Assembly (NCBI GenBank): GCA_043797615.1
Contig: JAZDPK010000035.1
Location: forward strand, 3,523 to 67,522
Source: Parcubacteria group bacterium
GTDB lineage: Bacteria > Patescibacteriota > Patescibacteriia > UBA11705 > JABHMO01
DNA: 64,000 nt
Reading direction: 5' to 3'
A program made the position numbers and the translations under genes. How positions within the stretch are numbered: position 1 is the first letter of the stretch; each line of letters starts with the position of its first letter. The notes beneath the pieces were generated by a model that ran no database searches, was not told the origin of the DNA, and saw nothing but the letters and a program-made list of their open reading frames with translations. This document shows positions 1-64,000 of this stretch, piece after piece.

Positions 1-113
1 GGCCTTTTTGTTTTGGAAAAAGTGAAAAATATGTTATTATAATAATGTCATGGATATTTTTTTAAGTATTATTTGAATTTTGCATTTTGTATTTTGCATT
101 TATTTTTAAAATT

Positions 114-1022
114 ATGCTCTGGATCTGGATCGTCGTCGCATCCCAATTCTGCAATGCGGCCGTGTCGCTGATGGATAAATTTTTATTGAACAAAAAAAAG
201 CAGCGGCCGGCAGTCTTGACTTTCTGGACGGCTGTTTTCAACCTGCTGGCCTTGGTCTTCGCGCTGTGGAATTTCACTTTTTTCCCGGGCTGGCGGATTT
301 TAATCATCGCGCTCCTGTCCGGCGCGGCGTTCACTTTCGCTTTGCATTTTTTCTACATGGCGCTGGAAAAAGGGGAAACGTCGCATATCAGCCCGCTGGT
401 CGGCGGTGTTCTGCCGATTGCCGCGTTGGTTATGTCGTATTATCTTTTGAACGAAAGGCTTGGCGGCTGGCAGATCGCGAGCGTTTTTCTTCTTGTGTTG
501 GGCGCGATCCTTATTTCATTTGAAAAAAGCCGGCGGCATTCCGGATGGCACATCGGCATGCTGTACGCAATCATCGCCGGAATATTTTTCGCCGCGTCTT
601 CGGTTTTAAGCCGAGCGGTTTTTCTCGAACAATCGTTCAATACCGGCTTCGTCTGGGGCAGAGTCGGCTGTTTTGCCGCCGTTCTGCCGTTTTTATTCTG
701 GCCGAGCCTGCGCAAAAGCATTTTCACGAAGCAAAAACAAAACTTGCCAAAGGATAAAACGATATTTTCCGTTTTTATCGTTGACAAAGTATTATCCGCG
801 CTTCCGTTCATCGGCATGAGCTTTGCCGTTTCATTGGCCAGCGCTACGTTGGTCAACGCTTTGGCTGGCATCCAGTATGCGATTTTATTTATTTTGATTT
901 TTGCCTTGTCGAAAAAATTGCCGAAAGTTTTTAAAGAAGAATTTTATCGATCGGAAATTATCGTGGAAATTATTGCAATTGTTTTAATAGCAGTTGGAGT
1001 CGGGCTCATAGTAATGAAATAA
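114..1022 (+). CDS. EamA/DMT family transporter
   Basis: About 10 hydrophobic segments in two repeats, with an 'LLNERL' EamA-like motif. ATG at 114 preferred over the upstream TTG. Confidence 0.8.
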   Translation: MLWIWIVVASQFCNAAVSLMDKFLLNKKKQRPAVLTFWTAVFNLLALVFALWNFTFFPGWRILIIALLSGAAFTFALHFFYMALEKGETSHISPLVGGVLPIAALVMSYYLLNERLGGWQIASVFLLVLGAILISFEKSRRHSGWHIGMLYAIIAGIFFAASSVLSRAVFLEQSFNTGFVWGRVGCFAAVLPFLFWPSLRKSIFTKQKQNLPKDKTIFSVFIVDKVLSALPFIGMSFAVSLASATLVNALAGIQYAILFILIFALSKKLPKVFKEEFYRSEIIVEIIAIVLIAVGVGLIVMK

Positions 1023-1096
1023 AAAAGAGATAAACGGGATAAACGCGATTGTCTGGACGATTTTATCAAGTCAATCTCATTTATCTCGTTAATCCC

Positions 1097-2140
1097 ATGT
1101 TTGATATGCCTTCATTCAAAAAGCACATCATGATTTCCGCGGCGATTTTGATCGGACTAATCGCCGTCCTGGTTTTCGCTTGGTCGTATTTTTATTTTCA
1201 AAGCTTTGAAGTTAAAAATTTCCAGCTCGGCGTGAATTTTTCAAAAAGCTATTCCGAATATCTTGGTTTAGACTGGCAGAAAACTTATTTGGCCATTCTC
1301 GACGATTTGAAAGTGAAAAACGTCCGCGTATCCGCGCCCTGGAACGAGATCGAGCCGGCCAGCCTTGCCGGCAACGCTAGGCAGGCGCTCGGGCGCTGGA
1401 ATTTTACCGGCCTTGACTGGCAGGTGAAGGAAGCGGAAAAGCGGGGCGTCAATTTAATTCTGATTGTCGGCCGGCGCACGCCGCACTGGCCAGAGTGCCA
1501 TGATCCGGCTTGGATCAAGCCGCTGGCGCCGGAACTCGTAGCAGATCGGCAGATGGAAATGATCGCGGCGGTCGTTGATCGCTACAAGGATTATTCCAGC
1601 ATAAAAATCTGGCAGGTGGAGAACGAGCCGCTGCTCGACGTCTTCGGTAAATGCCCGCCAGGCGATATTGATCTTTTGCGCAAGGAAATCGCGCTGGTCA
1701 AAACGCTGGACAGCCGGCCGGTCATGATCACGGACAGCGGCGAAATCGGCGATTGGACCGCGGCGGCGAATATCGGCGACCTTTTCGGCACCACGCTCTA
1801 TCGCGTCACGCATAATCCGTTTTTGGGATATTTTTATTATCATTTGCCGCCTGTTTTTTACAATTTGAAAGCGCGGCTGGTCGGACAGCGCCCGAGCCGG
1901 GCGCTGATTTCCGAATTGCAGGCCGAGCCGTGGGCGCCGCAGGGCATACTGAACACTTCGCTTGAAAATCAGAAAATTTCCATGGATGCGCGGCGACTGG
2001 CCAGCCAGGCCGATTACGGCCGGCGAACCGGTTTTTCCGGCGCCTATCTCTGGGGCGCGGAATGGTGGTATTGGCTCAAGGAAAAGCAGAACGACGACAC
2101 CCTATGGAAGACGGCGAAAAACATATTTTTGAATTCATAG
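1097..2140 (+). CDS. Membrane-anchored clan GH-A glycoside hydrolase (beta-galactosidase/GH42-like)
   Basis: N-terminal TM; WNEIEP, WQVENEP (acid/base) and ISELQAEPW (nucleophile) motifs. Contains a 27-nt palindromic insertion at 1359-1385. Confidence 0.75.
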   Translation: MFDMPSFKKHIMISAAILIGLIAVLVFAWSYFYFQSFEVKNFQLGVNFSKSYSEYLGLDWQKTYLAILDDLKVKNVRVSAPWNEIEPASLAGNARQALGRWNFTGLDWQVKEAEKRGVNLILIVGRRTPHWPECHDPAWIKPLAPELVADRQMEMIAAVVDRYKDYSSIKIWQVENEPLLDVFGKCPPGDIDLLRKEIALVKTLDSRPVMITDSGEIGDWTAAANIGDLFGTTLYRVTHNPFLGYFYYHLPPVFYNLKARLVGQRPSRALISELQAEPWAPQGILNTSLENQKISMDARRLASQADYGRRTGFSGAYLWGAEWWYWLKEKQNDDTLWKTAKNIFLNS

Positions 2141-2172
2141 ATAATGTGCTATAATTTATTAAAGAAAATCAT

Positions 2173-2361
2173 ATGCTGCCGCCAAATCCCCGAAAAATCG
2201 GCGAGTGGGTAACGATTTCGGTCGTCGTTGTCATTGCGATCTTCGTCGTGATCATGCTGTTCGTAAATTTTGTTTCGGCGCCGAAATCCGACAACAGCGT
2301 TTTGCCGTCCGCGCCTGCCTTGCCGGCAGGCAGGCCGGCAAATTCCGCCGCCGGCAACTAA
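2173..2361 (+). CDS. Small membrane protein
   Basis: One TM; follows a TGCTATAAT -10 box; carries a 21-nt palindrome at 2314-2334. Confidence 0.5.
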   Translation: MLPPNPRKIGEWVTISVVVVIAIFVVIMLFVNFVSAPKSDNSVLPSAPALPAGRPANSAAGN

Positions 2362-2374
2362 AAAATATGAAAAT

Positions 2375-2977
2375 ATGAAAATAAAGATTTTATTTTCCGC
2401 TTTTGCCGTTGTTTTCGCGCTCGGCTTCGGCCTAAACGTTTCGGCGGCCGAAGCAGCGAAATCCGGCGCTTACAGCATTCAAAAGCTGGTCGAAGAAAAA
2501 GCCGGAATATTGAAGCCGGGCGTTCTGCCTAATTCTTTCTGGTATTGGGCGGACATTTACGGCGAACAGATCGGCTTCCTTTTCACTTTCGCCAAAGAGA
2601 ATAAAATAGACTACCTGATCGGCGAAGCAGGCGAGCGCCTGGCGGAAATGAAACAGCTTTCCGACGCAGGCATCACTAAATACGCGGACGATCTTCTAAA
2701 GCGGCACGACGGCGAAGTCAAACTCGCCTCCGAGCTTTTGCAGCAGCTGCGCGACGAAAGCGCGGCCAAGGCCGAGGAAGCGCAAAAAAATCTGGAAAAG
2801 CGGATATTGTTCGAGCAGAGCGATCTGGAAAGGCGGGCGGCCGAAGCGCCGTCAGAATATGACAAGGGCGTTGACAAGGCAGTCGGCAGCGTGATTTCCT
2901 GGATGAAAAACGTCGTAAGCCATTTGAATTGGAAAAGAGGGGAGATCACCAAACAAAAGGCGGAGCTTTCGGAATAA
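2375..2977 (+). CDS. DUF5667-like secreted helical protein
   Basis: Signal peptide; PG(V)LPNS(F)WY..D...E motif followed by A.ERLAE. Confidence 0.65.
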   Translation: MKIKILFSAFAVVFALGFGLNVSAAEAAKSGAYSIQKLVEEKAGILKPGVLPNSFWYWADIYGEQIGFLFTFAKENKIDYLIGEAGERLAEMKQLSDAGITKYADDLLKRHDGEVKLASELLQQLRDESAAKAEEAQKNLEKRILFEQSDLERRAAEAPSEYDKGVDKAVGSVISWMKNVVSHLNWKRGEITKQKAELSE

Positions 2978-3106
2978 ACGCGAAACAACGCTAAACCAAA
3001 CCTGCCTGCTGGCAGGCGCAAAACAAACGCGAAACCCAAGAGAAACCATCTAGAGTAATTCAATCGTAAGTATAGGCGATTTATTTGCGAGCTCATATCC
3101 GGCGTC

Positions 3107-3142
3107 TGTCATTGCGATGGAGCGGAGCGGAAGAAGCAATCT
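3107..3142 (+). repeat. REP-like element TGTCATTGCGA...GAAGCAATCT
   Basis: Second copy at 29778-29812 shares both ends. Confidence 0.7.
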
Positions 3143-3249
3143 TCAATACTCAATAAAGCGACGCAATCTTGGATAATTACCTTATTGAATAAAATAGCTC
3201 TGATGCTATTTTTTTATTTGCTAAATTTAGCTTATAAATATGAAAAAGA

Positions 3250-3278
3250 TTGACATTCTATTTAATTTATGCTATAAT
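3250..3278 (+). promoter_or_regulatory. Consensus sigma70 promoter
   Basis: TTGACA-17 nt-TATAAT with extended TG, upstream of an AAAGGAGG RBS and the ATG at 3348. Confidence 0.8.
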
Positions 3279-3347
3279 GAAATAGTTTTCGAAATTCAGT
3301 TTATTAACAAAAGGGAGTTTAAATACTCTCATTCAAAGGAGGATTAC

Positions 3348-3557
3348 ATGGGTTGGATACTGATTATAATCGCGCTTGTTATTTTTTTCATTGCTGAACT
3401 CATCGTTGCCTATGCTCAGAACAACGTACCGCAATGGGTTGTTGGTACTTTGATCGTATTGTCGTGCTGTTTTGGAGCGGCCGGTTTAATGTTTTTCATC
3501 GATGGCATTCAGCCGAGTCGTTTTGACATGGTACCGACGCAATTGTGGTTTAAGTAA
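3348..3557 (+). CDS. Small two-TM membrane protein
   Basis: Strong RBS and promoter; two hydrophobic helices. Confidence 0.65.
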   Translation: MGWILIIIALVIFFIAELIVAYAQNNVPQWVVGTLIVLSCCFGAAGLMFFIDGIQPSRFDMVPTQLWFK

Positions 3558-4163
3558 AAAAATTTGTTCAGCTAAATTCTCCGTTAGTTTTTTTCAAAAA
3601 AGCCCCTGAACTTTATCAACACGAAGTTCAGGCCTGCCCCGAGCGCGTCTTTGCGAAAAGATTCGTTCAGTGCAGGAAAATGAAAAAGGGAAAAGAGGGA
3701 TTAAGAAGGCTATAGAAGATATGCGCGACGATTATTCAAGACTATCTTCTTTACCCTCTTTGCCTTCTTTTGCCCTTTCTTCACCCTTTCCTTGCAATTT
3801 ATGGCATTGCTCTCCAAAAAAAGCGTTTAGCGTTAATGGACGCCCCGTCACAAACGGTGTGGAGAGACATGAGGCTCGCAACCTCGCTTTGCCGCCAAAA
3901 ACCTGGATAAGGCTCATCTCGCAATGATGGGCCTTTTCTTATTGAAAAATTACAAATCAGAAACAGGTTGATTTGGTTGAATGAGTTGATAGCGTTGATT
4001 GCGAAGTTAATTTTAAAAATTTGTGATTTCATTTGATTTGCATTATAATGGAAGCGCATATTTATGCTATTGAGAAAGCGGAAATTGAATCGTTTAAAAA
4101 ATTACGATTATCGGCAAATCGGCAATTTGATCGAAACAACAAAGCTAATTTATATTATTGATT

Positions 4164-5432
4164 ATGCGTGAAAAAATCATTTTCCCGAATAAGACCAAGC
4201 TCCTCCTCGTCCCGTTCAAAGACACCAAGGCGATCACCATTCTTTTTTTATTCGGCGTTGGTTCGCGCTATGAACGGAAAGAGATCAACGGCGCGTCGCA
4301 TTTCATCGAGCATCTCATGTTCAAAGGCACGAAGAAGCGGCCGACAACGCTGGATATTTCAAAAGAATTGGATTCGGTCGGCGCGGAATTCAACGCCATG
4401 ACGTCGAAAGACTACACCGGATATTACGTGAAAATCAGCCACGACAAAATCGATCTGGCCGTGGATATCTTGTCCGACATGCTGCTCAATTCCAAATTCG
4501 AAATCGCGGAAATCAACCGCGAGCGGGGCGTGATCGTTGAAGAGATAAACATGTATCATGACAATCCGCTCATGTACATCGAAAGTTTATTTGAAGAAAC
4601 AGTGCACGCCGGCAGCACGCTCGGCTGGGACGTGGCCGGACCGGCGTCGGTTATAAAAAAGGTGACGCGCGAGCAGCTTTTGCAATACCGAGACGAATAT
4701 TATCGTAGCGACAATTGCGTCATCGCGGTGGCGGGAAAATTCAATGATAAAATCAAAAATTTATTGGAACAAAAATTTATTTCGAAAGTCGCCAAAGCCA
4801 GGCCGATGAAAAAGTTTGAAAATTTCAAAACAACGCAAAAAGAACCGCGCGTTAAATTGCAATATCGAAATACTAAACAAGTGCAGCTGGCGCTCGGCTT
4901 TCCGGCAGTCGGCTATGACGATCCGGCGGCGTATGCGTTGCATTTGCTCACGATAATTTTAGGCGGCAACATGAGCTCGCGGCTTTTCATTTCCGTCCGC
5001 GAAAGAAAAGGCTTGGCGTATTTCGTGCGCTGCTATCCGAATTTTTACCAAGACACCGGCAATATCGTGATTCAGTCCGGCCTTGACATCAGCCGCCTGG
5101 ATGAAGCGATCGGCGTTATTCTCAATGAATTGAAAAAAGTGAAAACGCCTGGCGTCTCGGCTAAAGAATTGAACAACGCCAAAGAATTCCTAAAGGGTAA
5201 AATGGTTTTGACGCTGGAGGATTCGTCGCACTTGGCCGAATTCTACGCCAAGCAGGAATTATTGCAGGGCAAATCGATGACGCCGGCCGAGAAAATGAAA
5301 AAATACGGTGCAGTGACATTGGCGGATATAAAAAAAGTCGCGAACGATTTTTTCCGAAAGGAAACATTGAACCTGGCGCTCATCGGTCCGTTTAAAAATG
5401 CTAAAAAATTCAAAAAATTATTAAAGATGTAA
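4164..5432 (+). CDS. M16 family zinc peptidase
   Basis: HFIEH inverted zinc motif, NAMTSKD, SSRLF..VRE..GLAY. Confidence 0.93.
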   Translation: MREKIIFPNKTKLLLVPFKDTKAITILFLFGVGSRYERKEINGASHFIEHLMFKGTKKRPTTLDISKELDSVGAEFNAMTSKDYTGYYVKISHDKIDLAVDILSDMLLNSKFEIAEINRERGVIVEEINMYHDNPLMYIESLFEETVHAGSTLGWDVAGPASVIKKVTREQLLQYRDEYYRSDNCVIAVAGKFNDKIKNLLEQKFISKVAKARPMKKFENFKTTQKEPRVKLQYRNTKQVQLALGFPAVGYDDPAAYALHLLTIILGGNMSSRLFISVRERKGLAYFVRCYPNFYQDTGNIVIQSGLDISRLDEAIGVILNELKKVKTPGVSAKELNNAKEFLKGKMVLTLEDSSHLAEFYAKQELLQGKSMTPAEKMKKYGAVTLADIKKVANDFFRKETLNLALIGPFKNAKKFKKLLKM

Positions 5433-5517
5433 AATATAATCCGAATTTTTCAAATTATAAATCCGAATTCTCCGAATTGTTTTTGACTATTTATTTGTTA
5501 ACCAGAACTTTTTCATT

Positions 5518-6270
5518 ATGAAATATCTAATCGCCAACTGGAAAATGAATTTGAACGAGGACGCGAGCTTGAATTTGGCGAAAAAATACAAAAAGCGGCT
5601 GAAAGGCTTTAAAAATTTGACGATAGTGATCGCTCCGGATTTGTTATATCTGAAGGAAATAAAGCAAGACTTGGGCAAATCAACGATCAAAGTCTGCGGC
5701 CAGAACGTGGCGGCAGAGGAAAAAGGCGCGTACACCGGCGAAGTATCAGCGCAGATGTTGAAAGAAATCGGCTGCGATTTCGCCATTGTCGGACATTCCG
5801 AGCGGCGGATAAATTTGAATGAAACGAGCGAACTCGTCAACAAAAAAATGAACCAGTGCTACAATGCCGGCCTGGTCCCGATCCTATGCGTCGGCGAAAC
5901 AATGGAGGAGCGGCTGAAGGGCCAGACCGAAGCGGTTTTGACGCGGCAGCTGCACGGCGCCTTGGGCAGGGTTAACGGCCTGCCGGAAAGCGATCTGTTC
6001 ATCGCCTACGAGCCGGTCTGGGCGATCGGCTCGGGGAAAAACATGGATCCATCCGAATTTCAAGCGGTTTACCGCATTATTAAAAGAGTGCTGAGCAGCC
6101 TGTTTTCGGAAAAATTTTACGAAGAAAAAGTCCGGCTGCTGTATGGCGGCAGCGTGAGCAGCATCAACGCGAAAGACTTTTGGATCGCGCCGCATATCCA
6201 CGGCCTGCTCGTGGCCACCGGCAGCCTGGAGATGGATGAGATGTATAATATCGCGATGCAAGCGGAATAG
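5518..6270 (+). CDS. tpiA: Triosephosphate isomerase
   Basis: ANWKMN, GHSERR, AYEPVWAIG, YGGSV. Confidence 0.95.
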   Translation: MKYLIANWKMNLNEDASLNLAKKYKKRLKGFKNLTIVIAPDLLYLKEIKQDLGKSTIKVCGQNVAAEEKGAYTGEVSAQMLKEIGCDFAIVGHSERRINLNETSELVNKKMNQCYNAGLVPILCVGETMEERLKGQTEAVLTRQLHGALGRVNGLPESDLFIAYEPVWAIGSGKNMDPSEFQAVYRIIKRVLSSLFSEKFYEEKVRLLYGGSVSSINAKDFWIAPHIHGLLVATGSLEMDEMYNIAMQAE

Positions 6271-6337
6271 CGAAAAGCTCAAAACCCAAAGCACAAAGTT
6301 CAAAATAAATTTAAAGTTTAAAATTCAAAATTTAAAT

Positions 6338-7201
6338 ATGTTGGTCCATATAAAACACATAATTAAAAAAGCGCAAGCCGGCAACTATGCTGTCGGAGCG
6401 TTTAACGTGAACGATTTGGAAATGGTCCTGGCGGTATTGGCCGCCGCGGAAAAGATGAAATCGCCGGCGATTATTCAAGTGACCGAGAGCGCGATCAAAT
6501 ACGCGGGGCTGAAAGAACTGTTCGCGATCGTTAAAATCGGCGCCGACGAAATCAGAGCGCCGATCGCGATCCATCTTGACCATGGACAGGATTTTGAAAC
6601 GATAAAAAAATGCGTTGCCGCCGGATTCTCGTCCGTAATGATCGACGGATCGGCTCTGCCTTATGCAACGAACGTCGCCTTGAGCAAAAAAGTTGTTCAA
6701 TATTGCCATCGCCGGAACGTCTTCGTCCAGGCCGAGCTGGGCCAGCTCCAGGGGCCGCGGCCGAGAGGCAAGCGCGAAATTACAAGGGCGCAGGCGACCG
6801 ACCCGGCGCAAGCGGCCGATTTCGCCCTGGCCACCGGCATCGACGCGCTAGCCGTCTCGATCGGCAACATCCATGGCGTGAAGAAGATAATCAAGCATCT
6901 GCCGAAAAAGCTGAACTTGAAAAGATTGAAAGAAATTGCTAAGCTGACTCATATTCCGCTCGTCCTGCACGGCGCGTCCGGATTTCCGGCCGAACAAATT
7001 AAAAAAGCCGTAAAATCGGGAATTAAAATAGTAAATATCGACAGCGAACTCCGCCTATCCTTCGCTGCGGCGGAAAAGAAATTTTTCAGGGAAAATAATA
7101 ACATTTTCGATCCGCGAAAAATATTAAGCCCGGCGATCGCTGCGATGCGAAAAACCGTTGAAAGGAAAATCAAGATGTTCGGCAGTGAAAATAAAATTTA
7201 G
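6338..7201 (+). CDS. fba: Class II fructose-bisphosphate aldolase
   Basis: AVGAFN, HLDHG, SVMIDGS, GNIHG, VLHGASG. Confidence 0.93.
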   Translation: MLVHIKHIIKKAQAGNYAVGAFNVNDLEMVLAVLAAAEKMKSPAIIQVTESAIKYAGLKELFAIVKIGADEIRAPIAIHLDHGQDFETIKKCVAAGFSSVMIDGSALPYATNVALSKKVVQYCHRRNVFVQAELGQLQGPRPRGKREITRAQATDPAQAADFALATGIDALAVSIGNIHGVKKIIKHLPKKLNLKRLKEIAKLTHIPLVLHGASGFPAEQIKKAVKSGIKIVNIDSELRLSFAAAEKKFFRENNNIFDPRKILSPAIAAMRKTVERKIKMFGSENKI

Positions 7202-7204
7202 CCT

Positions 7205-8113
7205 ATGCTTTTCAATATTATTCTCATTTGCATTGTTGCGGTCTGCGTTTTTCTGATTGTTTTTATCGTTGCGCGCAAATTGCCGAAATTAAAGAGTCTG
7301 GACGTTGATACGGTGCCGGCGGCGCAGATCGCGAAAGTCCGCGACCGGATATTGCTCGATCGGATGAAGAGGCGGAGCGAGAAGGGCGGCGAACTCATCG
7401 CCAGGGCGGCGGCGCCTCTTTTCAGTGCGATCAAGCGGGCGGTCCAGAAATTGATTTTTAAAATTTACGCCTTGGAAAAAAGATACCAGCGCGAAGCGAA
7501 GATGAAGGCGAATCTGACCGGGCCGGAATTGGAAGACAACGTGCGCAGCCTCCTCGGCGACGCGGACCGGCGGATGAAAGCGGAAGAATGGCGCGAGGCG
7601 GAGAAAATCCTGATCGAGGCGGTCAGCCTTGACCCGCGCAGCATTCCGGCGTACAATGGGCTCGCGGAAATTTATTCGCGGCTGAAGGAATACAAGCAGT
7701 CGCTGCAGACGCGGCAATTCATCCTGAAGCTGGTGCTGAAGCAGAGCCGCGGCGCGGAAAAACAAGACGAAAACGGGGACGTGCGGACGGTTTACCCCAA
7801 TGCGGCGGAAGCGGCCGGCCTGCCTGCTCGCCTCCGCGAAGCGCTTCGGCGGAGCGGGGCCGGCAAGGCAGGCGCGTACAGCGATCTTGGCGACGTTTTC
7901 CGGCTGATGGACAAAAACGACAAGGCGCTGGAAAATTTCAAGCAGGCGCTCCGGATCGAGCCGAACAGCCCGCGCCACATTAACAAGATATTGGAAACGA
8001 GTATCGCTTTGAAAAACAAGACTTTGGCGCGGGAAATGCTGAGCCAATTGGAAAAAGCGAATCCGGAAAACCAAAAATTGAAAGAGTTTGCGGATAAAAT
8101 AAATGAACTTTAA
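7205..8113 (+). CDS. Membrane-anchored TPR protein
   Basis: N-terminal TM and TPR motifs (AYNGLAEIY, AYSDLGDVF). 54-nt palindromic insertion at 7819-7872. Confidence 0.8.
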   Translation: MLFNIILICIVAVCVFLIVFIVARKLPKLKSLDVDTVPAAQIAKVRDRILLDRMKRRSEKGGELIARAAAPLFSAIKRAVQKLIFKIYALEKRYQREAKMKANLTGPELEDNVRSLLGDADRRMKAEEWREAEKILIEAVSLDPRSIPAYNGLAEIYSRLKEYKQSLQTRQFILKLVLKQSRGAEKQDENGDVRTVYPNAAEAAGLPARLREALRRSGAGKAGAYSDLGDVFRLMDKNDKALENFKQALRIEPNSPRHINKILETSIALKNKTLAREMLSQLEKANPENQKLKEFADKINEL

Positions 8114-8186
8114 GAAAAAACAAAAAGCAAAATGCAAAGTAAAATTAAAATTAAAAAATGCAAACATAAAATTATTAAAAGATAAT

Positions 8187-8262
8187 GCCGTTGTAGCTCA
8201 GTTGGTAGAGCAACGCCATGGTAAGGCGTAGGTCCGCGGTTCAAATCCGCGCAACGGCTCCA
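8187..8262 (+). tRNA. tRNA-Thr(GGT)
   Basis: GCCGTTG/CAACGGC acceptor stem, AGCTCAGTTGGTAGAGC D-arm, GGT anticodon, GGTTCAAATCC T-arm, encoded CCA. Confidence 0.95.
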
Positions 8263-8333
8263 TATTAACAAGTTGATTATAGTTTATAAGAGTTGATAAA
8301 GTTTATTCACAAGATTAGTTCCGTTAGAAATTG

Positions 8334-8364
8334 AAAAGCCCTCGCGTTGCGCAAGGGCTTTTTT
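8334..8364. terminator. Bidirectional intrinsic terminator
   Basis: AAAAGCCCT...AGGGCTTTTT between convergent tRNA-Thr and the kinase-like gene. Confidence 0.65.
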
Positions 8365-8373
8365 GTTTTGAAA

Positions 8374-9462
8374 TCAACTGCCGAAAGCGGAAACGAACTG
8401 CACGTCCGGCCCGAGCTTGACGCTGATTATTGAACCTAGTTCGGTTTTGTAAAGCTCGCCGTCGATGAAGATCTGATTTTTTTCGGGAGAAACGACGCTG
8501 AAATTGAACACCGGCTGGTTGAAAAAATTGTCCGCGCCCGGAAGCGCTTTGGAAAAAAAGCGATGGTTGAAAACCGGCGTGATGCTCGGGGCGACTTGAT
8601 GGGGCAGGGAATACGGCGGAATGAGCCGCGCGCCCGGGATCCAAGCGCCGCGGTAAATGAGCGGCAGCATGGCGACGAGCGAGCGGGCAGAAAGCTGATA
8701 GCTGGCCGCGTAGAACTGGTTGAATTCGCGCCGGCCGTGGAAAGGCTGAATGCCGTAGAGCAGATGATCAGTGACGCTGCAGACGATCGCGATGGGCTTG
8801 CGGATCGAGAGCAGGTTGTCGTTTGCATAGAGCGAAGCGTTGAATTGCCTAACCAGGCGATAATACTTCAGCGGCAATCCGGTGACGCTGGCCAAAGCGG
8901 CCAGGGCGAAATGCTTGACGCCGTTCAACACCGAGCGCTCCTTTTCGTAGACTTCGATGATTTCCGCCAAGCCCATGATGAAAATAAATCCCCAGTGGAT
9001 TTTTTTCCTTCCGCTCTCGTCGACAAACGAGATTTCCAGCGGCTTCAATTTCCTGGTCGGCAAGTATTCGTACGGCGTGGCCAGGATTTTTTTCAACAGA
9101 TGAGACGGCGAGCCTTCGAGCCCGAGCCAGTTGTGCACTGCTTGCTGGGTTCCGCCGCCGATCGATCCGATGAGCGGTATCTTGCCAATTTTCTTCGCCT
9201 TTTCCGTTTCATGGCTTTTCTTGTAAATGGCAAAGTCGACCACCTCGCGCAATGTTCCGTCGCCGCCGTAAACCAAGACAATTTTCACTTTTTGCGCAAT
9301 CAGCAGCTTTCTCAGCACATCCGGTATTTCGTCGATATCCTTGGTGGTGAACAAGGGAACCATTTCTCTGCAAGCCAATGCCTGCACGCTGTTGAATTCT
9401 TTGCGGCCGCGGCTCGGGCCGGCATGAGGATTGATGATAACGCCGATTTCCGTATTCTTCAT
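8374..9462 (-). CDS. Diacylglycerol kinase catalytic-domain family protein
   Basis: IINPHAG, YGGDGT, GGGT and C-terminal IDGE motifs; AAAGGAG RBS before the ATG at 9462. Confidence 0.75.
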   Translation of the reverse strand: MKNTEIGVIINPHAGPSRGRKEFNSVQALACREMVPLFTTKDIDEIPDVLRKLLIAQKVKIVLVYGGDGTLREVVDFAIYKKSHETEKAKKIGKIPLIGSIGGGTQQAVHNWLGLEGSPSHLLKKILATPYEYLPTRKLKPLEISFVDESGRKKIHWGFIFIMGLAEIIEVYEKERSVLNGVKHFALAALASVTGLPLKYYRLVRQFNASLYANDNLLSIRKPIAIVCSVTDHLLYGIQPFHGRREFNQFYAASYQLSARSLVAMLPLIYRGAWIPGARLIPPYSLPHQVAPSITPVFNHRFFSKALPGADNFFNQPVFNFSVVSPEKNQIFIDGELYKTELGSIISVKLGPDVQFVSAFGS

Positions 9463-9705
9463 GGCTTTTCTCCTTTGCAAGAATTGTAATACCAATTTAT
9501 TTAATTCATATTCATACTAAATTATACGAATTGAATCGAGGCGCTGTTGTAAAGAACTGGTTATTTAAGATGTTAGCGGATTGTCAACGGAATGTCAAAA
9601 CGCAAACGCGGAAATTCCGTCGGTTCAGTGTGCATAAAATTTTGTTGGCGCGGCTGGAATATGGTATAATAACCATATAATTTTTTCTGGACGCGCAAAC
9701 AGAAT

Positions 9706-10539
9706 ATGATTTTTAATTTCAATGAAAAGCGATATTATTTTTTAGCCGCGATTTTTTTGCTGGCCGCGCCTTTTGCCGCCATCGCCATTTCCAGCCCGAG
9801 CTACATCATCGATCCGAGCGGCGCCGACGCTTCCCGCGGCCAGACGAATTCGACTTCGTTCAGCCTGGAAAGCGCGATTGAAATAATCGCTGGCAACTAC
9901 ACGGCGACAAGCTATAAATTGGAATCAGGCTCGAGCTTTGCCGGCTATTGCGGCGACGGATTCATCGATCCGACCGAGGATTGCGAAGGCGCGAATTTGA
10001 ACAGCCAAACTTGCGTGACGCAAGGATTTGCGAGCGGCACGCTGTCCTGCTCCGCGTCGTGCGTTTTCAATACATCCGGTTGCGCCAGCAGCCCGGCGCC
10101 CGGCCATGACCCCAGCGTCATCAATCCGCCGGCCGCGCCGACATTCGACACCACCATTCAAAATAAAATTTTCACGTACACGAGCGAGCTTTTGATATTC
10201 GGCACGAAGTCCGTTGGCGCGTCCGTGGCCGTGAACGGCTCTTCGGAAGGCGTGACTTACGCCACAGACAGCCGCTGGCAGAAATACCAGACCCTGGCCT
10301 TGGGATTGAACGCGATCGTCATCAAATCAAGCGGGGCCAACGGCGATTCAGCCGAAGTCAGCGTAACCGTCAAACGCCGGAAAATCGGCGACGCCGACGA
10401 CAACAACAGCGTGAATGATTACGACTTCAGCCTGTTCGCAAACCATTGGCATCAGGCGTGGCAAGCGTCGGATTTCAATGAAGACGGCCAAACGGACGAT
10501 TATGATTTGTCGCTCATGGGAGCGTATTGGGGGAAATAG
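9706..10539 (+). CDS. Secreted protein with Cys-rich repeat, Ig-like domain and C-terminal dockerin-like domain
   Basis: Signal peptide; CGDGFIDPTEDC...C...C...C repeat; duplicated EF-hand-like GDADDNNSVNDYD / SDFNEDGQTDDYD. Confidence 0.7.
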   Translation: MIFNFNEKRYYFLAAIFLLAAPFAAIAISSPSYIIDPSGADASRGQTNSTSFSLESAIEIIAGNYTATSYKLESGSSFAGYCGDGFIDPTEDCEGANLNSQTCVTQGFASGTLSCSASCVFNTSGCASSPAPGHDPSVINPPAAPTFDTTIQNKIFTYTSELLIFGTKSVGASVAVNGSSEGVTYATDSRWQKYQTLALGLNAIVIKSSGANGDSAEVSVTVKRRKIGDADDNNSVNDYDFSLFANHWHQAWQASDFNEDGQTDDYDLSLMGAYWGK

Positions 10540-10631
10540 GAGGTTGATTGGTTTATTAGTTGATTACTGTGTTATTAGTTATTATTCGGTGTAAAGTGCG
10601 CATTACGTTACAATCTACAATGTAAATTTAA

Positions 10632-13235
10632 ATGGAAAAGAAATTTTTTTCATTCATTATAATTTTTAGCGCGGCAGTAGCGGCGGCGCTGATTTTTTGT
10701 TCAGTGCCGATGGCGGCGGCGGCGGGCGACGCGACGATTTCACTTTCGCCGGCCAGCGCTTCTGCCAAAGTCAACGACGAGTTTTCGATCGAAATCATTG
10801 TTTCGCCAGGATCAACCTATATCGATGCGGTGCGCGCGGAAATCAGTTTTCCTCCGGACAAATTGGAAGTGAAAAGCTTCACGCTTGGCTCGATTTATCC
10901 GCAGCCGGCGCCGAATAATTCGATTGACAACGCCGCTGGTTTGCTGTCCGAAGGAGGCGCGATTTACAACGGGGAAACCGGATTAACCGGAACGTTCGGC
11001 ACGGTTATTTTTAAAGCGAAAGCCGTTGGAACGGCGAATATTTCCGTAACTTCCAATTCGAAATTGATCAGAGGCGGCGTGGAAAAAATCGACTTGACGA
11101 GCCTGGGCAGCGCGACCGTCACCATTACTCCGGCGTTGACCGATCCGGCGAAAGTCGTTTTAACGAAAAAAGTCGGGATCAACGTTTCGGCTGATGGTTT
11201 TGACAGTCAGTCAGGCAATAGTGTTAAAAAAGACGATGTTCTGACTTATCAAATCAGCTATCAAAATATTGGCGGCGCCAAAGCGACGCAATTAATTTTA
11301 ACGGATGCCATGCCGACCGGAACCGCTTACGTTCCCGGCAGCATCAAGGTTGGCAATGTTGTTAAAACCGACGCGGCCGACGCTGATGTTGCCGAATTCA
11401 GCGCCAATTCCGTTAAAATAAATTTGGGCGAGCTGGCGGCCGGGGCAGGCGGCAATTTCCAATTCAAAACAAAAATCTTGGCCGGCTCCGGGCAAACCGT
11501 GACGAATTCCGCCCAAGCGGTGGGATTGAACATATCGGAGTTTTCGAATGAAGTTTCCAATTCGATCCCCGCTGTTGTTCCGGAGGAAGAAGAGCCGATC
11601 GTGCCGGAAGAGCCGAAACCGGAAACGCCCGCCTCCGTTGAAACTACGGCGGACAAGCCGGAAACAAAGCCGGTCGTAATCACCGGTTCCACCGAATCCG
11701 GAGCAACTGAAGAAAAGCCGTTGGCCGAAACGCCTGGCGGTCTGGCAGCGACCGAAGAGCAGGTCGCAGAGCAAACCGAACAGGTGGTAAATTCGGCCGT
11801 GGTTCAAAATACGGCAAACGCCATGGCGCAAGTTTTAAATAGCATCAATTCAAATATTTCCGCGGAATCGGTCAAACAAGTCACCGAGCAAGCGGTTCGC
11901 GTCGTAGTTAAAACCGCGAAAGAAGCCCGGCGCGCGAACGAAGCGGCCAAAGCGCCGGCATTGGCAACGGTTACGGTCACGACGGTCGCGGCCGTGGCTT
12001 CGGTCGGCGCCACCAGCTCGACCGGCATCACGATTTTGACGTACGCCCAATTTTTGATCAGCCAATTGATAATGTTCATGACGCGGCGCCGGAAAAAAGG
12101 CTGGGGCGTTGTTTACAATTCCATCACCAAGCAGCCGATCGACTTGGCGGTGATCCGCGTTTACGAAGCCGGCGCGAACAAATTGCTCCGCACGCGCGTG
12201 ACCGACCGCGCCGGCCGCTTCCAGTTCATTCTAAAGCCGGGAAAATATTATTTGAAAATCGAAAAGCCGGAATTCATTTTTCCAAGCGCGCTTTTGAACA
12301 AAGCCAAAACCGACGGAAAATTCATTGACAATTATTACGGCGAGGAATTCGAAGTGGGCGCGAATGAAATCGTTATCCCGTCCATTCCGCTGGATCCGAA
12401 CCGCAAATTGGCCACGCATCAGAGTTTGCTTAAAAAATATTTATTCAAGAGATGGCAAACGGTTTTGACGCTGATCGGCCCGGCCGTTTCAATCGTTTCG
12501 TTCGTCATCAATCCGCAGATCTGGGTCGGAGCAATGGTCGTTTTGCAGATTATTTTGTATGTCGTGTTTAAAAAGATCATGTCCGGCCGCAAGCCGCAGA
12601 AATGGGGACTGGTGCGCGACGAAAAGAAAAAGAAAAGCGTTGCGCAGGCGATCGTCCGCGTTTTTGACACCAAATTCAACAAGCTTTTGGAAACGCAAGT
12701 CACCGATTACAAAGGCCGGTACGCGTTTTTGGTCGGCGGACAGCAATATTATTTGACCGGCGAGAAAGCCGGGTATTATCCGATCAAAACGCCGATTTAC
12801 AACCTGGAAGGAAAAGAATCCGGATATTTGGCGGAAGATTTGCTGTTGCGCCGCAATTTGTCCGGTAAGAGCGTTGATTTGGAACAGTTGCGAAGCGACT
12901 TTTTGGCCAAGAGCAACGCCGGCCGCCAAAAAGAAGTGGAAGAGGCGGGCATTAAAAAACTTACCAGAGCGGAAGATGAAAAATTCCGCGGCACGATCAA
13001 AGACGTCAATCTGAACGAATTGCACGAGGATTTTTACAACGTCGACTGGGTCGGCGGCGTTAAAAAAACAACAGACGTCGTTAAAAATGCAAATGAACCG
13101 GCGCAAGTCAAACCGGAAAATCTTGCCGGATCCGTCGCTTCAATCGATTTAAAACCCGATCAAGAAAAACTTTTGGAGAGCGTTCTGATCGATGATGAAA
13201 GCGATGAAGCAGACGATTCGATCGCGCCAAAATAA
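10632..13235 (+). CDS. Membrane protein with cohesin-like, DUF11 and carboxypeptidase-regulatory-like domains
   Basis: ATISLSP...F.V.I......D.V...I.FP...LEV cohesin pattern; 'LTYQISYQNIG...LTDAMPTGTAYVPGS' DUF11; two TD..GR(F/Y).F repeats; TM segments. Confidence 0.7.
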   Translation: MEKKFFSFIIIFSAAVAAALIFCSVPMAAAAGDATISLSPASASAKVNDEFSIEIIVSPGSTYIDAVRAEISFPPDKLEVKSFTLGSIYPQPAPNNSIDNAAGLLSEGGAIYNGETGLTGTFGTVIFKAKAVGTANISVTSNSKLIRGGVEKIDLTSLGSATVTITPALTDPAKVVLTKKVGINVSADGFDSQSGNSVKKDDVLTYQISYQNIGGAKATQLILTDAMPTGTAYVPGSIKVGNVVKTDAADADVAEFSANSVKINLGELAAGAGGNFQFKTKILAGSGQTVTNSAQAVGLNISEFSNEVSNSIPAVVPEEEEPIVPEEPKPETPASVETTADKPETKPVVITGSTESGATEEKPLAETPGGLAATEEQVAEQTEQVVNSAVVQNTANAMAQVLNSINSNISAESVKQVTEQAVRVVVKTAKEARRANEAAKAPALATVTVTTVAAVASVGATSSTGITILTYAQFLISQLIMFMTRRRKKGWGVVYNSITKQPIDLAVIRVYEAGANKLLRTRVTDRAGRFQFILKPGKYYLKIEKPEFIFPSALLNKAKTDGKFIDNYYGEEFEVGANEIVIPSIPLDPNRKLATHQSLLKKYLFKRWQTVLTLIGPAVSIVSFVINPQIWVGAMVVLQIILYVVFKKIMSGRKPQKWGLVRDEKKKKSVAQAIVRVFDTKFNKLLETQVTDYKGRYAFLVGGQQYYLTGEKAGYYPIKTPIYNLEGKESGYLAEDLLLRRNLSGKSVDLEQLRSDFLAKSNAGRQKEVEEAGIKKLTRAEDEKFRGTIKDVNLNELHEDFYNVDWVGGVKKTTDVVKNANEPAQVKPENLAGSVASIDLKPDQEKLLESVLIDDESDEADDSIAPK

Positions 13236-13247
13236 TTTTGTTTAAAA

Positions 13248-14417
13248 ATGAAAAAACATTACGCCATAATTTCAATCGTCGTCTGCGCGTTGGCAATGCC
13301 AATGGTTTGTTCGGCTGTTGCCAAAGCGACGATTTCTTTTTTGCCGGACAAATACGATGTGGCCGCCGGACAAAGTTTCAACGTCGGCATTATCGTTGAT
13401 CCGGCCGGCGGAACCCTCGACACCGTCCGGGCGATGGTGAAGTATCCGGCGGACAAATTGAAAGCGGAAATTTTTTCGCTCGGATATTTGTATCCGACGG
13501 CGGCGCCGGGCAACTTCATCGACAATGAAAAGGGGATTTTGTCGCAAGGCGGCACAAAGCTGGGCGGACAAGTGAAAGCGAAAGGCGTTTTCGGCTACGC
13601 CACGTTCACGGCTTTGAAAAAGGGCAAAGCGGTGATTTCCTTGACGTCCGATTCAAAGTTGATCCGCGCCGGCGTGGAAAGAATCAACAAACTCAGCCTC
13701 GGGCAAGCGACGATTTCCGTCGGCGAGCAGATCTCCGAGGTTCGGGACATCGTCGTTCAAAGCGCGACGAATCCTGACGAGGGAAAATGGTACGCGAGCG
13801 CAAACGTCGAACTGTCTTGGCAGAAAGCGGAAGGAATCAAGGATATTTTAAAATATTTTTACGATTTGAACCAGTATCCGTCCGCCGACCCGAGCATAGC
13901 GATGAACGCAAGCGACGGCAAAAAAACTTTTAGCGGCCTGAAAGACGGCGCTTGGTACTTTCACATTAAAGGCCAATACGTTGACAGTTCCTTTTCCGTT
14001 GCCACTCATTACGCTTTGAAAATAGACGCGACGCCGCCGAACAGGATCATGCCTGATTTTGAAAAAAAGATCATCAGTGAAGATGAAAACGGCATTGTTC
14101 ATTTCGCGACAATCGATCAGACCTCAGGCATTTCCCATTACGAGGCGGCGATCGACAATGGCGCTTTTCAAACCGAGGAAAGCCCTTATGTTTTGCCGCG
14201 CATGAAAGCAGGCGAGCACATTGTCTTTGTAAAAGCCTTGGACAATGCCGGCAACTTCGCGCAAACCGGCGTGAAATTGCGCGTGCTGCCCGGCGGCAGG
14301 GCAAAATGGTTTGACCACTGGAAAATAATGGCGGTTTTCGCTTTTGCCGGCCTCGCCGTTGCCGCGTTTTTCGCAATGAAAATCCGGAAAAACAAAAAAA
14401 CGAAAATTACGCCATAA
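13248..14417 (+). CDS. Cohesin-like plus Ig-like surface protein with C-terminal TM anchor
   Basis: N-terminal domain paralogous to that of 10632 (shared SKLIR.GVE.I...SLG.AT); DGAWYFHI, ID.TPP and ALDNAGN Ig/FN3-like motifs. Confidence 0.7.
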   Translation: MKKHYAIISIVVCALAMPMVCSAVAKATISFLPDKYDVAAGQSFNVGIIVDPAGGTLDTVRAMVKYPADKLKAEIFSLGYLYPTAAPGNFIDNEKGILSQGGTKLGGQVKAKGVFGYATFTALKKGKAVISLTSDSKLIRAGVERINKLSLGQATISVGEQISEVRDIVVQSATNPDEGKWYASANVELSWQKAEGIKDILKYFYDLNQYPSADPSIAMNASDGKKTFSGLKDGAWYFHIKGQYVDSSFSVATHYALKIDATPPNRIMPDFEKKIISEDENGIVHFATIDQTSGISHYEAAIDNGAFQTEESPYVLPRMKAGEHIVFVKALDNAGNFAQTGVKLRVLPGGRAKWFDHWKIMAVFAFAGLAVAAFFAMKIRKNKKTKITP

Positions 14418-14480
14418 GCTGTGGATAAAAAATATGGTGGAATGTGGTATAATATACTCAAGGTTTTAGAATAATTTAGC

Positions 14481-17400
14481 ATGAAAAATTCCAGCAAAGG
14501 AAAGATGAAAAAATTCCTAAATTTTATAGTCATAATTTTGTTATTGGCCGGAACATTCGGACCGAACGGTTTTATTTTGCCGGCTCAGGCGGCGACCGTC
14601 GGAATTCCGAGTTATTTAGGCTACCAGGGTCGATTGAAAAACGCCAGCGGTGCGGCTTTATCCGGGACGTATGATTTTTCTTTTAAATTATATGACGCCT
14701 CGACCAGCGGCAATCTGCTGTGGACGGAAAATAAAACCATGACCGTGACCAGCGGCTATTTCACCACATCGCTCGGCGATTCCACGGCTTTCGGCTCAAT
14801 CGTTGATTTCACGAAAAATCTCTGGCTTGACATCAGCGTGGCGGCGACCGGCGTGACGCCGCTCGAATCAATGACCAGCCGCGTGGCGGTCAACAGCGCG
14901 GCCTTTGCGCTGGCAGCTCGCTCGATCGAAAATTCAGCAAGCGATCCGGCCACGGCGTTCGGCGGCCGCATGTATTACAATACGGCAAGCGGCAACACGT
15001 ACGTTTACGACGCAGTCAATGCCGCCTGGTCGAATGTTTACCGGTCCGGAGGCGCGGACGTTCCAGTGGCCGACGGCGGCACCGGCGCGTCGAACGCTTC
15101 GCAGGCCAGAACGAATTTGGGATTGGCGATCAGCACGGATGTTCAGGCATACGACGCGGACTTGACAACATACGCGGGAATAACGCCGTCAGCCAATATT
15201 CAAACATTATTAAGTTCAGCAAATTTTACAACCGCGCGAAGCAATTTAGGTTTAGCAATTAATAGCGATGTTCAGGCATACGACGCTGATTTAACAACAT
15301 ACGCGGGAATAACGCCGAGCGCGAATATTCAATCATTGCTCGGATCGGCAGATTATGCAACGGCCAGAACGAATTTGGGAGTGGCGATCGGCAGCAATGT
15401 GCAGGCATACAACGCCGGCTTGGCCGATGTTGCCGGCTTGTCAACAACGGACAGTAATTTTGTCGTTGGCAACGGCACGAACTGGGTGGCGGAGACTGGC
15501 GCCACTGTCAGAACTTCATTGGGATTGGCGATCAGCACCGATGTTCAAGCATACGACGCTGATTTAACAACGTACGCGGGAATAACGCCGTCAGCAAATA
15601 TTCAATCATTGCTCGGATCGGCAGACTATGCAACAGCCAGGACGAATTTGGGCGTGGCGATCGGCAGCAATGTGCAGGCATACAATGCCGGTCTGGCCGA
15701 TGTTGCCGGCTTGTCAACAACGGACAGTAATTTTGTCGTTGGCAACGGCACGAACTGGGTGGCGGAGACTGGCGCCACTGTCAGAACTTCGCTGGGATTG
15801 GGATCAATCGCAACTCAGAATTCAGATAATGTGACAATCACCGGCGGCTCGGTGTCCGTAAGCACTATAGACGGCATACTTGGTCTTAATAATGGCGGCA
15901 CTGGCGCGTCAAACGCCACGGTTGCCAGACAGATGCTGGGTTTAATAATCAGCACCGATGTTCAGGCATACGACGCGGACTTGACAACATACGCCGGCAT
16001 TACGCCGTCGGCGAATATTCAAACATTGCTCGGCTCGGCGGATTTTTCAACGGCCAGAACGAATTTGGGATTGGGAACGATCGCGACGCAAGCTTCTGAC
16101 AATGTAACAATTACCGGCGGTTCAATTTCCGGCATTACGGATTTGGCAGTGGCGGACGGCGGCACGGGCGCATCGAACGCCAGCGCGGCGCAGACAAATT
16201 TAGGTTTAGCAATTGGCACGAATGTGCAGGCGTATGATATCGAATTGGCGGCCATTGCCGGATTAGTTTCGGCGACAACCGGTCTTCCGTATTTTACCGG
16301 CAATGGAACGGCAACTTTGGCTAGTTTGAGTTCATTCGGCACATCACTAATTGACGATGATAATTCAACCGTGGCGCAGTCAACCTTGGGACTGGGAACG
16401 ATTTCCATTCAAAACGCGAATAATGTGGCGATTACCGGCGGCGCGATTTCCGGCATTACGGATTTGGCAGTGGCGGACGGCGGAACGGGCGCGAGTTCCT
16501 GGACTCAATATGGTTTACTGTATGCTAATGCCACCAATTCATTTTCACAAATTACCGATACCACCGCCGGAAAAGTTTTAATTACAAATACCGGCGCGGC
16601 GCCGTCGTTCAGCGCCAGTCCGACATTGACCGGCGGCTTGACCATCGCGCCGACCGCAACCGGCACTCTTTTGGATTATCAGCTGGAAACCGAATGGACA
16701 AGCGGCACGCTTATTAATGCGGATTTCGGCGGAGCAACGACTTTGGCCGGCAATGTTGTCGGCATGAATTTGGATTTGAATACAAATGTGACCGGCGCCA
16801 GTAATCAGAACGCGACCGGCGTGTATGTGCAGACTCCGACTTTGACGCAGGCATTGTCCAATACAACGATTTACAACGGAGACAAGATCGGCGGCGGCAA
16901 CATCACCAGCAGTAATGGAACAGTATTTTGGAACGGCAGTTATTATGTAATCCCGAACATTGATCAAGAGGCAGGAGCGAATTTGCTCCAGGCTTCGGGA
17001 GCAAGCATTGGATTCGGCACAATTACCACTGCCGGCGTGATGGATGGATTGACTATTGGCTTCGATTCGTCCGGGCCGCCAAATGGCGTTGCTGCCGGAA
17101 CATTAAACGGTATAATGATTAATCAAATTATACCCGGCAACGGGACGGAAACAGCATTGAACATAGGAAATGGCTGGGATACGGGCATCAGCATTGGCAT
17201 GCTTTCAGATGCGGCTTTGGCGATTGATGTTACTAATGGCGCGGTGCATGTCGCTGACCGTATTGGCATGGGCACCTGGACCGCGGACGGCGATATTGCG
17301 GTTTACTATGACACAAACTCGAGTTCTACGAATTATCTTGGCACTACGGTGTCTGATATCCGACTCAAAAAAAACATCGCGCCGCTGGAGGATAATGCTT

Positions 17401-18371
17401 TGGAAATCATTTCAAATGTGAACGCCTACATGTATAATACGCTTGACGAAACTGACGGCGCCAAGAAGCGCTTAGGCGTGATGGCGCAAGAAATAATTCC
17501 TTACATGCCGGAATTAACTTTTAATATACATCAGGAAAATGATGATGCAACGTATTACGGCGTGCATTATGACAAACTGACTGTTCTTTTATTGAAAGCG
17601 ATCAAGGAACAGCAGGCGCAGATTCAATCGTTGAGTTTGGGAAGCAGTTTGCAGGGCAGCTTGACCGGAAACATTAGTTTAGATAATCTGAAGGTGGCTG
17701 AACACGCGACTTTTGGAGAAGATACGGTTGGCCGAGTCAGGATTTTGCCCGGCGCGACCGAAGCGCGCGTCAATTTTGCAAAAGAATACGAATACCAGCC
17801 GATCGTGATCGCGACCTTGCGCGGCGAAAGCGCATTGTTATCCGATTTTAAATATGCCGTAATCGGTGAATCAACCGCTGGATTTACGATCAAGATTAGC
17901 GCGGCGCAGAATGAGCCGATCGAATTCAACTGGAACGCGTTCGGTGCCAGCCAAGGCAAGATTTTCGTGAGCGACGGCACGACCGAGAACATTGAAATCG
18001 CGATTGGCCGGCCGGCCCAGATCAGCGCGTTGTCGAGCAGTGAATCGCTTTCAAGCTTGCCAACGCAAAGCGCGGCGGATAACAGCACTGCTGTTCCGGC
18101 GGCGGATAATTCGACGATGACAACTTCGAGCAGTGATAATCTATCCGCGGCAAATTCAGAGCCAATTGTGGAATCGGCGTCAGCGCCAAATATAGACCAG
18201 TTGCCGGCGATTGAACCGGCAGCCGAGCCGAGCGCGGATGCGGCGCCGGCGGCCGAACCAGCGGCAAGAGAGGAAACAGTTTCAGCCGCAGAATCCTCGA
18301 CTTTACCGAGCGCCGAAGCGGCGCCAGCCGTGACGCCAGCGCCGGATCAGGCGGCAACAGCGTCGCCATAA
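14481..18371 (+). CDS. Large secreted tail-fibre-like adhesin with intramolecular chaperone (peptidase S74-like) domain
   Basis: Signal peptide; YQGRL..ASG N-domain; VADGGTGA and DVQAYDADL repeats; SDIRLKKNI...GVMAQE...Y.KL...L.KAIKEQQ chaperone motif. Start may be 14505. Confidence 0.8.
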   Translation: MKNSSKGKMKKFLNFIVIILLLAGTFGPNGFILPAQAATVGIPSYLGYQGRLKNASGAALSGTYDFSFKLYDASTSGNLLWTENKTMTVTSGYFTTSLGDSTAFGSIVDFTKNLWLDISVAATGVTPLESMTSRVAVNSAAFALAARSIENSASDPATAFGGRMYYNTASGNTYVYDAVNAAWSNVYRSGGADVPVADGGTGASNASQARTNLGLAISTDVQAYDADLTTYAGITPSANIQTLLSSANFTTARSNLGLAINSDVQAYDADLTTYAGITPSANIQSLLGSADYATARTNLGVAIGSNVQAYNAGLADVAGLSTTDSNFVVGNGTNWVAETGATVRTSLGLAISTDVQAYDADLTTYAGITPSANIQSLLGSADYATARTNLGVAIGSNVQAYNAGLADVAGLSTTDSNFVVGNGTNWVAETGATVRTSLGLGSIATQNSDNVTITGGSVSVSTIDGILGLNNGGTGASNATVARQMLGLIISTDVQAYDADLTTYAGITPSANIQTLLGSADFSTARTNLGLGTIATQASDNVTITGGSISGITDLAVADGGTGASNASAAQTNLGLAIGTNVQAYDIELAAIAGLVSATTGLPYFTGNGTATLASLSSFGTSLIDDDNSTVAQSTLGLGTISIQNANNVAITGGAISGITDLAVADGGTGASSWTQYGLLYANATNSFSQITDTTAGKVLITNTGAAPSFSASPTLTGGLTIAPTATGTLLDYQLETEWTSGTLINADFGGATTLAGNVVGMNLDLNTNVTGASNQNATGVYVQTPTLTQALSNTTIYNGDKIGGGNITSSNGTVFWNGSYYVIPNIDQEAGANLLQASGASIGFGTITTAGVMDGLTIGFDSSGPPNGVAAGTLNGIMINQIIPGNGTETALNIGNGWDTGISIGMLSDAALAIDVTNGAVHVADRIGMGTWTADGDIAVYYDTNSSSTNYLGTTVSDIRLKKNIAPLEDNALEIISNVNAYMYNTLDETDGAKKRLGVMAQEIIPYMPELTFNIHQENDDATYYGVHYDKLTVLLLKAIKEQQAQIQSLSLGSSLQGSLTGNISLDNLKVAEHATFGEDTVGRVRILPGATEARVNFAKEYEYQPIVIATLRGESALLSDFKYAVIGESTAGFTIKISAAQNEPIEFNWNAFGASQGKIFVSDGTTENIEIAIGRPAQISALSSSESLSSLPTQSAADNSTAVPAADNSTMTTSSSDNLSAANSEPIVESASAPNIDQLPAIEPAAEPSADAAPAAEPAAREETVSAAESSTLPSAEAAPAVTPAPDQAATASP
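15126..16075 (+). repeat. Intragenic tandem repeats in the adhesin
   Basis: GATGTTCARGCATACGACGC units at 15138, 15267, 15540 and 15957; 15267-15539 is a near-identical 273-nt duplication of the following block. Confidence 0.9.
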
Positions 18372-18397
18372 CAATTAAATTTAATATAACATAATTT

Positions 18398-18808
18398 ATG
18401 TTCCAAAAATCCGGCGCCAGATGGGCGATCGTCATTATCCTCATTGCCGTGGTCGCGGCGATCCTGTATTTCACGTATTTCAGTTTATTCGACAACAATA
18501 GCGGCGCTTATCAGGCAGTGTTCCTGTCCAACGGCCAGGTATATTTCGGCAAGGCCGCGCATATTCATGACGATTATGTGAAGCTCACGGACATTTATTA
18601 TCTTCAATTGACGAAGGCGCTCCAGGATCAGCAGCCGCCGGTAGCCAATTCGCAAAATAACCAGCAGCTCATGCTCATGAAGCTGGGCAATGAATTGCAC
18701 GGGCCCCTGGACAAGATGCTGATCAACCGCAGCCATATCACATTCATCGAGGATTTGAAGGAAGATTCCCAAGTGGTGAAAGCGATAAGGCAATATCAGA
18801 ATAAATAA
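18398..18808 (+). CDS. Conserved membrane-anchored protein (YQAVFL.NGQVYFG family)
   Basis: TM followed by YQAVFLSNGQVYFG and KLGNELHGP motifs. Confidence 0.7.
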   Translation: MFQKSGARWAIVIILIAVVAAILYFTYFSLFDNNSGAYQAVFLSNGQVYFGKAAHIHDDYVKLTDIYYLQLTKALQDQQPPVANSQNNQQLMLMKLGNELHGPLDKMLINRSHITFIEDLKEDSQVVKAIRQYQNK

Positions 18809-18852
18809 AGTTGATAATGTTGATTAAGTTGATTAAGTTTATCATGAAGAAT

Positions 18853-18875
18853 GTAGGGGTGAATAATATTCGCCC
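18853..18875 (+). repeat. GTAG-type REP-like palindrome
   Basis: GTAG-GGGTGAATAATATTCGCCC; a similar architecture occurs at 51249-51273 (GTAG-CGGCGTATAATTATACGCCGC). Confidence 0.55.
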
Positions 18876-18967
18876 GCGTTCCATAATAATTGATCATTTA
18901 AAAAATCTCGCCGAGAAGCGGGATTTTTTTGTTTGTATTTGCGGATAAAATGTAATAAGATTGAATC

Positions 18968-19579
18968 ATGGATAACAAAATAACGGATTTATACAAAGCA
19001 TTGCGGAAAAAACACGGCCGGCCGAGCGGGCAGTGGCGCTTGTGGTGCAAGCGGCCGAAGTCGACGGCCGAACGCGAAGAAGTGATTATCGGCGCGATCC
19101 TGGCGCAGAACACGAATTGGAAAAACGTTGAATTGAGCCTGAACAAATTAAAGAAAGCGAAACGCTGTTCGCTTGATGAAATTTATAAATTGGGCAAGCG
19201 GAATATGCCTGGCCTGGCCGAGCTGATCCGTCCGTCCGGCTTTTACAATTCAAAGGCGAAATATCTTCTCGCGGCGGCGGCATTTTTTTGCGAAAACGGA
19301 GGCGTTGAAAGAATAAAAAATCAAAAAATCAAGAAATCAAGAAAGCAATTGCTGGAATTGAAAGGCGTGGGGCCGGAAACGGCCGACAGCATTTTGCTTT
19401 ACGCTTTGGACAAGCCGGCGTTTGTCATCGACGAATATACGCGGCGGATTTTAAATTACGACCGTTTGCAAAAAATTTTCGAGAGCCGGTTGCCGCGCAA
19501 TTACAAAGCGTACCAGGATTTCCACGCGCTCATCGTGATCGAAGGCAAGGGGTATCCGGGTTTGACAAATCATTCATGA
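18968..19579 (+). CDS. HhH-GPD endonuclease III-related protein
   Basis: GAILAQNTNWKNV, IRPSGFY, LKGVGPETADSILLYA, FVIDEYTRR. Confidence 0.88.
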   Translation: MDNKITDLYKALRKKHGRPSGQWRLWCKRPKSTAEREEVIIGAILAQNTNWKNVELSLNKLKKAKRCSLDEIYKLGKRNMPGLAELIRPSGFYNSKAKYLLAAAAFFCENGGVERIKNQKIKKSRKQLLELKGVGPETADSILLYALDKPAFVIDEYTRRILNYDRLQKIFESRLPRNYKAYQDFHALIVIEGKGYPGLTNHS

Positions 19580-19659
19580 TAAATTAACATTAGTAAAACT
19601 GATTGTTCTTTAACATTATCCCAATATAAGCGGTCAGCTTAATTTAAAGGAGGAAAATC

Positions 19660-20775
19660 ATGTTCGGATTTTTGAACAGATTTTTTCATGGGAATGAGAA
19701 TCTCGTCGGCCTGGATATCGGCTCGCACAACGTTAAAGCCGTTGAACTGCGGGAAAACAGAAAAGGCGGCCTGTTTTTGGAGAATCTGGCCATGCACCCG
19801 TTGCCCGCGGAAACGATCGTTGACGGCGCGGTCATGAATTCAAGCAATATCGTTGAAACGATCGGGCGAATCTGGGATCAGTATCGGATAAAAAATAAAA
19901 ACGTAGCGATCAGCCTTTCCGGCACTTCGGTAATTACGAAATATCTTGATCTGCCGGCGCAGAGCGATGAAGAATTGGCCAGCTCCATAATTCATGAGAT
20001 GCATTATTCGAATTTGATTCCTTTTGAAATTGAAGACGTGCGTTGGGATTACTGTCCGATGGAAACTGGAGTTGACGGGGCGCGAGGCGTAATCATCGCG
20101 GTGGCTAAGCAGGATGTTATCGGCGACTACGAATCTTCCGTGCGGGAAGCTGGCTTGAATGTGCAGGTCATTGATCTTGATTGTTTTGCCATTCAAAATA
20201 TCTTTGAAAGAGTCGGCTCCGGCGGCGGATTTGATAGCAACGAAAACACCATTTTTGTCAATGTCGGCGCCAGCAAAGTTAATATGAGCATCGTGTCCGG
20301 CAATGGAACGCCGAAGTTTACCCGGGACGTGGGCGGCGCTGGAAATTATCTTACCAACGAGATCGTGAAGTTGCTGAATGTGGGCTTCGACGAGGCGGAA
20401 AGCCTGAAAGTCGGCGGCCAGCAGGAAGAAGGGGAAGCGGACTCGATGATTCCCGAGGCAGTGTCGAAAATCATGGCGCAGGCGGTTGACTCCGTCATAA
20501 TGGAGATAAAAAGGACATTGGAATTCCGAAGCGCAATAAGCCTGATCGATAGCAGCAATGCGAAAATATATCTGACCGGCGGCTCGGCGCAAATTCCGAT
20601 GTTTCCGAAATTGCTGAGTGAAAAATCGAATTTGGCGGTGGAGATTTTCAATCCGTTTCAAGACGTTGGATTTGATCAAAAAAAATTCGCGGCCGACGAC
20701 TTGGCAAAATACGCGCCGTTTTTCAGCGTCGCCATGGGATTGGCCTTGCGGCGCATCGGCGACATTGATCGGTGA
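19660..20775 (+). CDS. pilM: Type IV pilus assembly actin-like protein PilM
   Basis: VGLDIGS..VKAVEL, IVDG, IPF, YLTGGSA and A.GLALR motifs; own RBS and terminator. Confidence 0.88.
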   Translation: MFGFLNRFFHGNENLVGLDIGSHNVKAVELRENRKGGLFLENLAMHPLPAETIVDGAVMNSSNIVETIGRIWDQYRIKNKNVAISLSGTSVITKYLDLPAQSDEELASSIIHEMHYSNLIPFEIEDVRWDYCPMETGVDGARGVIIAVAKQDVIGDYESSVREAGLNVQVIDLDCFAIQNIFERVGSGGGFDSNENTIFVNVGASKVNMSIVSGNGTPKFTRDVGGAGNYLTNEIVKLLNVGFDEAESLKVGGQQEEGEADSMIPEAVSKIMAQAVDSVIMEIKRTLEFRSAISLIDSSNAKIYLTGGSAQIPMFPKLLSEKSNLAVEIFNPFQDVGFDQKKFAADDLAKYAPFFSVAMGLALRRIGDIDR

Positions 20776-20785
20776 AAACGTTTCA

Positions 20786-20817
20786 AACCTCGTTTCCAAT
20801 GGAGACGGGGTTTTTTA
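20786..20817 (+). terminator. Intrinsic terminator
   Basis: AACCTCGTTTCC-AAT-GGAGACGGGGTT followed by a T-run. Confidence 0.7.
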
Positions 20818-20862
20818 TTTTTTGTTTACAATTTATTCTTTGCCCATTATAATATATCCGAT

Positions 20863-21549
20863 ATGGACATCATCGCGGTTTACAAGCCGAAAGGCCCGAC
20901 CTCGCACGACATGATCGACAAGATAAGGCGGATAACCGGCGTCAAGCGCGTCGGACACGCCGGCACGCTGGATCCTTTGGCCAGCGGCGTTTTAGTTGTG
21001 GGAATAGGCAGAGAGGCGACGCGAACGCTCGATGCGGAAGTTAAGAAGGAAAAAGAATATATTGCGACGATCAAATTCGGCGAGACCAGCGAAACGGACG
21101 ATGAGGAAGGTATCTTGATGGCTAAACACGGAATTTATTCCGTGCCTTCCGAAGATTATCCTACATCGTCGCAGATCGAAACCACAATGAAAAAATTCAT
21201 CGGTGAAATATCGCAAATACCGCCGGCGTACAGCGCGTTGAAAATAAAAGGAACGCCCGCGTACAAATTGGCGCGGAGCGGCAAAAAAGTAAATTTGGAA
21301 CCGCGAAAAGTCTTTATCAAAGAAATTGAAATTCTGAAATACGAATGGCCGTTATTGAAAATAAAAGTCGTTTGCGGGCCGGGCGTTTATATTCGCTCGC
21401 TGGCAAGAGACATTGGCGAAGCGCTCGGCGTCGGCGGCTACATGTCCGCGTTGGAACGGACGCGGGTGGGGGATTTTACCGTTGAACAGGCGATTGATTT
21501 GGATAAGGAGCCAGCGAAAATATTAAAAATGTTGAAAAATAAAAATTAA
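20863..21549 (+). CDS. truB: tRNA pseudouridine55 synthase
   Basis: KPKGPTSHD, GHAGTLDPLASGVL, QIPPAYSALK, G.YIRSLARD. Confidence 0.95.
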   Translation: MDIIAVYKPKGPTSHDMIDKIRRITGVKRVGHAGTLDPLASGVLVVGIGREATRTLDAEVKKEKEYIATIKFGETSETDDEEGILMAKHGIYSVPSEDYPTSSQIETTMKKFIGEISQIPPAYSALKIKGTPAYKLARSGKKVNLEPRKVFIKEIEILKYEWPLLKIKVVCGPGVYIRSLARDIGEALGVGGYMSALERTRVGDFTVEQAIDLDKEPAKILKMLKNKN

Positions 21550-21570
21550 ACAACGAACAGATATTTTTTT

Positions 21571-22194
21571 ATGTTCAATATAATTACCTTTTACCGGCAC
21601 CTTAAGTATTGCCCGCATCCGTCGAAATTGGAATACAAATGCCGGAAGCTGGTGATGGGCGGCGCCAACCAAGCACTGTACATTTTCAACGATAAGGATG
21701 TCCGCCGGCTGCTGAATTTCGATAAAGTCGACACCGAAGAGCAAAATCGTTTTTTTAATGAATTTACAGTCACCAATATCGTTTTACTGATGCTGATATT
21801 GGAGTACAAGATTGCGGGCGCGGAAGACGATTTGCGCAAAGAATATCTGCAAGCGCTGAAAGCGCATGTCCCGAAGTATTATATCGGCATGCTGGCGCGG
21901 TTCGGGATTGAAAAACAATATATAGATGATTGGGAAAAGCTGATCGGATTGCGCTATGAAGAGTATGACGATGAAATATTGGAATGGCGGCGAGAGATAA
22001 TGAACGAAGAAAACGCACCCGAAGCGCTGCAAAAAATCGCGTCGGAGAAAGCCCTGCTTATTTTTCAGGCGGTTTCTTTCGGCTTATATCGCCATTTGCG
22101 GCGCAGTAAAGTCGAGCCGCAGGACAGACTGTATATTCGCGTGCAGGATTATCTTTCGCCGATTTTCAAGGAGTTGATGTTGAAAAGCGGATGA
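21571..22194 (+). CDS. Hypothetical protein
   Basis: 207-aa ORF with host-like codon usage, directly after truB. Confidence 0.6.
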   Translation: MFNIITFYRHLKYCPHPSKLEYKCRKLVMGGANQALYIFNDKDVRRLLNFDKVDTEEQNRFFNEFTVTNIVLLMLILEYKIAGAEDDLRKEYLQALKAHVPKYYIGMLARFGIEKQYIDDWEKLIGLRYEEYDDEILEWRREIMNEENAPEALQKIASEKALLIFQAVSFGLYRHLRRSKVEPQDRLYIRVQDYLSPIFKELMLKSG

Positions 22195-22396
22195 AGTTTA
22201 AAAAGCATTACCATGATGTGTTTACCCTGAACTTGAGTGAAGCGAATAGTTCAGGGAAGCATGGAAGTGTTTTTTAAAAATGTTCATGGTATCTATCATG
22301 GACTTTTAATTATAATAGTTCCATGGTTCTTACTATGGAACTGTTTTTTGTATGCAAAAATGTATATGGTACTTATCATATACATTTTGAATAAAA

Positions 22397-23653
22397 TTAT
22401 ATTTTTCTCGTCTGTCTTTGATATTTAATCGCAAACCGATGCGCTTCGTCGCGGACATTGATCAATAATGTTTGATTTTTGTCGATCCAATCCGCCAGCT
22501 TTTTGTTTTTCGGAATAATAAATTCGTTTTTTTTGCGCTCCGGCCCTTTGGCGATGCCGACGACCGGAATGTTTAAATTACGGCCGTTTAATACCGATTT
22601 GATGGTGTTAACTTGGGGAACTCCGCCGTCGATAAGAAACAATTCGGGCAAAGGCCATTCCTGATGGTTTAATCTGCGCTCGAGCATTTCTTTCAGGCAG
22701 TCGACGTCGCTTTGACCGAGCACTTTTCTGATGCGGAATTTGCGGTAATCAGAATTCGACGGAAAGCCGTTTTTAAATACGACCATCGCCCCGACTTTGT
22801 TTGTCGGACCGAGATTGGAAATATCGTAGCCTTCAATATTGGAAATGGGAGGTGAGAGATGAGAGGTAAGAGAATCCTTATGAAATGTTTTATTCAGAAT
22901 AGCGACATCATGAATTTTTTTCAGATTTGAAATTTGCCCGTATAATCGGCCGGCTTCTTCGAAATTTTCTTTTTTCGATTCAAGGCGCATGAGTTTTTCC
23001 AATTGCTTGATCAGAATTTTTTTCTTGCCTTTTAAAAACAGAACCATCGGATTAAGCACTTTCTTTTTATACTCTTTTGAATTCATTTCGCCGGTGCAGA
23101 CGCCCAAACATTGATTAAGCTGGTAATAAAAACATGGCTTGTCTTGATCCGGCTCGCACGTTGAATAATTGAACAGCCGGCGCAGCAGTTTCAGCGTCGC
23201 CATCGTGTTTAAACCCGGAAAAGGGCCGAAAGCGTGCAGAATTCTTTTTCGTTGCGCGTCGGTCAGGCGGTTGAAGTCGTGCTGGCGCATTGAATACGGA
23301 TGGGGGAACGCGCCTTTGTCGATCACGATGTAATTCCAGCTTTTGTCGTCTTTGCCAAGCACGTTGTATTTCGGTTGAAAGCGTTTGATGTAGCTCGCTT
23401 CCAGAATAATCGCTTCGAGCGCGGAATCCGTTACAATCCATTTGATGTCCTTGACTTGATGGATCATTTCTTCGACAGGTCTTTCCGGTTTGTCAGACTG
23501 AGGTGCGACGACCGAAGGGCGGAGCCTCGAAGTCTTCCCATTAAAATAACTGCTAACTCGAGATTTCAAGTTTGTCGCTTTGCCGACGTAAATAAGACCT
23601 CTGTTAATATTGTAAAAGAGGTAAATGCCGGGTTTATTGGGAATATTTTTCAT
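22397..23653 (-). CDS. uvrC: Excinuclease ABC subunit C (short form)
   Basis: PGIY...YVGKA..L..RV.SYF, UVR domain, IEGYDISN, LIDGG, RDEAHRFA; no C-terminal HhH. Confidence 0.92.
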   Translation of the reverse strand: MKNIPNKPGIYLFYNINRGLIYVGKATNLKSRVSSYFNGKTSRLRPSVVAPQSDKPERPVEEMIHQVKDIKWIVTDSALEAIILEASYIKRFQPKYNVLGKDDKSWNYIVIDKGAFPHPYSMRQHDFNRLTDAQRKRILHAFGPFPGLNTMATLKLLRRLFNYSTCEPDQDKPCFYYQLNQCLGVCTGEMNSKEYKKKVLNPMVLFLKGKKKILIKQLEKLMRLESKKENFEEAGRLYGQISNLKKIHDVAILNKTFHKDSLTSHLSPPISNIEGYDISNLGPTNKVGAMVVFKNGFPSNSDYRKFRIRKVLGQSDVDCLKEMLERRLNHQEWPLPELFLIDGGVPQVNTIKSVLNGRNLNIPVVGIAKGPERKKNEFIIPKNKKLADWIDKNQTLLINVRDEAHRFAIKYQRQTRKI

Positions 23654-23745
23654 AATTAATATATCACGAAAAAGAACGAATTATCGCGAAAAATCACGAA
23701 TTACTTTAGATAATTTTGTCATGGCGAATTAGTGTGAATTCGTGT

Positions 23746-26415
23746 TTATTCGTGTGTTTCGTGAAGTGCTTTTTTAAGGTATCTTCCCGTCCAACTCGCT
23801 TTCACCCTGCTGACGTCTTCCGGCGTGCCGTATGCGATGATTTGGCCGCCGTTTTCGCCGCCTTCCGGACCCAGATCGATGATCCAGTCGCTGCACTTAA
23901 TGATATCGAGATTATGTTCGATTACCATGACCGTGTTGCCTTGCGAAACCAAACGCTGGATGACTGCCATAAGTTTTTTGATGTCGTCGTAATGCAAACC
24001 GGTGCTTGGTTCGTCCAGCATGTAAAGGGTTTTGGTCGTGCCGCGTTTGGCCAGTTCGCGGCTTAATTTCAATCTTTGCGATTCGCCGCCTGACAATGTT
24101 TTTGAAGATTGGCCTAATGTTAAATATTCCATGCCCACTTCGTTCAGCACTTTCAATTTGTCATGGATAAACGGAATATCTTTGAAAAATTTTTCCGCGT
24201 CTTCGATCGTCATTTCCAATATGTCGGAAATATTTTTATGTTTGTAATGCACTTGCAGAGTTTCTTTGTTGTATCTTTTTCCTTTGCAAACGTCGCATTT
24301 TATTTCAACGCTTGGCATGAAATGCATTTCGATTTCCAATGTGCCGCGGCCTTCGCAGTTCTCGCAGCGTCCGCCTGCCTGCCGGCCAGGCAGGCCCGGC
24401 CGATTGAAGCTGAACCGGCTGGCTTTGTAGCCGCGGATGCGCGCTTCTTCGGTCGAGGCGAATATTTCGCGAATATAATCGAACGCTTTCGTATATGTGG
24501 CCGGATTCGAGCGGGGAGAGCGGCCGATCGGGCTTTGGTCGATTTTGATTATTTTATCGATCAGTTCCGCGCCTTTAATTGAATCGTAATTTTTGTCAGC
24601 CAGATTGCGGCGGTCTTTCTTGTCGATGATCGCTTTGTACAGCACGTCGTGCATAAGCGTTGACTTGCCCGATCCGGAAACGCCGGTCAAGCAAACCAAA
24701 CGGCGGGTGGGAATTTCCACGCTTATGTTTTTCAAATTGTTTTCTTTTGCGCCTTTAATCTCGATTTTTAACGTGTTTTTATCCACTTTGCGTCGAGTTT
24801 TCGGCAATTCGATGTTAACTTCATGCCGCAAGTATTGTCCGGTCAAAGATGTTTTCGGATCGCCGGCGATTTCGCAGTCCATCGCTTTCGCTTGAACAAC
24901 TTTAGTGTTCAAAATGTTGGCAACCGGGCCGGAAAAAATTATTTTTCCGCCGTGAATTCCGGCCGCCGGCCCGATATCAACCAGCCAGTCGCTCGCCAGA
25001 ATGGTATTTTCATCGTGTTCAACAACGATTATCGTGTTTCCGATATCGCATAAATTGCGCAATGTTTTGATCAGCTGTTCATTGTCTTTTTGATGCAGAC
25101 CGATTGTCGGTTCGTCGAGAACATAGAGAGCGCCGACCAAGCGCGTGCCGACTTGCGACGCCAAGCGGATTCTCTGCGCTTCGCCGTTGGACATCGTGCC
25201 TGCTCTTCGATTCAAATTCAAATAATGCAGGCCGACGTTGAGCATGAAAAGCAATCTATTCTGAATTTCGCCCAGAATAACCTCGGTGATTTCCAATTCT
25301 TTCGGGGTTATTTTTGCCAAAAAATCGTTGAAAAAATCAATCGCTTTGGACACCGGCAATTCGGTTATCTGCCAAATGTTTTTATCGTTTACTTTAACGC
25401 TTAGCACGTCGTTGTTTAAGCGCTTGCCATGGCATTTTGGACAGACTTCATCGGAAAATAATTCTTTTGTGCCCAGACCGAAGCAATAATCGCAATAACC
25501 GTACGGACTGTTGAAACTGAAAAGCCGCGGTTCGATTTCCGGAAAGCTGTAGCCGTCGTTCGGGCAGGAATATTCCGTGCTGAAGATTTTTTCTTTTTTG
25601 TCCGGATAAACAACGGTGGCCAGGCCGTTCGCCAGCTCGATCGAATTTTCCAACGCTTCGGTCAGGCGCTGTCGAAATCCTTTATTGTCATTTAAATTCA
25701 TTGGATGCAAAAGCTGGATTTTGTCGATCACGATTTCTATCGTGTGTTTTTTGTTTTTATCGATGACAACGCGGTTTTTCAAGCTGTGCATTTTTCCGTC
25801 GATGCGCGCTTCCAGATAGCCGCTGTTATACGTGTCATATAGCATTTGGTAATATTCGCCTTTGCGGCCGCGGACGATCGGGCTTAAGACGATTAATTCC
25901 GCAGCATCTCTTGCCGGCCGACTTGTCTGCCGTAGTTTTAACGAAGGCAGGAGCGTTTGCGAAGGCTGGTTCTTTTGAGTTAAAATGTTTTCCATAACGC
26001 GTTCGACCATTTCGTCGATCGTTGTTTTTTCCAGCAGCTCGTCGCAAACAGGGCAGTGCGGCTTGCCGATTTTCGCGAACAACACGCGCATGTAATCGTA
26101 GATTTCCGTGATTGTGGCGACGGTCGAGCGGGGATTGGAAGAATGCGCTTTTTGGTCGATTGAAATGGCGGGCGACAATCCGGTGATGTCGTCGACGTTC
26201 GGCTTCTGCATGCCGCCGAGGAATTGCCGCGCGTAGGCGGACAAGCTTTCGATGTATCGGCGTTGCCCTTCGGCGAAGATCGTGTCGAACGCCAAACTTG
26301 ATTTTCCCGAGCCGGAAACGCCGGTGAACACCACCATTTTGTTCCGCGGAATTTCCAGATTGATGTTTTTCAGATTATGCTCGTGGGCGTTTTTGATTGT
26401 GATTTTATTTTCCAT
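23746..26415 (-). CDS. uvrA: Excinuclease ABC subunit A
   Basis: Two GVSGSGKS Walker A motifs, zinc fingers, LDEP motifs. Confidence 0.97.
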
Positions 26416-26780
26416 ATGGGGAACGGATTCTGCGGATAAATGCGGATTCTGCGGAGAGACTTATCCGTTCTTATCCGCTGTTATCAGCTAAATCCGCGTT
26501 TTAACTATAAAATCCCCATGCAAAGCGTTATGCTTAGGGGTATGTTAATAATTGTAGAGTTGTTGAATTGAATTGTAATGAATTTTTTCGGGAATGTCAA
26601 TGAAGATGTTTATTCAAGAGAATACCTCGCAGCTCTGCTGCGGGGTAGTTCATTGTTATAAATAGCATACAAATAGTCGCGCTTGACAGGATTATTTAAG
26701 CGTGATACAATGCGAAATCACCGGTTCTTAAACAATTTTAATAGAAAAACCCTAAATTCATGGAAAAGGAGGGAAATCCC

Positions 26781-27560
26781 ATGAAAAAGATTGGTTTAAT
26801 CCGGCAAATCCATTCTGTTTTGTTTGATTTTGATGAATTGCTTTCCGAGTCGCGCAAGTTTCATGCGGATCATAAAGTGGATTGGGTGCGATTTCCGGAT
26901 AAAGTCGGCGTTGATCAAAAGACTGCCGACGCGATCAAGCGTCTGTATGATGAAACCGGCTGGAAGTTCGCGCGCATTTTTCCCGATGCCTTGGTTGGCC
27001 GTCCAAAAGTAAAAAATGGCCGGCTTATCCAACCGGCCGCGCATTATCCGGAATTTCACCGGCTGATGAGCGCCGGATACAATGGAACTTGGCAGTCGGA
27101 TAATTACAAAGAAGACGGCGGATTCGGCGGAAGCAATGATGAGCGCCGCGGATTGCGTTTGGTCATTACGGGCGAAAGTCAGGAGCTGAGTGGTGATCCG
27201 CTCTATAAACAGACGATCGGTCTTTCGGCTGATCAATTGACAGCTAAAGACAACATGCTGGCGCAATGGAAAAACAAGAAAAAGATTGCGCTGGGCGGAC
27301 TGTCCGAGTCCGAATATCTGTATTTTCAGCGCGTGTTTTTCGAAGAAACCGGCAAGCACTGGGACGTGAATTACTGGACTTGGCTTTTCGGCAGCCGGCG
27401 GTCGGCCTCTGCTTGCGCTACGGCTGGCAAGCCCGTCTCCGGCCGCGTTTCCTTTGGTTTTTGGTTTGCTTCGCACCTTGAGTTCTATTCCAGTGGCCAG
27501 GACTATCATTGTGGCAATCTCGGTTGCCGCCTCGCCGGTAGTTTTGTTTTAAAACAGTAG
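26781..27560 (+). CDS. Putative C-type-lectin-fold DGR target protein
   Basis: C-terminal WTW...SGRV...W........LGCRL signature with NNY-biased codons; GGAGG RBS before the ATG at 26781. Confidence 0.55.
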   Translation: MKKIGLIRQIHSVLFDFDELLSESRKFHADHKVDWVRFPDKVGVDQKTADAIKRLYDETGWKFARIFPDALVGRPKVKNGRLIQPAAHYPEFHRLMSAGYNGTWQSDNYKEDGGFGGSNDERRGLRLVITGESQELSGDPLYKQTIGLSADQLTAKDNMLAQWKNKKKIALGGLSESEYLYFQRVFFEETGKHWDVNYWTWLFGSRRSASACATAGKPVSGRVSFGFWFASHLEFYSSGQDYHCGNLGCRLAGSFVLKQ

Positions 27561-27628
27561 CTTGATATTTGAAAATTTGGTATTTGATTTGATTTCTATT
27601 TTGAATTTGGTATTTTTCCCTGTTTTTT

Positions 27629-29767
27629 CTAAAAGCCGTTCGGCGCAACACCGGGCGGCTTTTTTATTTGTCCGAAAAATTGAGCGAAATTATTTTCTGT
27701 TTGTTTTTTCCTTTCCGCCATTTCTTTTTTCAATTCTCTTACCTCATCTCTTAAAATCGCCGCCAATTCAAATTCCAGCTTCTTCGCCGCGTCGCGCATT
27801 TGTTGTTCCTTGTCTTTGATAATAACATCCAGAGGCCGTCCGTCGCCCAGGATATCAAGTTGCGCAGTTGTTCTTTTGTTTTTTTGATTTTTTGATTTCT
27901 TGTTTTCTTGCTTCAGCGTCAATCCAAAGTCCTTTAAGATATTCCGGATCGTTTTCTCAATCGTCTTCGGCGTAATGCCGTGTTTTTTATTGTACGCCAA
28001 TTGGATTTTGCGGCGGCGGTTGGTTTCGCTAAGCGCGCGCTTGATCGAGCCGGTCATTTGATCGGCGTAAATCAAAACTTTGCCGTTGACGTTTCTGGCG
28101 GCGCGGCCGATTGTTTGAATCAAACTTGTTTCGCTGCGCAGGAATCCTTCCTTGTCGCCGTCAAGAATCGCGACCAGCGAAACCTCGGGCATGTCGAGTC
28201 CTTCGCGCAATAAATTCACGCCGACAAGAACATCATACTTGCCGGTGCGCAAGTCGTTGATGATTTGAATGCGTTCCAGCGTTTGCACGTCGCTGTGCAG
28301 GTAAGCGACCTTGATCTTTTTTTCCTTAAGATATTCCGATAAATCCTCGGCCATGCGTTTTGTTAAGGTCGTGACCAAAGTCCGTTCGTGATTTTTAATT
28401 TGTTGATCAATCCTTTGGATTAGATCCTCAATTTGAGACTGACTATTGTGAGTCGGCACATCATTAATGATGTGCTTACTATTTCCGGTAATCGGCTTAA
28501 TAATAATTTCCGGATCGATCAATCCCGTCGGCCTGACGATCTGCTCGACGATTTGTTCGCTTTTTTGCGTTTCATAATCCGCCGGCGTGGCTGAAGTGTA
28601 GATCGTTTGTTTTGTCCGAAGTTCGAATTCGTCGAAAGTGAGCGGCCGGTTGTCGAACGCGCTCGGCAAGCGGAATCCGTGCTCGATCAAAACGCTTTTG
28701 CGCGCTTTGTCGCCATTGTACATGGCGCGGATCTGCGGCAGAGTGGCGTGCGATTCGTCGATCACGGTTAAAAAGTCTTTCGAGCTTTCTTTAAAATAAT
28801 CCAGCAATGAAAATGGCGGCTCGCCAACGTTTCTGCCGTCGAAATGGCGCGAATAATTTTCTATACCGCTGCAATAGCCCACGTTCTCGATCATTTCCAA
28901 ATCGTATTTCACGCGCCGCTCCAAGCGCTCGTGTTCCAGCGGCAGATTTTTATCTTTGAAATATTTCAACCGTTCTTTCAATTCCGCTCTGATCGATTTG
29001 AACGCCGCGTCCCTGGTTTCTTCGCCGACAACGTAATGGCGGGCGGGGAAAATCCAGACGTCGCTTGTTTCTTCGATGGATTTCATGGTCACCGGATCGA
29101 TTTTTTCAATTGAATCGATTTGTTCGGAAATTTCAAAGCGGTAAATATTATCCTCATTCACCGGCATGATGTCGAAGATCTGTCCGTGCAATCTGAACTT
29201 TCCGCGCGTTAAATCGGAATTTGTGCGGTTAAATTGCATTTCGATCAGCTGCTCGGTTAAAGCGCGCCGATCCAGTTTCTGCCCTTTGGTCAAATGCAAA
29301 ACGATTTTTTCGTATTCTTTCGGCGAGCCCAAACCGTAGATCGCGGACACGGACGCGACGATGATCACGTCTTTTCTTGTTAACAGAGCTTGCGTGCAGG
29401 CGTGGCGCAGGCGGTCGATTTCTTCGTTGATCTGCGATTCTTTCTCGATATAAGTGTCGGTGTGCGGCAGATACGCTTCCGGCTGGTAATAATCGTAATA
29501 GCTGACGAAATATTCCACCGCGTTGGCCGGAAAAAATTCGCGGAATTCGTTGCACAGTTGCGCTGCCAGCGTTTTGTTGTGGGCGATGACGAGCGTGGGC
29601 TTTTGAAATTTTTCAATGACATTCGCAATCGTAAAAGTCTTGCCCGAGCCGGTAACGCCGAGCAATGTTTGTTTTTCCAAACCACGCTCAAGTCCGGCGA
29701 ATAATTTTTCAATCGCTTGGGGTTGATCGCCGGCGGGGTTGTAGTTTGATTTTAGTTTGAAGTTCAT
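27629..29767 (-). CDS. uvrB: Excinuclease ABC subunit B
   Basis: GDQP.AI, GVTGSGKT, YYDYYQPEAY, DESH, LLREGLD, QTIGRAARN. Confidence 0.97.
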   Translation of the reverse strand: MNFKLKSNYNPAGDQPQAIEKLFAGLERGLEKQTLLGVTGSGKTFTIANVIEKFQKPTLVIAHNKTLAAQLCNEFREFFPANAVEYFVSYYDYYQPEAYLPHTDTYIEKESQINEEIDRLRHACTQALLTRKDVIIVASVSAIYGLGSPKEYEKIVLHLTKGQKLDRRALTEQLIEMQFNRTNSDLTRGKFRLHGQIFDIMPVNEDNIYRFEISEQIDSIEKIDPVTMKSIEETSDVWIFPARHYVVGEETRDAAFKSIRAELKERLKYFKDKNLPLEHERLERRVKYDLEMIENVGYCSGIENYSRHFDGRNVGEPPFSLLDYFKESSKDFLTVIDESHATLPQIRAMYNGDKARKSVLIEHGFRLPSAFDNRPLTFDEFELRTKQTIYTSATPADYETQKSEQIVEQIVRPTGLIDPEIIIKPITGNSKHIINDVPTHNSQSQIEDLIQRIDQQIKNHERTLVTTLTKRMAEDLSEYLKEKKIKVAYLHSDVQTLERIQIINDLRTGKYDVLVGVNLLREGLDMPEVSLVAILDGDKEGFLRSETSLIQTIGRAARNVNGKVLIYADQMTGSIKRALSETNRRRKIQLAYNKKHGITPKTIEKTIRNILKDFGLTLKQENKKSKNQKNKRTTAQLDILGDGRPLDVIIKDKEQQMRDAAKKLEFELAAILRDEVRELKKEMAERKKQTENNFAQFFGQIKKPPGVAPNGF

Positions 29768-29908
29768 ATCCTTACGCTGTCATTGCGAGGAGCTTCAACG
29801 ACGAAGCAATCTGCATTGACAGCGGTAATAGTATAGTAATCGTACCCGATTGCTCTTAATTTTTCAAGTATAATAACAAAAAATCACCGAAATATATCGT
29901 TGATTTTA

Positions 29909-30009
29909 TGGTGGGCCGGGATGGATTCGAACCATCGAAGGCGCAAGGCCAGCAGATTTATGCCGCTTCAAGCGGCACCCCGCAGAATGCGGTGGCAGTC
30001 TGCCCCGTT
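29909..30009 (-). pseudogene. 5'-truncated tRNA-Tyr with a 35-nt insertion in the anticodon
   Basis: Minus strand reads AACGGGGCAGACTG-[35 nt, 29961-29995]-TAAATCTGC...GGTTCGAATCC...CCCACCA; the 5' acceptor strand and most of the D-arm are absent. Confidence 0.8.
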
Positions 30010-30256
30010 ATTTGATTCCATTGACTAATTTTTTGAACGCTTCGCCGCCTTTATATGATTTGATTTGCATCTCGCGCTTATAAGCTTCATTTTTAGTCCC
30101 AAAATTTTCAGTATACACAACATGCCATGGTCTGCCGGTTTTTGTTGAGCGAACTTCGCCGCTATTATGTTGTTTTAACCTGTTTGCCAAATTTTCCGTG
30201 TGTCCTGTGTAATATTTTTTGTTAATTTCACTTTGTTGAATATAAACTGTATACAT
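30008..30256 (-). CDS. Small stand-alone GIY-YIG nuclease
   Basis: VYI...YYTGHT.NL..RL.QHN.G....TK..RPW...E...A..RE..IK. Confidence 0.9.
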   Translation of the reverse strand: MYTVYIQQSEINKKYYTGHTENLANRLKQHNSGEVRSTKTGRPWHVVYTENFGTKNEAYKREMQIKSYKGGEAFKKLVNGIK

Positions 30257-30265
30257 TGATTTTTA

Positions 30266-30351
30266 TGGTGGGCAGTGTAGGATTTGCACCTACGAAGGCC
30301 GGAGCCAACAGATTTACAGTCTGTCCCGTTTGACTACTTCGGTAACTGCCC
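30266..30351 (-). tRNA. tRNA-Tyr(GTA)
   Basis: GGGCAGT/ACTGCCC acceptor stem, CTGTAAA loop, long variable arm, encoded CCA; atypical T-loop TGCAAAT. Confidence 0.88.
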
Positions 30352-30555
30352 ATGATTAAAGTGCAAAATACAAAATTAAATTAAATTGAGCAATTGCATT
30401 ATATCAGCAAATTAATTTCAATGCAAGTCGCCGAATTTCGTGTTATGATGTTAATTGCTTTTAATGAATGGCTAAAATTAAACGTTTAACGAGAAAAATT
30501 GTAATATTTTCTAATTTTCACGTTATAATAGCAGAGGGGTTATTAACCAATCATT

Positions 30556-31110
30556 ATGTTTAACGAGAAAAAACTGATCGCTAAAGCCAAACACGACAAA
30601 GAATCGTTCCTGGCGCTGTACAATATTTATTATCCGAAAATATACGCCTATGTTTTAGCGCGCGCTAAAAACAGGGAACTGGCGGAAGATATTTTGCAGG
30701 ATACTTTCATTAAAGCTCTGCAGGCGCTGAAAAATTACGAATACACCGGCAAATCATTCGGCGCGTGGCTTTTTCGCATCGCGACGAACAAGCTGAAAGA
30801 CCACTGGCGCGCCGGCAACAAGACCGTGAGCTATGCCGACGGCGAAGAGTTGGAATTAAAGTCGGGTGCGGTCAATTCAACTGAACAAATATTTGTCGAC
30901 GAAGAAAATTTGCAATTGCAAAACGAACAACAGCGGAAATTGTTCGCCGGTTTAAACAAGCTGTCGCCGGAAGAAAAAGAATTGATCACTTTAAAATATT
31001 TTTCCAAGCTCGCGTACAAAGACGTCGCCGCAATTTATAAAATAACCCCCGGCCACGTGGCTGTGCGCTTGCATAGAGTTTTAAATAAGTTAAAAAAAAC
31101 AATAATTTAG
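30556..31110 (+). CDS. ECF sigma-70 factor
   Basis: AEDILQDTFIKA, F.AWLFRIA.N, region-4 HTH. Confidence 0.9.
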   Translation: MFNEKKLIAKAKHDKESFLALYNIYYPKIYAYVLARAKNRELAEDILQDTFIKALQALKNYEYTGKSFGAWLFRIATNKLKDHWRAGNKTVSYADGEELELKSGAVNSTEQIFVDEENLQLQNEQQRKLFAGLNKLSPEEKELITLKYFSKLAYKDVAAIYKITPGHVAVRLHRVLNKLKKTII

Positions 31111-31206
31111 GAATGCAAAATGTGATAAATGGGATAAATGAGATTGGCTTGGTAATTTTGTCTATACAATCGCGTTTATCTCGTTTATCCCGTCTTTACA
31201 AATCAT

Positions 31207-32367
31207 ATGAATTTAAATTATAAAAAACTAATTCTTGACGCCGAAACCGAAAAGATCAAAGACGAATTGAAAAATGCCGGTTCGAAATTGCAGGAAAAGG
31301 CGAGCGAGCCGCAAGGCCGTTTACTGTCCGAGCTTTCGGACATGTACGATCGGACGGAAGAAAACAAAGCGCGGAAAGTTAAAACGTATTTGTTCAAGCC
31401 GTACGTCTGGGCGCCGGTCTTGGCCGTGGTTATAATCGCCATTGTCGGATTTAACATGATGAATCAGCCGCCGGTTTACATGAAATATCCGGATCCGATT
31501 TACTACAACTTAGGCGGAATGGAATCCGCGACCGGTTCAAGCTCGATGGATGTTGGAATCGGTTCGTCGTCGACAAGCTTTGCGCAGCCGCAAGCCACGT
31601 TCAAGCAAAGATTCATTGAAAATTTGGGACAGCACGCGGCCAGTCCTGAGGACATCGCGAAAGCCGGTTCCATGCTTGAGAAGGACGTGAACGTCAATAT
31701 CATGTTAGTGAAAAAGGTGGACAGCGTCGAGCTTTTCGCGAAAACAATATTCGAACCGCTGGGCGGCTACGTTCAAAATATCGGCCAGAACAATTATTAC
31801 GGAGATGATAATTCGTTCTGGGTGCGCGGCCGGATCCCGGCGGATAAAATGGACTTGTTCAGAATGTCGTTGAAAAATTTCGTCGGCAAAGACAAGTATT
31901 ATCAGGAAAATCTGAGCGCGCAGTCGCGGACCGCGGATATCGTTGTTATCGATCAAAATATCAAGTCGGTTCAAGACACGATCAATTATTTGAAAGCCGG
32001 CATTGCCAAAGAAACGGATGAAGTGAAAAAGTCGGCATTGCAAAAACAGTTGAACCAAAATAACGCATATTTGAAAGAGCGCGAACAAACGAAAAAAGAA
32101 ATCCTGGCGCAGGTGAATTATGTCGACGTCAGTCTGAACGCGCAAACGATTCCGAATTTCTGGAGCGCGAAAAACATCAATGACATTCAAAATTATTTCT
32201 ACGGATACGAAAGCGTGTCGCTCTGGAGCCAGATGCTGATCAACGCTTTGTTCGTCTGCATCGGCGCGCTGAAAATATTGAGCTGGACGTTCTGGGCGAT
32301 TATCATCGTTGTCTGGTTAATCATTAGAAAACGCCGGAAGAACAAGTGGCTTGAACAAATGGAATAA
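31207..32367 (+). CDS. Membrane protein, anti-sigma-like / DUF4349-like
   Basis: Follows the ECF sigma; TM near residue 70, GGYV...RIP motif, coiled coil and C-terminal TM. Confidence 0.55.
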   Translation: MNLNYKKLILDAETEKIKDELKNAGSKLQEKASEPQGRLLSELSDMYDRTEENKARKVKTYLFKPYVWAPVLAVVIIAIVGFNMMNQPPVYMKYPDPIYYNLGGMESATGSSSMDVGIGSSSTSFAQPQATFKQRFIENLGQHAASPEDIAKAGSMLEKDVNVNIMLVKKVDSVELFAKTIFEPLGGYVQNIGQNNYYGDDNSFWVRGRIPADKMDLFRMSLKNFVGKDKYYQENLSAQSRTADIVVIDQNIKSVQDTINYLKAGIAKETDEVKKSALQKQLNQNNAYLKEREQTKKEILAQVNYVDVSLNAQTIPNFWSAKNINDIQNYFYGYESVSLWSQMLINALFVCIGALKILSWTFWAIIIVVWLIIRKRRKNKWLEQME

Positions 32368-32548
32368 CATTATTCGTAAAAAAAGATCGGTCGATATGGG
32401 CCGGTCTTTTCAGTTGAATTCCGGCGGATAAAGTGCTATCATTAAATCAAATAATTAACCGTAAAAAAATATGGGAATGAGCCTTTCTCCAAGTTTAGAA
32501 TAGCCGAAAAAAACAGAGCAAAACATCGATCTTGGCCCTGTTTATGAA

Positions 32549-33307
32549 TTGAAAGAGCCGATGCAGAATATCCTTGAGCAAATGCGCGATCGCATCGACA
32601 ACAAGGAATACAAGTTGATCATCGGCGACGACGCGTCCGGTAGAATTCCGACTTTTATTTTTCGAAAATTTTTGAAAAAAGTTTACGGCAAGGAAGACGC
32701 GAAAAAATTGCAAACGCTGTTTTTTGCCGGATTCGGCGCGGGCGGGGAGCTAAGAAGAAAAATAAATTTGGGAGAAAACGGATTGGTTGATAAAAAACAA
32801 AAAATGTCAGATTTTATTTCTCAACACTCGATTAAATTAAATGCAGAGGAGAGAGTTTTATTGGTTACCGACACGATAAATACCGGTTCCTCAATAAAAC
32901 CGATGATTGAAGCGCTTCAAGCATTGGGATACGCCGTGGATGTTGCAACTGTCGGCGTATGTAAAATTAACATTGAAGATAGGACAGATCTTTCCGACGA
33001 AGAAAAAACAGATTCGCTTAAAGAAAAATTTAATTGTGATGTGTTTGTCGGGTTGCATGAGCCACCGGAAATTTGGGGAAAAGATGAACTTAATGGCGTT
33101 TTTAAATTTGAAAAAGATCTGCATTCAACAATCATTGCAAGCGTTGCCAGAGATAAATTCATCGTCGATAAAAAAGTTTCCCTTGCCCGACGCGCGGCGA
33201 ACGAAGTGGCGGACGAGCTGGCGGAGTGGTATGCAGCATTGTCATCCTGCCCTGAATTTAATTCAGGGGATTCAGAATCGGACAATGCTGTGAAAAAATC
33301 AAAATAA
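32549..33307 (+). CDS. Phosphoribosyltransferase-fold hypothetical protein (N-terminus cut by an in-frame TAG)
   Basis: IIGDDASGR and VLLVTDTINTGSS PRPP-binding-like motif; in-frame ATG at 32471 is separated by TAG at 32501. Confidence 0.6.
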   Translation: MKEPMQNILEQMRDRIDNKEYKLIIGDDASGRIPTFIFRKFLKKVYGKEDAKKLQTLFFAGFGAGGELRRKINLGENGLVDKKQKMSDFISQHSIKLNAEERVLLVTDTINTGSSIKPMIEALQALGYAVDVATVGVCKINIEDRTDLSDEEKTDSLKEKFNCDVFVGLHEPPEIWGKDELNGVFKFEKDLHSTIIASVARDKFIVDKKVSLARRAANEVADELAEWYAALSSCPEFNSGDSESDNAVKKSK

Positions 33308-33855
33308 TTTTCCTGAGATGTCGGATTCTGAATCCCGCATATCATGTAATTTGCATTTATGTGACGCAGCGGGTTCAGAATGACATCTCTGGGTTTTTTC
33401 CGCTGTTATTCTTCCGTTAATTACCGGAGCTCGATTCAGGGCGGGGTCGGACAATTGTTTATCTCCGCTGTCACCCTGAACTTGATTCAGGGTCGGACAG
33501 TTGTATGATTAATGACTTATGAGAAGTTACAATTATTACGTTTATATAATGGCCAGCGACAGATGGACTTTGTACATCGGCGTGACAAACGATCTTGTCC
33601 GTCGAATAAGCGAGCATAAACTTAAATTAAGTCCCAAAAGTTTTACCGCGCGTTACAATATTCTGAAATTAGTTTATTACGAGCATTTTACAGATGTGAA
33701 TGCCGCTATTGCGCGCGAAAAACAATTGAAAAATTGGCGTCGCAAGTGGAAATTGGATTTGATAAAAGAAAACAATCCTGATTTTCTTGATTTAAGCGAT
33801 AAATTGCGTTAGTTCGTCGCGATGTCGGATCCTGAATCGAGTTCAGGATGACATC
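33240..33855. repeat. Cluster of TGTCAYCCTGAA...TTCAGGRTCSGACA palindromes flanking a GIY-YIG gene
   Basis: Copies at 33240-33284, 33317-33387 (inverted), 33469-33499 and 33821-33855 (inverted). Confidence 0.8.
33519..33812 (+). CDS. Small stand-alone GIY-YIG nuclease
   Basis: YYVYIMAS...LYIGVTNDLVRR..EH...FT.RY...LVYYE...AIAREKQLKNW.R.WK..LI...NP. Confidence 0.92.
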   Translation: MRSYNYYVYIMASDRWTLYIGVTNDLVRRISEHKLKLSPKSFTARYNILKLVYYEHFTDVNAAIAREKQLKNWRRKWKLDLIKENNPDFLDLSDKLR

Positions 33856-33911
33856 GCTCTTTTTCCTTTGCATACAATAATTTGGTTTGAGGTAATATCG
33901 CTAATAGATAT

Positions 33912-35009
33912 ATGAATATCGAAAATCTTTATGAAATTTTAACCGACCAGCCCGCGTACCGCATCAAGCAAGTCGAGCGCGCGGTGTTTTTCAATTTAAT
34001 CGAAAGCTGGGACGAAGCCACGGCCTTGCCGAAAGATTTGCGGCGGAAATTGAACGACGAAGTTGATTTGCAAATAAAAAATCAATTGTTCAAATCAAAA
34101 AAAGGCGATTCGCAAAAAGCGCTGATTGAATTCTCCGATGGAAGCAAAGTGGAAACCGTTTTGATTCGGCATAATGACGGTCCCCATACCAGCATAGACG
34201 CGGTACGGGGCAAGCGAAATACCGTCTGCGTTTCATCGCAAATCGGCTGTCCTCTGGACTGCGCGTTTTGCGCCACGGGGAAAATGGGATTTAAACGGAA
34301 TCTAACCAAAGAGGAAATAGTTGAACAAGTTTTGTTTTGGAATAGATTGTTACGAACGCAGTACCATGGTTCTTACTATGGAACTGAGGAAAAAAAAGAG
34401 CGGGACTGCTCGCCGGAGCTCGAAGAGCGTAGGCGGGTTTCCAATCTGGTGTTCATGGGCATGGGCGAGCCGTTTCTGAATTATGAAAACGTGATGAATG
34501 CGATAAAATTTTTAAATCGAAAAGAAATCTTCGGCATCGGCATGCGCAACATTTCCATTTCCACGATCGGCGTGCTGGAAGGCATTAAGAAATTCACCGA
34601 TGAAGATTTGCAAATCAATCTGGCGATTTCTCTGCACGCGCCGAACGATAAATTGCGAACCGAACTTATTCCGGCGAACAAAACTTGGCCGATAAAAAAA
34701 GTTTTAGCCGCTGTTGACGATTACATCGCCAAAACGAATCGCAAAGTGATGTTCGAATACATCATGATTAAAGACGTGAACGACAGCGACGCGGATGCAC
34801 GCGAACTGGCCGGGCTCATGAAAAAGAAATTGTACCTGGTGAACTTAATTCCGTACAATGAAACGGAAAAATTCCATTCCTCTTTGAATAAGCGTATTGA
34901 AAAATTCAAAAACATTTTGGAGCGCGCCGGAGTGAATGTTACAAGGCGCCGAGCGTTCGGGCAGGATATCGACGCGGCGTGCGGGCAACTGGTTACACGA
35001 CATTGCTGA
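33912..35009 (+). CDS. rlmN: Radical SAM RNA methyltransferase RlmN
   Basis: CVSSQIGCPLDCAFCATG, FMGMGEP, AISLHA, DIDAACGQL. Confidence 0.93.
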   Translation: MNIENLYEILTDQPAYRIKQVERAVFFNLIESWDEATALPKDLRRKLNDEVDLQIKNQLFKSKKGDSQKALIEFSDGSKVETVLIRHNDGPHTSIDAVRGKRNTVCVSSQIGCPLDCAFCATGKMGFKRNLTKEEIVEQVLFWNRLLRTQYHGSYYGTEEKKERDCSPELEERRRVSNLVFMGMGEPFLNYENVMNAIKFLNRKEIFGIGMRNISISTIGVLEGIKKFTDEDLQINLAISLHAPNDKLRTELIPANKTWPIKKVLAAVDDYIAKTNRKVMFEYIMIKDVNDSDADARELAGLMKKKLYLVNLIPYNETEKFHSSLNKRIEKFKNILERAGVNVTRRRAFGQDIDAACGQLVTRHC

Positions 35010-35247
35010 TGCGAATGAACGGAGAATGCGAATGCCGCCTGCCTTCGCCGAAGCGTAGCGCCGGCTACGCGCAGGCAGGCGAATGAAATCAATATAAGTA
35101 TTTTAATTCGCATCATTTGCATTGAGCAATATTCGCATCAATAATGATGTTTATCTGTATCGACAGCGGAATTTCACGCCGTTCTCTTTCATGTCAAATG
35201 TTACATATTCAACGGATTGTTTTTTGAAAATCAAGAAAGGAGAAAAA

Positions 35248-35484
35248 ATGTTCAACTGGAAAAAATCAATGATCAGATGCGGTTTGTCGGAAATTTTTAC
35301 CGGTTTTGTTTTGCTCGGGATCGCAATACTCGAAATTCTCGGTTTCGATGTTATCGTTATCAAAGGAATTGAAGAAAAAATTTTTGCGACTGCGCTCTTA
35401 GCGCTCGGCGGAGTTATTTTTATCTTGATCGGTATTCAGAGCATTCGGACGAGAAACGATGTTTATGTCCAAAAGCGCCTTTGA
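35248..35484 (+). CDS. Small two-TM protein
   Basis: AAGGAG RBS; two hydrophobic helices. Confidence 0.55.
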   Translation: MFNWKKSMIRCGLSEIFTGFVLLGIAILEILGFDVIVIKGIEEKIFATALLALGGVIFILIGIQSIRTRNDVYVQKRL

Positions 35485-35736
35485 TCGAAAGTAATTTTGC
35501 AAGGGAAGTTGCGCAACGCGGCTTCTCTTTTTTATTTTGAAAAAAAGTGAGACGGGTGGGACAGGTGAGTAAGGAGAGACAAGTGTGAATACGAATATGC
35601 GCGAATAATCACGCTGTAAATGCTTTCATGCCGAAGCTTTTAGTGAAGACGGGGAGCTGAGAGATAGTTCTTGCATATTTAGATAATCCGTGCTATTATT
35701 CTGTTATTCGCAAATTTTCTTAATTCAATCAAATAA

Positions 35737-35828
35737 ATCACATACTCTTCCCGGCTATTTTTAGCCAAAATTAATCGCGCCTGCTTGTTTATTCAAATGA
35801 GCCGCGTTAATCGGAAGAGTAGCGGATT
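35737..35828 (+). promoter_or_regulatory. Structured rpsB leader (possible S2 autoregulatory RNA)
   Basis: TACTCTTCC/GGAAGAGTA enclosing TTAATCGCG/CGCGTTAA stems, between a promoter-like site and rpsB. Confidence 0.45.
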
Positions 35829-35885
35829 CTTTTTTTTCGCAAATCGTTTAATTCGCGTTAAAAAAGAATAAAAAGGACACAATTT

Positions 35886-36602
35886 ATGTTTACAATCCCA
35901 TCATTGGAAGAGATGATGAAAGCAGGCGTTCACTTCGGCCATCAGCGCTCAAAGTGGCACCCGAAAATGAAGCCGTACATTTTCACCGAAAAAAACGGCG
36001 TGCAGATAATTAATTTGGAAGAAACTCAAAAGCAGCTGGGGAAGGCTTTGGAGTTTATCGCGAAAACTGTGGAGCAAGGCGGCACAGTTCTTTTTTTAGG
36101 CACGAAAATCCAAGCCAAGAAAATCGTCAAAGAAGCGGCCGAATCGTGCAAGTCGCCGTACATCATTTCGCGGTGGCTCGGCGGCACGCTGACCAATGCT
36201 TCGTCCATTCTCGGCCTGGTGAAGAAATTCCGCAAGCTGCGCTCGGACAAAGCGTCCGGCGCCCTGGAAAAATACACGAAGAAAGAACAATTGCTTATGA
36301 ACCAGGAAATTATCAGATTGGAAGGCCTGGTCGGCGGCATTGCCGAGCTCGATAAAATTCCGGACGTTTTGTTCATCGTCGACATCCGCGAGGAAAAAAC
36401 CGCGGTCAAAGAGGCGATCCGCAAGAATATGCCGGTGGTCGCGATTTGCGATACGAACACCAATCCGGAGCAAGTCGCTTATCCGATTCCGGCGAATGAC
36501 GACGCGATCAAGTCGATCGCACTGCTCGTGGGCACGGTGGCGCAGACGATCTCGGACGTGAAGAGCAAGAAAAACGAAGCGCCGAAAACAGAAAAAAAAT
36601 AG
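35886..36602 (+). CDS. rpsB: 30S ribosomal protein S2
   Basis: AGVHFGH...WHPKMKPYI, RWLGGTLTN, IPANDDA. Confidence 0.97.
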   Translation: MFTIPSLEEMMKAGVHFGHQRSKWHPKMKPYIFTEKNGVQIINLEETQKQLGKALEFIAKTVEQGGTVLFLGTKIQAKKIVKEAAESCKSPYIISRWLGGTLTNASSILGLVKKFRKLRSDKASGALEKYTKKEQLLMNQEIIRLEGLVGGIAELDKIPDVLFIVDIREEKTAVKEAIRKNMPVVAICDTNTNPEQVAYPIPANDDAIKSIALLVGTVAQTISDVKSKKNEAPKTEKK

Positions 36603-36763
36603 AAAAATTTTATTCCCGCTCGCCGTGTACCATACGGTACATGGCTCGCAAGCTCGCATTTATTAATTTATTCTCATTAAGATAATCTTTGATAGAATAA
36701 ATCAATAAACGCGACTTATAAAAATTTTTGCTCCAGAAAATAATAAATTTTTCCCTTACTCAT

Positions 36764-37351
36764 ATGCACAATCCAAAAGCGATCCTTAAGTTAAGAAATT
36801 TAACCGGCGCAGGCCTGGTCGACTGCCAAAAGGCGCTTGACGAAGCCGGCGGCGATTTGACAAAAGCTCAGGAAATTCTGCGCAAGAAGGGCGAAGCCAA
36901 AGCCGCGAAAAAAATTCAGGAGCGACAGGCCAAGGAAGGCATTGTCTATTCCTACATCCATTCGAACAATAAAGTCGGCGTATTGCTCGAATTGTTCTGT
37001 GAAACCGATTTTGTCGCCCGGACCGATGATTTTAAAAATCTGGCGCGCGATATCGCCATGCAGATCGCGGCCATGTCGCCGGAATATTTGAATTCCGATC
37101 AAATCCCGGACGAAGTGATTGAAAAGGAAAAAGAAATTTACCGCGAACAATTGAAAACCGAAGGCAAGCCGGAAGCGATGATTGAAAAAATAATGACCGG
37201 CAAGCTGCAGAAATTTTACGAGGAAGTTTGCCTATTGAATCAGCCTTTCATCAAAGACGAAAAAATCAAAATCGAAGATTTGATCAAGCAAGCGATCGCC
37301 AAGATCGGCGAGAAAATCGAGATCGGAAAATTCGTTAGATTCCAAATTTAA
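36764..37351 (+). CDS. tsf: Elongation factor Ts (short form)
   Basis: LR..TGAG..DC.KAL, CETDFVA; follows rpsB. Confidence 0.95.
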   Translation: MHNPKAILKLRNLTGAGLVDCQKALDEAGGDLTKAQEILRKKGEAKAAKKIQERQAKEGIVYSYIHSNNKVGVLLELFCETDFVARTDDFKNLARDIAMQIAAMSPEYLNSDQIPDEVIEKEKEIYREQLKTEGKPEAMIEKIMTGKLQKFYEEVCLLNQPFIKDEKIKIEDLIKQAIAKIGEKIEIGKFVRFQI

Positions 37352-37407
37352 GTTTTTCCGTTTTTTCTTTTTTCCATTTACCATTTACTATTTTACCATT
37401 TCAATAT

Positions 37408-38202
37408 ATGCGCGTTGCTGAAGTGCAATTCACGCCTTGGGACAAAATTTACGATTTCGATCCGAACGGTTTTGACGTTGCGACCGGCGATTACGTGATC
37501 GTTGAAACGAAAATCGGCGTTGAGATGGGGCGGGTGGCCGGATTTACCGAGCTTTCCGAAAGCGATCTGAAAGCCCTGCCCGAGCCCTTGAAGCCGATCG
37601 CGCGCAAAGCGTCTCAGGACGATCTGGACATTGTTTTGAAGCAGAATCAGAAAAAAACGCAGGCGTTCAGCGAATGCCGCCGACTGATCAAGAAAACCAA
37701 CTTGCCGATCAAGCTGGTGGACGCCCATTTCTCGTTCGACGACACGCGCATCACTTTCGCGTTCATCGCCGACGGCCGGGTCGATTTCCGCGAGCTTTTG
37801 AAGGAATTGAATCGCCATTTCAAGAAAAACATCCGCCTGCAGCAGCTCGGCATCCGCGACGAAATAAAAATGAGCGGCGACACCGGCTATTGCGGCCGGA
37901 ATTTGTGCTGCCAGTCTTTTTACAAGGAGCTCGGCAACGTGACGTCCGATCTAGCGGAGATGCAGCAGGTAGCGCACCGCGGACCGGATCGGCTGTCCGG
38001 CGTTTGCGGACGGTTGAAATGCTGCCTGACTTTTGAAAAAGACCTGTACAACGAGCTCGCGGCGAAGATGCCGGCAGTCGGCTCGAAAATAAAAACCACG
38101 CACGGCAAGGGCGAAGTGATCGGCTGGCATGTTTTGAAGCAGACGGTGGACGTGCTTCTCGAGGACAAAGAAACGATTCTGGAGGTTCCTATTGAGAAAT
38201 AG
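37408..38202 (+). CDS. PSP1-domain regulatory Fe-S protein (RicT/YaaT-like)
   Basis: ADGRVDFREL, CGR.LCC, SGVCGRLKCCL. Confidence 0.88.
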   Translation: MRVAEVQFTPWDKIYDFDPNGFDVATGDYVIVETKIGVEMGRVAGFTELSESDLKALPEPLKPIARKASQDDLDIVLKQNQKKTQAFSECRRLIKKTNLPIKLVDAHFSFDDTRITFAFIADGRVDFRELLKELNRHFKKNIRLQQLGIRDEIKMSGDTGYCGRNLCCQSFYKELGNVTSDLAEMQQVAHRGPDRLSGVCGRLKCCLTFEKDLYNELAAKMPAVGSKIKTTHGKGEVIGWHVLKQTVDVLLEDKETILEVPIEK

Positions 38203-38342
38203 GGGCTTTTTTTGTTTTTATGTTATAATATTAAAAGAATACGGATATCACGGATTACAACGGATTCGGCGGATTCTTTAGGTTATAATTCTTATGGAAT
38301 CCGTTCTTATCCGTTTCTTAATCCGTTTTTATCCGTTCTTAT

Positions 38343-39380
38343 ATGAAAAAAGAACTCCAACAATTGAAAAATCAAGCCGAAGAATTGATCGAAAAAGCGG
38401 CCAGCCTGCTGGCTTTGGAAAAAGTCGAGCTTAAATATTTCAGCCGTCAGGGCGGCGAATTGAATAATATTTTAAAATCGCTGAAAAACTTGTCTGTAAA
38501 CGAAAAGAAAGACATCGGCCAATTCGCCAATGAGATCAAATCAAGCCTGGCTGATATGATTGAAATCCGCAAAAAAGATTTAAATAAAAAAGAAATCGCC
38601 AGCCGAATCAGCAATGAAAAAATAGACACCAGCCAGCCGGGAATCAAGCCGGAAATGGGATCGCTGCACCCCTTGACTATCGTGCAGCAGGAATTGGAAG
38701 ATATTTTCGCTTCGCTCGGTTTTCGGATTTTGCACGGGCCGGAGCTTGAGTCCGATTATTACAATTTCACCGCTTTGAATATTCCGGACACGCATCCGGT
38801 AAGGGACAATAGGGATACGTTTTACGTTAAAATGAAAGCGGGCGAGGAAAAATTGCTGCTCCGGACGGAAACTTCCGCCGTGCAGATCCGCGCGATGCAG
38901 AAATACGGCGCGCCTTTGAAAGTCGTGGCGCCGGGCCGGGTTTTCCGGAATGAAGCGCTGGACGCGTCGCATGAGCACACTTTTTACCAAATGGAAGGAT
39001 TAATGATTGATAAAAACATTTCGATCGTGAATTTGATCGCGGTCATGAAGACATTGCTCAAAGGAATTTTCAAAAAAGACATGAAGATCAGGCTGCGGCC
39101 CGGATATTTCCCGTTCGTCGAGCCGGGATTCGAGCTTGACATCCAATGTTCGATCTGCGAAGGCAAAGGCTGCAGCGTGTGCAAGCAGAGCGGCTGGCTG
39201 GAGCTTATGCCGTGCGGTATGGTGCACCCGAACGTCCTGCGCGCCGGCAACATCGATCCGGAAAAATATTCCGGCTTCGCCTTCGGCCTCGGCCTTACGC
39301 GCCTGGTGATGATGCGATACGGCGTTGACGATATCAGATTGTTCAATAGCGGCGATTTGCGCTTTTTGAAGCAGTTTTGA
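38343..39380 (+). CDS. pheS: Phenylalanine-tRNA ligase alpha subunit
   Basis: GSLHP, NF.ALN, YFPFVEP, GFAFGLG. Confidence 0.96.
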   Translation: MKKELQQLKNQAEELIEKAASLLALEKVELKYFSRQGGELNNILKSLKNLSVNEKKDIGQFANEIKSSLADMIEIRKKDLNKKEIASRISNEKIDTSQPGIKPEMGSLHPLTIVQQELEDIFASLGFRILHGPELESDYYNFTALNIPDTHPVRDNRDTFYVKMKAGEEKLLLRTETSAVQIRAMQKYGAPLKVVAPGRVFRNEALDASHEHTFYQMEGLMIDKNISIVNLIAVMKTLLKGIFKKDMKIRLRPGYFPFVEPGFELDIQCSICEGKGCSVCKQSGWLELMPCGMVHPNVLRAGNIDPEKYSGFAFGLGLTRLVMMRYGVDDIRLFNSGDLRFLKQF

Positions 39381-39422
39381 TTTTGATGAAACGATAGGTC
39401 TTATACGACCTATACGACATAT

Positions 39423-40001
39423 ATGACATATAATAACAATCAAAATCAAAACTGCTCTATCCCTGAGATAATTTCGCCGCATGGTGGATACCGCAAGTTA
39501 TTGTCCTATCAGAACGCTGTGATCGTGTACGACTTAACCGTTGTATTCTGCGATCAGAATGTAGACCGTTTCAGCCGAACTAAAGATCAAATGGTGCAGG
39601 CGGCTCGGAGCGGCAAGCAGAACATTGTCGAGGGGAGCATGGCGTCTGGCACTTCAAAAAAAACAGAATTAAAACTGATTGGCGTTGCCAGGGCAAGTCT
39701 TGAAGAATTACTTCAAGATTATGAAGATTTTTTGCGGCAACGAGGGCTGAAAATCTGGGGAAAAGATGATGAGCGGGCGAGAAAAATAAGGAATATGTCT
39801 TATATGACTAATAGGTCATATAAGACATATAATGCATACCTTTCCTCGCCCGAAGTTGCCGCTAATGTAATGATCTGCCTGATTCACCAAACGAATTATT
39901 TATTGGACAGGCAGATGGCGGCGTTAGCAAGGGACTTTACGGAAAACGGAGGATTGACTGAAAGATTATATAACGCAAGACGAAATAATTTAAAATACTA
40001 A
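39423..40001 (+). CDS. Four-helix-bundle suffix-domain protein (23S IVP-like fold)
   Basis: GGYRKL.SYQ, RT.DQMVQAARSGKQNI.EGS, VARASLEELL.DYED, F...GG..ERL. Confidence 0.85.
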   Translation: MTYNNNQNQNCSIPEIISPHGGYRKLLSYQNAVIVYDLTVVFCDQNVDRFSRTKDQMVQAARSGKQNIVEGSMASGTSKKTELKLIGVARASLEELLQDYEDFLRQRGLKIWGKDDERARKIRNMSYMTNRSYKTYNAYLSSPEVAANVMICLIHQTNYLLDRQMAALARDFTENGGLTERLYNARRNNLKY

Positions 40002-40004
40002 AAT

Positions 40005-42440
40005 ATGTACATCTCGCTAAATTGGCTTAAACAATATATCGACCTGCCGGAAAAAATTACGCCCGAAGCGCTGGCATTGAAATTGACCATGTCTACCGTG
40101 GAAGTGGAAGGATTGGAAGCGCTTGGCAAAAATTTGGATAAAATCGTGATTGGACGCGTTTTGAAAGTGGAAAAACATCCGAACGCGGATAAATTGATTT
40201 TGGCGAAAGTTGATATCGGTTCGAAGGAATTGAGCGTGGTTTGCGGCGGCAGCAACGTGAAAGAAAAGATGCTGGTCGCGCTGGCGCCGGAAGGCGCGAA
40301 AGTAGCCTGGCACGGCGAAGGCGAACTCGTTGAAATCAAAAAAGCGAAAGTGCGCGACCTGGAAAGCGAAGGCATGATTTGCGCGAGCGTGGAAATCGGT
40401 CTTGGCGGAACAATGCCGCACGCGGATGGCGAAATTTTGGATTTATCGCATTTAAACGCGCAAGCCGGCACGCCGTTGGCCGAAGCGCTGAATTTAAACG
40501 ACATTGTTTTTGAAATCGACAATAAATCCCTGACCAATCGGCCGGATTTGTGGGGGCATTACGGCCTGGCGCGGGAAGTTGCCGGGCTTTACGATTTACC
40601 GCTGAAAAAATACGCAACGAAGAAAATTAAAAGTGCGAATAAAATAAATTTAAAAGTCAAAGTTCAAGATGCGAAAGCTTGTCCGCGGTATTTGGCCGTG
40701 GCTTTATCCGGCATTAAAGTCGGAGAGTCGCCGGCCTGGCTGAAGCAGCGCGTGCAAGCGATCGGACAGAAGCCGATCAACAACATCGTCGACATCACGA
40801 ATTACATCATGTTCGACATCGGCCAGCCGCTGCACGCGTTTGACGCCGATAAAATTAATAATCATGAAATTATAATTCGCAAAGCGTTGGACAAGGAAAA
40901 AATAACGACTTTGGACGGAACCGTTAAAAGTTTAACCGCAGACGATTTGGTTATCGCGGACAATGAAAAAGCCGTTGCCTTGGCCGGCGTGATGGGCGGA
41001 GCGAACTCGGAAATTTCCGCCAAAACCGAAACGATCATCATCGAATCCGCGAATTTCGAGCCGGTCGCCATCCGCCGCACCGCCAATCGATTGTCTTCGC
41101 GCACCGAAGCGTCGATCCGTTTTGAAAAAAGCCTTGATCCGAATTATGCCGGGCAGGCGATATTGAAAGCGGTTGAATTGATAAAATCGGTTTGTCCGTC
41201 GGCAACGGTGGCGAGCGATCTGATCGACGAATCTAATTTTAAATTAAATCAAGCGTTGATCAATATTTCCTGGCAACTCATCGACGAGCGCATTGGATTT
41301 AAAATCGAACATGAGCGCGTTGAAAAAATATTGAACAGCCTGGGATTTAAATTGAAGAAAAATAAAACCGGCTTGCAGATCATCGCGCCGACTTGGCGCG
41401 CGACCAAGGACATCGCCATTGCCGAGGACATTATCGAAGAAATCACGCGCATTTACGGCTACGACAATTTGGCGCCGGCCATGCCGAGCAGCCAGAATGA
41501 GTATGTTGAACAGGAAAAACTGTTCGGTTTGACGCGGCAGACGCGGAATATTTTAGCGTACGCGGTCGGCGCGAACGAGATTTACAATTATTCGTTCATT
41601 GGTAAAGATTTTTTGGAAAAAATCGAGCATCCGATAAACCACATCGAGATCGCCAATCCGTTCGCGGACAGTCAAACGCTGATGCGCGCGAGTTTAATTC
41701 CGGGTTTATTGAAAAACGCGGCAGACAATCTGCGCTTTTTCGAAACGTTTAACATATTCGAAATCGGCAAAACATTTATTAATGACAAGAAGGGCGAATT
41801 GGCTCGTCCGGATTCGGAATTCCGCTTGCCGACGCAGGACATTATGGCGGCCGGGCTTTTGATCGGCAAAAACAACGAAGACGCGTTTTTCCGTGCGAAA
41901 GGAACAGTGGAAACATTGTTTGAAAAATTGAACCTTGAATTTCAATATGAAAAATTAACCGAGCAAACCGCCTGGACTCATCCGGAGCAGAGCTTGGCCG
42001 TTTTAATCAACAATGAAATCGTCGGACATCTGGCGACTTTGCATCCGCAAGCGTCGTCTTCTTTGGGAATCAACGTGCCAATCGCGGTTTGGGAGTTAAA
42101 TTTGAATAAAATCGAAGCATATTTCCCGGCGCCGAAAAAATACCGGCAATTGCCGAAATTTCCAGCGGTGAAACTCGATCTTTCGATCGTTGTGAATGAA
42201 AGCGAACAATGGAAAGACATCCTGAATCTGGTGAAAGCGATCAAGCCCGATTTGATCAAGCGCGCGGAGTTGCTCGATGTGTTCAAAAATGGTAAAATAA
42301 AAGCGGGAGACAAGAGCTTGACTTTCCGCATCACCTACCAGTCGGACGATCGGACGCTGGAAATGTCCGAGATCAACGTTTTGCAGAAAAAAATCATCGA
42401 ACAGCTGGAGAAAGGGGTGGGAGCGAGGATAAGAAATTAA
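40005..42440 (+). CDS. pheT: Phenylalanine-tRNA ligase beta subunit
   Basis: HPNADKL, NRPDL.GHYGLARE, QPLHAFD, AGVMGG, C-terminal FDX-ACB domain. Confidence 0.96.
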   Translation: MYISLNWLKQYIDLPEKITPEALALKLTMSTVEVEGLEALGKNLDKIVIGRVLKVEKHPNADKLILAKVDIGSKELSVVCGGSNVKEKMLVALAPEGAKVAWHGEGELVEIKKAKVRDLESEGMICASVEIGLGGTMPHADGEILDLSHLNAQAGTPLAEALNLNDIVFEIDNKSLTNRPDLWGHYGLAREVAGLYDLPLKKYATKKIKSANKINLKVKVQDAKACPRYLAVALSGIKVGESPAWLKQRVQAIGQKPINNIVDITNYIMFDIGQPLHAFDADKINNHEIIIRKALDKEKITTLDGTVKSLTADDLVIADNEKAVALAGVMGGANSEISAKTETIIIESANFEPVAIRRTANRLSSRTEASIRFEKSLDPNYAGQAILKAVELIKSVCPSATVASDLIDESNFKLNQALINISWQLIDERIGFKIEHERVEKILNSLGFKLKKNKTGLQIIAPTWRATKDIAIAEDIIEEITRIYGYDNLAPAMPSSQNEYVEQEKLFGLTRQTRNILAYAVGANEIYNYSFIGKDFLEKIEHPINHIEIANPFADSQTLMRASLIPGLLKNAADNLRFFETFNIFEIGKTFINDKKGELARPDSEFRLPTQDIMAAGLLIGKNNEDAFFRAKGTVETLFEKLNLEFQYEKLTEQTAWTHPEQSLAVLINNEIVGHLATLHPQASSSLGINVPIAVWELNLNKIEAYFPAPKKYRQLPKFPAVKLDLSIVVNESEQWKDILNLVKAIKPDLIKRAELLDVFKNGKIKAGDKSLTFRITYQSDDRTLEMSEINVLQKKIIEQLEKGVGARIRN

Positions 42441-42502
42441 AAAAACAAGAAACCAATAAATTAAAAAATCAATAAAATAAAAAATTAAAATTGCGGAAAT
42501 TT

Positions 42503-42826
42503 ATGCTTCAAACCACTAATGACATTTTTTTTCTCGTGCTTTCGATTTGCGTCGGGGCGTTCACGGTTTTTCTGTGCTGGTGGCTTTTCTACATGATCCG
42601 CTTTTTCAAGCAGACGACCGACACTTTCAACGCGATCAAGGATAAAATCGAGCGCATCGCAAGCGTTTTCCATTTTCTGCGCAATAAATTGGTGTCAGAA
42701 GGAATGAATACGATTGTAAATTATATTAAAGAGAAAAAGCAAAACAACGAAACAGCAAAACATCAAAAAAACAATAAAACAAAAAATCAAGAAAACAATG
42801 AATCTTCGAATGACGATAAAGAATAG
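42503..42826 (+). CDS. Small membrane protein
   Basis: N-terminal TM then coiled coil. Confidence 0.6.
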   Translation: MLQTTNDIFFLVLSICVGAFTVFLCWWLFYMIRFFKQTTDTFNAIKDKIERIASVFHFLRNKLVSEGMNTIVNYIKEKKQNNETAKHQKNNKTKNQENNESSNDDKE

Positions 42827-43032
42827 GAAAACAGATGTTAAGAGGGCTGAAGAAGATTGCGTTTAATGATTTAATTCGCGGCATTTGCATCGAAGTTTAT
42901 TCGCATCAGCGGCGCTTCCAAAAATAAAAACAAAATTACAGATGGGCAAGATAATGTCAGATTGTCTTGAATATATAATCAAGTCAATCTCGTTTATCCC
43001 GTTTATCTCATTGCCACATCTCGTAACCCATT

Positions 43033-45591
43033 ATGCCTACCGTTCAAATTGACATAAGCTCCGGCCAGACTATTTTATCGAATCCGATGATCACAATGGG
43101 ATTGGGAATTATTTTCCTGATTTTTTTGTTTGTCATCGGCCTTAACATTCTCCGATATCATTTGGTCCATCGGGGAGGAGTGAACGAGGCGTTCCGAAAA
43201 AAACTGTTGCTCATCACCGTGCCGAAGGAAAAACCGGACGAGAAAACCGGCACGAACATTACATTGCAGCAGACGCAGGAAAAAATCGGCGTGATGGAGA
43301 CTTTTTTCTCGACCATCGCCGGCATGAAGGCGGAAAAGGGATTCAAAGCCTGGCTGCTGGGCCGGCAGGACGTTTTTGCGTTGGAAATCCTCTGCCATGA
43401 AGGGAAAATCAGCTTTTACATCGCCATGCCCGAGAAATACCGGCAATACGTCGAAGAGCAGATCCACGCCCAATTCTCGAACGCGTACGTCGAAGAAGTT
43501 TTCGACTATAATCTGTTCAAGCCGCAATCGATCGTTGCCGGCAAGATGCTGGAGCTCGGCCGCGAATATTTTTTCCCGATAAAAACCTATAAAAAATTCG
43601 AAACCGATCCGCTCAATTCGATTACAAACGTGCTTAGCAAAGTAAATGAGAAAGACGGCGCGGCGATTCAAATAATCATCCGCTCGGCGCACCGCTCCTG
43701 GCACGATCTCGGCGCCAGGGTCGCGACGAAGCTGCAGCAGGGCAAAAAAATGAAGCAGGCGATTGCCGAAGCGCGCGGCGGTTTTTCCGGCTTTTTCCGC
43801 GGCGTCAAAGAGGCGATTGTCATAAAAGAACAAAGCAAGCCGCAATCCGAATACCGGCTGTCGCCTATGGAAGGGGAAGTGGTCAAGGCGATCGAGGAGA
43901 AGACCAGCAAGGCCGGCGTCGACGCGAACATCCGAATCATCGTTTCCAGCGCCAATCAGGCGAGCGCGGACAGCTATCTGACCAATATCGCCAATTCGTT
44001 CAACCAATACAACGTTTACAAATTCGGCAACGGTTTTAAAACCACCGGCCGTTCGATGAACAGGCTGGCGCACGATTTTATTTTCCGCAAATTCGACGAA
44101 GGCCGCAAAATTATTTTAAATACGGAAGAACTGGCCAGCTTGTTCCATCTGCCGATCCCGTTCGTCAACGAAGCGCCGAACATCCGCTGGCTGGAATCGA
44201 AGAAAGCGCCGGCCCCGCTCAACATTCCGGCTGAAGGTTTGTTCCTCGGGCTTAACACTTATCGCGGAAAGGAAGTGCCGATCTACATGAAGACCGAGGA
44301 CCGCTTCCGCCACATGTACGTGATCGGCATGACCGGCACCGGCAAGACTTATTTCATTTCCGAGCTCGCGATGCAGGACATCAACGCCGGCGAAGGCATG
44401 TGCTTCATCGATCCGCACGGTCCGGACGTCGAGGAAATCCTGGCGCGGGTGCCTAAAGAGCGGGCCGAAGACGTGATATTCTTCGATCCGACGGATTTCG
44501 AGCGGCCGATCGCCCTGAACATGCTTGAATTCGAAACGCCGGAAGAAAAAACTTTCGTGGTCAACGAAATAATGAACATATTCGACAAATTGTACGACTT
44601 GCGCGCGACCGGCGGCCCGATGTTCGAGCAATATTTTAAAAACGCCTGTTATCTCGTAATGAGCGATCCGGCGTCCGGTTCGACGCTCGCGGAAATTCCG
44701 AAAGTGCTGGCGGACGAGGAATTCCGAAAAATGAAATTATCCAAATGCGATATCCCGACAGTAAAAGACTTTTGGGAAAAGGAAGCGCAGAAAGCCGGCG
44801 GCGAAGCGGCGCTCGCGAACATGGTTCCCTACATCACCAGCAAACTCGCGCCGTTCCTGGCGAACGACATGATGCGTCCGATCGTTTCCCAGCAGAAGAG
44901 CACGATCGATTTCAAGGAAGCGATGGCTAAGAAAAAAATTATTCTGGTTAAATTGGCTAAAGGAAAAATCGGCAACATCAACGCGTATCTGCTCGGCATG
45001 ATCATCGTCGGAAAAATATTGATGGCGGCGATGAGCCGCGTGGACATGTCAAAGGAGGAGCGCAAGGATTTTTTCCTTTACATCGACGAATTCCAGAACG
45101 TTTTGACCGAAAGCATCGAATCGATATTGTCCGAAGCGCGCAAATTCCGCCTTGCCCTCATTATCGCGCACCAATACGTGGCCCAGCTGGTCAAGCCGAA
45201 CGACACGAAGATCCGCGACGCGGTTTTCGGCAACGTGGGCACGAAAGTCTCGTTCCGCATCGGCGTGGAGGACGCCCAGCTCCTGGCGAAAGAATTCGCG
45301 CCGGTATTTTCCGAATACGATCTGATAAACGTGCCGGCGAAAAACTGCTTTGTCCGCTTGCTGGTGGACAACGCCAATCCGCCGGGCTTCAATATGAAAG
45401 TCGTGCCGCACGAAAGCATCCCGGGCGTGCCGCCGGCCGATCCGGAATTGGCCAAGGCGATCAAGCAGCTGTCGCGCTTGAAGTACGGCAAAGACCGCAA
45501 AATCATTGAAATGGAAGTCAAGGAAAGAGTGGGGAAAGTTTTGGAGGAAATCAAAGAAGACGAAGATGACGACGACGATGAAAATGATTAA
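43033..45591 (+). CDS. Membrane-anchored TraD/VirD4/HerA-like ATPase
   Basis: RH.YVIG.TGTGKT Walker A, IDPHG, YIDEFQN, SEARKF.L....AHQY, FGNVGT. Confidence 0.85.
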   Translation: MPTVQIDISSGQTILSNPMITMGLGIIFLIFLFVIGLNILRYHLVHRGGVNEAFRKKLLLITVPKEKPDEKTGTNITLQQTQEKIGVMETFFSTIAGMKAEKGFKAWLLGRQDVFALEILCHEGKISFYIAMPEKYRQYVEEQIHAQFSNAYVEEVFDYNLFKPQSIVAGKMLELGREYFFPIKTYKKFETDPLNSITNVLSKVNEKDGAAIQIIIRSAHRSWHDLGARVATKLQQGKKMKQAIAEARGGFSGFFRGVKEAIVIKEQSKPQSEYRLSPMEGEVVKAIEEKTSKAGVDANIRIIVSSANQASADSYLTNIANSFNQYNVYKFGNGFKTTGRSMNRLAHDFIFRKFDEGRKIILNTEELASLFHLPIPFVNEAPNIRWLESKKAPAPLNIPAEGLFLGLNTYRGKEVPIYMKTEDRFRHMYVIGMTGTGKTYFISELAMQDINAGEGMCFIDPHGPDVEEILARVPKERAEDVIFFDPTDFERPIALNMLEFETPEEKTFVVNEIMNIFDKLYDLRATGGPMFEQYFKNACYLVMSDPASGSTLAEIPKVLADEEFRKMKLSKCDIPTVKDFWEKEAQKAGGEAALANMVPYITSKLAPFLANDMMRPIVSQQKSTIDFKEAMAKKKIILVKLAKGKIGNINAYLLGMIIVGKILMAAMSRVDMSKEERKDFFLYIDEFQNVLTESIESILSEARKFRLALIIAHQYVAQLVKPNDTKIRDAVFGNVGTKVSFRIGVEDAQLLAKEFAPVFSEYDLINVPAKNCFVRLLVDNANPPGFNMKVVPHESIPGVPPADPELAKAIKQLSRLKYGKDRKIIEMEVKERVGKVLEEIKEDEDDDDDEND

Positions 45592-45721
45592 TCGCGAATA
45601 AAAACGAATTAAAACGAATTACCAAAGATAAATTTCATTAGAGATTTGTGTTGATTCGTGGTAATTCGCGCGATTCGTGAAATAAAAATTAAAAAATTAA
45701 AAAATAATAAAAACAAAAAGT

Positions 45722-46351
45722 ATGTTCGGTTTATTCAAAAAAACAAAAAAGCAAGAAAACAAAAAAACAACGCCAAAACAAAATCAAAAACATGAACCGG
45801 AATTGTCGTCGAACGAAGTGCTGAACAGCATCGCGAAAATGCAGAAAGAGCTTGACCGGCTGAAGATGGCGATTTCGGCGCAAAGCAATTTTTCCCAATC
45901 CGAATCGACCGATCATATTTTAAAGAGCGCGCTTGAGGAAGTGCGGACGCGGGCGTCTTCGGCCGAGAAAAGCGGCAACGAGAAAGTGATCGAGGGCGTT
46001 TTTAACGGCGCGAGCATGGTGGGCGGCGACGGCATGGAATACGACGTACCGGCGAACTACGCGTCAAAGTCGAAATTGGTCGAAGGCGACATTTTGAAAT
46101 TGACGATCAACAACCTGGGCGCTTTCGTTTACAAGCAAATCAAGCCGATTGAACGCTTGCGGCAGATTGGCGTTTTAGAACAGGATCCGTTCAATCTGCA
46201 ATTCTTCGCCTCGTTGAACGGCAAGAAGTGGAAGCTCTTGACCGCCAGCGTTACTTATTTCAAAGGCGAACCGGGCGACGAAGTGGTGTTTTTGACGCCG
46301 ACGGAAAGCGGCAGCCGGTGGGCGGCGGTGGAGAACATTGTCAAGAAATGA
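45722..46351 (+). CDS. Conserved hypothetical protein
   Basis: IEGVFNG..M...DG..Y.VPANYASKSKLVEGD motif. Confidence 0.75.
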   Translation: MFGLFKKTKKQENKKTTPKQNQKHEPELSSNEVLNSIAKMQKELDRLKMAISAQSNFSQSESTDHILKSALEEVRTRASSAEKSGNEKVIEGVFNGASMVGGDGMEYDVPANYASKSKLVEGDILKLTINNLGAFVYKQIKPIERLRQIGVLEQDPFNLQFFASLNGKKWKLLTASVTYFKGEPGDEVVFLTPTESGSRWAAVENIVKK

Positions 46352-46690
46352 CGCTAAACAACCTGCCTTCGCATAAGCTACGGCAAGGCAAGCGCAAAAC
46401 TGAACCTGCCTACGCAAATGCTTCGGCAGGCAGGCGCAAAATTTACGCTAAACCATTAAGAAATAAAATCGAAAAAGGAGGATAACCGCCTCTTTTTCGT
46501 TCGTTTGATTTTTATGTTATTGTTTGGTAATATGGGAGCACGTGATTAACGGGATAAACCTGCCTGCTCGCCGTCGCGTAGCCGCTATGGCGGAGCACGG
46601 CCGGCAGGCAGGTGAGATTGGCTCGATTAAATAGTCTAGACAATCACGTTTATCGCGTTTATCTCATCTTTATTTTTTAGAATATTTTTT

Positions 46691-48382
46691 ATGTCCATAG
46701 CATTGTACCGCAAATACCGTCCAAAAACGTTTTCCGAAGTGACGGATCAGAATCACATCAAGATCACATTGCAGAATGAAATCGAAACCGGCAAGATCGC
46801 GCACGCCTATCTTTTTTGCGGGCCGCGGGGCACGGGCAAGACCACGCTCGCGCGGCTGGTCGCCAAAGCGGCGAACTGCCTGGACATCCAGCCGGGCGGG
46901 GAGCCGTGCAACAAGTGCGCGAGCTGCCTCGACATCCTATCGAATCGGGCGCTCGACGTCATTGAGATTGACGCGGCCAGCAATACGGGCATTGACAACG
47001 TGCGCGAGAATATCATCGGCAGCGTGCGCTTTACGCCGGCGAAAAGCAAATTCAAAGTATTTATCATCGACGAAGTCCACATGCTTTCGATCTTCGCGTT
47101 CAATGCGCTCCTGAAAACGCTGGAAGAGCCGCCGAAGCACGTCATTTTCATCCTGGCGACGACCGAGGCGCACAAAGTGCCGGCGACGATCATTTCGCGC
47201 TGCCAGCGGTTTGATTTTAAAAAAATAATCGTATCCAAATTGGCCGAGCGCCTGAAATGGATCGCCGGCCAGGAAGGCGTGAGCGTCGACGACAAAGTGC
47301 TCTTGCACATCGCCAAGCAGGCGGGCGGCTGCGTGCGCGACGCGGAGAGCCTGCTCGAGCAGGTTTTCTCCCTCGGCGAGAAGAGCATTTCGCTGGAGCA
47401 GGCCGAGCTGATCATCCCGAAATCGGATTACGACGCTTTGTTCAAATTTTTTAAGGCGCTGGCCAGGAAGGCGACGGGCAACGCCATTGACATCATTGCG
47501 AAGATGGCGGCGGACGGCCTGGACATCGCCCAGTTCACCGACGATTTCGTCGAGTTCGTCCGCAAAATTCTAATTTATAAAATCAGCGGCCGGCTGGAAG
47601 AGCTGGCGCGGGAAACGGATGAAACAGCGGTCAAAGCGATCATCGGCATTCTGCCGGAAGTGCCGGAAAAACAGCTGACCGACATGATTTCGAAATGCCT
47701 CGGCGCGAAGGAGCTTTTCAGGCAGAGCCACATACCGACTCTGCCGCTGGAAATGGCGGTTTTCGAATTGACCGAATCTTGCGGATTGGCGACGGCCCCG
47801 GATAAAATGAATTGTCCGGAGCCCGCGTTGGAAAAAACTGAAGAAAAAAAAATCAAATTCGCTGACAAGCCGGAACCCGCTGAAATGAAAGCCGTTGCCG
47901 CTGAAAAAGCGGAAATAAAATCGGAAACAGCTCAGGCCGAGCCGGCTGAGCCGGAAACATCGTTGCTTAAGGCGGAAATGATGAAAGATGAATTAACTCT
48001 GGAAAAAAATGAAAGTCTGTGCTATGCTGGCATTGTTGAAAAATGGCCGAGCCTTTTGAATAAAGTCAGGGAGAGAAACATGCCGCTTTACATGTCTTTG
48101 CGCATGTCCAAGCCGGTTGGCTTCGGCAACGGCAAGTTGAGCCTGGGATTTCTGTTTGATTTGCAGAAGCAGCGGGTTGATAATTTGAGCTGCCGGGCGG
48201 CGCTGCGAGAAATTCTGCGCGAAGTTTATTCATCGGAAATGGAAGTGGAAACAACGATCGACCATGGCCTGACTTTGGCGGATCTGCCGAACGGCAGCGG
48301 CCAGGCGGTGCGCCGGGATATTTCGCTGGACGAGTCGGTGAATGAATTGGCGAATGAGTTCGAGGGGGAGATAGTTGATTAA
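46691..48382 (+). CDS. dnaX: DNA polymerase III gamma/tau
   Basis: LYRKYRP, GPRGTGKT, EIDAASN, IDEVHML, SRCQ. Confidence 0.96.
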   Translation: MSIALYRKYRPKTFSEVTDQNHIKITLQNEIETGKIAHAYLFCGPRGTGKTTLARLVAKAANCLDIQPGGEPCNKCASCLDILSNRALDVIEIDAASNTGIDNVRENIIGSVRFTPAKSKFKVFIIDEVHMLSIFAFNALLKTLEEPPKHVIFILATTEAHKVPATIISRCQRFDFKKIIVSKLAERLKWIAGQEGVSVDDKVLLHIAKQAGGCVRDAESLLEQVFSLGEKSISLEQAELIIPKSDYDALFKFFKALARKATGNAIDIIAKMAADGLDIAQFTDDFVEFVRKILIYKISGRLEELARETDETAVKAIIGILPEVPEKQLTDMISKCLGAKELFRQSHIPTLPLEMAVFELTESCGLATAPDKMNCPEPALEKTEEKKIKFADKPEPAEMKAVAAEKAEIKSETAQAEPAEPETSLLKAEMMKDELTLEKNESLCYAGIVEKWPSLLNKVRERNMPLYMSLRMSKPVGFGNGKLSLGFLFDLQKQRVDNLSCRAALREILREVYSSEMEVETTIDHGLTLADLPNGSGQAVRRDISLDESVNELANEFEGEIVD

Positions 48383-48537
48383 GCTCAAAGCACAAAATTC
48401 AAAATCAGTGCAGCGCAGTCGTGCCAACAGGCTGCACTGCGCTGTCAAAATAAATTTAAAACTAAAAATATAAAATTTAAAATACTCAAGTCGTTTTACT
48501 TTGGATTTTGAGTTTTGGATTTTGCGCTTGATTGTAT

Positions 48538-48611
48538 TCGGGGATCGTCTAATGGTAGGACGCCTGGCTCTGGCCCAGGTAATCCTGGTTCGAATCCAGG
48601 TCCCCGAGCCA
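48538..48611 (+). tRNA. tRNA-Gln(CTG)
   Basis: TCGGGGA/TCCCCGA acceptor stem, CCTGG-CTCTGGC-CCAGG anticodon arm, GGTTCGAATCC, encoded CCA. Confidence 0.93.
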
Positions 48612-48763
48612 TGAACTACTCGCGTACGCTCGAGTTCATGGCGCTGCCATAATTACATTGGATAACGCTCGAGTTCATGGCGCCGCCATCGCGATAATGA
48701 ATGGTTGTAAGCGAGTAGTTCATGCAGTGAACCCGAACAAAGAGAGTGGTTCACTGAAAAAAT

Positions 48764-49039
48764 ATGTTGAGCAAATTTTTTTATGTTTATGTTCTTTTGA
48801 GTCTAAAAGATAAAAAGTTTTATATCGGTTTTACAAATGATGTTGAAAGACGGCTGCTTGAGCATCAGCGCGGTGAAAACGTGTCGACGGCTAAGCGATT
48901 GCCTGTAGCGCTTATTTATTTTGAAGCTTTCCAATCAAAGAAGGACGCACTACGCAGAGAAAGTTATTTTAAAACATCAAAAGGGAAAACAACTTTAAGA
49001 CAAATGATAAGAGAAAATTTGCATGATTTAAGTATGTAA
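48764..49039 (+). CDS. Small stand-alone GIY-YIG nuclease
   Basis: YVYVLLSLKD..FYIGFT.D..RR..EH..G...ST..R.P..LIYFE...DA.RRE.YFK. Confidence 0.92.
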   Translation: MLSKFFYVYVLLSLKDKKFYIGFTNDVERRLLEHQRGENVSTAKRLPVALIYFEAFQSKKDALRRESYFKTSKGKTTLRQMIRENLHDLSM

Positions 49040-49160
49040 TTTTTTCTTGAAATATTAATGACAAATTGAACGAGACATCTCGTTTTTTTGTTTAATAAAA
49101 TAATTCGCTTATTTCGTCGATTTATAGTACAATATCGATATTAACAATAACAATATTTTC

Positions 49161-49994
49161 ATGAAAAAAAGGAATTTTACCTTGATTTTAATCCTTGCCG
49201 TCGTCATAACCGCGGCGGCAGGTTTTATCGTATATTCGAAAAGAAACATCGCTGTCGCGCCGCCGCTCATTGGCGTCAGTTCATTGAAAGCGGACGATGC
49301 CGTGAAAAGCCCGTTGGAAATTTTCGGACAAGCGCGAGGAAATTGGTATTTTGAAGCGTCGTTTCCCGTGAAAATTTTTGACGCGAACGGCGTGCTTCTC
49401 GGTTCGACCCCGGCGCAAGCTCAAGGGGACTGGATGACGACTAATTTTGTTCCGTTCAAAGCAACGCTCAAGTTTCCTCAGCCGTTGACTTCTACCGGAA
49501 AAATCATTTTTGAAAAAGACAATCCTTCCGGCTTGCCGCAGAACGCCGATAAATTGGAAATGCCGGTGCGTTTTGAATCTTCCGCACCGGCCGCCATGCG
49601 CAGCGTTAATCTTTTTTACTACGACGCGTCTAAAGACGTTGATGCCGGCGGAAATTTATTATGTACTAAAAGAGGTCTTGTTCCGGTCGTCCGAAATATT
49701 CCCGTCACAATGTCTCCGATTCAGGATACGCTCAGATTGTTCTTGAAAGGGGATCTGACGCCGGCGGAAAAAGCGCAAGGCATAACGACCGAATTCCCGC
49801 TTTCCGGCATGGAAATGACTGGCGTGGCGCTTAATAGCGGCGTTCTCGCTTTAACTTTCTACGATCCGGAAAATCAGACGGGCGGCGGGTCGTGCCGCGT
49901 TGGCATTCTCTGGTCGCAGATCAAAGCAACGGCAATGCAATTTCCTGAGGTTAAATCCGTCAAATTCAGCCCTGAGGCGCTGTTTCAACCCTAA
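49161..49994 (+). CDS. Gmad2 Ig-like plus GerMN-like domain protein
   Basis: G.ARG.WYFEASFP, DNPSG, GGSCRV...QI..T..QF..V. Confidence 0.8.
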   Translation: MKKRNFTLILILAVVITAAAGFIVYSKRNIAVAPPLIGVSSLKADDAVKSPLEIFGQARGNWYFEASFPVKIFDANGVLLGSTPAQAQGDWMTTNFVPFKATLKFPQPLTSTGKIIFEKDNPSGLPQNADKLEMPVRFESSAPAAMRSVNLFYYDASKDVDAGGNLLCTKRGLVPVVRNIPVTMSPIQDTLRLFLKGDLTPAEKAQGITTEFPLSGMEMTGVALNSGVLALTFYDPENQTGGGSCRVGILWSQIKATAMQFPEVKSVKFSPEALFQP

Positions 49995-49999
49995 TTTGT

Positions 50000-51247
50000 A
50001 TGATTAAAAGCGACAAATACGATGTTTGCGTCGTAGGCGGCGGGCCGGCCGGCATGATGGCGGCGATCAGCGCGGCGGAAGCGGGCGCTAAAGTTATTTT
50101 GATTGAAAAAAACAAAGAGCTGGGGAAAAAACTTTTGCTCACTGGCAACGGCCGCTGCAATTTAACGAACGCTGAATTCAATCTGAAAAAATTGACGGAA
50201 AATTACGGACTGAACGGCAAATTTTTATTCCACGCTTTTTCCGAGTTCGGTCCGGCTGAAACGATCGAGTTTTTCAAGAGCATCGGCGTTAAAACGAAAG
50301 TGGAAGAGAATAACCGGGTTTTTCCGGTCAGCGAAAAAGCGCTTGATGTTTTGAACGCGCTGAAAAAATGTTTGGCGAAAAATAACGTTGAGGTCGTTGC
50401 CAGCGCCGCAGTCGCGAAAGTTATTTCGAAAAAAAATGCGATTGAAAAAATAATGATCGGCAACGAAGCGGTAACGGCGGATAAATATGTTTTCTGCACC
50501 GGCGGCAAATCTTATCCGCAAACAGGATCAACCGGCGAAGGATTGGATTTGATTGCAAAAATCGGGCATAAGATCAGCGACCTGGCGCCGGCGTTGGTTC
50601 CGATAAAAATCAAAGAACATTGGATAAAAGACTTGCAAGGACTGGCGCTGAAAAACGTGAAAATCAGAGTTAAGCAAAATAACGCAGTCCGGTTTCAAGA
50701 GACCGGCGACATTTTGTTCACGCACTTCGGAATAAGCGGACCGGCCGGGCTGAATGTCAGCAAGTCAATCGGCGAATCAATGAAAAAAGGCGATGTGAAA
50801 ATTAGCATTGATCTTTTCCCGAATTTAAATCTTGAGGAATTGAACGATAAAATAAAAAACGCGATCGATGAAAACCCGAAAAAAGCGTTTAAAAATATTT
50901 TGTCCGAATTGATTCCGCAAAGATTGGTTCCGATAATTTTTGGAAGCGCGAACCTGTCCGTTGACGCTACGGCCGCCAATATCGCGAAAGACAAGAGGGG
51001 ACTGATCGCGAAAATTTTGAAAAATATTGAAATGACGCCGATCGGTTTGCTTGGCTTTGACAGCGCGATGGCGACGAGCGGCGGCGTGTCGCTGAAGGAA
51101 ATCGACGACAAGACGATGAAATCGAAGATCGTTTCCAATTTATATTTCTGCGGCGAAATGATCGACATCGACGGCCGCACCGGCGGATTCAATCTGCAGG
51201 CGTGCTGGAGCACGGGGCGTTTGGCGGGGAGGAATGCGGCCCAATAA
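50000..51247 (+). CDS. HI0933/YhiN family flavoprotein
   Basis: GGGPAGMMAA, TGNGRCN, TGG.SYP.TGSTG, FTHFG.SGP, TGGFNLQ. Confidence 0.92.
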   Translation: MIKSDKYDVCVVGGGPAGMMAAISAAEAGAKVILIEKNKELGKKLLLTGNGRCNLTNAEFNLKKLTENYGLNGKFLFHAFSEFGPAETIEFFKSIGVKTKVEENNRVFPVSEKALDVLNALKKCLAKNNVEVVASAAVAKVISKKNAIEKIMIGNEAVTADKYVFCTGGKSYPQTGSTGEGLDLIAKIGHKISDLAPALVPIKIKEHWIKDLQGLALKNVKIRVKQNNAVRFQETGDILFTHFGISGPAGLNVSKSIGESMKKGDVKISIDLFPNLNLEELNDKIKNAIDENPKKAFKNILSELIPQRLVPIIFGSANLSVDATAANIAKDKRGLIAKILKNIEMTPIGLLGFDSAMATSGGVSLKEIDDKTMKSKIVSNLYFCGEMIDIDGRTGGFNLQACWSTGRLAGRNAAQ

Positions 51248-51469
51248 TGTAGCGGCGTATAATTATACGCCGCATGTCCAGACAAATTGTTTATTGGTTG
51301 ATTCCTGAGATTATAAAAAATACGGCGCAAAGGCGCTGTTTTTTGTACTGATTTTTAGTAAATCCGAAAATATGCTATGATAGTATTAACAAAATTAATC
51401 ATTTCGCTTGAAGCGCGTGAATTATCAAAAGAAGATTTTGGTGATTGATCGCCTTTAAGCGTTAAAACT

Positions 51470-51745
51470 ATGTTAAAATGCGATTGCAACGGCACTTGCC
51501 TGAAAAAAGCGCTGCGTTTCAGCCTGTTTCTCGTCGTTCTATTCGTAATTTGTTTTTTCTGGTATTGGGCAATGCCGGCGGCGCAGGATTTGATGCTGCA
51601 GCAGATGCAAATGTCTTTTTTCTGGTTTACCGGCATGAATATTTTGAGTTTTATTCTCGGCGCGGTCCAGACGTTCATCTGGGGCATGATCATCGCCGGG
51701 CTGTGGAAACTGATCGTCGGCTGCTGCTGCGAAGAGAAAAAATAG
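51470..51745 (+). CDS. Small membrane protein (DUF5676-like)
   Basis: Two TM segments, Cys-rich ends, followed by a terminator-like hairpin. Confidence 0.55.
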   Translation: MLKCDCNGTCLKKALRFSLFLVVLFVICFFWYWAMPAAQDLMLQQMQMSFFWFTGMNILSFILGAVQTFIWGMIIAGLWKLIVGCCCEEKK

Positions 51746-51802
51746 GATTCAAAAAGCGCCTGCCTTTCGGCGCGGGCGCTTTTCATTTCGGAATGATTCG
51801 CT

Positions 51803-53161
51803 TTAGGCTCGGTCGATGTTCTTTTGAATTTTTTTGATTTCCTTCTTTTTTTCTTCAACGTCTTCGCTTAAATTCGTAAACTTTTTTTCCGCTTGCTTTA
51901 CCGCCTGATTTTTGCCGAAGCCGAGAACGCCGCGGCCGTGTTGGGCGTATTTTTTTTGCAGATCGACTTTGGCTTCGTCAAGCTGCTCGGACAAGTCGTC
52001 GAATTCGCGCATCGCCCGCTGCAAATCCATTTTCAATTCCTTCTTCAATGGCGATTCGCCGGCTTTGGCAGCCGGCTCGGCTTCAGGCGTATCTTCTTCA
52101 ATTTCAGAAGTGAGATCAATTGGTTGGGGCTGTTCGGCTTTTTTTGTTTTCGACGGGTTATCAACAACCTCTATTATATCCTCATCGTATAATTTCTCTT
52201 CGTCGTCGCTGACTTCCTCCAGCTTCATGTGCGTCAAGTCAAGAGGTTCGGTTTCTGTTTTGGATTTTTGGGCGGCCGGTTTTTTCAAAGGTTTTTCTCC
52301 CGTTTGTTTTTGGATGTCATTTATCTCAATCTCGTTTTTCTTGAATTCGGATTCATCCCAATTCAGATCCGCCATTAGATGCTTTTTTTTGTTTTCCAGC
52401 GCCATCAGTTGAAAATCGTCAGACATCTGTTGATCCGGTTTTTTCAACGCGGCGGCGAATATGAGTTTTTCCAGTTTTTTGTCCAAATCAACGATTTGTC
52501 TGCCAACGTTTTCCATTTCATGAGCGAGGATCATTTGCAGCCGGGCCAATTGAAACTGCTTGAAATGCAAATTTTCTTTTTTCCCTGTTTTAATGTTTTC
52601 GTTGATTTTCAGTTTGACGATTTCTTTTTCAAATTCATCGCATTGCTTCTGCCGCGATTGCAGATCCTTGTTTAATTTCACTTTTTTTTGCCCAAGTTCC
52701 ATTCTGTCTTTGAACGTATATCCCGCCTTTTTGTCTTCGATGTCTTCCGGTATTTTTTTTATTTCAGCCTGAATTTCCGCAATTTCGTTTTTCATTTTGT
52801 CAAAATGAGAAATTTTCCGGGCGAAGGCAATTTCATCGGCATGGTTTTTCACGATTTCGTTTTGCATGCCTTCGTATTTGTGCGACAAGGATTGGAAATC
52901 AGGATTGGGGGAAAGTAAAATTTCGTCTAAAGAAGCGGTTTGCACGAAGTTTTCCGGCAGCGGCGCCGATTCCAGCTTTGCCGATTCCAGTTTCGCCGAT
53001 TTCGGCTTTTTCGGCGCCGGATTTTCTTCGAAATTGATGTCTTGAATATCAATCAATTTGTCCGGTTCCGACAATTCGGGCATTGGCACTGATTTTAATT
53101 CCGGTTTTTTCGGCGCCGGCGCTTTTTCAAAAGGCTGAACGTTTAATTTTTCTCTTGGCAT
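51803..53161 (-). CDS. Charged coiled-coil hypothetical protein
   Basis: 452-aa K/E-rich ORF with short internal repeats (PAPKKP, SAKLE). Confidence 0.7.
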   Translation of the reverse strand: MPREKLNVQPFEKAPAPKKPELKSVPMPELSEPDKLIDIQDINFEENPAPKKPKSAKLESAKLESAPLPENFVQTASLDEILLSPNPDFQSLSHKYEGMQNEIVKNHADEIAFARKISHFDKMKNEIAEIQAEIKKIPEDIEDKKAGYTFKDRMELGQKKVKLNKDLQSRQKQCDEFEKEIVKLKINENIKTGKKENLHFKQFQLARLQMILAHEMENVGRQIVDLDKKLEKLIFAAALKKPDQQMSDDFQLMALENKKKHLMADLNWDESEFKKNEIEINDIQKQTGEKPLKKPAAQKSKTETEPLDLTHMKLEEVSDDEEKLYDEDIIEVVDNPSKTKKAEQPQPIDLTSEIEEDTPEAEPAAKAGESPLKKELKMDLQRAMREFDDLSEQLDEAKVDLQKKYAQHGRGVLGFGKNQAVKQAEKKFTNLSEDVEEKKKEIKKIQKNIDRA

Positions 53162-53335
53162 AAAAATTAAGTTAAAAATTATGTTATAAATATTATATCA
53201 AATTGACAGCATTTTGCTACTTTATGAAATTTATTATATCGTATGAATTTAACGTTGTCAATAGTTTGTTTAATTTTAGCCAGTTTTTATCCTTTCAATT
53301 TTGTTTTCAATAAGATATACTGTTGATATTCGCTT

Positions 53336-54550
53336 ATGAAAAGTATTTTTAACGCGCTCATCATCCATTACGATGAAATCGGATTGAAGGGAAGCAATCA
53401 GAATTTTTTTATTGGCAAATTGGCGGAAAACATCCGCCGCGTTGTTAGCGATAAAAACAAAATCCAAAAACGCGCTGCAAAGTTTGTTGTTTATCTCGAG
53501 AAAGAGTACGATGAAGCTTTGCTGGAAAAAGTTTTATTGATTCCGGGCATTGCCAACGCGTCGCCGGCGAAGATCGTTAAATCCGATTTAAATGAAATGA
53601 AAAAAGCCGCGTTGGAAATTTTTCAATTTTACAAACCGGCCGCATTTAAAATCGAAACGGTCCGGGCGCATAAAATTTTCCCGTTGAAATCGCCGGAAGT
53701 CAGCGCCGAAGTCGGCGGTTACATTTTGGAATCGGATAAAAGCGCGAAAGTGAAAATGAATCATCCGGATCTGACGATAAAAATCGAAATTGAAAAAGGG
53801 GAGACGGCGATTCTCGGTAAAAAACGTCAAGGCGTTGGCGGCTTGCCAGTGGGCGCGGCCGGAAAAATCGTTTGCCTTCTTTCGGGAGGAATTGATAGTC
53901 CGGTGGCGGCGTTCGAGCTGATGAAAAGGGGAGCCACGGTGGTGTTCGTTCATTTTCACAACAACACAATCAATAAAGCGGGCGTGGAAAGCAAGATTAA
54001 ACGTCTAGTTGCGCAACTTTCGAAAATCCAGGGCGAATCGGTTTTATACATTGTTCCGTTCGCCGAACTTCAAGCGAACGTCATTGCCAATGTCCAAGCC
54101 GACGCGCGCATGATCGTTTATCGCCGCTTGATGTTTAAAATCGCCGAGCGGATCGCGAAAAAAGAAAACGCGCTGGCGATCGCGACCGGCGACAGCTTGT
54201 CGCAAGTGGCGTCGCAGACTTTGGAGAATTTAAACGTTATTTATAACGCAACTTCGATGCTGAAATTGGCGCCGCTCATCGGCCGCAATAAATTTGAAAT
54301 AATGGATATCGCGAAAAAAATCGGCACGTATGACATTTCAATCGAGCAATACGCCGACTGCTGCAGCCTGCTGATCGCCCAGCATCCGGAAACGCGGGCA
54401 ACGGTCGCGGCGATTGAAAAAGCGGAGAGCAATTTGAATGTAGAGAAGATGATTGAGGAGGCGGTTGAATCGGCGCGGGGAATAATGATTACCCCACACT
54501 TGCCTGTCCGCCGTAGCTTCAGCGAAGGCGGAGAGTGTGGGAATGGCTGA
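53336..54550 (+). CDS. thiI: tRNA 4-thiouridine synthase
   Basis: Y.EI.LKG.N, THUMP domain, LLSGGIDSPVA, TGDSL.QVASQT, DCC. Confidence 0.93.
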   Translation: MKSIFNALIIHYDEIGLKGSNQNFFIGKLAENIRRVVSDKNKIQKRAAKFVVYLEKEYDEALLEKVLLIPGIANASPAKIVKSDLNEMKKAALEIFQFYKPAAFKIETVRAHKIFPLKSPEVSAEVGGYILESDKSAKVKMNHPDLTIKIEIEKGETAILGKKRQGVGGLPVGAAGKIVCLLSGGIDSPVAAFELMKRGATVVFVHFHNNTINKAGVESKIKRLVAQLSKIQGESVLYIVPFAELQANVIANVQADARMIVYRRLMFKIAERIAKKENALAIATGDSLSQVASQTLENLNVIYNATSMLKLAPLIGRNKFEIMDIAKKIGTYDISIEQYADCCSLLIAQHPETRATVAAIEKAESNLNVEKMIEEAVESARGIMITPHLPVRRSFSEGGECGNG

Positions 54551-54712
54551 CTTTAGACGCACCCCGACTCAAAGTCAGGGGTAAGGGAACAACAAGAGAC
54601 GCGCCCGCCATAAATGGCGGGGTAATTTACGATGGTTGACATTTATTGATTCATTTGATAGGTTTAATTCAGAACATTGACAATAAACAACGCAAAAGGA
54701 AAGGATAAAATC

Positions 54713-55336
54713 ATGGATGAACAAACAATCTTGCACAGAATCGGCGAAATCGATAAAATGAAAAGCAACGAAATTTTGAACTGCAATTTTCAAGTTCTGC
54801 ATTCGCTGGCTCAGCAGATCGCCGGGCAATATGACACTGACAGCTTCATCGCCTTGTTCTGCATTAAGCAGAGCGGGGGAAGAGAACACAATTTAACAAT
54901 TTTTCGCGGCGGCTACGATGAATTGTTGGCGCAATTAAAGAGCGATTATCCGGTTTTATGGACGTTGTTCGCGATTGAAAAAGTGGAAAGATTGCAGGCG
55001 CTCGCTTCGAAAAAAGAATTGCGCTTTATCGAGGATCTAAGGCGAGGGAAAGAAGAAAGAATCATCGAATTGCCGAATTTCGGCGTTGACAATCAATTGT
55101 TTTCCAACAGCCATCTCGTATTAGACGCAAAGCTTGCCGGTTTCATCGAAAAATACGGCGAGGGCGGGCATGTGGGTTTGCTGGCGCATCCGGACATGGA
55201 AATCATCGTTCTTCACGATTCGCATGATAAAGTGTTTAAATATCTTATGGCAAAATTCCCTTTTTATGATAAATATTTTGCCATAAAAAGATTGAGCAAA
55301 AGCGAATTGCTGGATACCGAGGAAGAAGATGGTTGA
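54713..55336 (+). CDS. Hypothetical protein
   Basis: RBS and TTGACA upstream; no recognisable motif. Confidence 0.6.
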   Translation: MDEQTILHRIGEIDKMKSNEILNCNFQVLHSLAQQIAGQYDTDSFIALFCIKQSGGREHNLTIFRGGYDELLAQLKSDYPVLWTLFAIEKVERLQALASKKELRFIEDLRRGKEERIIELPNFGVDNQLFSNSHLVLDAKLAGFIEKYGEGGHVGLLAHPDMEIIVLHDSHDKVFKYLMAKFPFYDKYFAIKRLSKSELLDTEEEDG

Positions 55337-55550
55337 CAAAATTTAAAAAGCAAAAGCAACGGATCATCGTTTCCGCTGCTTTTTTAATTCAATAAAATTT
55401 TGGAGCGGGGGAGTGGAATGTCATGCTTCCCCTTGACTTCGCTCGGGGCAGGCTAAGGTAAAGTAAATTTTCCAAACCGCCTCAGCATGACAAATTGATG
55501 CCCCTGTGGATAACTTTTTGAGTTACTTTCTTATTCATAATATAATGCAA

Positions 55551-55567
55551 TTAGGAATTATTCTTAA
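55551..55567. promoter_or_regulatory. Putative Fur/PerR-type operator
   Basis: Near-palindrome TTAGGAAT-T-ATTCTTAA just downstream of TATAAT and upstream of the Fur-family gene. Confidence 0.4.
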
Positions 55568-55626
55568 TAGTGTAATGCAAATATACGAATGCATACAAAT
55601 TATACAAATAAATTCAAGGCATATTT

Positions 55627-56034
55627 ATGTTAAAACAAAGAACAACCAATCAGCGCCAGCTTATTCTGGATTATGTTCAATCCACTACTCTCCACCCGAC
55701 GGCCGAGCAAATTTTCAACATCGTCCGCAAAAAAATGCCGCGCATCAGCTTTGGCACGGTTTATCGCAATCTGGACGTGTTGGAAAAGCAGGGATTGTTG
55801 AAATCTTTGTGCTATTCAAAAGAGCCGGCGCGCTACGACGCCATTATTGATAATCATTATCATTTCGTGTGCGAGCGCTGCGGCAAAATCAAGGATTTGG
55901 TGATTGATGAGATGCTTGAGCTTAATGATCAGGCGGCCAAGCGCCACTCCCTTTCAATCAGCCGGCACAGCATAATGTTTTACGGAATGTGCGGGGAATG
56001 CGAGGAATACTTGCAAAAACAGAAAGATGAATAG
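55627..56034 (+). CDS. Fur/PerR family transcriptional repressor
   Basis: T.QR, HPTA, TVYRNL, HYHFVC..CG, CGEC. Confidence 0.93.
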   Translation: MLKQRTTNQRQLILDYVQSTTLHPTAEQIFNIVRKKMPRISFGTVYRNLDVLEKQGLLKSLCYSKEPARYDAIIDNHYHFVCERCGKIKDLVIDEMLELNDQAAKRHSLSISRHSIMFYGMCGECEEYLQKQKDE

Positions 56035-56174
56035 AAAGTGGATTGCTTCGCAATCCAAAAGACGACTTATTTGCTCAAGCTTGATGCTCGCAAGAAAAAA
56101 CGTAAAACTAATGAATTAATTTTGCTTAGAACAAAAAACGGCTTGGCGCCGTTTTTTGTTATTATTGAAAATTT

Positions 56175-57557
56175 TTACCAGCCGAACAGCTTGCCCACTT
56201 CTTCCGGCGTTTCGCGGCGCCTGGCGATTTTTATTTCGCCGTTTTGGGCGATCAATTTCGCAGGCGAAGATAAAAGGCAATGATGACTGGCCAAAGAATC
56301 CTGATAAGCGCCAGTATCCAGAATGGCGACATACAACTCTTCGGTTTCGCCGAGCCGCGGCAGGAGAATGTATTCGCCGCCGGCCGTGTATTTGTCATCG
56401 CTGTCGCACGACGAGCCGGCCAGCCAGACTTTCTGCATTTTTTTATTTGACATTTGATTTACCGGTATAACGTGCCATTTCTGGTGGATTGCCCAGGTGT
56501 CAATGAGATCATTCATGAAGCTGCCGTCCACCACGTACCATTTGACATTGCCTTTATTGCCCACGGACTTTTCCGTTAAAATTTTGTAAATGGTGATTTG
56601 CGCCGGCGCCGCGACATAACTGCCCCATTCAACGATCAGGTTCGGATGCTTGATGTTAAGCTTGTCGCATTCTTTCTTCGCGGTTTTTACGATTTGGTGG
56701 ATAAGGCTTTTGCCGGTGTAAAAATGTTTTTTCTTTTCGAACGGAATGCCGGCGCCTCCGCCGATGTCAAGCGTGTCCAGACCCGGATTTTTTTCTCTCA
56801 TTTGCGCATACAAAGCGATGGCACTTTTCAGCGGTTTGATAAACCCTTGAATGTTTTCAATCTGCTTGGAAATATGATAATGCAAAATAGACAGATTGCG
56901 GATTTTTCCCATTTTTTGCAATTCTTCCTCGGTAAAGCCGTAGCGATTGAATCTTTTGTCCCAGTGGGATTGGACTTTGACGTCCAGATTGACGCGGATG
57001 CCGACTTCGCCTTTGAATTTGTTCATCCGTTCAAGCTCGTTATAGTCCTCGATGATCGGGATGACGATCAGGCCCTTGCTTTTAAGTTCTTCAATGAGGG
57101 TAATGTATTTTTCCGTTTTCGGGCCGTTGCAAATGACGCGGATTTTGGCGTTGAATTTATCCTGCTCGATCATTCTTTTGACTAAAAATAATTCGTTGGC
57201 GCTGGCAACATCCAGGTTCGCCCCCTCGGCCACCGCCGGTAACACGAATTCCTTGGTCTGATTGGCTTTCATCGCGTAATGATAAAAAAATTTTCCTTTG
57301 TAGCCCAGTACTTTGATGTAAGCGTTGAAAGTTTCAATCAAATCGCGCACGCGGTTTTCAATGATGGAAGGAAAAACGATTTCCGTGGCCGTGCCGTATT
57401 TTTTCACGATGTCGAAAATATTGTATTGATAGTTGCCTTCGCGCACGATCAATTCGCCGTCCGGGTTGATGTCGAAATTTTGAGTATTGTATTCCTCCAC
57501 CCCCAGTTTCCAGAATTTGCGAAAACCGTTCTTTTTTTTGCGTTGTTTTTTGGCCAT
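56175..57557 (-). CDS. PLP fold-III decarboxylase (arginine decarboxylase-like)
   Basis: YAMKAN, ICNGPK, LHYH, DIGGG, SCDSDD, GAYQ. Confidence 0.8.
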   Translation of the reverse strand: MAKKQRKKKNGFRKFWKLGVEEYNTQNFDINPDGELIVREGNYQYNIFDIVKKYGTATEIVFPSIIENRVRDLIETFNAYIKVLGYKGKFFYHYAMKANQTKEFVLPAVAEGANLDVASANELFLVKRMIEQDKFNAKIRVICNGPKTEKYITLIEELKSKGLIVIPIIEDYNELERMNKFKGEVGIRVNLDVKVQSHWDKRFNRYGFTEEELQKMGKIRNLSILHYHISKQIENIQGFIKPLKSAIALYAQMREKNPGLDTLDIGGGAGIPFEKKKHFYTGKSLIHQIVKTAKKECDKLNIKHPNLIVEWGSYVAAPAQITIYKILTEKSVGNKGNVKWYVVDGSFMNDLIDTWAIHQKWHVIPVNQMSNKKMQKVWLAGSSCDSDDKYTAGGEYILLPRLGETEELYVAILDTGAYQDSLASHHCLLSSPAKLIAQNGEIKIARRRETPEEVGKLFGW

Positions 57558-57594
57558 ATTTTTACGTCGCGAAAGGCGGCATAAATAATTAAAA

Positions 57595-58173
57595 TTATTT
57601 GTCGCTTTTCGCCAGCTTGATTCTTTTAATAATGAAATCCACGCTCCAGAACAGGGCGCTTAATACGATAATCGTGGAAATTATTTCTTTTTCAAAATGC
57701 TTGATTCTGCCGATCATCGCTCCGGCCGCCGTGCCCACGAAATATCCTATCGACGCGAACAATATCGACCAGACAAGACCGCTCGCCGCATTGACAATAA
57801 AAAACTTTTTCGTTTTTATCCTGCTCGAGCCAATGACCGCGGCCATGGCCGCCCGGCAGCCGTACAAAAAGCGGAAAAGGAAAATCGCTTTGGTCTCATG
57901 TTTTTCCAGCAAATTGTGAATCCAGATGAAGCGGCGTTTGAGAAAGCGATGTTTTTCGATCAGCGCCTGGCCTTTGTGCCGGCCCAGGCAGAAAAATGCC
58001 TGATCGGTGGCGACGCTGGCGGCGTAGGCGAGGATTATCACCAGATAAAAATTCAAATATCCGAGATATGCCAAAAAGCCGCCGATCACCAGGACAGTCT
58101 CGCCTTCGAGCATCGTGCCGATAATCAGCGCCAGATAGCCGTAATGGATTGTCAGCAGTTCGATTGAAATCAT
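57595..58173 (-). CDS. DedA family protein
   Basis: YGY......LEGE, RFLYG.R. Confidence 0.88.
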   Translation of the reverse strand: MISIELLTIHYGYLALIIGTMLEGETVLVIGGFLAYLGYLNFYLVIILAYAASVATDQAFFCLGRHKGQALIEKHRFLKRRFIWIHNLLEKHETKAIFLFRFLYGCRAAMAAVIGSSRIKTKKFFIVNAASGLVWSILFASIGYFVGTAAGAMIGRIKHFEKEIISTIIVLSALFWSVDFIIKRIKLAKSDK

Positions 58174-58290
58174 AGAAACGCGTTTTCATTATAGATAAAT
58201 GCGGCTTGGTTTGCAAGGCCTGGTGTTGACAAAAAACATATGCGGTACTAATATACGAATATAATAATGATACGAAAATAACCTGATCAG

Positions 58291-58671
58291 ATGGAAAGGA
58301 GGCTGATAATGGAAGAATTGAAGCAATTTTTGGCGACGCCGCTCGAGGGCAATCCGCCGGACGGGACAAAGATTAGCATCAGCGGCTTGATTGATTTTTT
58401 CATTCGGCGCTGGCAAGACTCGAAGATGCTTTGGCTTTGCAACTGGCTGCCTTTGGAAGACAAGCGGAACGTGGTCTGGATGTTCATGATCCTGCCGCCG
58501 CAGGTTGAAGCAAAGGTCGCGAATATTTTCCGCGCCTACAAAAGCGTGATGGACGCCAAGAAAATTCTGGCCGCGCCCGAGCAAATCACGGCCCATTACG
58601 GCGAAATGGCGAAAATTTGCGCCAAGCTCGCGGACGTATTCAACGATTTGGCCGCCGGGCAGAAAAGATGA
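58291..58671 (+). CDS. Hypothetical protein
   Basis: TTGACA promoter-like site and AGGAGG upstream; true start may be 58309. Confidence 0.55.
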   Translation: MERRLIMEELKQFLATPLEGNPPDGTKISISGLIDFFIRRWQDSKMLWLCNWLPLEDKRNVVWMFMILPPQVEAKVANIFRAYKSVMDAKKILAAPEQITAHYGEMAKICAKLADVFNDLAAGQKR

Positions 58672-58737
58672 AATTAAAATTCCGCACGACTCGCACGCCG
58701 GGCGGGATTTTATTTTTAAATGAGTTGAAATTGCTGG

Positions 58738-60000
58738 TTAAGATTTTTTTCGGAAGGACAAAACGATCTTGAAGATTATGATCAGGAAAGTGATCCAGAA
58801 CAGCCCCAGGCTGAAGCCGGCGATCACGTCGCTCGCCCAATGCACGTTCAAATAAACGCGGCTGAATCCGATGAGCAGCGCCGCGAGCAGGCAGGCGGCG
58901 ACGAAAACGCATTTTAAAAATTTATTTTTTATTTCGTCTTTAAAAGCGAAAATCAAAAAAGCGAAAAACACCAGGGCCAGAGCGGCGTGGCCGCTCGGCA
59001 GGCTGAAGCCTGATTCTTGAATGAGCAAATTCAGCGGGCGAGCCCGTTCAACAAAATGTTTTATCAGCGTTTCCAGCCCCGCTCCCCCGGCCATGCCGAG
59101 CAGCAGCAGCAAAGCGTTCTCGATCCTTTTTTTATAAAATAAAATCGCGCAGGTGATCAGCGACAAAACCAGGAGAACTTCCGGCCCGCCGATGTTCGTG
59201 ATTATAATCATCGTTTTGTTTAACAGCGGCTGCCAGAGCGAAACGATATGCGCGTTGATCCAAACGTCAATTCTGTACATCAGTTCCTTGTCGAAAAAAT
59301 CTTCCAGCATTTTCGAGAAAACGTAGATCGAGCAAAGATTGAAAATGAGCGTTTTAAAATAATATTTCGAGAAGATGTGCCGCCGCTTGTCGATGAAACG
59401 ATAAATGAAAATGAACGCGACGATTAAAATGAATCCGACGACGATGAAGCGGCCGACGTATTTCGACGCCACGCCGTAGCTGTTGCCGAAAATATAGCCG
59501 ATCATGACGAAAACCGCTGCCCAGACGCTACCGCCGATAATGTTGTAAATCAAGAATTTGGCGAATGGCACGTCCATCGCGCCGGCCACGAATGGGGTGA
59601 ACGCGCGGGTCAGGGAATTGAACCGGCCGATGATCAGGGTTTTGCCGGCGTGCTCGCCCACCATTTTTTTCGTTTTTTCCAGTCCGGCGGCGATTTTTTC
59701 TTTTCCGAATGAAAAATATCGGCCGCATTTTTCAATGAACGAATAGCCGTATTTTTTTCCGAGAAAATATCCGATCAGGTCGCCGGCGATGGCGCCGAGG
59801 GCGGCGATCCAAATCGTGTCGCCGATATCGATCGCGCCGAGCGACGCGAAAAATCCGCCGATGATGACGATGAATTGGCCCGGAATGAACAATCCCAAGA
59901 CCGGCGCGGTTTCCAGAACGGCTGCGGCCAAAACAATCCAATACGCCCAGTGGTGCAGGAGCGGAAACGGAATTTTCAAAATTGCGTCGATGATGTGCAT
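58738..60000 (-). CDS. DedA-PAP2 fusion (LssY-like)
   Basis: DedA N-domain; K....R.RP, PSGH and SRVYLNVHW.SDV phosphatase motifs. Confidence 0.9.
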   Translation of the reverse strand: MHIIDAILKIPFPLLHHWAYWIVLAAAVLETAPVLGLFIPGQFIVIIGGFFASLGAIDIGDTIWIAALGAIAGDLIGYFLGKKYGYSFIEKCGRYFSFGKEKIAAGLEKTKKMVGEHAGKTLIIGRFNSLTRAFTPFVAGAMDVPFAKFLIYNIIGGSVWAAVFVMIGYIFGNSYGVASKYVGRFIVVGFILIVAFIFIYRFIDKRRHIFSKYYFKTLIFNLCSIYVFSKMLEDFFDKELMYRIDVWINAHIVSLWQPLLNKTMIIITNIGGPEVLLVLSLITCAILFYKKRIENALLLLLGMAGGAGLETLIKHFVERARPLNLLIQESGFSLPSGHAALALVFFAFLIFAFKDEIKNKFLKCVFVAACLLAALLIGFSRVYLNVHWASDVIAGFSLGLFWITFLIIIFKIVLSFRKKS

Positions 60001-60041
60001 TTTATTTCGTTTTTAATGGAAATCGGCGCTTTTGTTTGACG

Positions 60042-60338
60042 TTATTTGGTCAGGACATCGTTCGTTTTCGCGCAGCGCCAGTTGATTTCCGCTTTTTGCG
60101 TTTTTTCGGTCACGACGCAGGCCGGGTTGCAGCCGGCTTTTTTTTCCTTCAAATGCGCGTCAAACCACCAGGTTTTCGTTACTTCGTTGTAAACGCCTGG
60201 ATTGATCGATTCGCCTCCGCCGATGCAGGCTTTCGCCGCGATCGCGCGGGCGTCGGTTTCAGTCAGTTTTTTCGCGGCGCAGCCGGTCAGGGCGAGGGAC
60301 AGGGCGCAGGCGAGGATTAAAATCGTTTTTTTGTTCAT
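60042..60338 (-). CDS. Small lipoprotein
   Basis: LTGC lipobox; GCNPACVV...AEINWRC motif. Confidence 0.7.
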   Translation of the reverse strand: MNKKTILILACALSLALTGCAAKKLTETDARAIAAKACIGGGESINPGVYNEVTKTWWFDAHLKEKKAGCNPACVVTEKTQKAEINWRCAKTNDVLTK

Positions 60339-60443
60339 AAATATTGATTACGACATGATCGCTGGTGCGATTACGTTATTATACTAAAAAAACAGGATGA
60401 ATGAAAGCGAAATGATCGGCGATTGATTTTTTCCGCGGGCGCT

Positions 60444-60773
60444 TCACTTTTGCGCGAACGTTGTTTCGACCTGATCCATCTCGTTCATAATCGTTTGATA
60501 AAGTTCGCCGCGATTTTCATTCCAGGCCTGCTCCCCTGCCGCGTTGAAGTTTTCCAGCGCTTCGTCGACGCAGGCGGCCGCGGCGTACAGCCGGGCGCGT
60601 TTCAGATTGAATTGAATCATGGCCAGCGGATCGTTCGGCGTTTCTTTTTCCTGCTTTTCCGTCCATTCGATCACCAGTTTTATAACGCCTTCATCGTTTA
60701 CGCCGTTTTCCAAAATTAAATGGATTACTTGTTCCGCGCTGACGTTTGAGATGGGGAATTGTTCTTTGTTCAT
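60444..60773 (-). CDS. Hypothetical helical protein
   Basis: Tightly packed after the HD-domain gene. Confidence 0.6.
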   Translation of the reverse strand: MNKEQFPISNVSAEQVIHLILENGVNDEGVIKLVIEWTEKQEKETPNDPLAMIQFNLKRARLYAAAACVDEALENFNAAGEQAWNENRGELYQTIMNEMDQVETTFAQK

Positions 60774-60777
60774 AGAA

Positions 60778-61419
60778 TTATTCTCCTTTTAATTCCAACT
60801 TGAATTCTTTTAAAAATTTAATTAAGAATTTTGTCCGGCGCCTGGCGATTTTTTTCGCGGTTAACGTGTGCATGCGGCCTTCGACTTTCAATAAGCGCTC
60901 GTAAAATAAATCCAAGGCAAAAAGAATAGTGTCGGGTTGGTGTTTTTCGCAGAAAGGGTCTTCAGAATTGTAAAATAATCTTTTGACTTGTCCGGTCGAG
61001 GAATAAGTTCTCATTATTGAAATCGCGCCGGTCGCTTCCAAGCCGTCGGCGTCTTGCAATATTTTCGATTCGAGCGTTTCCGGCACGATGCCTTTGCTGA
61101 ACGAACATTCCAGGATGCAGGTTTTCACTTTGTTAATTTTATCATTTGGAAAACCATTCAAAGAGTTTAAAATATTTTCCGCGCCGGCCGCGCTTTCGGT
61201 CTGCGATTTGTCCTTGTCCGGATGATTCTTCGGGTAAACAACCAGGTCGTGGAACAGGGCGGCCGGAATTATGACGTCCGGATCGCCGCCTTCTTTCCGC
61301 ATGATTCTTTCGGCGTTCGAAAGCACCCGCTCCGCGTGCATGAAATCGTGCGAAACGTCGGCGTTCGGGATTTTGGCTTTGGCGATTTGAATCAGTCGAT
61401 TTTTTAATTCTGAATTCAT
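60778..61419 (-). CDS. HD-domain phosphohydrolase
   Basis: SHD..H..RV, ALFHD, QDAD.L.A.GA. Confidence 0.85.
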   Translation of the reverse strand: MNSELKNRLIQIAKAKIPNADVSHDFMHAERVLSNAERIMRKEGGDPDVIIPAALFHDLVVYPKNHPDKDKSQTESAAGAENILNSLNGFPNDKINKVKTCILECSFSKGIVPETLESKILQDADGLEATGAISIMRTYSSTGQVKRLFYNSEDPFCEKHQPDTILFALDLFYERLLKVEGRMHTLTAKKIARRRTKFLIKFLKEFKLELKGE

Positions 61420-61420
61420 A

Positions 61421-61639
61421 TTATTTTTTAATAAAATCTTTTTCCGTTGAGTTCGCTTGTCTTTAAATGGAACGGAATGTGCCGTGCTGAATTTCATTTC
61501 CGTGAATTGGAATGATAACTGTAAGCGTTGGGTTGCCTGGTTTCCGATATTTCGAGTGCGATCCGGTCTGCGAAACAAAAAAGAAGCCTTTTTGGCGAAG
61601 GACTCTTAATATCAAACTTAGCATGACCGGCTTAGGCAT
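61421..61639 (-). pseudogene. hicA: HicA toxin with premature stop
   Basis: Manual translation MPKP...GF..VSQTGSH...VIIPIH...GTFRSI*RQA..., with TAA at 61463-61465; start overlaps the hicB stop. Confidence 0.75.
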
Positions 61640-61850
61640 ATTTTAAAGCGAGCGACACCAAATCCGGTTGCTCAACTTTATTAATTTTGGAGGTAGGTAT
61701 ATCTTCTAAATGGAGTTCCAATGCTTCTTGCAGGCAGGCCAGGGCTTCTTTTTTGGTGTCACCGAAGCTGGAAACCGCAGTGTTGAGATTCCAAGCAACA
61801 TAGTATTTGCTCTCTTTCCAAACTACGTTTTTTAAGTCAATTTTTCGCAT
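61632..61850 (-). CDS. hicB: HicB family antitoxin
   Basis: E...YVA......SSFGDT..EA...L.EALEL.LED. Confidence 0.85.
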   Translation of the reverse strand: MRKIDLKNVVWKESKYYVAWNLNTAVSSFGDTKKEALACLQEALELHLEDIPTSKINKVEQPDLVSLALKYA

Positions 61851-61997
61851 AAGTTATTTGATTTATACCTATATATTACTAAAAGAGAAAAAATAAGTCA
61901 AATTTGGGCGAAGGGCTGGCACAATTCATTGATACAAGATCAAATCGTGTCAGCCCTGAGCCGCTTATCCCGTGTTATGTGATGTAGGCAGAAATTT

Positions 61998-62252
61998 CTA
62001 TTCCTTATTATAATTTTTTGGCAATTTATTTTCTTCAACGTTAACAAGAAGTTTATCTTTGACAACCACCATCGCTGTAATACTGCTATCAGATTTTTCT
62101 AATTTTAGTTTGAGTGTTGCAATCTCGGCAGCTAATGAAGTAACAGATTCAATAGGGAACACGTATACATTTCCCAAACCAGACGGTTCTGTTTCTCGTT
62201 TAGGTGTTTTTTCTTCTTCATGCCCTGTTGGCCCTTTTAGTTCTTTTTCCAT
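61998..62252 (-). CDS. Hypothetical protein in a putative cassette
   Basis: AT-rich 84-aa ORF lying between attC-like sites. Confidence 0.45.
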   Translation of the reverse strand: MEKELKGPTGHEEEKTPKRETEPSGLGNVYVFPIESVTSLAAEIATLKLKLEKSDSSITAMVVVKDKLLVNVEENKLPKNYNKE

Positions 62253-62361
62253 AATGTTTTAGATAATTATAAATTAGTTAAATTATATCACAAGTTATGT
62301 CGACCTGTAGAATAAATTGCCAAAAAATATAAAAAATAAAAAAGAAATTTCTGGCTATTTC

Positions 62362-62437
62362 ACTTAACGTTCGCCGATATGCGATGTTCGTCAGCATATG
62401 GGTGAAGCGGAGCGTAACCGCATATCGGCTGTTAGGC
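62362..62437 (+). mobile_element. attC-like integron cassette recombination site
   Basis: ACTTAAC (RYYYAAC) ... GCCGATATGCG/CGCATATCGGC stem ... GTTAGGC (GTTRRRY). Confidence 0.6.
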
Positions 62438-62564
62438 GTTGTAAAATTTTTACACTTTTTGTCTTTTTCGTTCAATCACGGTGGTCAAGGGGGGGGCGAA
62501 TTCGCTCGTTCAATATGGCGAAGGGGCAGAGGGGTATGGGTGAATGCCCCGTAGCCATATCGTT

Positions 62565-63656
62565 TTAAAGAATCTTATACCGCGCGCTTCTTCCCTGTCC
62601 AATTCTTTCAATCTTTTTCAATCTAAGCAAAACATTCAACGTTTGTTTTACCGTTGGTCTAATGATTTTTGTATTCTTCACGATGTCACCGGTGCCCGCC
62701 TCTCTCACCTTTCCAATATACTGCCAAACAATCAGTTGTTTTTTCGACAGAATTTTTTCTATATTTTCTTTAGACAATAATTCAACGGCCATCTGTGATT
62801 GCTTTAAAATCGTGTCCAGAAAAAAATCAAGCCAAACCGTGATATTTTCTTTTTCTGTTCCAATCGTTTTTTGGCTGCGTCTTAAGGCAATATAATAATC
62901 CGGCTTATTATCCTCAACTAATTTTTCGTGAGAAACATAGGGGATATACAAGTATCCAGCTTGAAGCAAAAGCAGGTTTGTAAGAACTCGGGACAGTCGT
63001 CCGTTTCCATCAGAAAAGGGATGAATCTTTAAAAATTCAACCAAAAAGTTACCGATCACGAGTAATGGATGATATTTATTTTCCTCTAAAGTTTTTTGCG
63101 CCCACTCCACCAAATCTCTCATTTGACCCGGAGTAAGATAAGCCGGCACGGTGTCAAAAAGAATGCCGACCGATTTTCCAGCTTCATCTACCATGTGCAC
63201 TTTATTTTCACCCTTTTTATAATCGCCACGATGTTTTTCGTCTTTGTCCGCATATTTCAGCAGTTCTTGGTGAAAGTGTTTGATTAAGTTCTCGTTGAAT
63301 TTTAAATTTTTCCAGGAATCAAAAACTTTTTCCAATAATTCATAATATCCTTGCGCCTCCTGTTTGTCACGGTTAGTGAATTTTTGGATGTTAATGCCAC
63401 GCATCAGTTTTTCAATGTCTTCGTCGGAAAGGCGAGAGCCCTCAATGCGGGTGGAAGCGCCTGTTGAAGTAATCAAAACCGACTTTTTTAACCTACCCAA
63501 AACTTGTGGGCTTAAACGAGCGCCTGATATCCATTGTCCTTTTAGTTCATCAATCTTGGCGATTTTAGCGACAATTCCAGCTGGAATATTCTCAATGCGT
63601 TTTGAAAAATTGTCCGGCACCGTGTGTTTTCCTGTTTTTTTAGTGTTTTTTATCAT
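62565..63656 (-). CDS. Fic family protein with C-terminal wHTH
   Basis: HPFSDGNGRLSR motif; ST.IEG inhibitory-like motif. Confidence 0.92.
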   Translation of the reverse strand: MIKNTKKTGKHTVPDNFSKRIENIPAGIVAKIAKIDELKGQWISGARLSPQVLGRLKKSVLITSTGASTRIEGSRLSDEDIEKLMRGINIQKFTNRDKQEAQGYYELLEKVFDSWKNLKFNENLIKHFHQELLKYADKDEKHRGDYKKGENKVHMVDEAGKSVGILFDTVPAYLTPGQMRDLVEWAQKTLEENKYHPLLVIGNFLVEFLKIHPFSDGNGRLSRVLTNLLLLQAGYLYIPYVSHEKLVEDNKPDYYIALRRSQKTIGTEKENITVWLDFFLDTILKQSQMAVELLSKENIEKILSKKQLIVWQYIGKVREAGTGDIVKNTKIIRPTVKQTLNVLLRLKKIERIGQGRSARYKIL

Positions 63657-63793
63657 AAATTTAATTGGATATTTTAACTATATCCAATTATAGCCAATTA
63701 AAAATGTTTAGTCAATTTTAGGAGCGAAGGACAGAGAGGAATTCAAGAGGTGAATGCCCGCGCTCGAAATTTCCTCTTTAATAATAAAACTCA

Positions 63794-64000
63794 TTATTTT
63801 TGCCCAAGCAATGCTTCTAGAACTGCGGTTTCAGTAAATTTGCCGGTTTTGTTTAGTTTTAATAAATTTGCACGCAATTCATTTTCAAATTCTTTAATGC
63901 GGCCGCCGAAGAATCGTCTGGATGCATAAGAAGTGGAATACAAAAATCCAATAATATTATCAATATTCCATTTCTGAGTGTACTTATAATTAAAAGTTTT
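63794..64000 (-). CDS. 3' end of a probable class I SAM methyltransferase (partial)
   Basis: Open frame from the window edge: W.ID.IIG.LYSTS.AS...FG.....FE..L...G.F.E. Confidence 0.5.
   Translation of the reverse strand, partial: KTFNYKYTQKWNIDNIIGFLYSTSYASRRFFGGRIKEFENELRANLLKLNKTGKFTETAVLEALLGQK

What the first reader, a model, noticed from the sequence alone, without database searches (positions are those of the whole stretch)
1359..54532. A CCTGCCT...GGCAGG palindromic mini-element family inserted in frame into proteins
Seen directly: elements with shared termini and variable loops. Coding copies have lengths divisible by 3: 1359-1385 (27 nt, glycoside hydrolase), 2314-2334 (21), 7819-7872 (54, TPR), 24374-24394 (21, uvrA), 25910-25969 (60, uvrA), 27402-27431 (30, DGR target) and 54503-54532 (30, thiI tail). 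Removing them restores family motifs, e.g. UvrA FSFNRP[GLPGRQA]GGRC gives FSFNRPGGRC, GH WNEIEPALGRWNF, TPR AAGAYSDLG. Intergenic copies lie at 3001-3016 (16, partial), 35038-35079 (42), 46362-46392 (31), 46405-46434 (30) and 46559-46612 (54). Several of these are also multiples of 3, so frame selection is only suggested. The closest known parallel is the Rickettsia palindromic elements, which are typically longer. Inference: an active non-autonomous insertion system that adds peptides to protein loops; its mobiliser is unknown.
Basis: partly seen in the sequence, partly recalled or inferred. Interest (0 to 1): 0.85.

Follow-up and report, generated by a model that had tools for sequence, protein, structure and literature searches.

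The report
Hairpin mini-elements, some translated inside proteins
This small bacterial genome carries about 70 copies of a short GC-rich hairpin DNA element that mostly sits between genes but sometimes lands inside genes and is read through as an extra protein loop, and the same 20-base palindrome turns up in many unrelated bacteria and some viral contigs.

Summary
Termini CCTGCCT...AGGCAGG define 81 loci in the 1.11 Mb genome, against 12 and 14 in two controls. Size classes are 16-24, 30, 42 and 54 nt. All 12 listed sites belong to this family or a sister family.

Insertion is shown. The glycoside hydrolase (GH) insert is missing in 19 of 19 orthologues, the TPR insert in 19 of 19, and the UvrA zinc-site insert in 20 of 22. 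Against one fully fetched relative, 15 of 16 alignable coding copies are gapped. Short copies are multiples of 3 in 7 of 9 coding cases and 5 of 24 intergenic cases (p=0.005).

About three quarters of copies are intergenic. Copy 2314 lies upstream of the real start codon. The thiI and 27402 copies are marginal.

Elements insert without target duplication and often into hairpin or tRNA-gene loops. They are modular and nested.

The exact 20-mer is multi-copy in 65 of 201 genomes of the same class, in cultured Bacteroidota and in viral contigs. The mobiliser remains unknown: RAYT-like and GIY-YIG genes show only weak association.

In-frame REP-type palindromes, including in uvrA, are already published (PMC3733652). 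I file this as a new variant of a known kind.

The parts
1359..1385 (.). 27-nt diverged element inside the glycoside-hydrolase-like gene (1049-2140, +). It encodes ASLAGNARQA.
   Evidence: Sequence. A 9-aa gap at this place in 19 of 19 orthologues and in relative G002. The Pfam match to Glyco_hydro_42 is below the cut-off.
2314..2334 (.). 21-nt element CCTGCCTTGCCGGCAGGCAGG in the 5' leader of the DUF5667 gene. The true start is probably the ATG near 2375.
   Evidence: The alignment of 14 orthologues begins at MKIKILF, downstream of the element. The same 21-nt variant recurs at G000:C28:20180.
3001..3016 (.). 16-nt short form CCTGCCTGCTGGCAGG, 24 nt downstream of the stop codon of gene 2270-2977.
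7819..7872 (.). 54-nt element of a second subfamily inside the TPR gene (7205-8113, +). It encodes GLPARLREALRRSGAGKAG.
   Evidence: An 18-aa gap in 19 of 19 orthologues and in G002. It folds as a hairpin at -17.2 kcal/mol, z = -1.3. Related copies lie at G000:C50:5575 and G000:C17:61700.
24374..24394 (.). 21-nt element in uvrA (23746-26415, -). It adds GLPGRQA just before the C-terminal CxxC of the FSFNRP|GGRCExC motif.
   Evidence: The site is empty in 20 of 22 orthologues. At DNA level the element sits at CCGGG^CGG. It is a gap against PDB chain 2r6f_A. Hairpin -8.5 kcal/mol, z = -2.65.
25910..25969 (.). 60 nt in uvrA, made of one 30-nt element nested in the loop of another 30-nt element. 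It adds about 19 aa to a linker of variable length.
   Evidence: Dissected from the sequence: CCAGCCTTCGCAAACGCT^[CCTGCCTTCGTTAAAACTACGGCAGACAAG]^TCGGCCGGCAAG. Gaps in the orthologues and in 2r6f_A. It no longer folds as a hairpin (z = -0.09).
27402..27431 (.). Diverged 30-nt copy of the 31-nt subfamily, in an unverified ORF (26760-27560).
   Evidence: 24 of 30 bases match the C22 31-nt element (my own comparison). The ORF has no Pfam family and no G002 homologue.
35038..35079 (.). 42-nt element, 29 nt downstream of the radical-SAM gene (33912-35009).
   Evidence: Hairpin -14.5 kcal/mol, z = -2.84.
46362..46434 (.). Two 30/31-nt elements in tandem (46362-46392 and 46405-46434), starting 11 nt after the stop codon of gene 45722-46351.
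   Evidence: No Rfam family matches in 46300-46750.
46559..46612 (.). 54-nt element of the main subfamily, made of the 20-nt palindrome plus a 34-nt inner module. It lies upstream of dnaX (46691-48382).
   Evidence: One of 16 copies in this genome. Hairpin -20 kcal/mol, z = -3.19.
54503..54532 (.). Sister-family hairpin (arms TCCGCC/GGCGGA, loop GTAGCTTCAGCGAA) that forms the last codons and 3' end of thiI (53336-54550).
   Evidence: The tblastn match to G002 ThiI ends at aa 387, before the element at aa 390-399.

Best explanation
These are REP-like, non-autonomous hairpin mini-elements.

Anatomy. The constant part is an 8-bp GC-rich stem (CCTGCCTG / CAGGCAGG). The loop varies and is itself built from smaller hairpin modules. 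The basic form is the perfect 20-nt palindrome CCTGCCTGCCGGCAGGCAGG. The 54-nt form is that palindrome with a 34-nt module in its loop. The 30-nt forms carry a TCGTTAAAACTNCG-type module that also occurs in a sister family with TCCGCC/GGCGGA arms.

Shown. Copies are inserted precisely, without target-site duplication. They are over-represented in unpaired places: loops of other hairpins, their own loop, and the D, anticodon and T loops of tRNA-gene fragments. Most copies lie between genes, many just after stop codons. Copies inside genes survive only if the frame stays open. There they are translated into short Pro/Ala/Gly/Gln-rich loops (typically xLPAGQAG) at places where orthologues and a solved UvrA structure have nothing.

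Inferred. The element moves as single-stranded DNA that folds into a hairpin, and an enzyme that recognises structure rather than a long sequence copies it in trans. My odds for the enzyme are: HUH/Y1 RAYT-like transposase 0.3, small GIY-YIG nuclease with repair 0.15, something else or a host process 0.55.
For: Family is real: 81 loci against 12 and 14 in controls.

Insertions: GH gap in 19 of 19 orthologues and TPR gap in 19 of 19. UvrA zinc site empty in 20 of 22. Against G002, 15 of 16 spanning alignments are gapped at the element. Both UvrA inserts are gaps against PDB 2r6f_A.

Frame selection: short copies are multiples of 3 in 7 of 9 coding cases and 5 of 24 intergenic cases, p=0.0046. 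The 21-nt coding variants carry the extra base at different positions. The left arm is read C|CTG|CCT in 14 of 17 coding copies, p=5e-5. Only 20 of 81 loci lie in the 83% of the genome that is coding, p=1e-30.

No target duplication: flanking direct repeats of 2 nt or more occur at 11% of 161 sites against 10% in controls.

Precise filled and empty pairs: compared with the intact tRNA-Gln gene of contig C22, its fragments carry insertions of 43, 20, 30 and 32 nt at the 9/10 junction, D loop, anticodon loop 35/36 and T loop 56/57. A repeat unit in L042 gives another empty site.

Loop preference: a flanking inverted repeat of 6 bp or more occurs at 9.9% of sites against 2.7% in controls. Palindrome-in-palindrome nesting is seen in L056, L079 and L059, 30-in-30 nesting in uvrA, and the 34-nt module sits in two different loops.

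Recent activity: the 54-nt subfamily has 16 copies here (7 identical to the query, 7 more with 1 mismatch), 1 in G006 and 0 in the other 39 relatives.

Candidate mobilisers: the genome has one IS200 and five RAYT-like genes. In relative G017 a RAYT above the NCBIfam cut-off (86.2 bits against 80) is flanked on both sides by hairpins that carry the palindrome in their loops. A profile of the RAYT-like genes hits 23 of 65 genomes with the palindrome and 20 of 136 without it (odds ratio 3.2, p=0.0015). GIY-YIG hits have a median of 6 against 4, p=3e-6.
Against: No enzyme is tied to the element. None of the six Y1 genes of this genome is flanked by it. None of the 11 Y1 loci fetched from four cultured Bacteroidota genomes is flanked by it either.

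Pfam Y1_Tnp shows no association in the class sample: 40 of 65 against 75 of 136, p=0.45. With the sharper profile, 42 of 65 carrier genomes still lack a strong hit. That includes 10 of the 18 genomes with 8 or more copies, among them the one with 54 copies.

All association tests ignore phylogeny and genome size.

The element lacks the GTAG or CGTC tag of classical REPs: the flanks show only A at -1 (42%) and T at +1 (40%).

Nesting in hairpins holds for only about a tenth of the copies.

Translation is inferred from open frames. There are no RNA, protein or read data, and no sequencing run was listed.

Gene calls are my own ORF-based ones. One 'CDS' call (2314) proved wrong.
Confidence: 0.7

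Rival explanations
1. Break-repair capture. Structure-specific nucleases, such as the many small GIY-YIG proteins of these genomes, nick or cut hairpin loops and tRNA genes. Free hairpin oligonucleotides released elsewhere are then ligated in as filler. No transposase is needed.
For: Two tRNA-Gln loci hold a small GIY-YIG gene together with tRNA fragments loaded with the hairpins: G000:C22 and G014. GIY-YIG hit number rises with palindrome presence: median 6 against 4, p=3e-6, rho 0.34. A small GIY-YIG gene lies within 1 kb of 5 of 129 cross-phylum sites, 1 of 50 viral sites and 5 of 25 sites in relatives; the last count includes overlapping loci. Insertions are precise and lack duplications.
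Against: Every genome has GIY-YIG through UvrC, so presence is uninformative. Copy-rich genomes can have few hits: 54 copies with 5 hits, 20 copies with 2 hits. Both features may simply gather in permissive spacers. Nothing explains how one 20-mer stays identical across phyla. The counts are not corrected for phylogeny or genome size.
Confidence: 0.15
2. Not mobile. The palindrome is a functional site, such as a terminator, an RNA stabiliser or a protein-binding or methylation site around GCCGGC, which selection creates and keeps independently at each place.
For: Many intergenic copies lie 1-60 nt after a stop codon. The stem is GC-rich with a 4-nt loop. The sequence is exactly conserved across phyla.
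Against: Coding copies are whole insertions relative to orthologues, not point-mutation products. Copies sit in tRNA-gene fragments and inside one another. A 54-nt composite reached 16 near-identical copies in this lineage alone. No consistent T-run follows the element. This reading can still explain why copies are kept, but not how they arise.
Confidence: 0.07
3. The coding copies are removed from the transcript or bypassed by the ribosome, so no extra peptide is made.
For: Hairpins at tRNA anticodon loops recall intron positions. Mobile GC-rich insertions in yeast mitochondrial genes are said to be bypassed in translation; this is my recollection and comes from no call.
Against: If the copies were removed, frame would not matter. 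Yet 7 of 9 short coding copies are multiples of 3 against 5 of 24 intergenic ones, and one reading frame dominates, 14 of 17. The hairpin-laden tRNA pieces are fragments that lie beside an intact gene.
Confidence: 0.04
4. Assembly or library artefact.
For: Two contig ends lie in a 56-nt copy (C10 start, C27 end). The genome is a 73-contig assembly with 7.5% estimated contamination. No reads could be examined.
Against: The same 20-mer is multi-copy in cultured isolates and in assemblies from many projects: 49, 39, 8, 6 and 1 copies with 0 control hits. Coding copies are in frame, diverged and nested. The reversed control pattern hits 1 of 201 genomes against 65.
Confidence: 0.02

Closest known systems
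REP / BIME elements and their RAYT (TnpA-REP, HUH Y1) transposases, including intragenic REPs
   Same: Both are 20-40 nt GC-rich imperfect or perfect palindromes present in tens of copies. Both lie mostly just downstream of ORFs, have stems with variable loops, and make no target duplication. Occasional copies sit in frame inside genes. PMC3733652 (passages read) lists REPs inside uvrA, uvrB and other repair genes and argues that they sit in linkers or loops.
   Different: There is no GTAG or CGTC tag. The elements do not flank the RAYT-like genes of this genome. Association with Y1 genes is weak or absent. The same exact 20-mer is multi-copy in many phyla and in viral contigs. PMC3733652 describes REP families as ranging from species-specific to shared by distant organisms (passage), and PMC6006769 reports the suggestion that RAYT genes co-evolve with their own REPs (passage). 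The modular nesting of hairpins in hairpin loops is prominent here.
Rickettsia palindromic elements (RPE)
   Same: Palindromic elements inserted in frame into protein genes, adding peptide segments, with copies also between genes. According to PMC3733652, intragenic repeats of R. conorii correspond to RPE-4 and RPE-6 (passage).
   Different: That paper calls the RPE-1 insertions longer (passage). That RPE-1 measures roughly 100-150 nt and is confined to Rickettsia is my recollection. Here the units are 16-54 nt, mostly intergenic, and shared across phyla. No sequence comparison with RPEs was run.
IS200/IS605 elements and their palindrome-associated derivatives (PATEs)
   Same: Single-strand hairpin ends and insertion without duplication. 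One IS200 copy is present in this genome.
   Different: The IS200 copy has other hairpins at its ends. No TnpB was found. No conserved target tetranucleotide lies next to the element.
MITEs (for example Correia, Nezha)
   Same: Small non-autonomous repeats with inverted termini.
   Different: MITEs make target-site duplications and derive from DDE insertion sequences (recalled). No duplication is seen here, and no full-length parent with these termini turned up among the 118 cross-phylum loci.
Palindromic GC-rich repeats of organelle genomes (green-algal mitochondria and plastids, fungal mitochondria)
   Same: Short GC-rich hairpin repeats that spread in AT-richer genomes. One repeat can be shared by unrelated genomes, without a known mobiliser (abstracts only, PMC7235400 and PMC4524435).
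   Different: Different sequences and hosts. This is a resemblance only; nothing was tested.

Membership tests
REP (repetitive extragenic palindrome) with REPtron organisation | Short (20-40 nt) palindromic unit, many copies, predominantly extragenic and downstream of ORFs | tested here: met
   81 loci against 12 and 14 in controls. 57 are intergenic, many of them 1-60 nt after a stop codon.
REP (repetitive extragenic palindrome) with REPtron organisation | Conserved GTAG (or CGTC) tetranucleotide at one end of the hairpin | tested here: not met
   Flank composition at 161 sites shows only A at -1 (42%) and T at +1 (40%), with no tetranucleotide tag. GTAG occurs inside some loops only.
REP (repetitive extragenic palindrome) with REPtron organisation | A RAYT gene flanked by copies of its own REP | tested here: not met
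   None of the IS200 and five RAYT-like genes of G000 is flanked by the element. One RAYT in relative G017 is flanked by hairpins that hold the palindrome in their loops. None of 11 Y1 loci from four Bacteroidota genomes is flanked by it.
REP (repetitive extragenic palindrome) with REPtron organisation | Co-occurrence of element and RAYT across genomes | tested here: inconclusive
   PF01797: 40 of 65 against 75 of 136, p=0.45. RAYT-like profile A1: 23 of 65 against 20 of 136, p=0.0015, not phylogeny-corrected, and 10 of 18 copy-rich genomes lack it.
Rickettsia palindromic elements | In-frame insertion into ORFs that stay open, absent from orthologues | tested here: met
Rickettsia palindromic elements | Sequence relatedness to RPE families and occurrence in Rickettsia | not tested
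   No RPE sequence was available from a tool. The hosts found here are other phyla.
MITE | Target-site duplication flanking terminal inverted repeats | tested here: not met
   Direct repeats of 2 nt or more at 11% of sites against 10% in controls. Precise 20-nt insertions without duplication.
IS200/IS605-derived PATE | Hairpins matching the ends of a resident IS200/IS605 and a fixed target tetranucleotide 5' of the insertion | tested here: not met
   The resident IS200 has unrelated hairpins. No fixed flank. No TnpB.
Known RNA families (Rfam 15) | Match to a curated covariance model | tested here: not met
   Only three tRNA matches in the window at gathering score. Nothing at E up to 1 in 46300-46750.

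The most novel reading that the evidence does not exclude
A structure-directed copy-and-paste process, not tied to any recognised transposase, inserts stable GC-rich DNA hairpins without target duplication into unpaired loops: other hairpins, its own loop, tRNA-gene loops. It operates in many bacterial phyla and on viral DNA with the same 20-nt palindrome. The palindrome would then be a pan-bacterial selfish hairpin, or the footprint of an undescribed and widely shared enzyme, which as a by-product seeds new surface loops in conserved proteins such as UvrA.
Probability: 0.3. Interest if true: 0.85.

Novelty: new variant of a known kind. Interest (0 to 1): 0.64.

Why it matters
Short palindromes that enter genes in frame are a source of new protein loops. 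Here they can be dated and compared site by site, because orthologues, a solved UvrA structure and near-identical sister copies are all at hand.

The wider point is the reach of one exact 20-mer. It is multi-copy in small genomes of this class, in cultured Bacteroidota (49 and 39 copies in two isolates), in several other phyla and in viral contigs. It has no flanking transposase and at best a weak link to RAYT genes.

If a dedicated enzyme exists, it is widespread and unrecognised. If none exists, hairpins can spread by a general host process. Either answer bears on the long-open question of how REP-like repeats lacking a cognate transposase move; PMC3733652 states that question for CGTC REPs. 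The cultured carriers make it testable at the bench.

On the practical side, these elements break assemblies and mislead start-codon and ORF calls.

Tried and rejected
Rfam: the window at gathering score gave only tRNAs, and 46300-46750 at E up to 1 gave nothing. I had suspected an SRP RNA upstream of dnaX; none was found.

Sequencing runs: none was listed for window 23700-27700, so there was no read-level check and read laying was not used.

A shared neighbouring gene: all-against-all blastp of ORFs of 90 aa or more from the 118 cross-phylum loci gave no cluster present in more than 6 loci.

Nucleotide-level empty sites between congeners: blastn of 19 palindrome sites from G010, G013, G014 and G015 against the whole of G002 gave no alignment spanning a site.

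Y1 genes as neighbours: none is flanked by the element in G000, and none of the 11 loci from Bacteroidota isolates is. TnpB (PF07282) was not found in G000.

PF01797 association: it looked positive in 41 relatives (22/2/9/8, my count) but vanished in the class sample (p=0.45). I read the first result as an effect of relatedness.

Terminus integrity of coding against intergenic copies: no difference (0.29 against 0.24 mismatches, p=0.70). The test is biased because detection required at most 1 mismatch.

DGR: no direct repeat of 40 nt or more in 26400-33500, and no reverse transcriptase family among the eight ORFs scanned. I did not search the whole genome for a reverse transcriptase.

Literature: the exact 20-mer occurs in no paper of the library. 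'repetitive extragenic palindromic' with 'Patescibacteria' gave one irrelevant paper. Four other word searches gave nothing on this element. Supplementary files were not opened. Additional files 3 and 4 of PMC3733652 (the lists of intragenic REPs and of REPtrons) could hold a related family.

I considered a DNA-uptake sequence and rejected it, because there are far too few copies and they arise by insertion. I noticed a resemblance of the loop GCTACGGCAGGCAGG to a 16S rRNA segment that I recalled; I did not pursue it.

No structure prediction, complex prediction or large protein-database search was run.

Full report
WHAT IS THERE. The window is G000:C8:3523-67522 of a 1.113 Mb, 73-contig, 45.9% GC genome. 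The small size, a DUF5667 gene and the named relatives of the element fit a Patescibacteria/CPR-type bacterium, but that is inference.

An exact search for CCTGCC...GGCAGG pairs showed clear size classes:
- a perfect 20-nt palindrome, CCTGCCTGCCGGCAGGCAGG;
- 21-nt variants;
- 16-, 18- and 24-nt forms;
- a 30-nt class with a variable interior;
- a 42-nt form;
- a 54-nt class.

With termini CCTGCCT and AGGCAGG (at most one mismatch in total, gap up to 75 nt) I found 146 pairs merging to 81 loci. The reversed termini gave 14 pairs (12 loci) and the swapped termini 15 pairs (14 loci). Roughly 65-70 loci are therefore real. Some of the 81 are chance hits or belong to another hairpin type (ATTACCCCTGCC...GGCAGGGGTAAT). 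Two contig ends (C10 start, C27 end) lie in the same 56-nt copy, so that copy is counted twice and the element breaks the assembly. The units fold as hairpins with z-scores from -2.1 to -3.2, apart from the TPR copy (-1.3) and the decayed nested uvrA copy (-0.09).

THE CODING COPIES ARE INSERTIONS.
- UvrA (23746-26415, minus strand) was aligned with 22 orthologues from relatives. The motif FSFNRP|GGRCExC is uninterrupted in 20 of 22. G000 has GLPGRQA there. Two others (L014, L029) carry unrelated, non-palindromic inserts in the same loop. At DNA level the 21-nt element lies at CCGGG^CGG.
- The second uvrA insert (60 nt) is a 30-nt element sitting in the loop of another 30-nt element, in a linker of variable length.
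- Both uvrA inserts are gaps against the solved UvrA chain 2r6f_A.
- The GH insert (9 aa) is absent in 19 of 19 orthologues, and the TPR insert (18 aa) in 19 of 19.

I then fetched one relative, G002, completely and compared all 19 coding copies of G000 with it. Sixteen gave an alignment spanning the site, and 15 of those 16 have a gap at the element. The exception (C37) has a loop of equal length in G002. Three did not span: C66, the ORF holding 27402, and the thiI tail.

Copy 2314 lies upstream of the conserved start of the DUF5667 gene, so it is a leader copy.

THE FRAME IS UNDER SELECTION. By my own ORF-based gene calls (1059 genes, 82.9% coding), 57 loci are intergenic, 20 lie in ORFs and 4 straddle an ORF edge. 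Twenty of 81 is far below 83% (p=1e-30).

Among short copies (26 nt or less), 7 of 9 coding ones are multiples of 3, against 5 of 24 intergenic ones (p=0.0046; I made the lists by hand). Intergenic copies are mostly the 20-nt palindrome. Coding copies are mostly 21 nt, and the extra base sits at a different place in or near the loop in each. That points to independent frame-saving variants.

Two 20-nt copies do lie in open, well-conserved genes: a DHH-type phosphoesterase and the GTPase Der, names I gave from motifs seen in the translations. Their frames stay open and G002 shows gaps of 8 and 12 aa, so the net change there is a multiple of 3 by other means.

The peptides are similar to one another: DLPAGKAG, GLPAGQAG, GLPTGQAG, HLPAGQAG, SLPAGRQA, GLPGRQA, DLPAQAG and so on. 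The left arm is read C|CTG|CCT (Leu-Pro) in 14 of 17 copies (p=5e-5). The right arm is read as QAG or KAG in 12 of 17 (p=0.003). The palindrome has no stop codon in any frame, and the favoured frame avoids cysteine; both follow from the sequence itself.

This pattern argues that the copies are translated, not removed. There are no RNA or protein data, and no sequencing run was listed.

HOW THEY INSERT. At 161 distinct sites of the exact 20-mer in public contigs there is no target duplication: direct repeats of 2 nt or more occur at 11% of sites against 10% in controls. The only flank signal is A at -1 (42%) and T at +1 (40%).

Precise filled and empty pairs exist. In G000 contig C22 an intact tRNA-Gln(UUG) gene lies beside fragments of itself and a small GIY-YIG gene. 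Compared with the intact gene, the fragments carry exact insertions at four places:
- 43 nt at the 9/10 junction;
- 20 nt (the palindrome) in the D loop;
- 30 nt (two TCCGCC..GGCGGA hairpins) between anticodon-loop positions 35 and 36;
- 32 nt in the T loop between positions 56 and 57.

In relative G014 the palindrome sits at the same 35/36 position of two tRNA-Gln fragments, again next to a small GIY-YIG gene I recognised by eye and beside an intact tRNA-Gln. A repeat unit in L042 gives another empty site.

Flanking inverted repeats of 6 bp or more within 8 nt occur at 9.9% of sites against 2.7% in controls, and those of 7 bp or more at 5.6% against 0.7%. Nesting inside other hairpins is therefore enriched but concerns a minority of copies. 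Palindrome-in-palindrome cases are seen in L056, L079 and L059.

THE FAMILY IS MODULAR. The 54-nt element equals the palindrome with a 34-nt module inserted after position 8. The same module also sits in the loop of a TPR-type element at G000:C17:61700-61830.

A sister family with arms TCCGCC/GGCGGA has 31 members in G000 against 6 and 11 in controls, 20 in G002 and 32 in the cross-phylum loci. It shares the loop module TTCGTTAAAACTNCGG with the 30-nt class. The thiI-tail copy is of this sister type.

The 54-nt subfamily has 16 copies in G000 (7 identical to the query, 7 with one mismatch), 1 in G006 and none in the other 39 relatives. That indicates a recent local burst.

DISTRIBUTION. The 20-mer (at most 1 mismatch) occurs in 24 of 41 relatives, with 0 hits for the reversed control. 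In an even sample of the class it occurs in 65 of 201 genomes, with up to 54 copies per genome of about 1 Mb; the control hit 1 of 201. The pattern is patchy among families.

The record titles name Patescibacteria groups, Bacteroidota, Omnitrophota, Planctomycetota, Bdellovibrionales, Gamma- and Deltaproteobacteria, Thermodesulfovibrio and Chloroflexi. My own arithmetic gives a chance expectation of about 0.5 for 596 billion bases at equal base frequencies.

Five Bacteroidota genomes, among them the cultured Longitalea luteola, Flavivirga sp., Flagellimonas yonaguniensis and Winogradskyella echinorum plus one Flagellimonas assembly labelled MAG, hold 49, 39, 6, 1 and 8 copies respectively (at most 2 mismatches), with 0 control hits. 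Thirty-five stretches of viral contigs hold it, one contig at least six times. The flanks are unrelated.

THE MOBILISER.
- Y1 genes in G000. The genome has one IS200 transposase and five RAYT-like Y1 genes. NCBIfam's best hit for the four scanned is REP-associated tyrosine transposase, at 41.8 to 73.3 bits, below the 80-bit cut-off; the C29 copy was found by tblastn and not scanned. None is flanked by the element. One of them (C60) is flanked by different, GTAG-tagged hairpins. Three carry motifs like subclass 2.4 of PMC6006769, NH[IFV]H, WQ, YIxNNP (passages read; alignment).
- The G017 case. In G017 a RAYT above the cut-off (86.2 bits) is flanked on both sides by hairpins CAGCGGAGAGA[..]TCTCTCCGCTG that hold the palindrome in their loops. 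One of them has a (CTTG)8 expansion. This may be a true REPtron, or it may be palindromes inserted into that RAYT's own REPs.
- Association tests. Pfam Y1_Tnp is not associated with the palindrome in the class sample: 40 of 65 against 75 of 136, p=0.45. That model missed one of the RAYT-like genes of G000. A profile of four RAYT-like proteins gives 23 of 65 against 20 of 136 (odds ratio 3.2, p=0.0015), but 10 of 18 genomes with 8 or more copies lack a strong hit.
- GIY-YIG. Hit numbers are higher in carriers, median 6 against 4, p=3e-6. Small GIY-YIG genes lie within 1 kb of 5 of 129 cross-phylum sites.
- Caveats. None of these tests corrects for relatedness or genome size. Y1 loci of Bacteroidota isolates are not flanked by the element. 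No gene recurs next to the palindrome in more than 6 of 118 loci.

WHAT IS KNOWN. PMC3733652 (abstract and passages) describes GTAG- and CGTC-tagged REP families. It reports that REPs lie mainly downstream of ORFs and that REPs also occur inside genes, many of them replication and repair genes including uvrA and uvrB. It equates some of these with Rickettsia RPE-4 and RPE-6, and it states that CGTC REPs lack a dedicated transposase.

In-frame palindromes in uvrA are therefore not new as a kind. What I did not find in print (supplements not opened) is threefold: this untagged palindrome, its multi-copy presence across phyla and in viral contigs, and the modular loop-in-loop nesting.

VERDICT. 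The mechanism is inferred, not shown. I file it as a new variant of a known kind, with moderately high interest because of the cross-phylum identity and the missing mobiliser.

Noticed in passing
G000:C22:5380-6420 (outside the window): A tRNA-Gln(UUG) locus. An intact gene (5774-5845, minus strand) lies beside tandem 126-nt partial copies, a small GIY-YIG gene (5897-6094, minus strand) and a 5' fragment. The fragments carry four kinds of precise hairpin insertion in cloverleaf loops. A similar tRNA-Gln/GIY-YIG arrangement is in G014 (L315:1440-2220).
   Followed up: partly
window 30008-30256 (-), 33519-33812 (+), 48779-48988 (+): Three small stand-alone GIY-YIG genes (70-97 aa, Pfam E from 1e-15 to 1e-16). 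Two lie directly beside tRNA genes: one between tRNA-Ser 29909-30005 and tRNA-Tyr 30266-30351, the other after tRNA-Gln 48538-48611. The genome has 8 matches at or above the Pfam cut-off, one of them UvrC.
   Followed up: partly
window 23746-26415 (-): Apart from the two inserts, this UvrA lacks about 100 residues relative to PDB 2r6f_A: query residue 326 aligns to chain residue 313 and query residue 318 to chain residue 417. Its orthologues have open frames of about 845-920 aa. A second, longer UvrA-like gene lies at G000:C35:45006-47882.
   Followed up: no
G000:C60:1157-1735 and flanks: A RAYT-like gene flanked on both sides by its own hairpins (CGACTTCAGTCG and CCGACTAAAGTCGG followed by GTAG). 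This looks like a classical REPtron unrelated to the palindrome family.
   Followed up: no
G000, several contigs (e.g. C18:436, C23:4204, C53:8167, C9:56065, C35:2872): Another hairpin type with the outer arms ATTACCCCTGCC...GGCAGGGGTAAT, picked up by the terminus search.
   Followed up: no
G000 genome-wide: The perfect palindrome TGTTTCACGTGAAACA recurs at least 8 times and GGGCGAATAAT/ATTATTCGCCC at least 6 times, among 412 perfect hairpins (stem of 8 or more, loop of 6 or less) against 100 in block-shuffled sequence. These may be operator-like sites.
   Followed up: no
many genomes: The commonest one-base variant of the palindrome is G8>A, equivalently C13>T on the other strand. It lies at the outer base of the central GCCGGC and turns a G-C pair into G-T on one strand. 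It could be a methyl-cytosine deamination hotspot or a strand-specific tolerated wobble.
   Followed up: no
L162:2480-2600 (G017:C3): The left arm of one palindrome copy is expanded to (CTTG)8, and G000:C38:29689 has three CCTG units on one side. The arms therefore behave as tetranucleotide repeats prone to slippage.
   Followed up: no
L297, L304, L305 (one 29.5 kb viral contig): At least six exact copies of the palindrome in one contig of about 60% GC, embedded in two larger repeated contexts. The gene content was not examined.
   Followed up: no

Follow-up and report, generated by a model that had tools for sequence, protein, structure and literature searches.

Introduction

Single-domain GIY-YIG nucleases have been characterised in the Ssn family, which includes SsnA of Neisseria meningitidis (CDD cd10448). 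According to the main text of Chenal et al. 2025 (PMC11893778), these enzymes cut only single-stranded DNA and do so beside the hairpin repeats (NTS/SRM) that flank their own genes. The same work lists Melioribacter roseus as cd10448-positive without SRM enrichment (its Supp. data 4) and presents the Ssn enzymes, the sole characterised members of this minimal-nuclease family, as wanted tools for single-stranded DNA (PMC11893778). T4/T6 phages carry the gene of SegB, a free-standing GIY-YIG homing endonuclease, within their tRNA gene cluster (PMC2330249); the enzyme is described as cutting within tRNA genes and driving tandem repeats of tRNA-Tyr and segB (PMC13096335).

Here we analysed a stretch of 64,000 nt from a Parcubacteria group bacterium (contig JAZDPK010000035.1; hereafter the window), in which an earlier note, made from the letters alone, had pointed to a GIY-YIG gene between two tRNA-Tyr copies. 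On balance, the locus is probably one copy of a small selfish cassette resident in tRNA genes, made up of an Ssn-like single-domain nuclease with cognate hairpins and spread by recombination.

Results

Arrangement of the tRNA-Tyr locus

The host has a CPR-type genome of 1.1 Mb in 73 contigs (97.6% complete). On the minus strand of the window, an intact tRNA-Tyr(GTA) gene (30,266–30,351) is followed after 9 nt by an 82-aa single-domain GIY-YIG nuclease gene (30,008–30,256; Pfam PF01541) and then by a 5′-truncated copy of tRNA-Tyr (29,909–30,006, including an insert). This order, proposed in the earlier note, was confirmed. The intact gene, found by ARAGORN, is of class II, with a long variable arm and an encoded CCA, and matches the Rfam tRNA model RF00005 with 57.5 bits (E = 1.5e-11). 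The search for other tRNA-Tyr genes that had been recommended returned this copy as the sole one that ARAGORN finds in the 73 contigs. Its acceptor stem is GGGCAGT/ACTGCCC and its T-loop TGCAAAT. The latter had been called unusual, but it is typical of the clade: among 34 tRNA-Tyr genes from the nearest relatives, 15 have a T-loop of the TGC type. From the CCA to the ATG runs the 9-nt leader TAAAAATCA (30,257–30,265, minus strand), and the relative G004 has the identical arrangement of CCA, 9 nt and ATG.

The truncated copy consists of two parts. The left part, GGGGCAGACTG (29,996–30,006, minus strand), corresponds in a by-eye alignment to the relatives' tRNA-Tyr to positions ~24–34, which cover the anticodon stem's 5′ strand and extend to G34. 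It begins one base after the TAA of the nuclease gene; the stop codon thus adjoins the fragment and does not clearly overlap its start, contrary to the earlier description. The right part, TAAATCTGC...CCCACCA (29,909–29,960, minus strand), comprises positions 35–76 and the CCA. The copy lacks the first ~23 nt and, with them, the 5′ strand of the acceptor and the D arm. The fragment was rightly described as divergent: its acceptor strand CCGGCCC (ACTGCCC in the intact gene) and its T-loop TTCGAAT are of the type found in same-family relatives. Both copies end in CCCACCA and continue into TAAAA(A)TCAA, as seen before. Directly 3′ of the fragment lies a repeat of the leader, TAAAATCAA (29,900–29,908, minus strand), which in the window is probably the stump of an older unit of tRNA 3′ part, leader and nuclease gene; in the relatives G004 (L022) and G066 (L052) this leader likewise comes after the fragment and precedes a truncated second nuclease copy.

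A promoter-like sequence read by eye (TTGCAT-17 nt-TATAAT with a TG before the −10 box; 30,398–30,426, minus strand) lies ~47 nt upstream of tRNA-Tyr and might drive the tRNA, the nuclease gene and the fragment as a single transcript. A consensus promoter/terminator scan did not list it, its first hexamer matching in only 3 of 6 positions, nor did it call a terminator seen by eye. In the chromosome, the locus is flanked by uvrB on one side and a sigma-factor gene on the other. The five neighbouring ORFs (UvrB, sigma-70 factor, DUF4349 and two without a Pfam match) include no integrase, in agreement with the earlier note.

On the plus strand, 97 nt downstream of the fragment, lies a dispersed repeat, GTCATTGCGA...GAAGCAAT (29,779–29,810). 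The genome holds 13 complete copies of it with flanks that resemble the Neisseria NTS, G000, G008 and G030 contain many matching places, and its summed depth was very high in four metagenome runs. It is a possible boundary element of the cassette, of uncertain membership.

ARAGORN annotates the fragment as a 97-nt tRNA-Ser(tga), because it takes the second hairpin of the insert as an anticodon arm; a genuine tRNA-Ser(tga) is present on another contig. The Rfam tRNA model did not match the fragment, which gave only a tRNA-Sec hit (15 bits, E = 9). A tRNA intron, of either the group I or the bulge-helix-bulge type, was rejected on this ground and because the fragment has no complete 5′ exon. No intron family, group I included, appeared in the Rfam scan at E ≤ 10, which for group I agrees with the earlier note. 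An integrase-borne island was rejected likewise, given neighbours without an integrase and a repeated tRNA part that is divergent and spans positions 24–76.

A minimal GIY-YIG nuclease

Residues 1–67 of the encoded protein match PF01541 with 60.1 bits (cut-off 22.6; E = 2.6e-16). With 82 aa it comprises the catalytic domain alone, and neither Pfam nor the AlphaFold model contains a separate DNA-binding domain; we therefore discarded the architecture of a SegB-type homing endonuclease. Nine residues are invariant in 16 homologues (Y4, Y15, G17, R25, H29, E49, R60, E61 and K65), among which we take the two tyrosines of GIY/YIG, the arginine and the glutamate to be catalytic. The AlphaFold model (pLDDT 93.3) has the element order strand-strand-helix-strand-helix-helix. 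The best sequence matches in the PDB were 1zg2 (E = 1.7e-5) and Slx1 (E = 0.006). Foldseek ranked UPF0213 BH0048 and the Slx1 nuclease domain highest (TM 0.70; rmsd 2.0 for Slx1), and its top rows were all GIY-YIG domains, including those of I-TevI and UvrC; none of its PDB matches reached E ≤ 0.001. Family scans of five paralogues, the sixth being left out, yielded in NCBIfam only sub-threshold matches to TIGR01453 (group I intron endonuclease; 17.9–23.5 bits, cut-off 56). With invariant catalytic residues and a confidently modelled GIY-YIG fold nearest UPF0213 and Slx1, the enzyme is predicted to be intact.

A conserved hairpin pair between positions 34 and 35

The fragment is interrupted by 35 nt (29,961–29,995) that fall exactly between G34 and T35. 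The sequence and its DNA fold resolve them into hairpin 1 (HP1; CC-A-CCGCA TTC TGCGG-GG, 18 nt, 29,978–29,995) and hairpin 2 (HP2; TGCCGCT TGA AGCGGCA, 29,961–29,977), the latter abutting T35; both are on the minus strand. The double-hairpin insert and its position stand as first described. On the tRNA strand, the loops are TTC in HP1 and TGA in HP2, those given earlier being the plus-strand reading, and HP1 is longer than had been stated.

The 46-nt layout CTG-HP1-HP2-TAAATCTG occurs in nine genomes, that of the window and eight others in which the hairpin pair likewise abuts TAAATC. Across these, 99.2% of cells are paired and three pairs show compensatory changes, one of them (C-G to A-T) in the window copy, while the loops vary freely; the observed value was reached in 0 of 500 shuffles. 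The fragment is not a chance similarity, since its 3′ half is 94–96% identical to the relatives' tRNA-Tyr and the layout recurs in those eight other genomes.

Among 80 loci of nuclease homologues, the HP1 motif was present in 30, namely in 10 of 22 labelled Tyr and 16 of 38 labelled Ser, labels that overlap where one locus has several nuclease genes. The relatives' tRNA-Tyr loci carry it in 5 of 16 cases with a nuclease gene versus 2 of 54 without, and it occurs only three times in the whole 1.1-Mb genome. Thus, the HP1-HP2 stems are kept across families and across both Tyr and Ser loci. An extra anticodon-3′ side was found in 31 of the 80 homologue loci, with a GC hairpin abutting it in 22 of these, and the junction lies at 34/35 in all Tyr cases, exact and recurrent. 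Paralogues at other tRNAs have different hairpin pairs, with the hairpin core TCCCGC GGA GCGGGA at tRNA-Ser.

Hairpins of this kind are not confined to the nuclease loci. Hairpin-split tRNA pieces occur at ~11 of the 43 tRNA genes, mostly without a nuclease gene, and at least eight tRNA loci have such fragments with no nuclease gene nearby. At one tRNA-Gln locus, pieces bearing three inserts are still identical to the live gene over 48 of 48 nt, which speaks for rapid and targeted events and against gradual decay. A 20-nt palindrome and 30-nt double hairpins are scattered throughout the genome, and similar elements occur far from any nuclease gene, both between genes and, preserving the reading frame, within a protein gene; the hairpin elements may therefore move independently. 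In a census of GC hairpins, 36 of 497 lay near tRNAs. Since the 400-nt surroundings of tRNAs make up only 2.7% of the genome, this is an enrichment of no more than 2.7-fold, by a measure that is too blunt. In the earlier note, the hairpin was proposed to mark or block the cut site; as an explanation of the pair HP1-HP2, a passive blocker would do no better than a cognate cis-element or a small mobile palindrome.

Nuclease genes are linked to tRNA genes within and across genomes

Six GIY-YIG genes are present in the genome, five of them at tRNA or tmRNA loci with hairpin-split tRNA pieces. Four lie close to tRNA-Tyr (9 nt), tRNA-Gln(TTG) (9 nt), tmRNA (137 nt) and tRNA-Gln(CTG) (~155 nt). The fifth follows a 5′ fragment of tRNA-Ser(GGA) with a double hairpin and is set apart from the intact tRNA-Ser(GGA) by an IS transposase. 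The tRNA-Gln(CTG) module is the second one in the window: the tRNA gene (48,538–48,611, plus strand; ARAGORN) is followed by hairpins with copies of the tRNA-3′-end-like GGCGCYGCCA and by the paralogue (48,767–49,039, plus strand), which was identified by tblastn and its ORF and is 33% identical in alignment.

The linkage extends to other species. Of the 80 closest homologues, retrieved with an 8-sequence alignment, 78 have a tRNA gene no more than 300 nt away, and in 76 the distance is at most 100 nt. All 78 tRNA genes share the strand of the nuclease gene; 63 are located downstream of it and 15 upstream. Tyr or Ser accounts for 66 of these tRNAs (Ser 41, Tyr 25), followed by Pro (5), Thr (4), Gln (2) and Gly (1). 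The adjacency spans phyla; homologues in Melioribacter, for instance, sit at tRNA-Ser. On the nuclease tree, which is poorly resolved with its 83 columns, the tRNA labels require 38 changes versus a mean of 55.6 in shuffles, a value as low as this being reached in 0 of 200. In the clade of the window's nuclease (SH-aLRT 80), 16 of 17 rows are Tyr, and on this tree the cassette jumps between isotypes. These results bear out the suspected association of the nuclease with tRNA, including the clustering of its lineages by isotype, and support the view that nuclease gene and tRNA are a linked unit rather than an accident. Tandem units of tRNA 3′ part, leader and nuclease remnant are present in G004 and G066.

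The two tRNA-Tyr copies differ in probable origin

The acceptor stem GGGTCGG/CCGGCCC is found in the tRNA-Tyr of 15 of 15 same-family relatives. The fragment retains CCGGCCC and the intact gene differs, so the intact copy indeed looks like a replacement tRNA, as the earlier note had proposed. The intact gene is 89–90% identical to genes of other families and 75–85.5% to those of the same family, in a class-level comparison set picked by BLAST score to the query. By contrast, the 3′ half of the fragment is 94% identical to the same-family G001 and 96% to L082. The best homologue of the nuclease (75% aa identity) sits behind the similar tRNA-Tyr of G066. Because the intact gene has the acceptor type of other families, the working tRNA-Tyr was probably imported or converted, in a comparison that covers an 86-nt gene. 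Judged by these identities, the locus is a mosaic in which the working tRNA and the nuclease resemble a pair from another family, and the fragment represents the 3′ portion of the tRNA-Tyr native to the lineage.

Empty and occupied alleles within one species were not found in four metagenome runs. These runs contained only relatives at 92–95% identity with the same order of tRNA, nuclease gene and hairpins, represented by contigs of 386 nt over positions 29,948–30,316 and 1576 nt over 30,026–30,326; in five DNA sequencing runs, at most 0.08 of the words were present, and no RNA run was among the matches listed. Joints that skip ~360 nt were considered as empty sites and dismissed, as they had other letters between the two sides and the sides were short; we take them for ordinary copies of tRNA-Tyr from other organisms.

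Discussion

Several other readings of the locus have to be weighed. In classical homing on double-stranded DNA, the nuclease would cut an uninterrupted tRNA-Tyr at about 34/35, the cassette would be copied in with co-conversion of the tRNA, and the hairpins would merely kill the leftover target. The constant Tyr junction is in line with this, a donor-like intact tRNA beside resident-type positions 35–76 is what co-conversion from a break at 34/35 predicts, and SegB is described as cleaving inside tRNA genes (PMC13096335). Yet the protein is a bare 82-aa catalytic domain without a DNA-binding domain, its characterised single-domain relatives, the Ssn enzymes, leave double-stranded DNA uncut in the published main account (PMC11893778), and a mere blocker need not conserve its stem sequence across families and Tyr and Ser loci. 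The working tRNA moreover retains the presumed target, being identical to the fragment around the junction in G004, G169 and G176, and we regard homing of this type as unlikely. Passive decay, in which tandem tRNA copies made by slippage degenerate, generic mini-palindromes settle in them and GIY-YIG genes hitch-hike on tRNA promoters, would account for the split pieces at ~11 of 43 tRNA genes, where a nuclease gene is mostly lacking, and for the genome-wide dispersal of the 20-nt palindrome and the 30-nt double hairpins. It appears quite improbable in view of the adjacency in 78 of 80 homologues, same-strand throughout and across phyla, the tracking of the nuclease gene by HP1 (5 of 16 versus 2 of 54 loci), the exact and recurrent junction and the 48 of 48 identical nucleotides in tRNA-Gln pieces with three inserts.

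A module that benefits the host, with the nuclease and decoy tRNA pieces protecting or regulating tRNA loci, could serve in defence against tRNA-integrating elements, provide processing or termination signals in operons, or supply replacement tRNAs that escape tRNA-cleaving toxins. The T arm and acceptor 3′ strand of a tRNA are the usual integrase target, and the fragment retains both. With 5,690 representative clusters at E ≤ 0.001, the family is a large one; its catalytic residues are intact, and nucleases of defence systems are known to target tRNA-Tyr (PMC13096335). Even so, we consider a host function very improbable: the cassette is patchy among relatives (4 of 34 tRNA-Tyr loci), truncated and tandem remnant copies exist, it jumps between isotypes, and the neighbouring genes include no conserved partners, all four being typical of selfish DNA. 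Finally, an intron-containing or split tRNA-Tyr, spliced or joined into a second functional tRNA, is hardly conceivable. The insert does occupy the anticodon loop, whose flanking stem could still pair in the DNA fold, but ~23 nt of the 5′ end are missing, the Rfam tRNA and intron models were unmatched and 35 nt is far below the size of a group I intron. Moreover, a search for the splicing endonuclease EndA (PF01974) that found four archaeal controls did not find it in the 97.6% complete genome.

We therefore return to the selfish tRNA-resident cassette. Its parts are a GIY-YIG gene for a catalytic domain only, a working tRNA gene and at least one partial copy of that tRNA; the partial copies retain the anticodon arm with the conserved GC hairpin pair between positions 34 and 35. 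Without an evident promoter of its own, the nuclease gene may use that of the tRNA, as a trailer here or as a leader in most relatives. The enzyme's substrate, cut site and recombination path can be envisaged as follows. Like the Ssn enzymes or Slx1, the nuclease would act on DNA that is single-stranded or branched; its cognate site would be the anticodon arm loaded with the hairpins, and breaks there would be repaired by recombination on short tRNA homologies. Such repair would duplicate units of tRNA part and nuclease gene and would let a foreign cassette recombine into a resident tRNA gene. In the window, the outcome would be the mosaic of an other-family-like tRNA and nuclease pair with the lineage's own fragment. 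The anticodon arm of the working tRNA is uninterrupted, and a nuclease that targets this arm would need some unexplained restraint toward it.

More tentatively, the hairpin-loaded arm could be the branched, single-stranded site of a minimal Ssn/Slx1-like nuclease within a new class of autonomous elements. These would home into the loops of tRNA genes, chiefly of the class II Tyr and Ser types, and would carry or regenerate a replacement tRNA, thereby driving horizontal replacement of tRNA genes across Patescibacteria and genomes of the Ignavibacteria/Bacteroidales type. If this were true, the Ssn family would gain its first natural role outside Neisseria, and a nuclease cassette of 300 bp would routinely enter the essential tRNA genes of ultra-small bacteria, duplicate them and exchange them, which would explain the mixed tRNA-Tyr types inside one family. 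A three-way DNA junction on the anticodon arm would be a defined natural candidate substrate for minimal nucleases. The locus also carries a warning for annotation: ARAGORN calls the relic a tRNA-Ser, ORFs are extended through the fragments and assemblies break at the repeats. In the literature searched, tRNA-linked mini GIY-YIG cassettes and hairpin-split tRNA fragments were not found, and this widespread element is apparently undescribed.

Comparison with known systems

SegB is phage-borne, much longer than the window protein and equipped with a separate DNA-binding part. The two share a GIY-YIG gene embedded among tRNA genes and beside tRNA-Tyr, and the tandem units of tRNA-Tyr and truncated nuclease gene that arise around SegB by short-homology recombination are like those of G004 and G066. 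They differ in that SegB is reported to cut double-stranded DNA, that the window protein has 82 aa and is encoded in a bacterial chromosome, and that hairpin inserts or hairpin-split tRNA pieces are not known to accompany SegB. Slx1 (6seh) and the YhbQ-like UPF0213 protein 1zg2 are the best PDB sequence and fold matches. Branched DNA is processed by Slx1, and the DNA fold predicts a branched structure for the anticodon arm with its hairpins; in contrast to the window protein, Slx1 has a RING domain and the partner Slx4.

Rickettsia palindromic elements are miniature palindromic insertions that tolerate landing in genes. Here too, a small genome contains scattered GC palindromes of short length, of which some keep the reading frame of a protein gene, but they are much shorter (15–36 nt), preferentially occupy loops in DNA derived from tRNA and are associated with a nuclease gene.

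By its size, single domain and flanking hairpins, the window protein may be called Ssn-like. Its 82 aa fall within the ~80–95 aa of these single-domain enzymes (class below 150 aa). As described for Ssn, the gene has GC hairpin repeats of its own in its flanks, cognate hairpins differ between homologues, and the order of hairpin, gene and hairpin recalls an IS, a likeness remarked on by Chenal et al. (PMC11893778). The hairpin core at the tRNA-Ser paralogue, TCCCGC GGA GCGGGA, is close to the NTS core TCCCGCG..GCGGGA. The SRM pattern published for the Ssn family, HGTCWY..RNCYNB, gave seven hits in the whole genome (2.2 ± 1.6 in 30 shuffles, maximum 7), none of them at a tRNA or GIY-YIG locus, and the word tRNA occurs zero times in the main text of PMC11893778. 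What sets the window locus apart is that its hairpins lie inside partial tRNA copies at fixed positions of the cloverleaf and that its nuclease gene is welded to a tRNA gene.

The tRNA-Tyr locus and its nuclease

All parts of the locus are read on the minus strand. An intact class II tRNA-Tyr(GTA) gene (30266–30351), found by ARAGORN and scoring 57.5 bits with the Rfam tRNA model, is followed by a 9-base spacer (TAAAAATCA) and an ORF of 82 codons encoding a GIY-YIG nuclease (30008–30256; Pfam GIY-YIG, 60.1 bits at a cut-off of 22.6). One base past the nuclease stop codon begins a partial tRNA-Tyr copy (in the following called the fragment). Its left part, GGGGCAGACTG, corresponds to tRNA positions about 24–34, and its right part (29909–29960) runs from exactly T35 through CCA, with TAAAATCAA directly past it. 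Both parts are separated by a 35-nt insert (29961–29995) consisting of two hairpins, HP1 (CC-A-CCGCA TTC TGCGG-GG) and HP2 (TGCCGCT TGA AGCGGCA). This arrangement of tRNA-Tyr gene, ORF, fragment and insert before T35 agrees with the earlier note, except for strand-of-reading details, which were off there.

ARAGORN called the fragment a 97-nt tRNA-Ser(tga), because HP2 mimics an anticodon arm; no match to the Rfam tRNA model was obtained for it. The tRNA genes of this genome include a single tRNA-Tyr and, at another place, the genuine tRNA-Ser(tga). In a single-stranded DNA fold of the fragment, both hairpins sit in a junction closed by what is left of the anticodon stem (−24.6 kcal/mol, z = −2.98).

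The catalytic-type residues of the nuclease are invariant among 16 homologues. Its structure model is confident (pLDDT 93.3). Among solved structures, UPF0213 proteins and the Slx1 nuclease domain come closest in sequence and fold, followed by I-TevI and UvrC.

Association of the nuclease with tRNA genes

At E ≤ 0.001, an exhaustive HMMER search counted 5,690 representative clusters in the family, of which 495 reach E ≤ 1e-10. One genome per species was scanned with an alignment built from eight close homologues, and we kept the best 80 of 173 relatives, which belong to many Patescibacteria lineages as well as to Ignavibacteria, Melioribacter and Bacteroidales records. Among these best 80, 78 have a tRNA gene no more than 300 nt from the nuclease gene and 76 no more than 100 nt away, always on the same strand (78/78); the two exceptions are short contigs. 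In the window's genome, just 2.7% of the bases lie within 400 nt of a tRNA. The tRNA is located downstream of the nuclease gene in 63 cases and upstream in 15, the type seen in the window, and the adjacent isotypes are Ser (41), Tyr (25), Pro (5), Thr (4), Gln (2) and Gly (1). An extra 3′ side of an anticodon arm, outside any intact tRNA, was identified at 31 of the 80 loci, with a perfect GC hairpin abutting it in 22.

In a poorly resolved tree of 106 nuclease proteins (83 columns), the label of the adjacent tRNA changes 38 times compared to a shuffle mean of 55.6, and none of 200 shuffles gave a value as low. The window's protein belongs to a weakly supported group (SH-aLRT 80) of 17 rows, 16 of them at tRNA-Tyr and the 17th, from locus L092, with a tRNA-Tyr fragment alongside. 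At the comparative level, this isotype clustering speaks against the absence of a tRNA-Tyr preference that the earlier note named as refuting its reading.

Lacking a stop codon ahead of the tRNA, some nuclease ORFs continue through it, as in the 118-aa ORF at 1619–1975 of locus L081 in genome G176. Many database homologues are 100–130 aa long with N-terminal extensions, which probably stem from gene calls running through tRNA fragments.

tRNA-Tyr loci in related genomes

The 40 nearest genomes yielded 34 tRNA-Tyr loci, and at four of these a GIY-YIG gene directly adjoins the tRNA. Three of these (G002, G016, G021) show the order 5′ fragment with hairpins, nuclease, intact tRNA. The fourth, in G004 of the same family, has the window's order of intact tRNA, 9 nt and ATG; beyond a contig break it continues with a 3′ fragment that holds the double hairpin, and next come the same leader, joined to a nuclease gene with an internal deletion, and one more fragment. 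A hairpin abuts TAAATC, at the 34/35 boundary, in all four.

A wider search of 400 genomes of the class yielded a contiguous match to tRNA-Tyr and nuclease in G066 (74% nt identity), whose protein is the best homologue (75%); in G169, G383 and G176, it matched the fragment with its hairpins at the sequence level. G066 carries a tandem unit of tRNA 3′ part, leader and nuclease remnant, with a hairpin pair at the border of variable arm and T-stem. Judging from the tandem units in relatives, both tRNA-Tyr copies of the window are followed by TAAAA(A)TCAA because this is the leader of the nuclease gene; the leader copy behind the fragment probably remains from an older unit of tRNA 3′ part, leader and nuclease.

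The acceptor stem GGGTCGG/CCGGCCC is present in 31 of the 34 relatives and in 15/15 same-family genomes. CCGGCCC also closes the fragment, whose 3′ half shares 94% identity with same-family G001. The intact tRNA-Tyr has the stem GGGCAGT/ACTGCCC and is 75–85.5% identical to same-family genes but reaches 89–90% with genes from other families; one of these is that of G066, where the closest nuclease is also found. With the caveats of a short gene and a BLAST-selected sample of the class, we read this mosaic as a working tRNA-Tyr and nuclease that are probably an imported or converted unit, the fragment being the lineage's own gene. The TGCAAAT T-loop of the intact copy, previously regarded as unusual, is not: G instead of T at position 55 (TGCAAAT or TGCGAAT) is frequent in tRNA-Tyr genes of the class and occurs in 15 of the 34 nearest relatives.

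In L092 (1380–1900), TCCCGCC/GGCGGGA-type hairpins lie inside a tRNA-Tyr 5′ half adjoining a nuclease gene; their loops are swollen by AT-rich inserts of 38–39 nt, a nested insertion into hairpin loops.

Conservation of the hairpin pair

The layout CTG, HP1, HP2, TAAATCTG is common to nine genomes. In the alignment of their hairpins, 99.2% of cells pair and the loops vary freely; changes on both sides were found at three pairs, two of them in the window's copy. Such pairing was not approached in shuffles or slid registers (0/500). The HP1 motif has three occurrences in the whole genome, and the nuclease paralogues at other tRNAs carry other hairpin pairs. Among the best 80 of 173 relatives, 30 homologue loci contain the motif, with 10 of 22 labelled Tyr and 16 of 38 labelled Ser, labels that overlap at loci with several nuclease genes. 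In relatives' tRNA-Tyr loci, it occurs in 5 of 16 with a nuclease gene versus 2 of 54 without.

Because the stems are conserved, the loops free and the pair tied to the nuclease subfamily across isotypes and phyla, these sequence comparisons favour a cognate cis-element over an arbitrary disruption. What speaks against it is that the hairpins do not fit the Ssn-related motif pattern from the literature. Recognition sites, independently mobile palindromes and target blockers are candidate roles for them.

Further nuclease and hairpin loci in the genome

The genome (1.11 Mb, 73 contigs, 46% GC; window on contig C8) contains six GIY-YIG genes according to tblastn. One paralogue ends 9 nt upstream of tRNA-Gln(TTG). 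There, the nuclease gene is preceded by a 5′ part of this tRNA that GC-rich inserts interrupt three times: past position 10, in the D loop and, as a double hairpin, in the anticodon. Two tandem tRNA 3′ parts lie downstream, and each has a T-loop insert besides the double hairpin in the anticodon; the tRNA-derived pieces equal the live gene at 48/48 nt, the three inserts notwithstanding. Another paralogue follows a tRNA-Ser(GGA) 5′ part (positions 1–35, a 30-nt double hairpin, then 36–42) and is separated from the intact tRNA-Ser by an IS with a DDE transposase (PF01609, E = 1.9e-28; 750–1706 of locus L084, i.e., C73:8049–9005). Two more are located 137 nt downstream of the tmRNA gene and about 155 nt downstream of tRNA-Gln(CTG) (window 48767–49039, plus strand). 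The sixth gene (contig C28) is not near any tRNA.

The tRNA-Gln(CTG) module (window 48538–49039, plus strand) leads from the tRNA via hairpins to the GIY-YIG paralogue. These hairpins are built on GAACTACTCG/CGAGTTC, pair with the tRNA 3′ end and recreate a tRNA-end-like GGCGCYGCCA; the same type of hairpin and end mimic also lies downstream of tRNA-Ser(GGA), tRNA-Leu(CAA) and the tmRNA gene on other contigs.

An exact-word scan with inspection revealed hairpin-split partial copies beside about 11 of 43 tRNA genes, mostly without a nuclease gene. The inserts in tRNA copies belong to a few sequence classes and occupy loops of the cloverleaf, namely the region of position 10 and the D loop, the anticodon and the T loop. 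Small palindromes related to them, one of 20 nt and double hairpins of 30 nt, are scattered through intergenic DNA too.

Hairpin-split partial copies with no nuclease gene close by were seen beside live genes of tRNA-Ala, Glu, Cys, Ser(tga), Ser(gct), Leu(caa), Arg(tcg) and Phe (contigs C2, C15, C19, C28, C35, C40 and C61), and one 22-nt perfect palindrome is common to the T loops of a Cys and a Ser fragment. An open protein-coding gene on C37 reads in frame through a palindrome of 21 nt and an HP1-type double hairpin of 36 nt (C37:2779–2892; ..GLPAGQAG.. and ..TTAGGRGPAQSG..); hence, mini-palindromes can be tolerated inside proteins. A dispersed repeat, CTGTCATTGCGA..(10–36 nt)..GAAGCAATCT, is located at 29779–29810 of the window (plus strand). 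The genome has 13 complete copies of it, relatives G008 and G030 have many, and its summed depth in four metagenome runs goes up to thousands. Its flanks are similar to Neisseria NTS (GTCATT...AATC), and related GAAGCAATC repeats flank the sixth GIY-YIG gene.

Possible mechanism and comparison with known systems

Beyond the observed anatomy, linkage, isotype clustering, hairpin conservation, tandem units and mosaic, we propose that the tRNA promoter would drive expression of the cassette and that the nuclease would recognize the arm loaded with hairpins when the DNA is single-stranded or branched. If breaks at this site were mended on tRNA homology, the unit would be duplicated, and such repair could allow foreign cassettes to enter a resident tRNA gene.

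Our literature search found no published description of such a tRNA-linked nuclease cassette. In CDD family cd10448, single-domain GIY-YIG proteins act on single-stranded DNA alone and cut it beside their own flanking hairpin repeat, in a repeat-gene-repeat layout remarked on as IS-like (Chenal et al. 2025, PMC11893778). The main text of that paper never mentions tRNA; in its RefSeq table, a term search found no Patescibacteria rows, and Melioribacter roseus is cd10448-positive without repeat enrichment. Phage SegB cuts within tRNA genes, leading to tandem tRNA-Tyr and segB repeats via microhomology recombination (2026, PMC13096335). Since the published SRM pattern of Ssn (PMC11893778) fails on the hairpins of the window's cassette and, in contrast to SegB, its nuclease has no SegB-type DNA-binding domain, we assign the cassette to neither; its way of working may be like a blend of the Ssn and SegB types.
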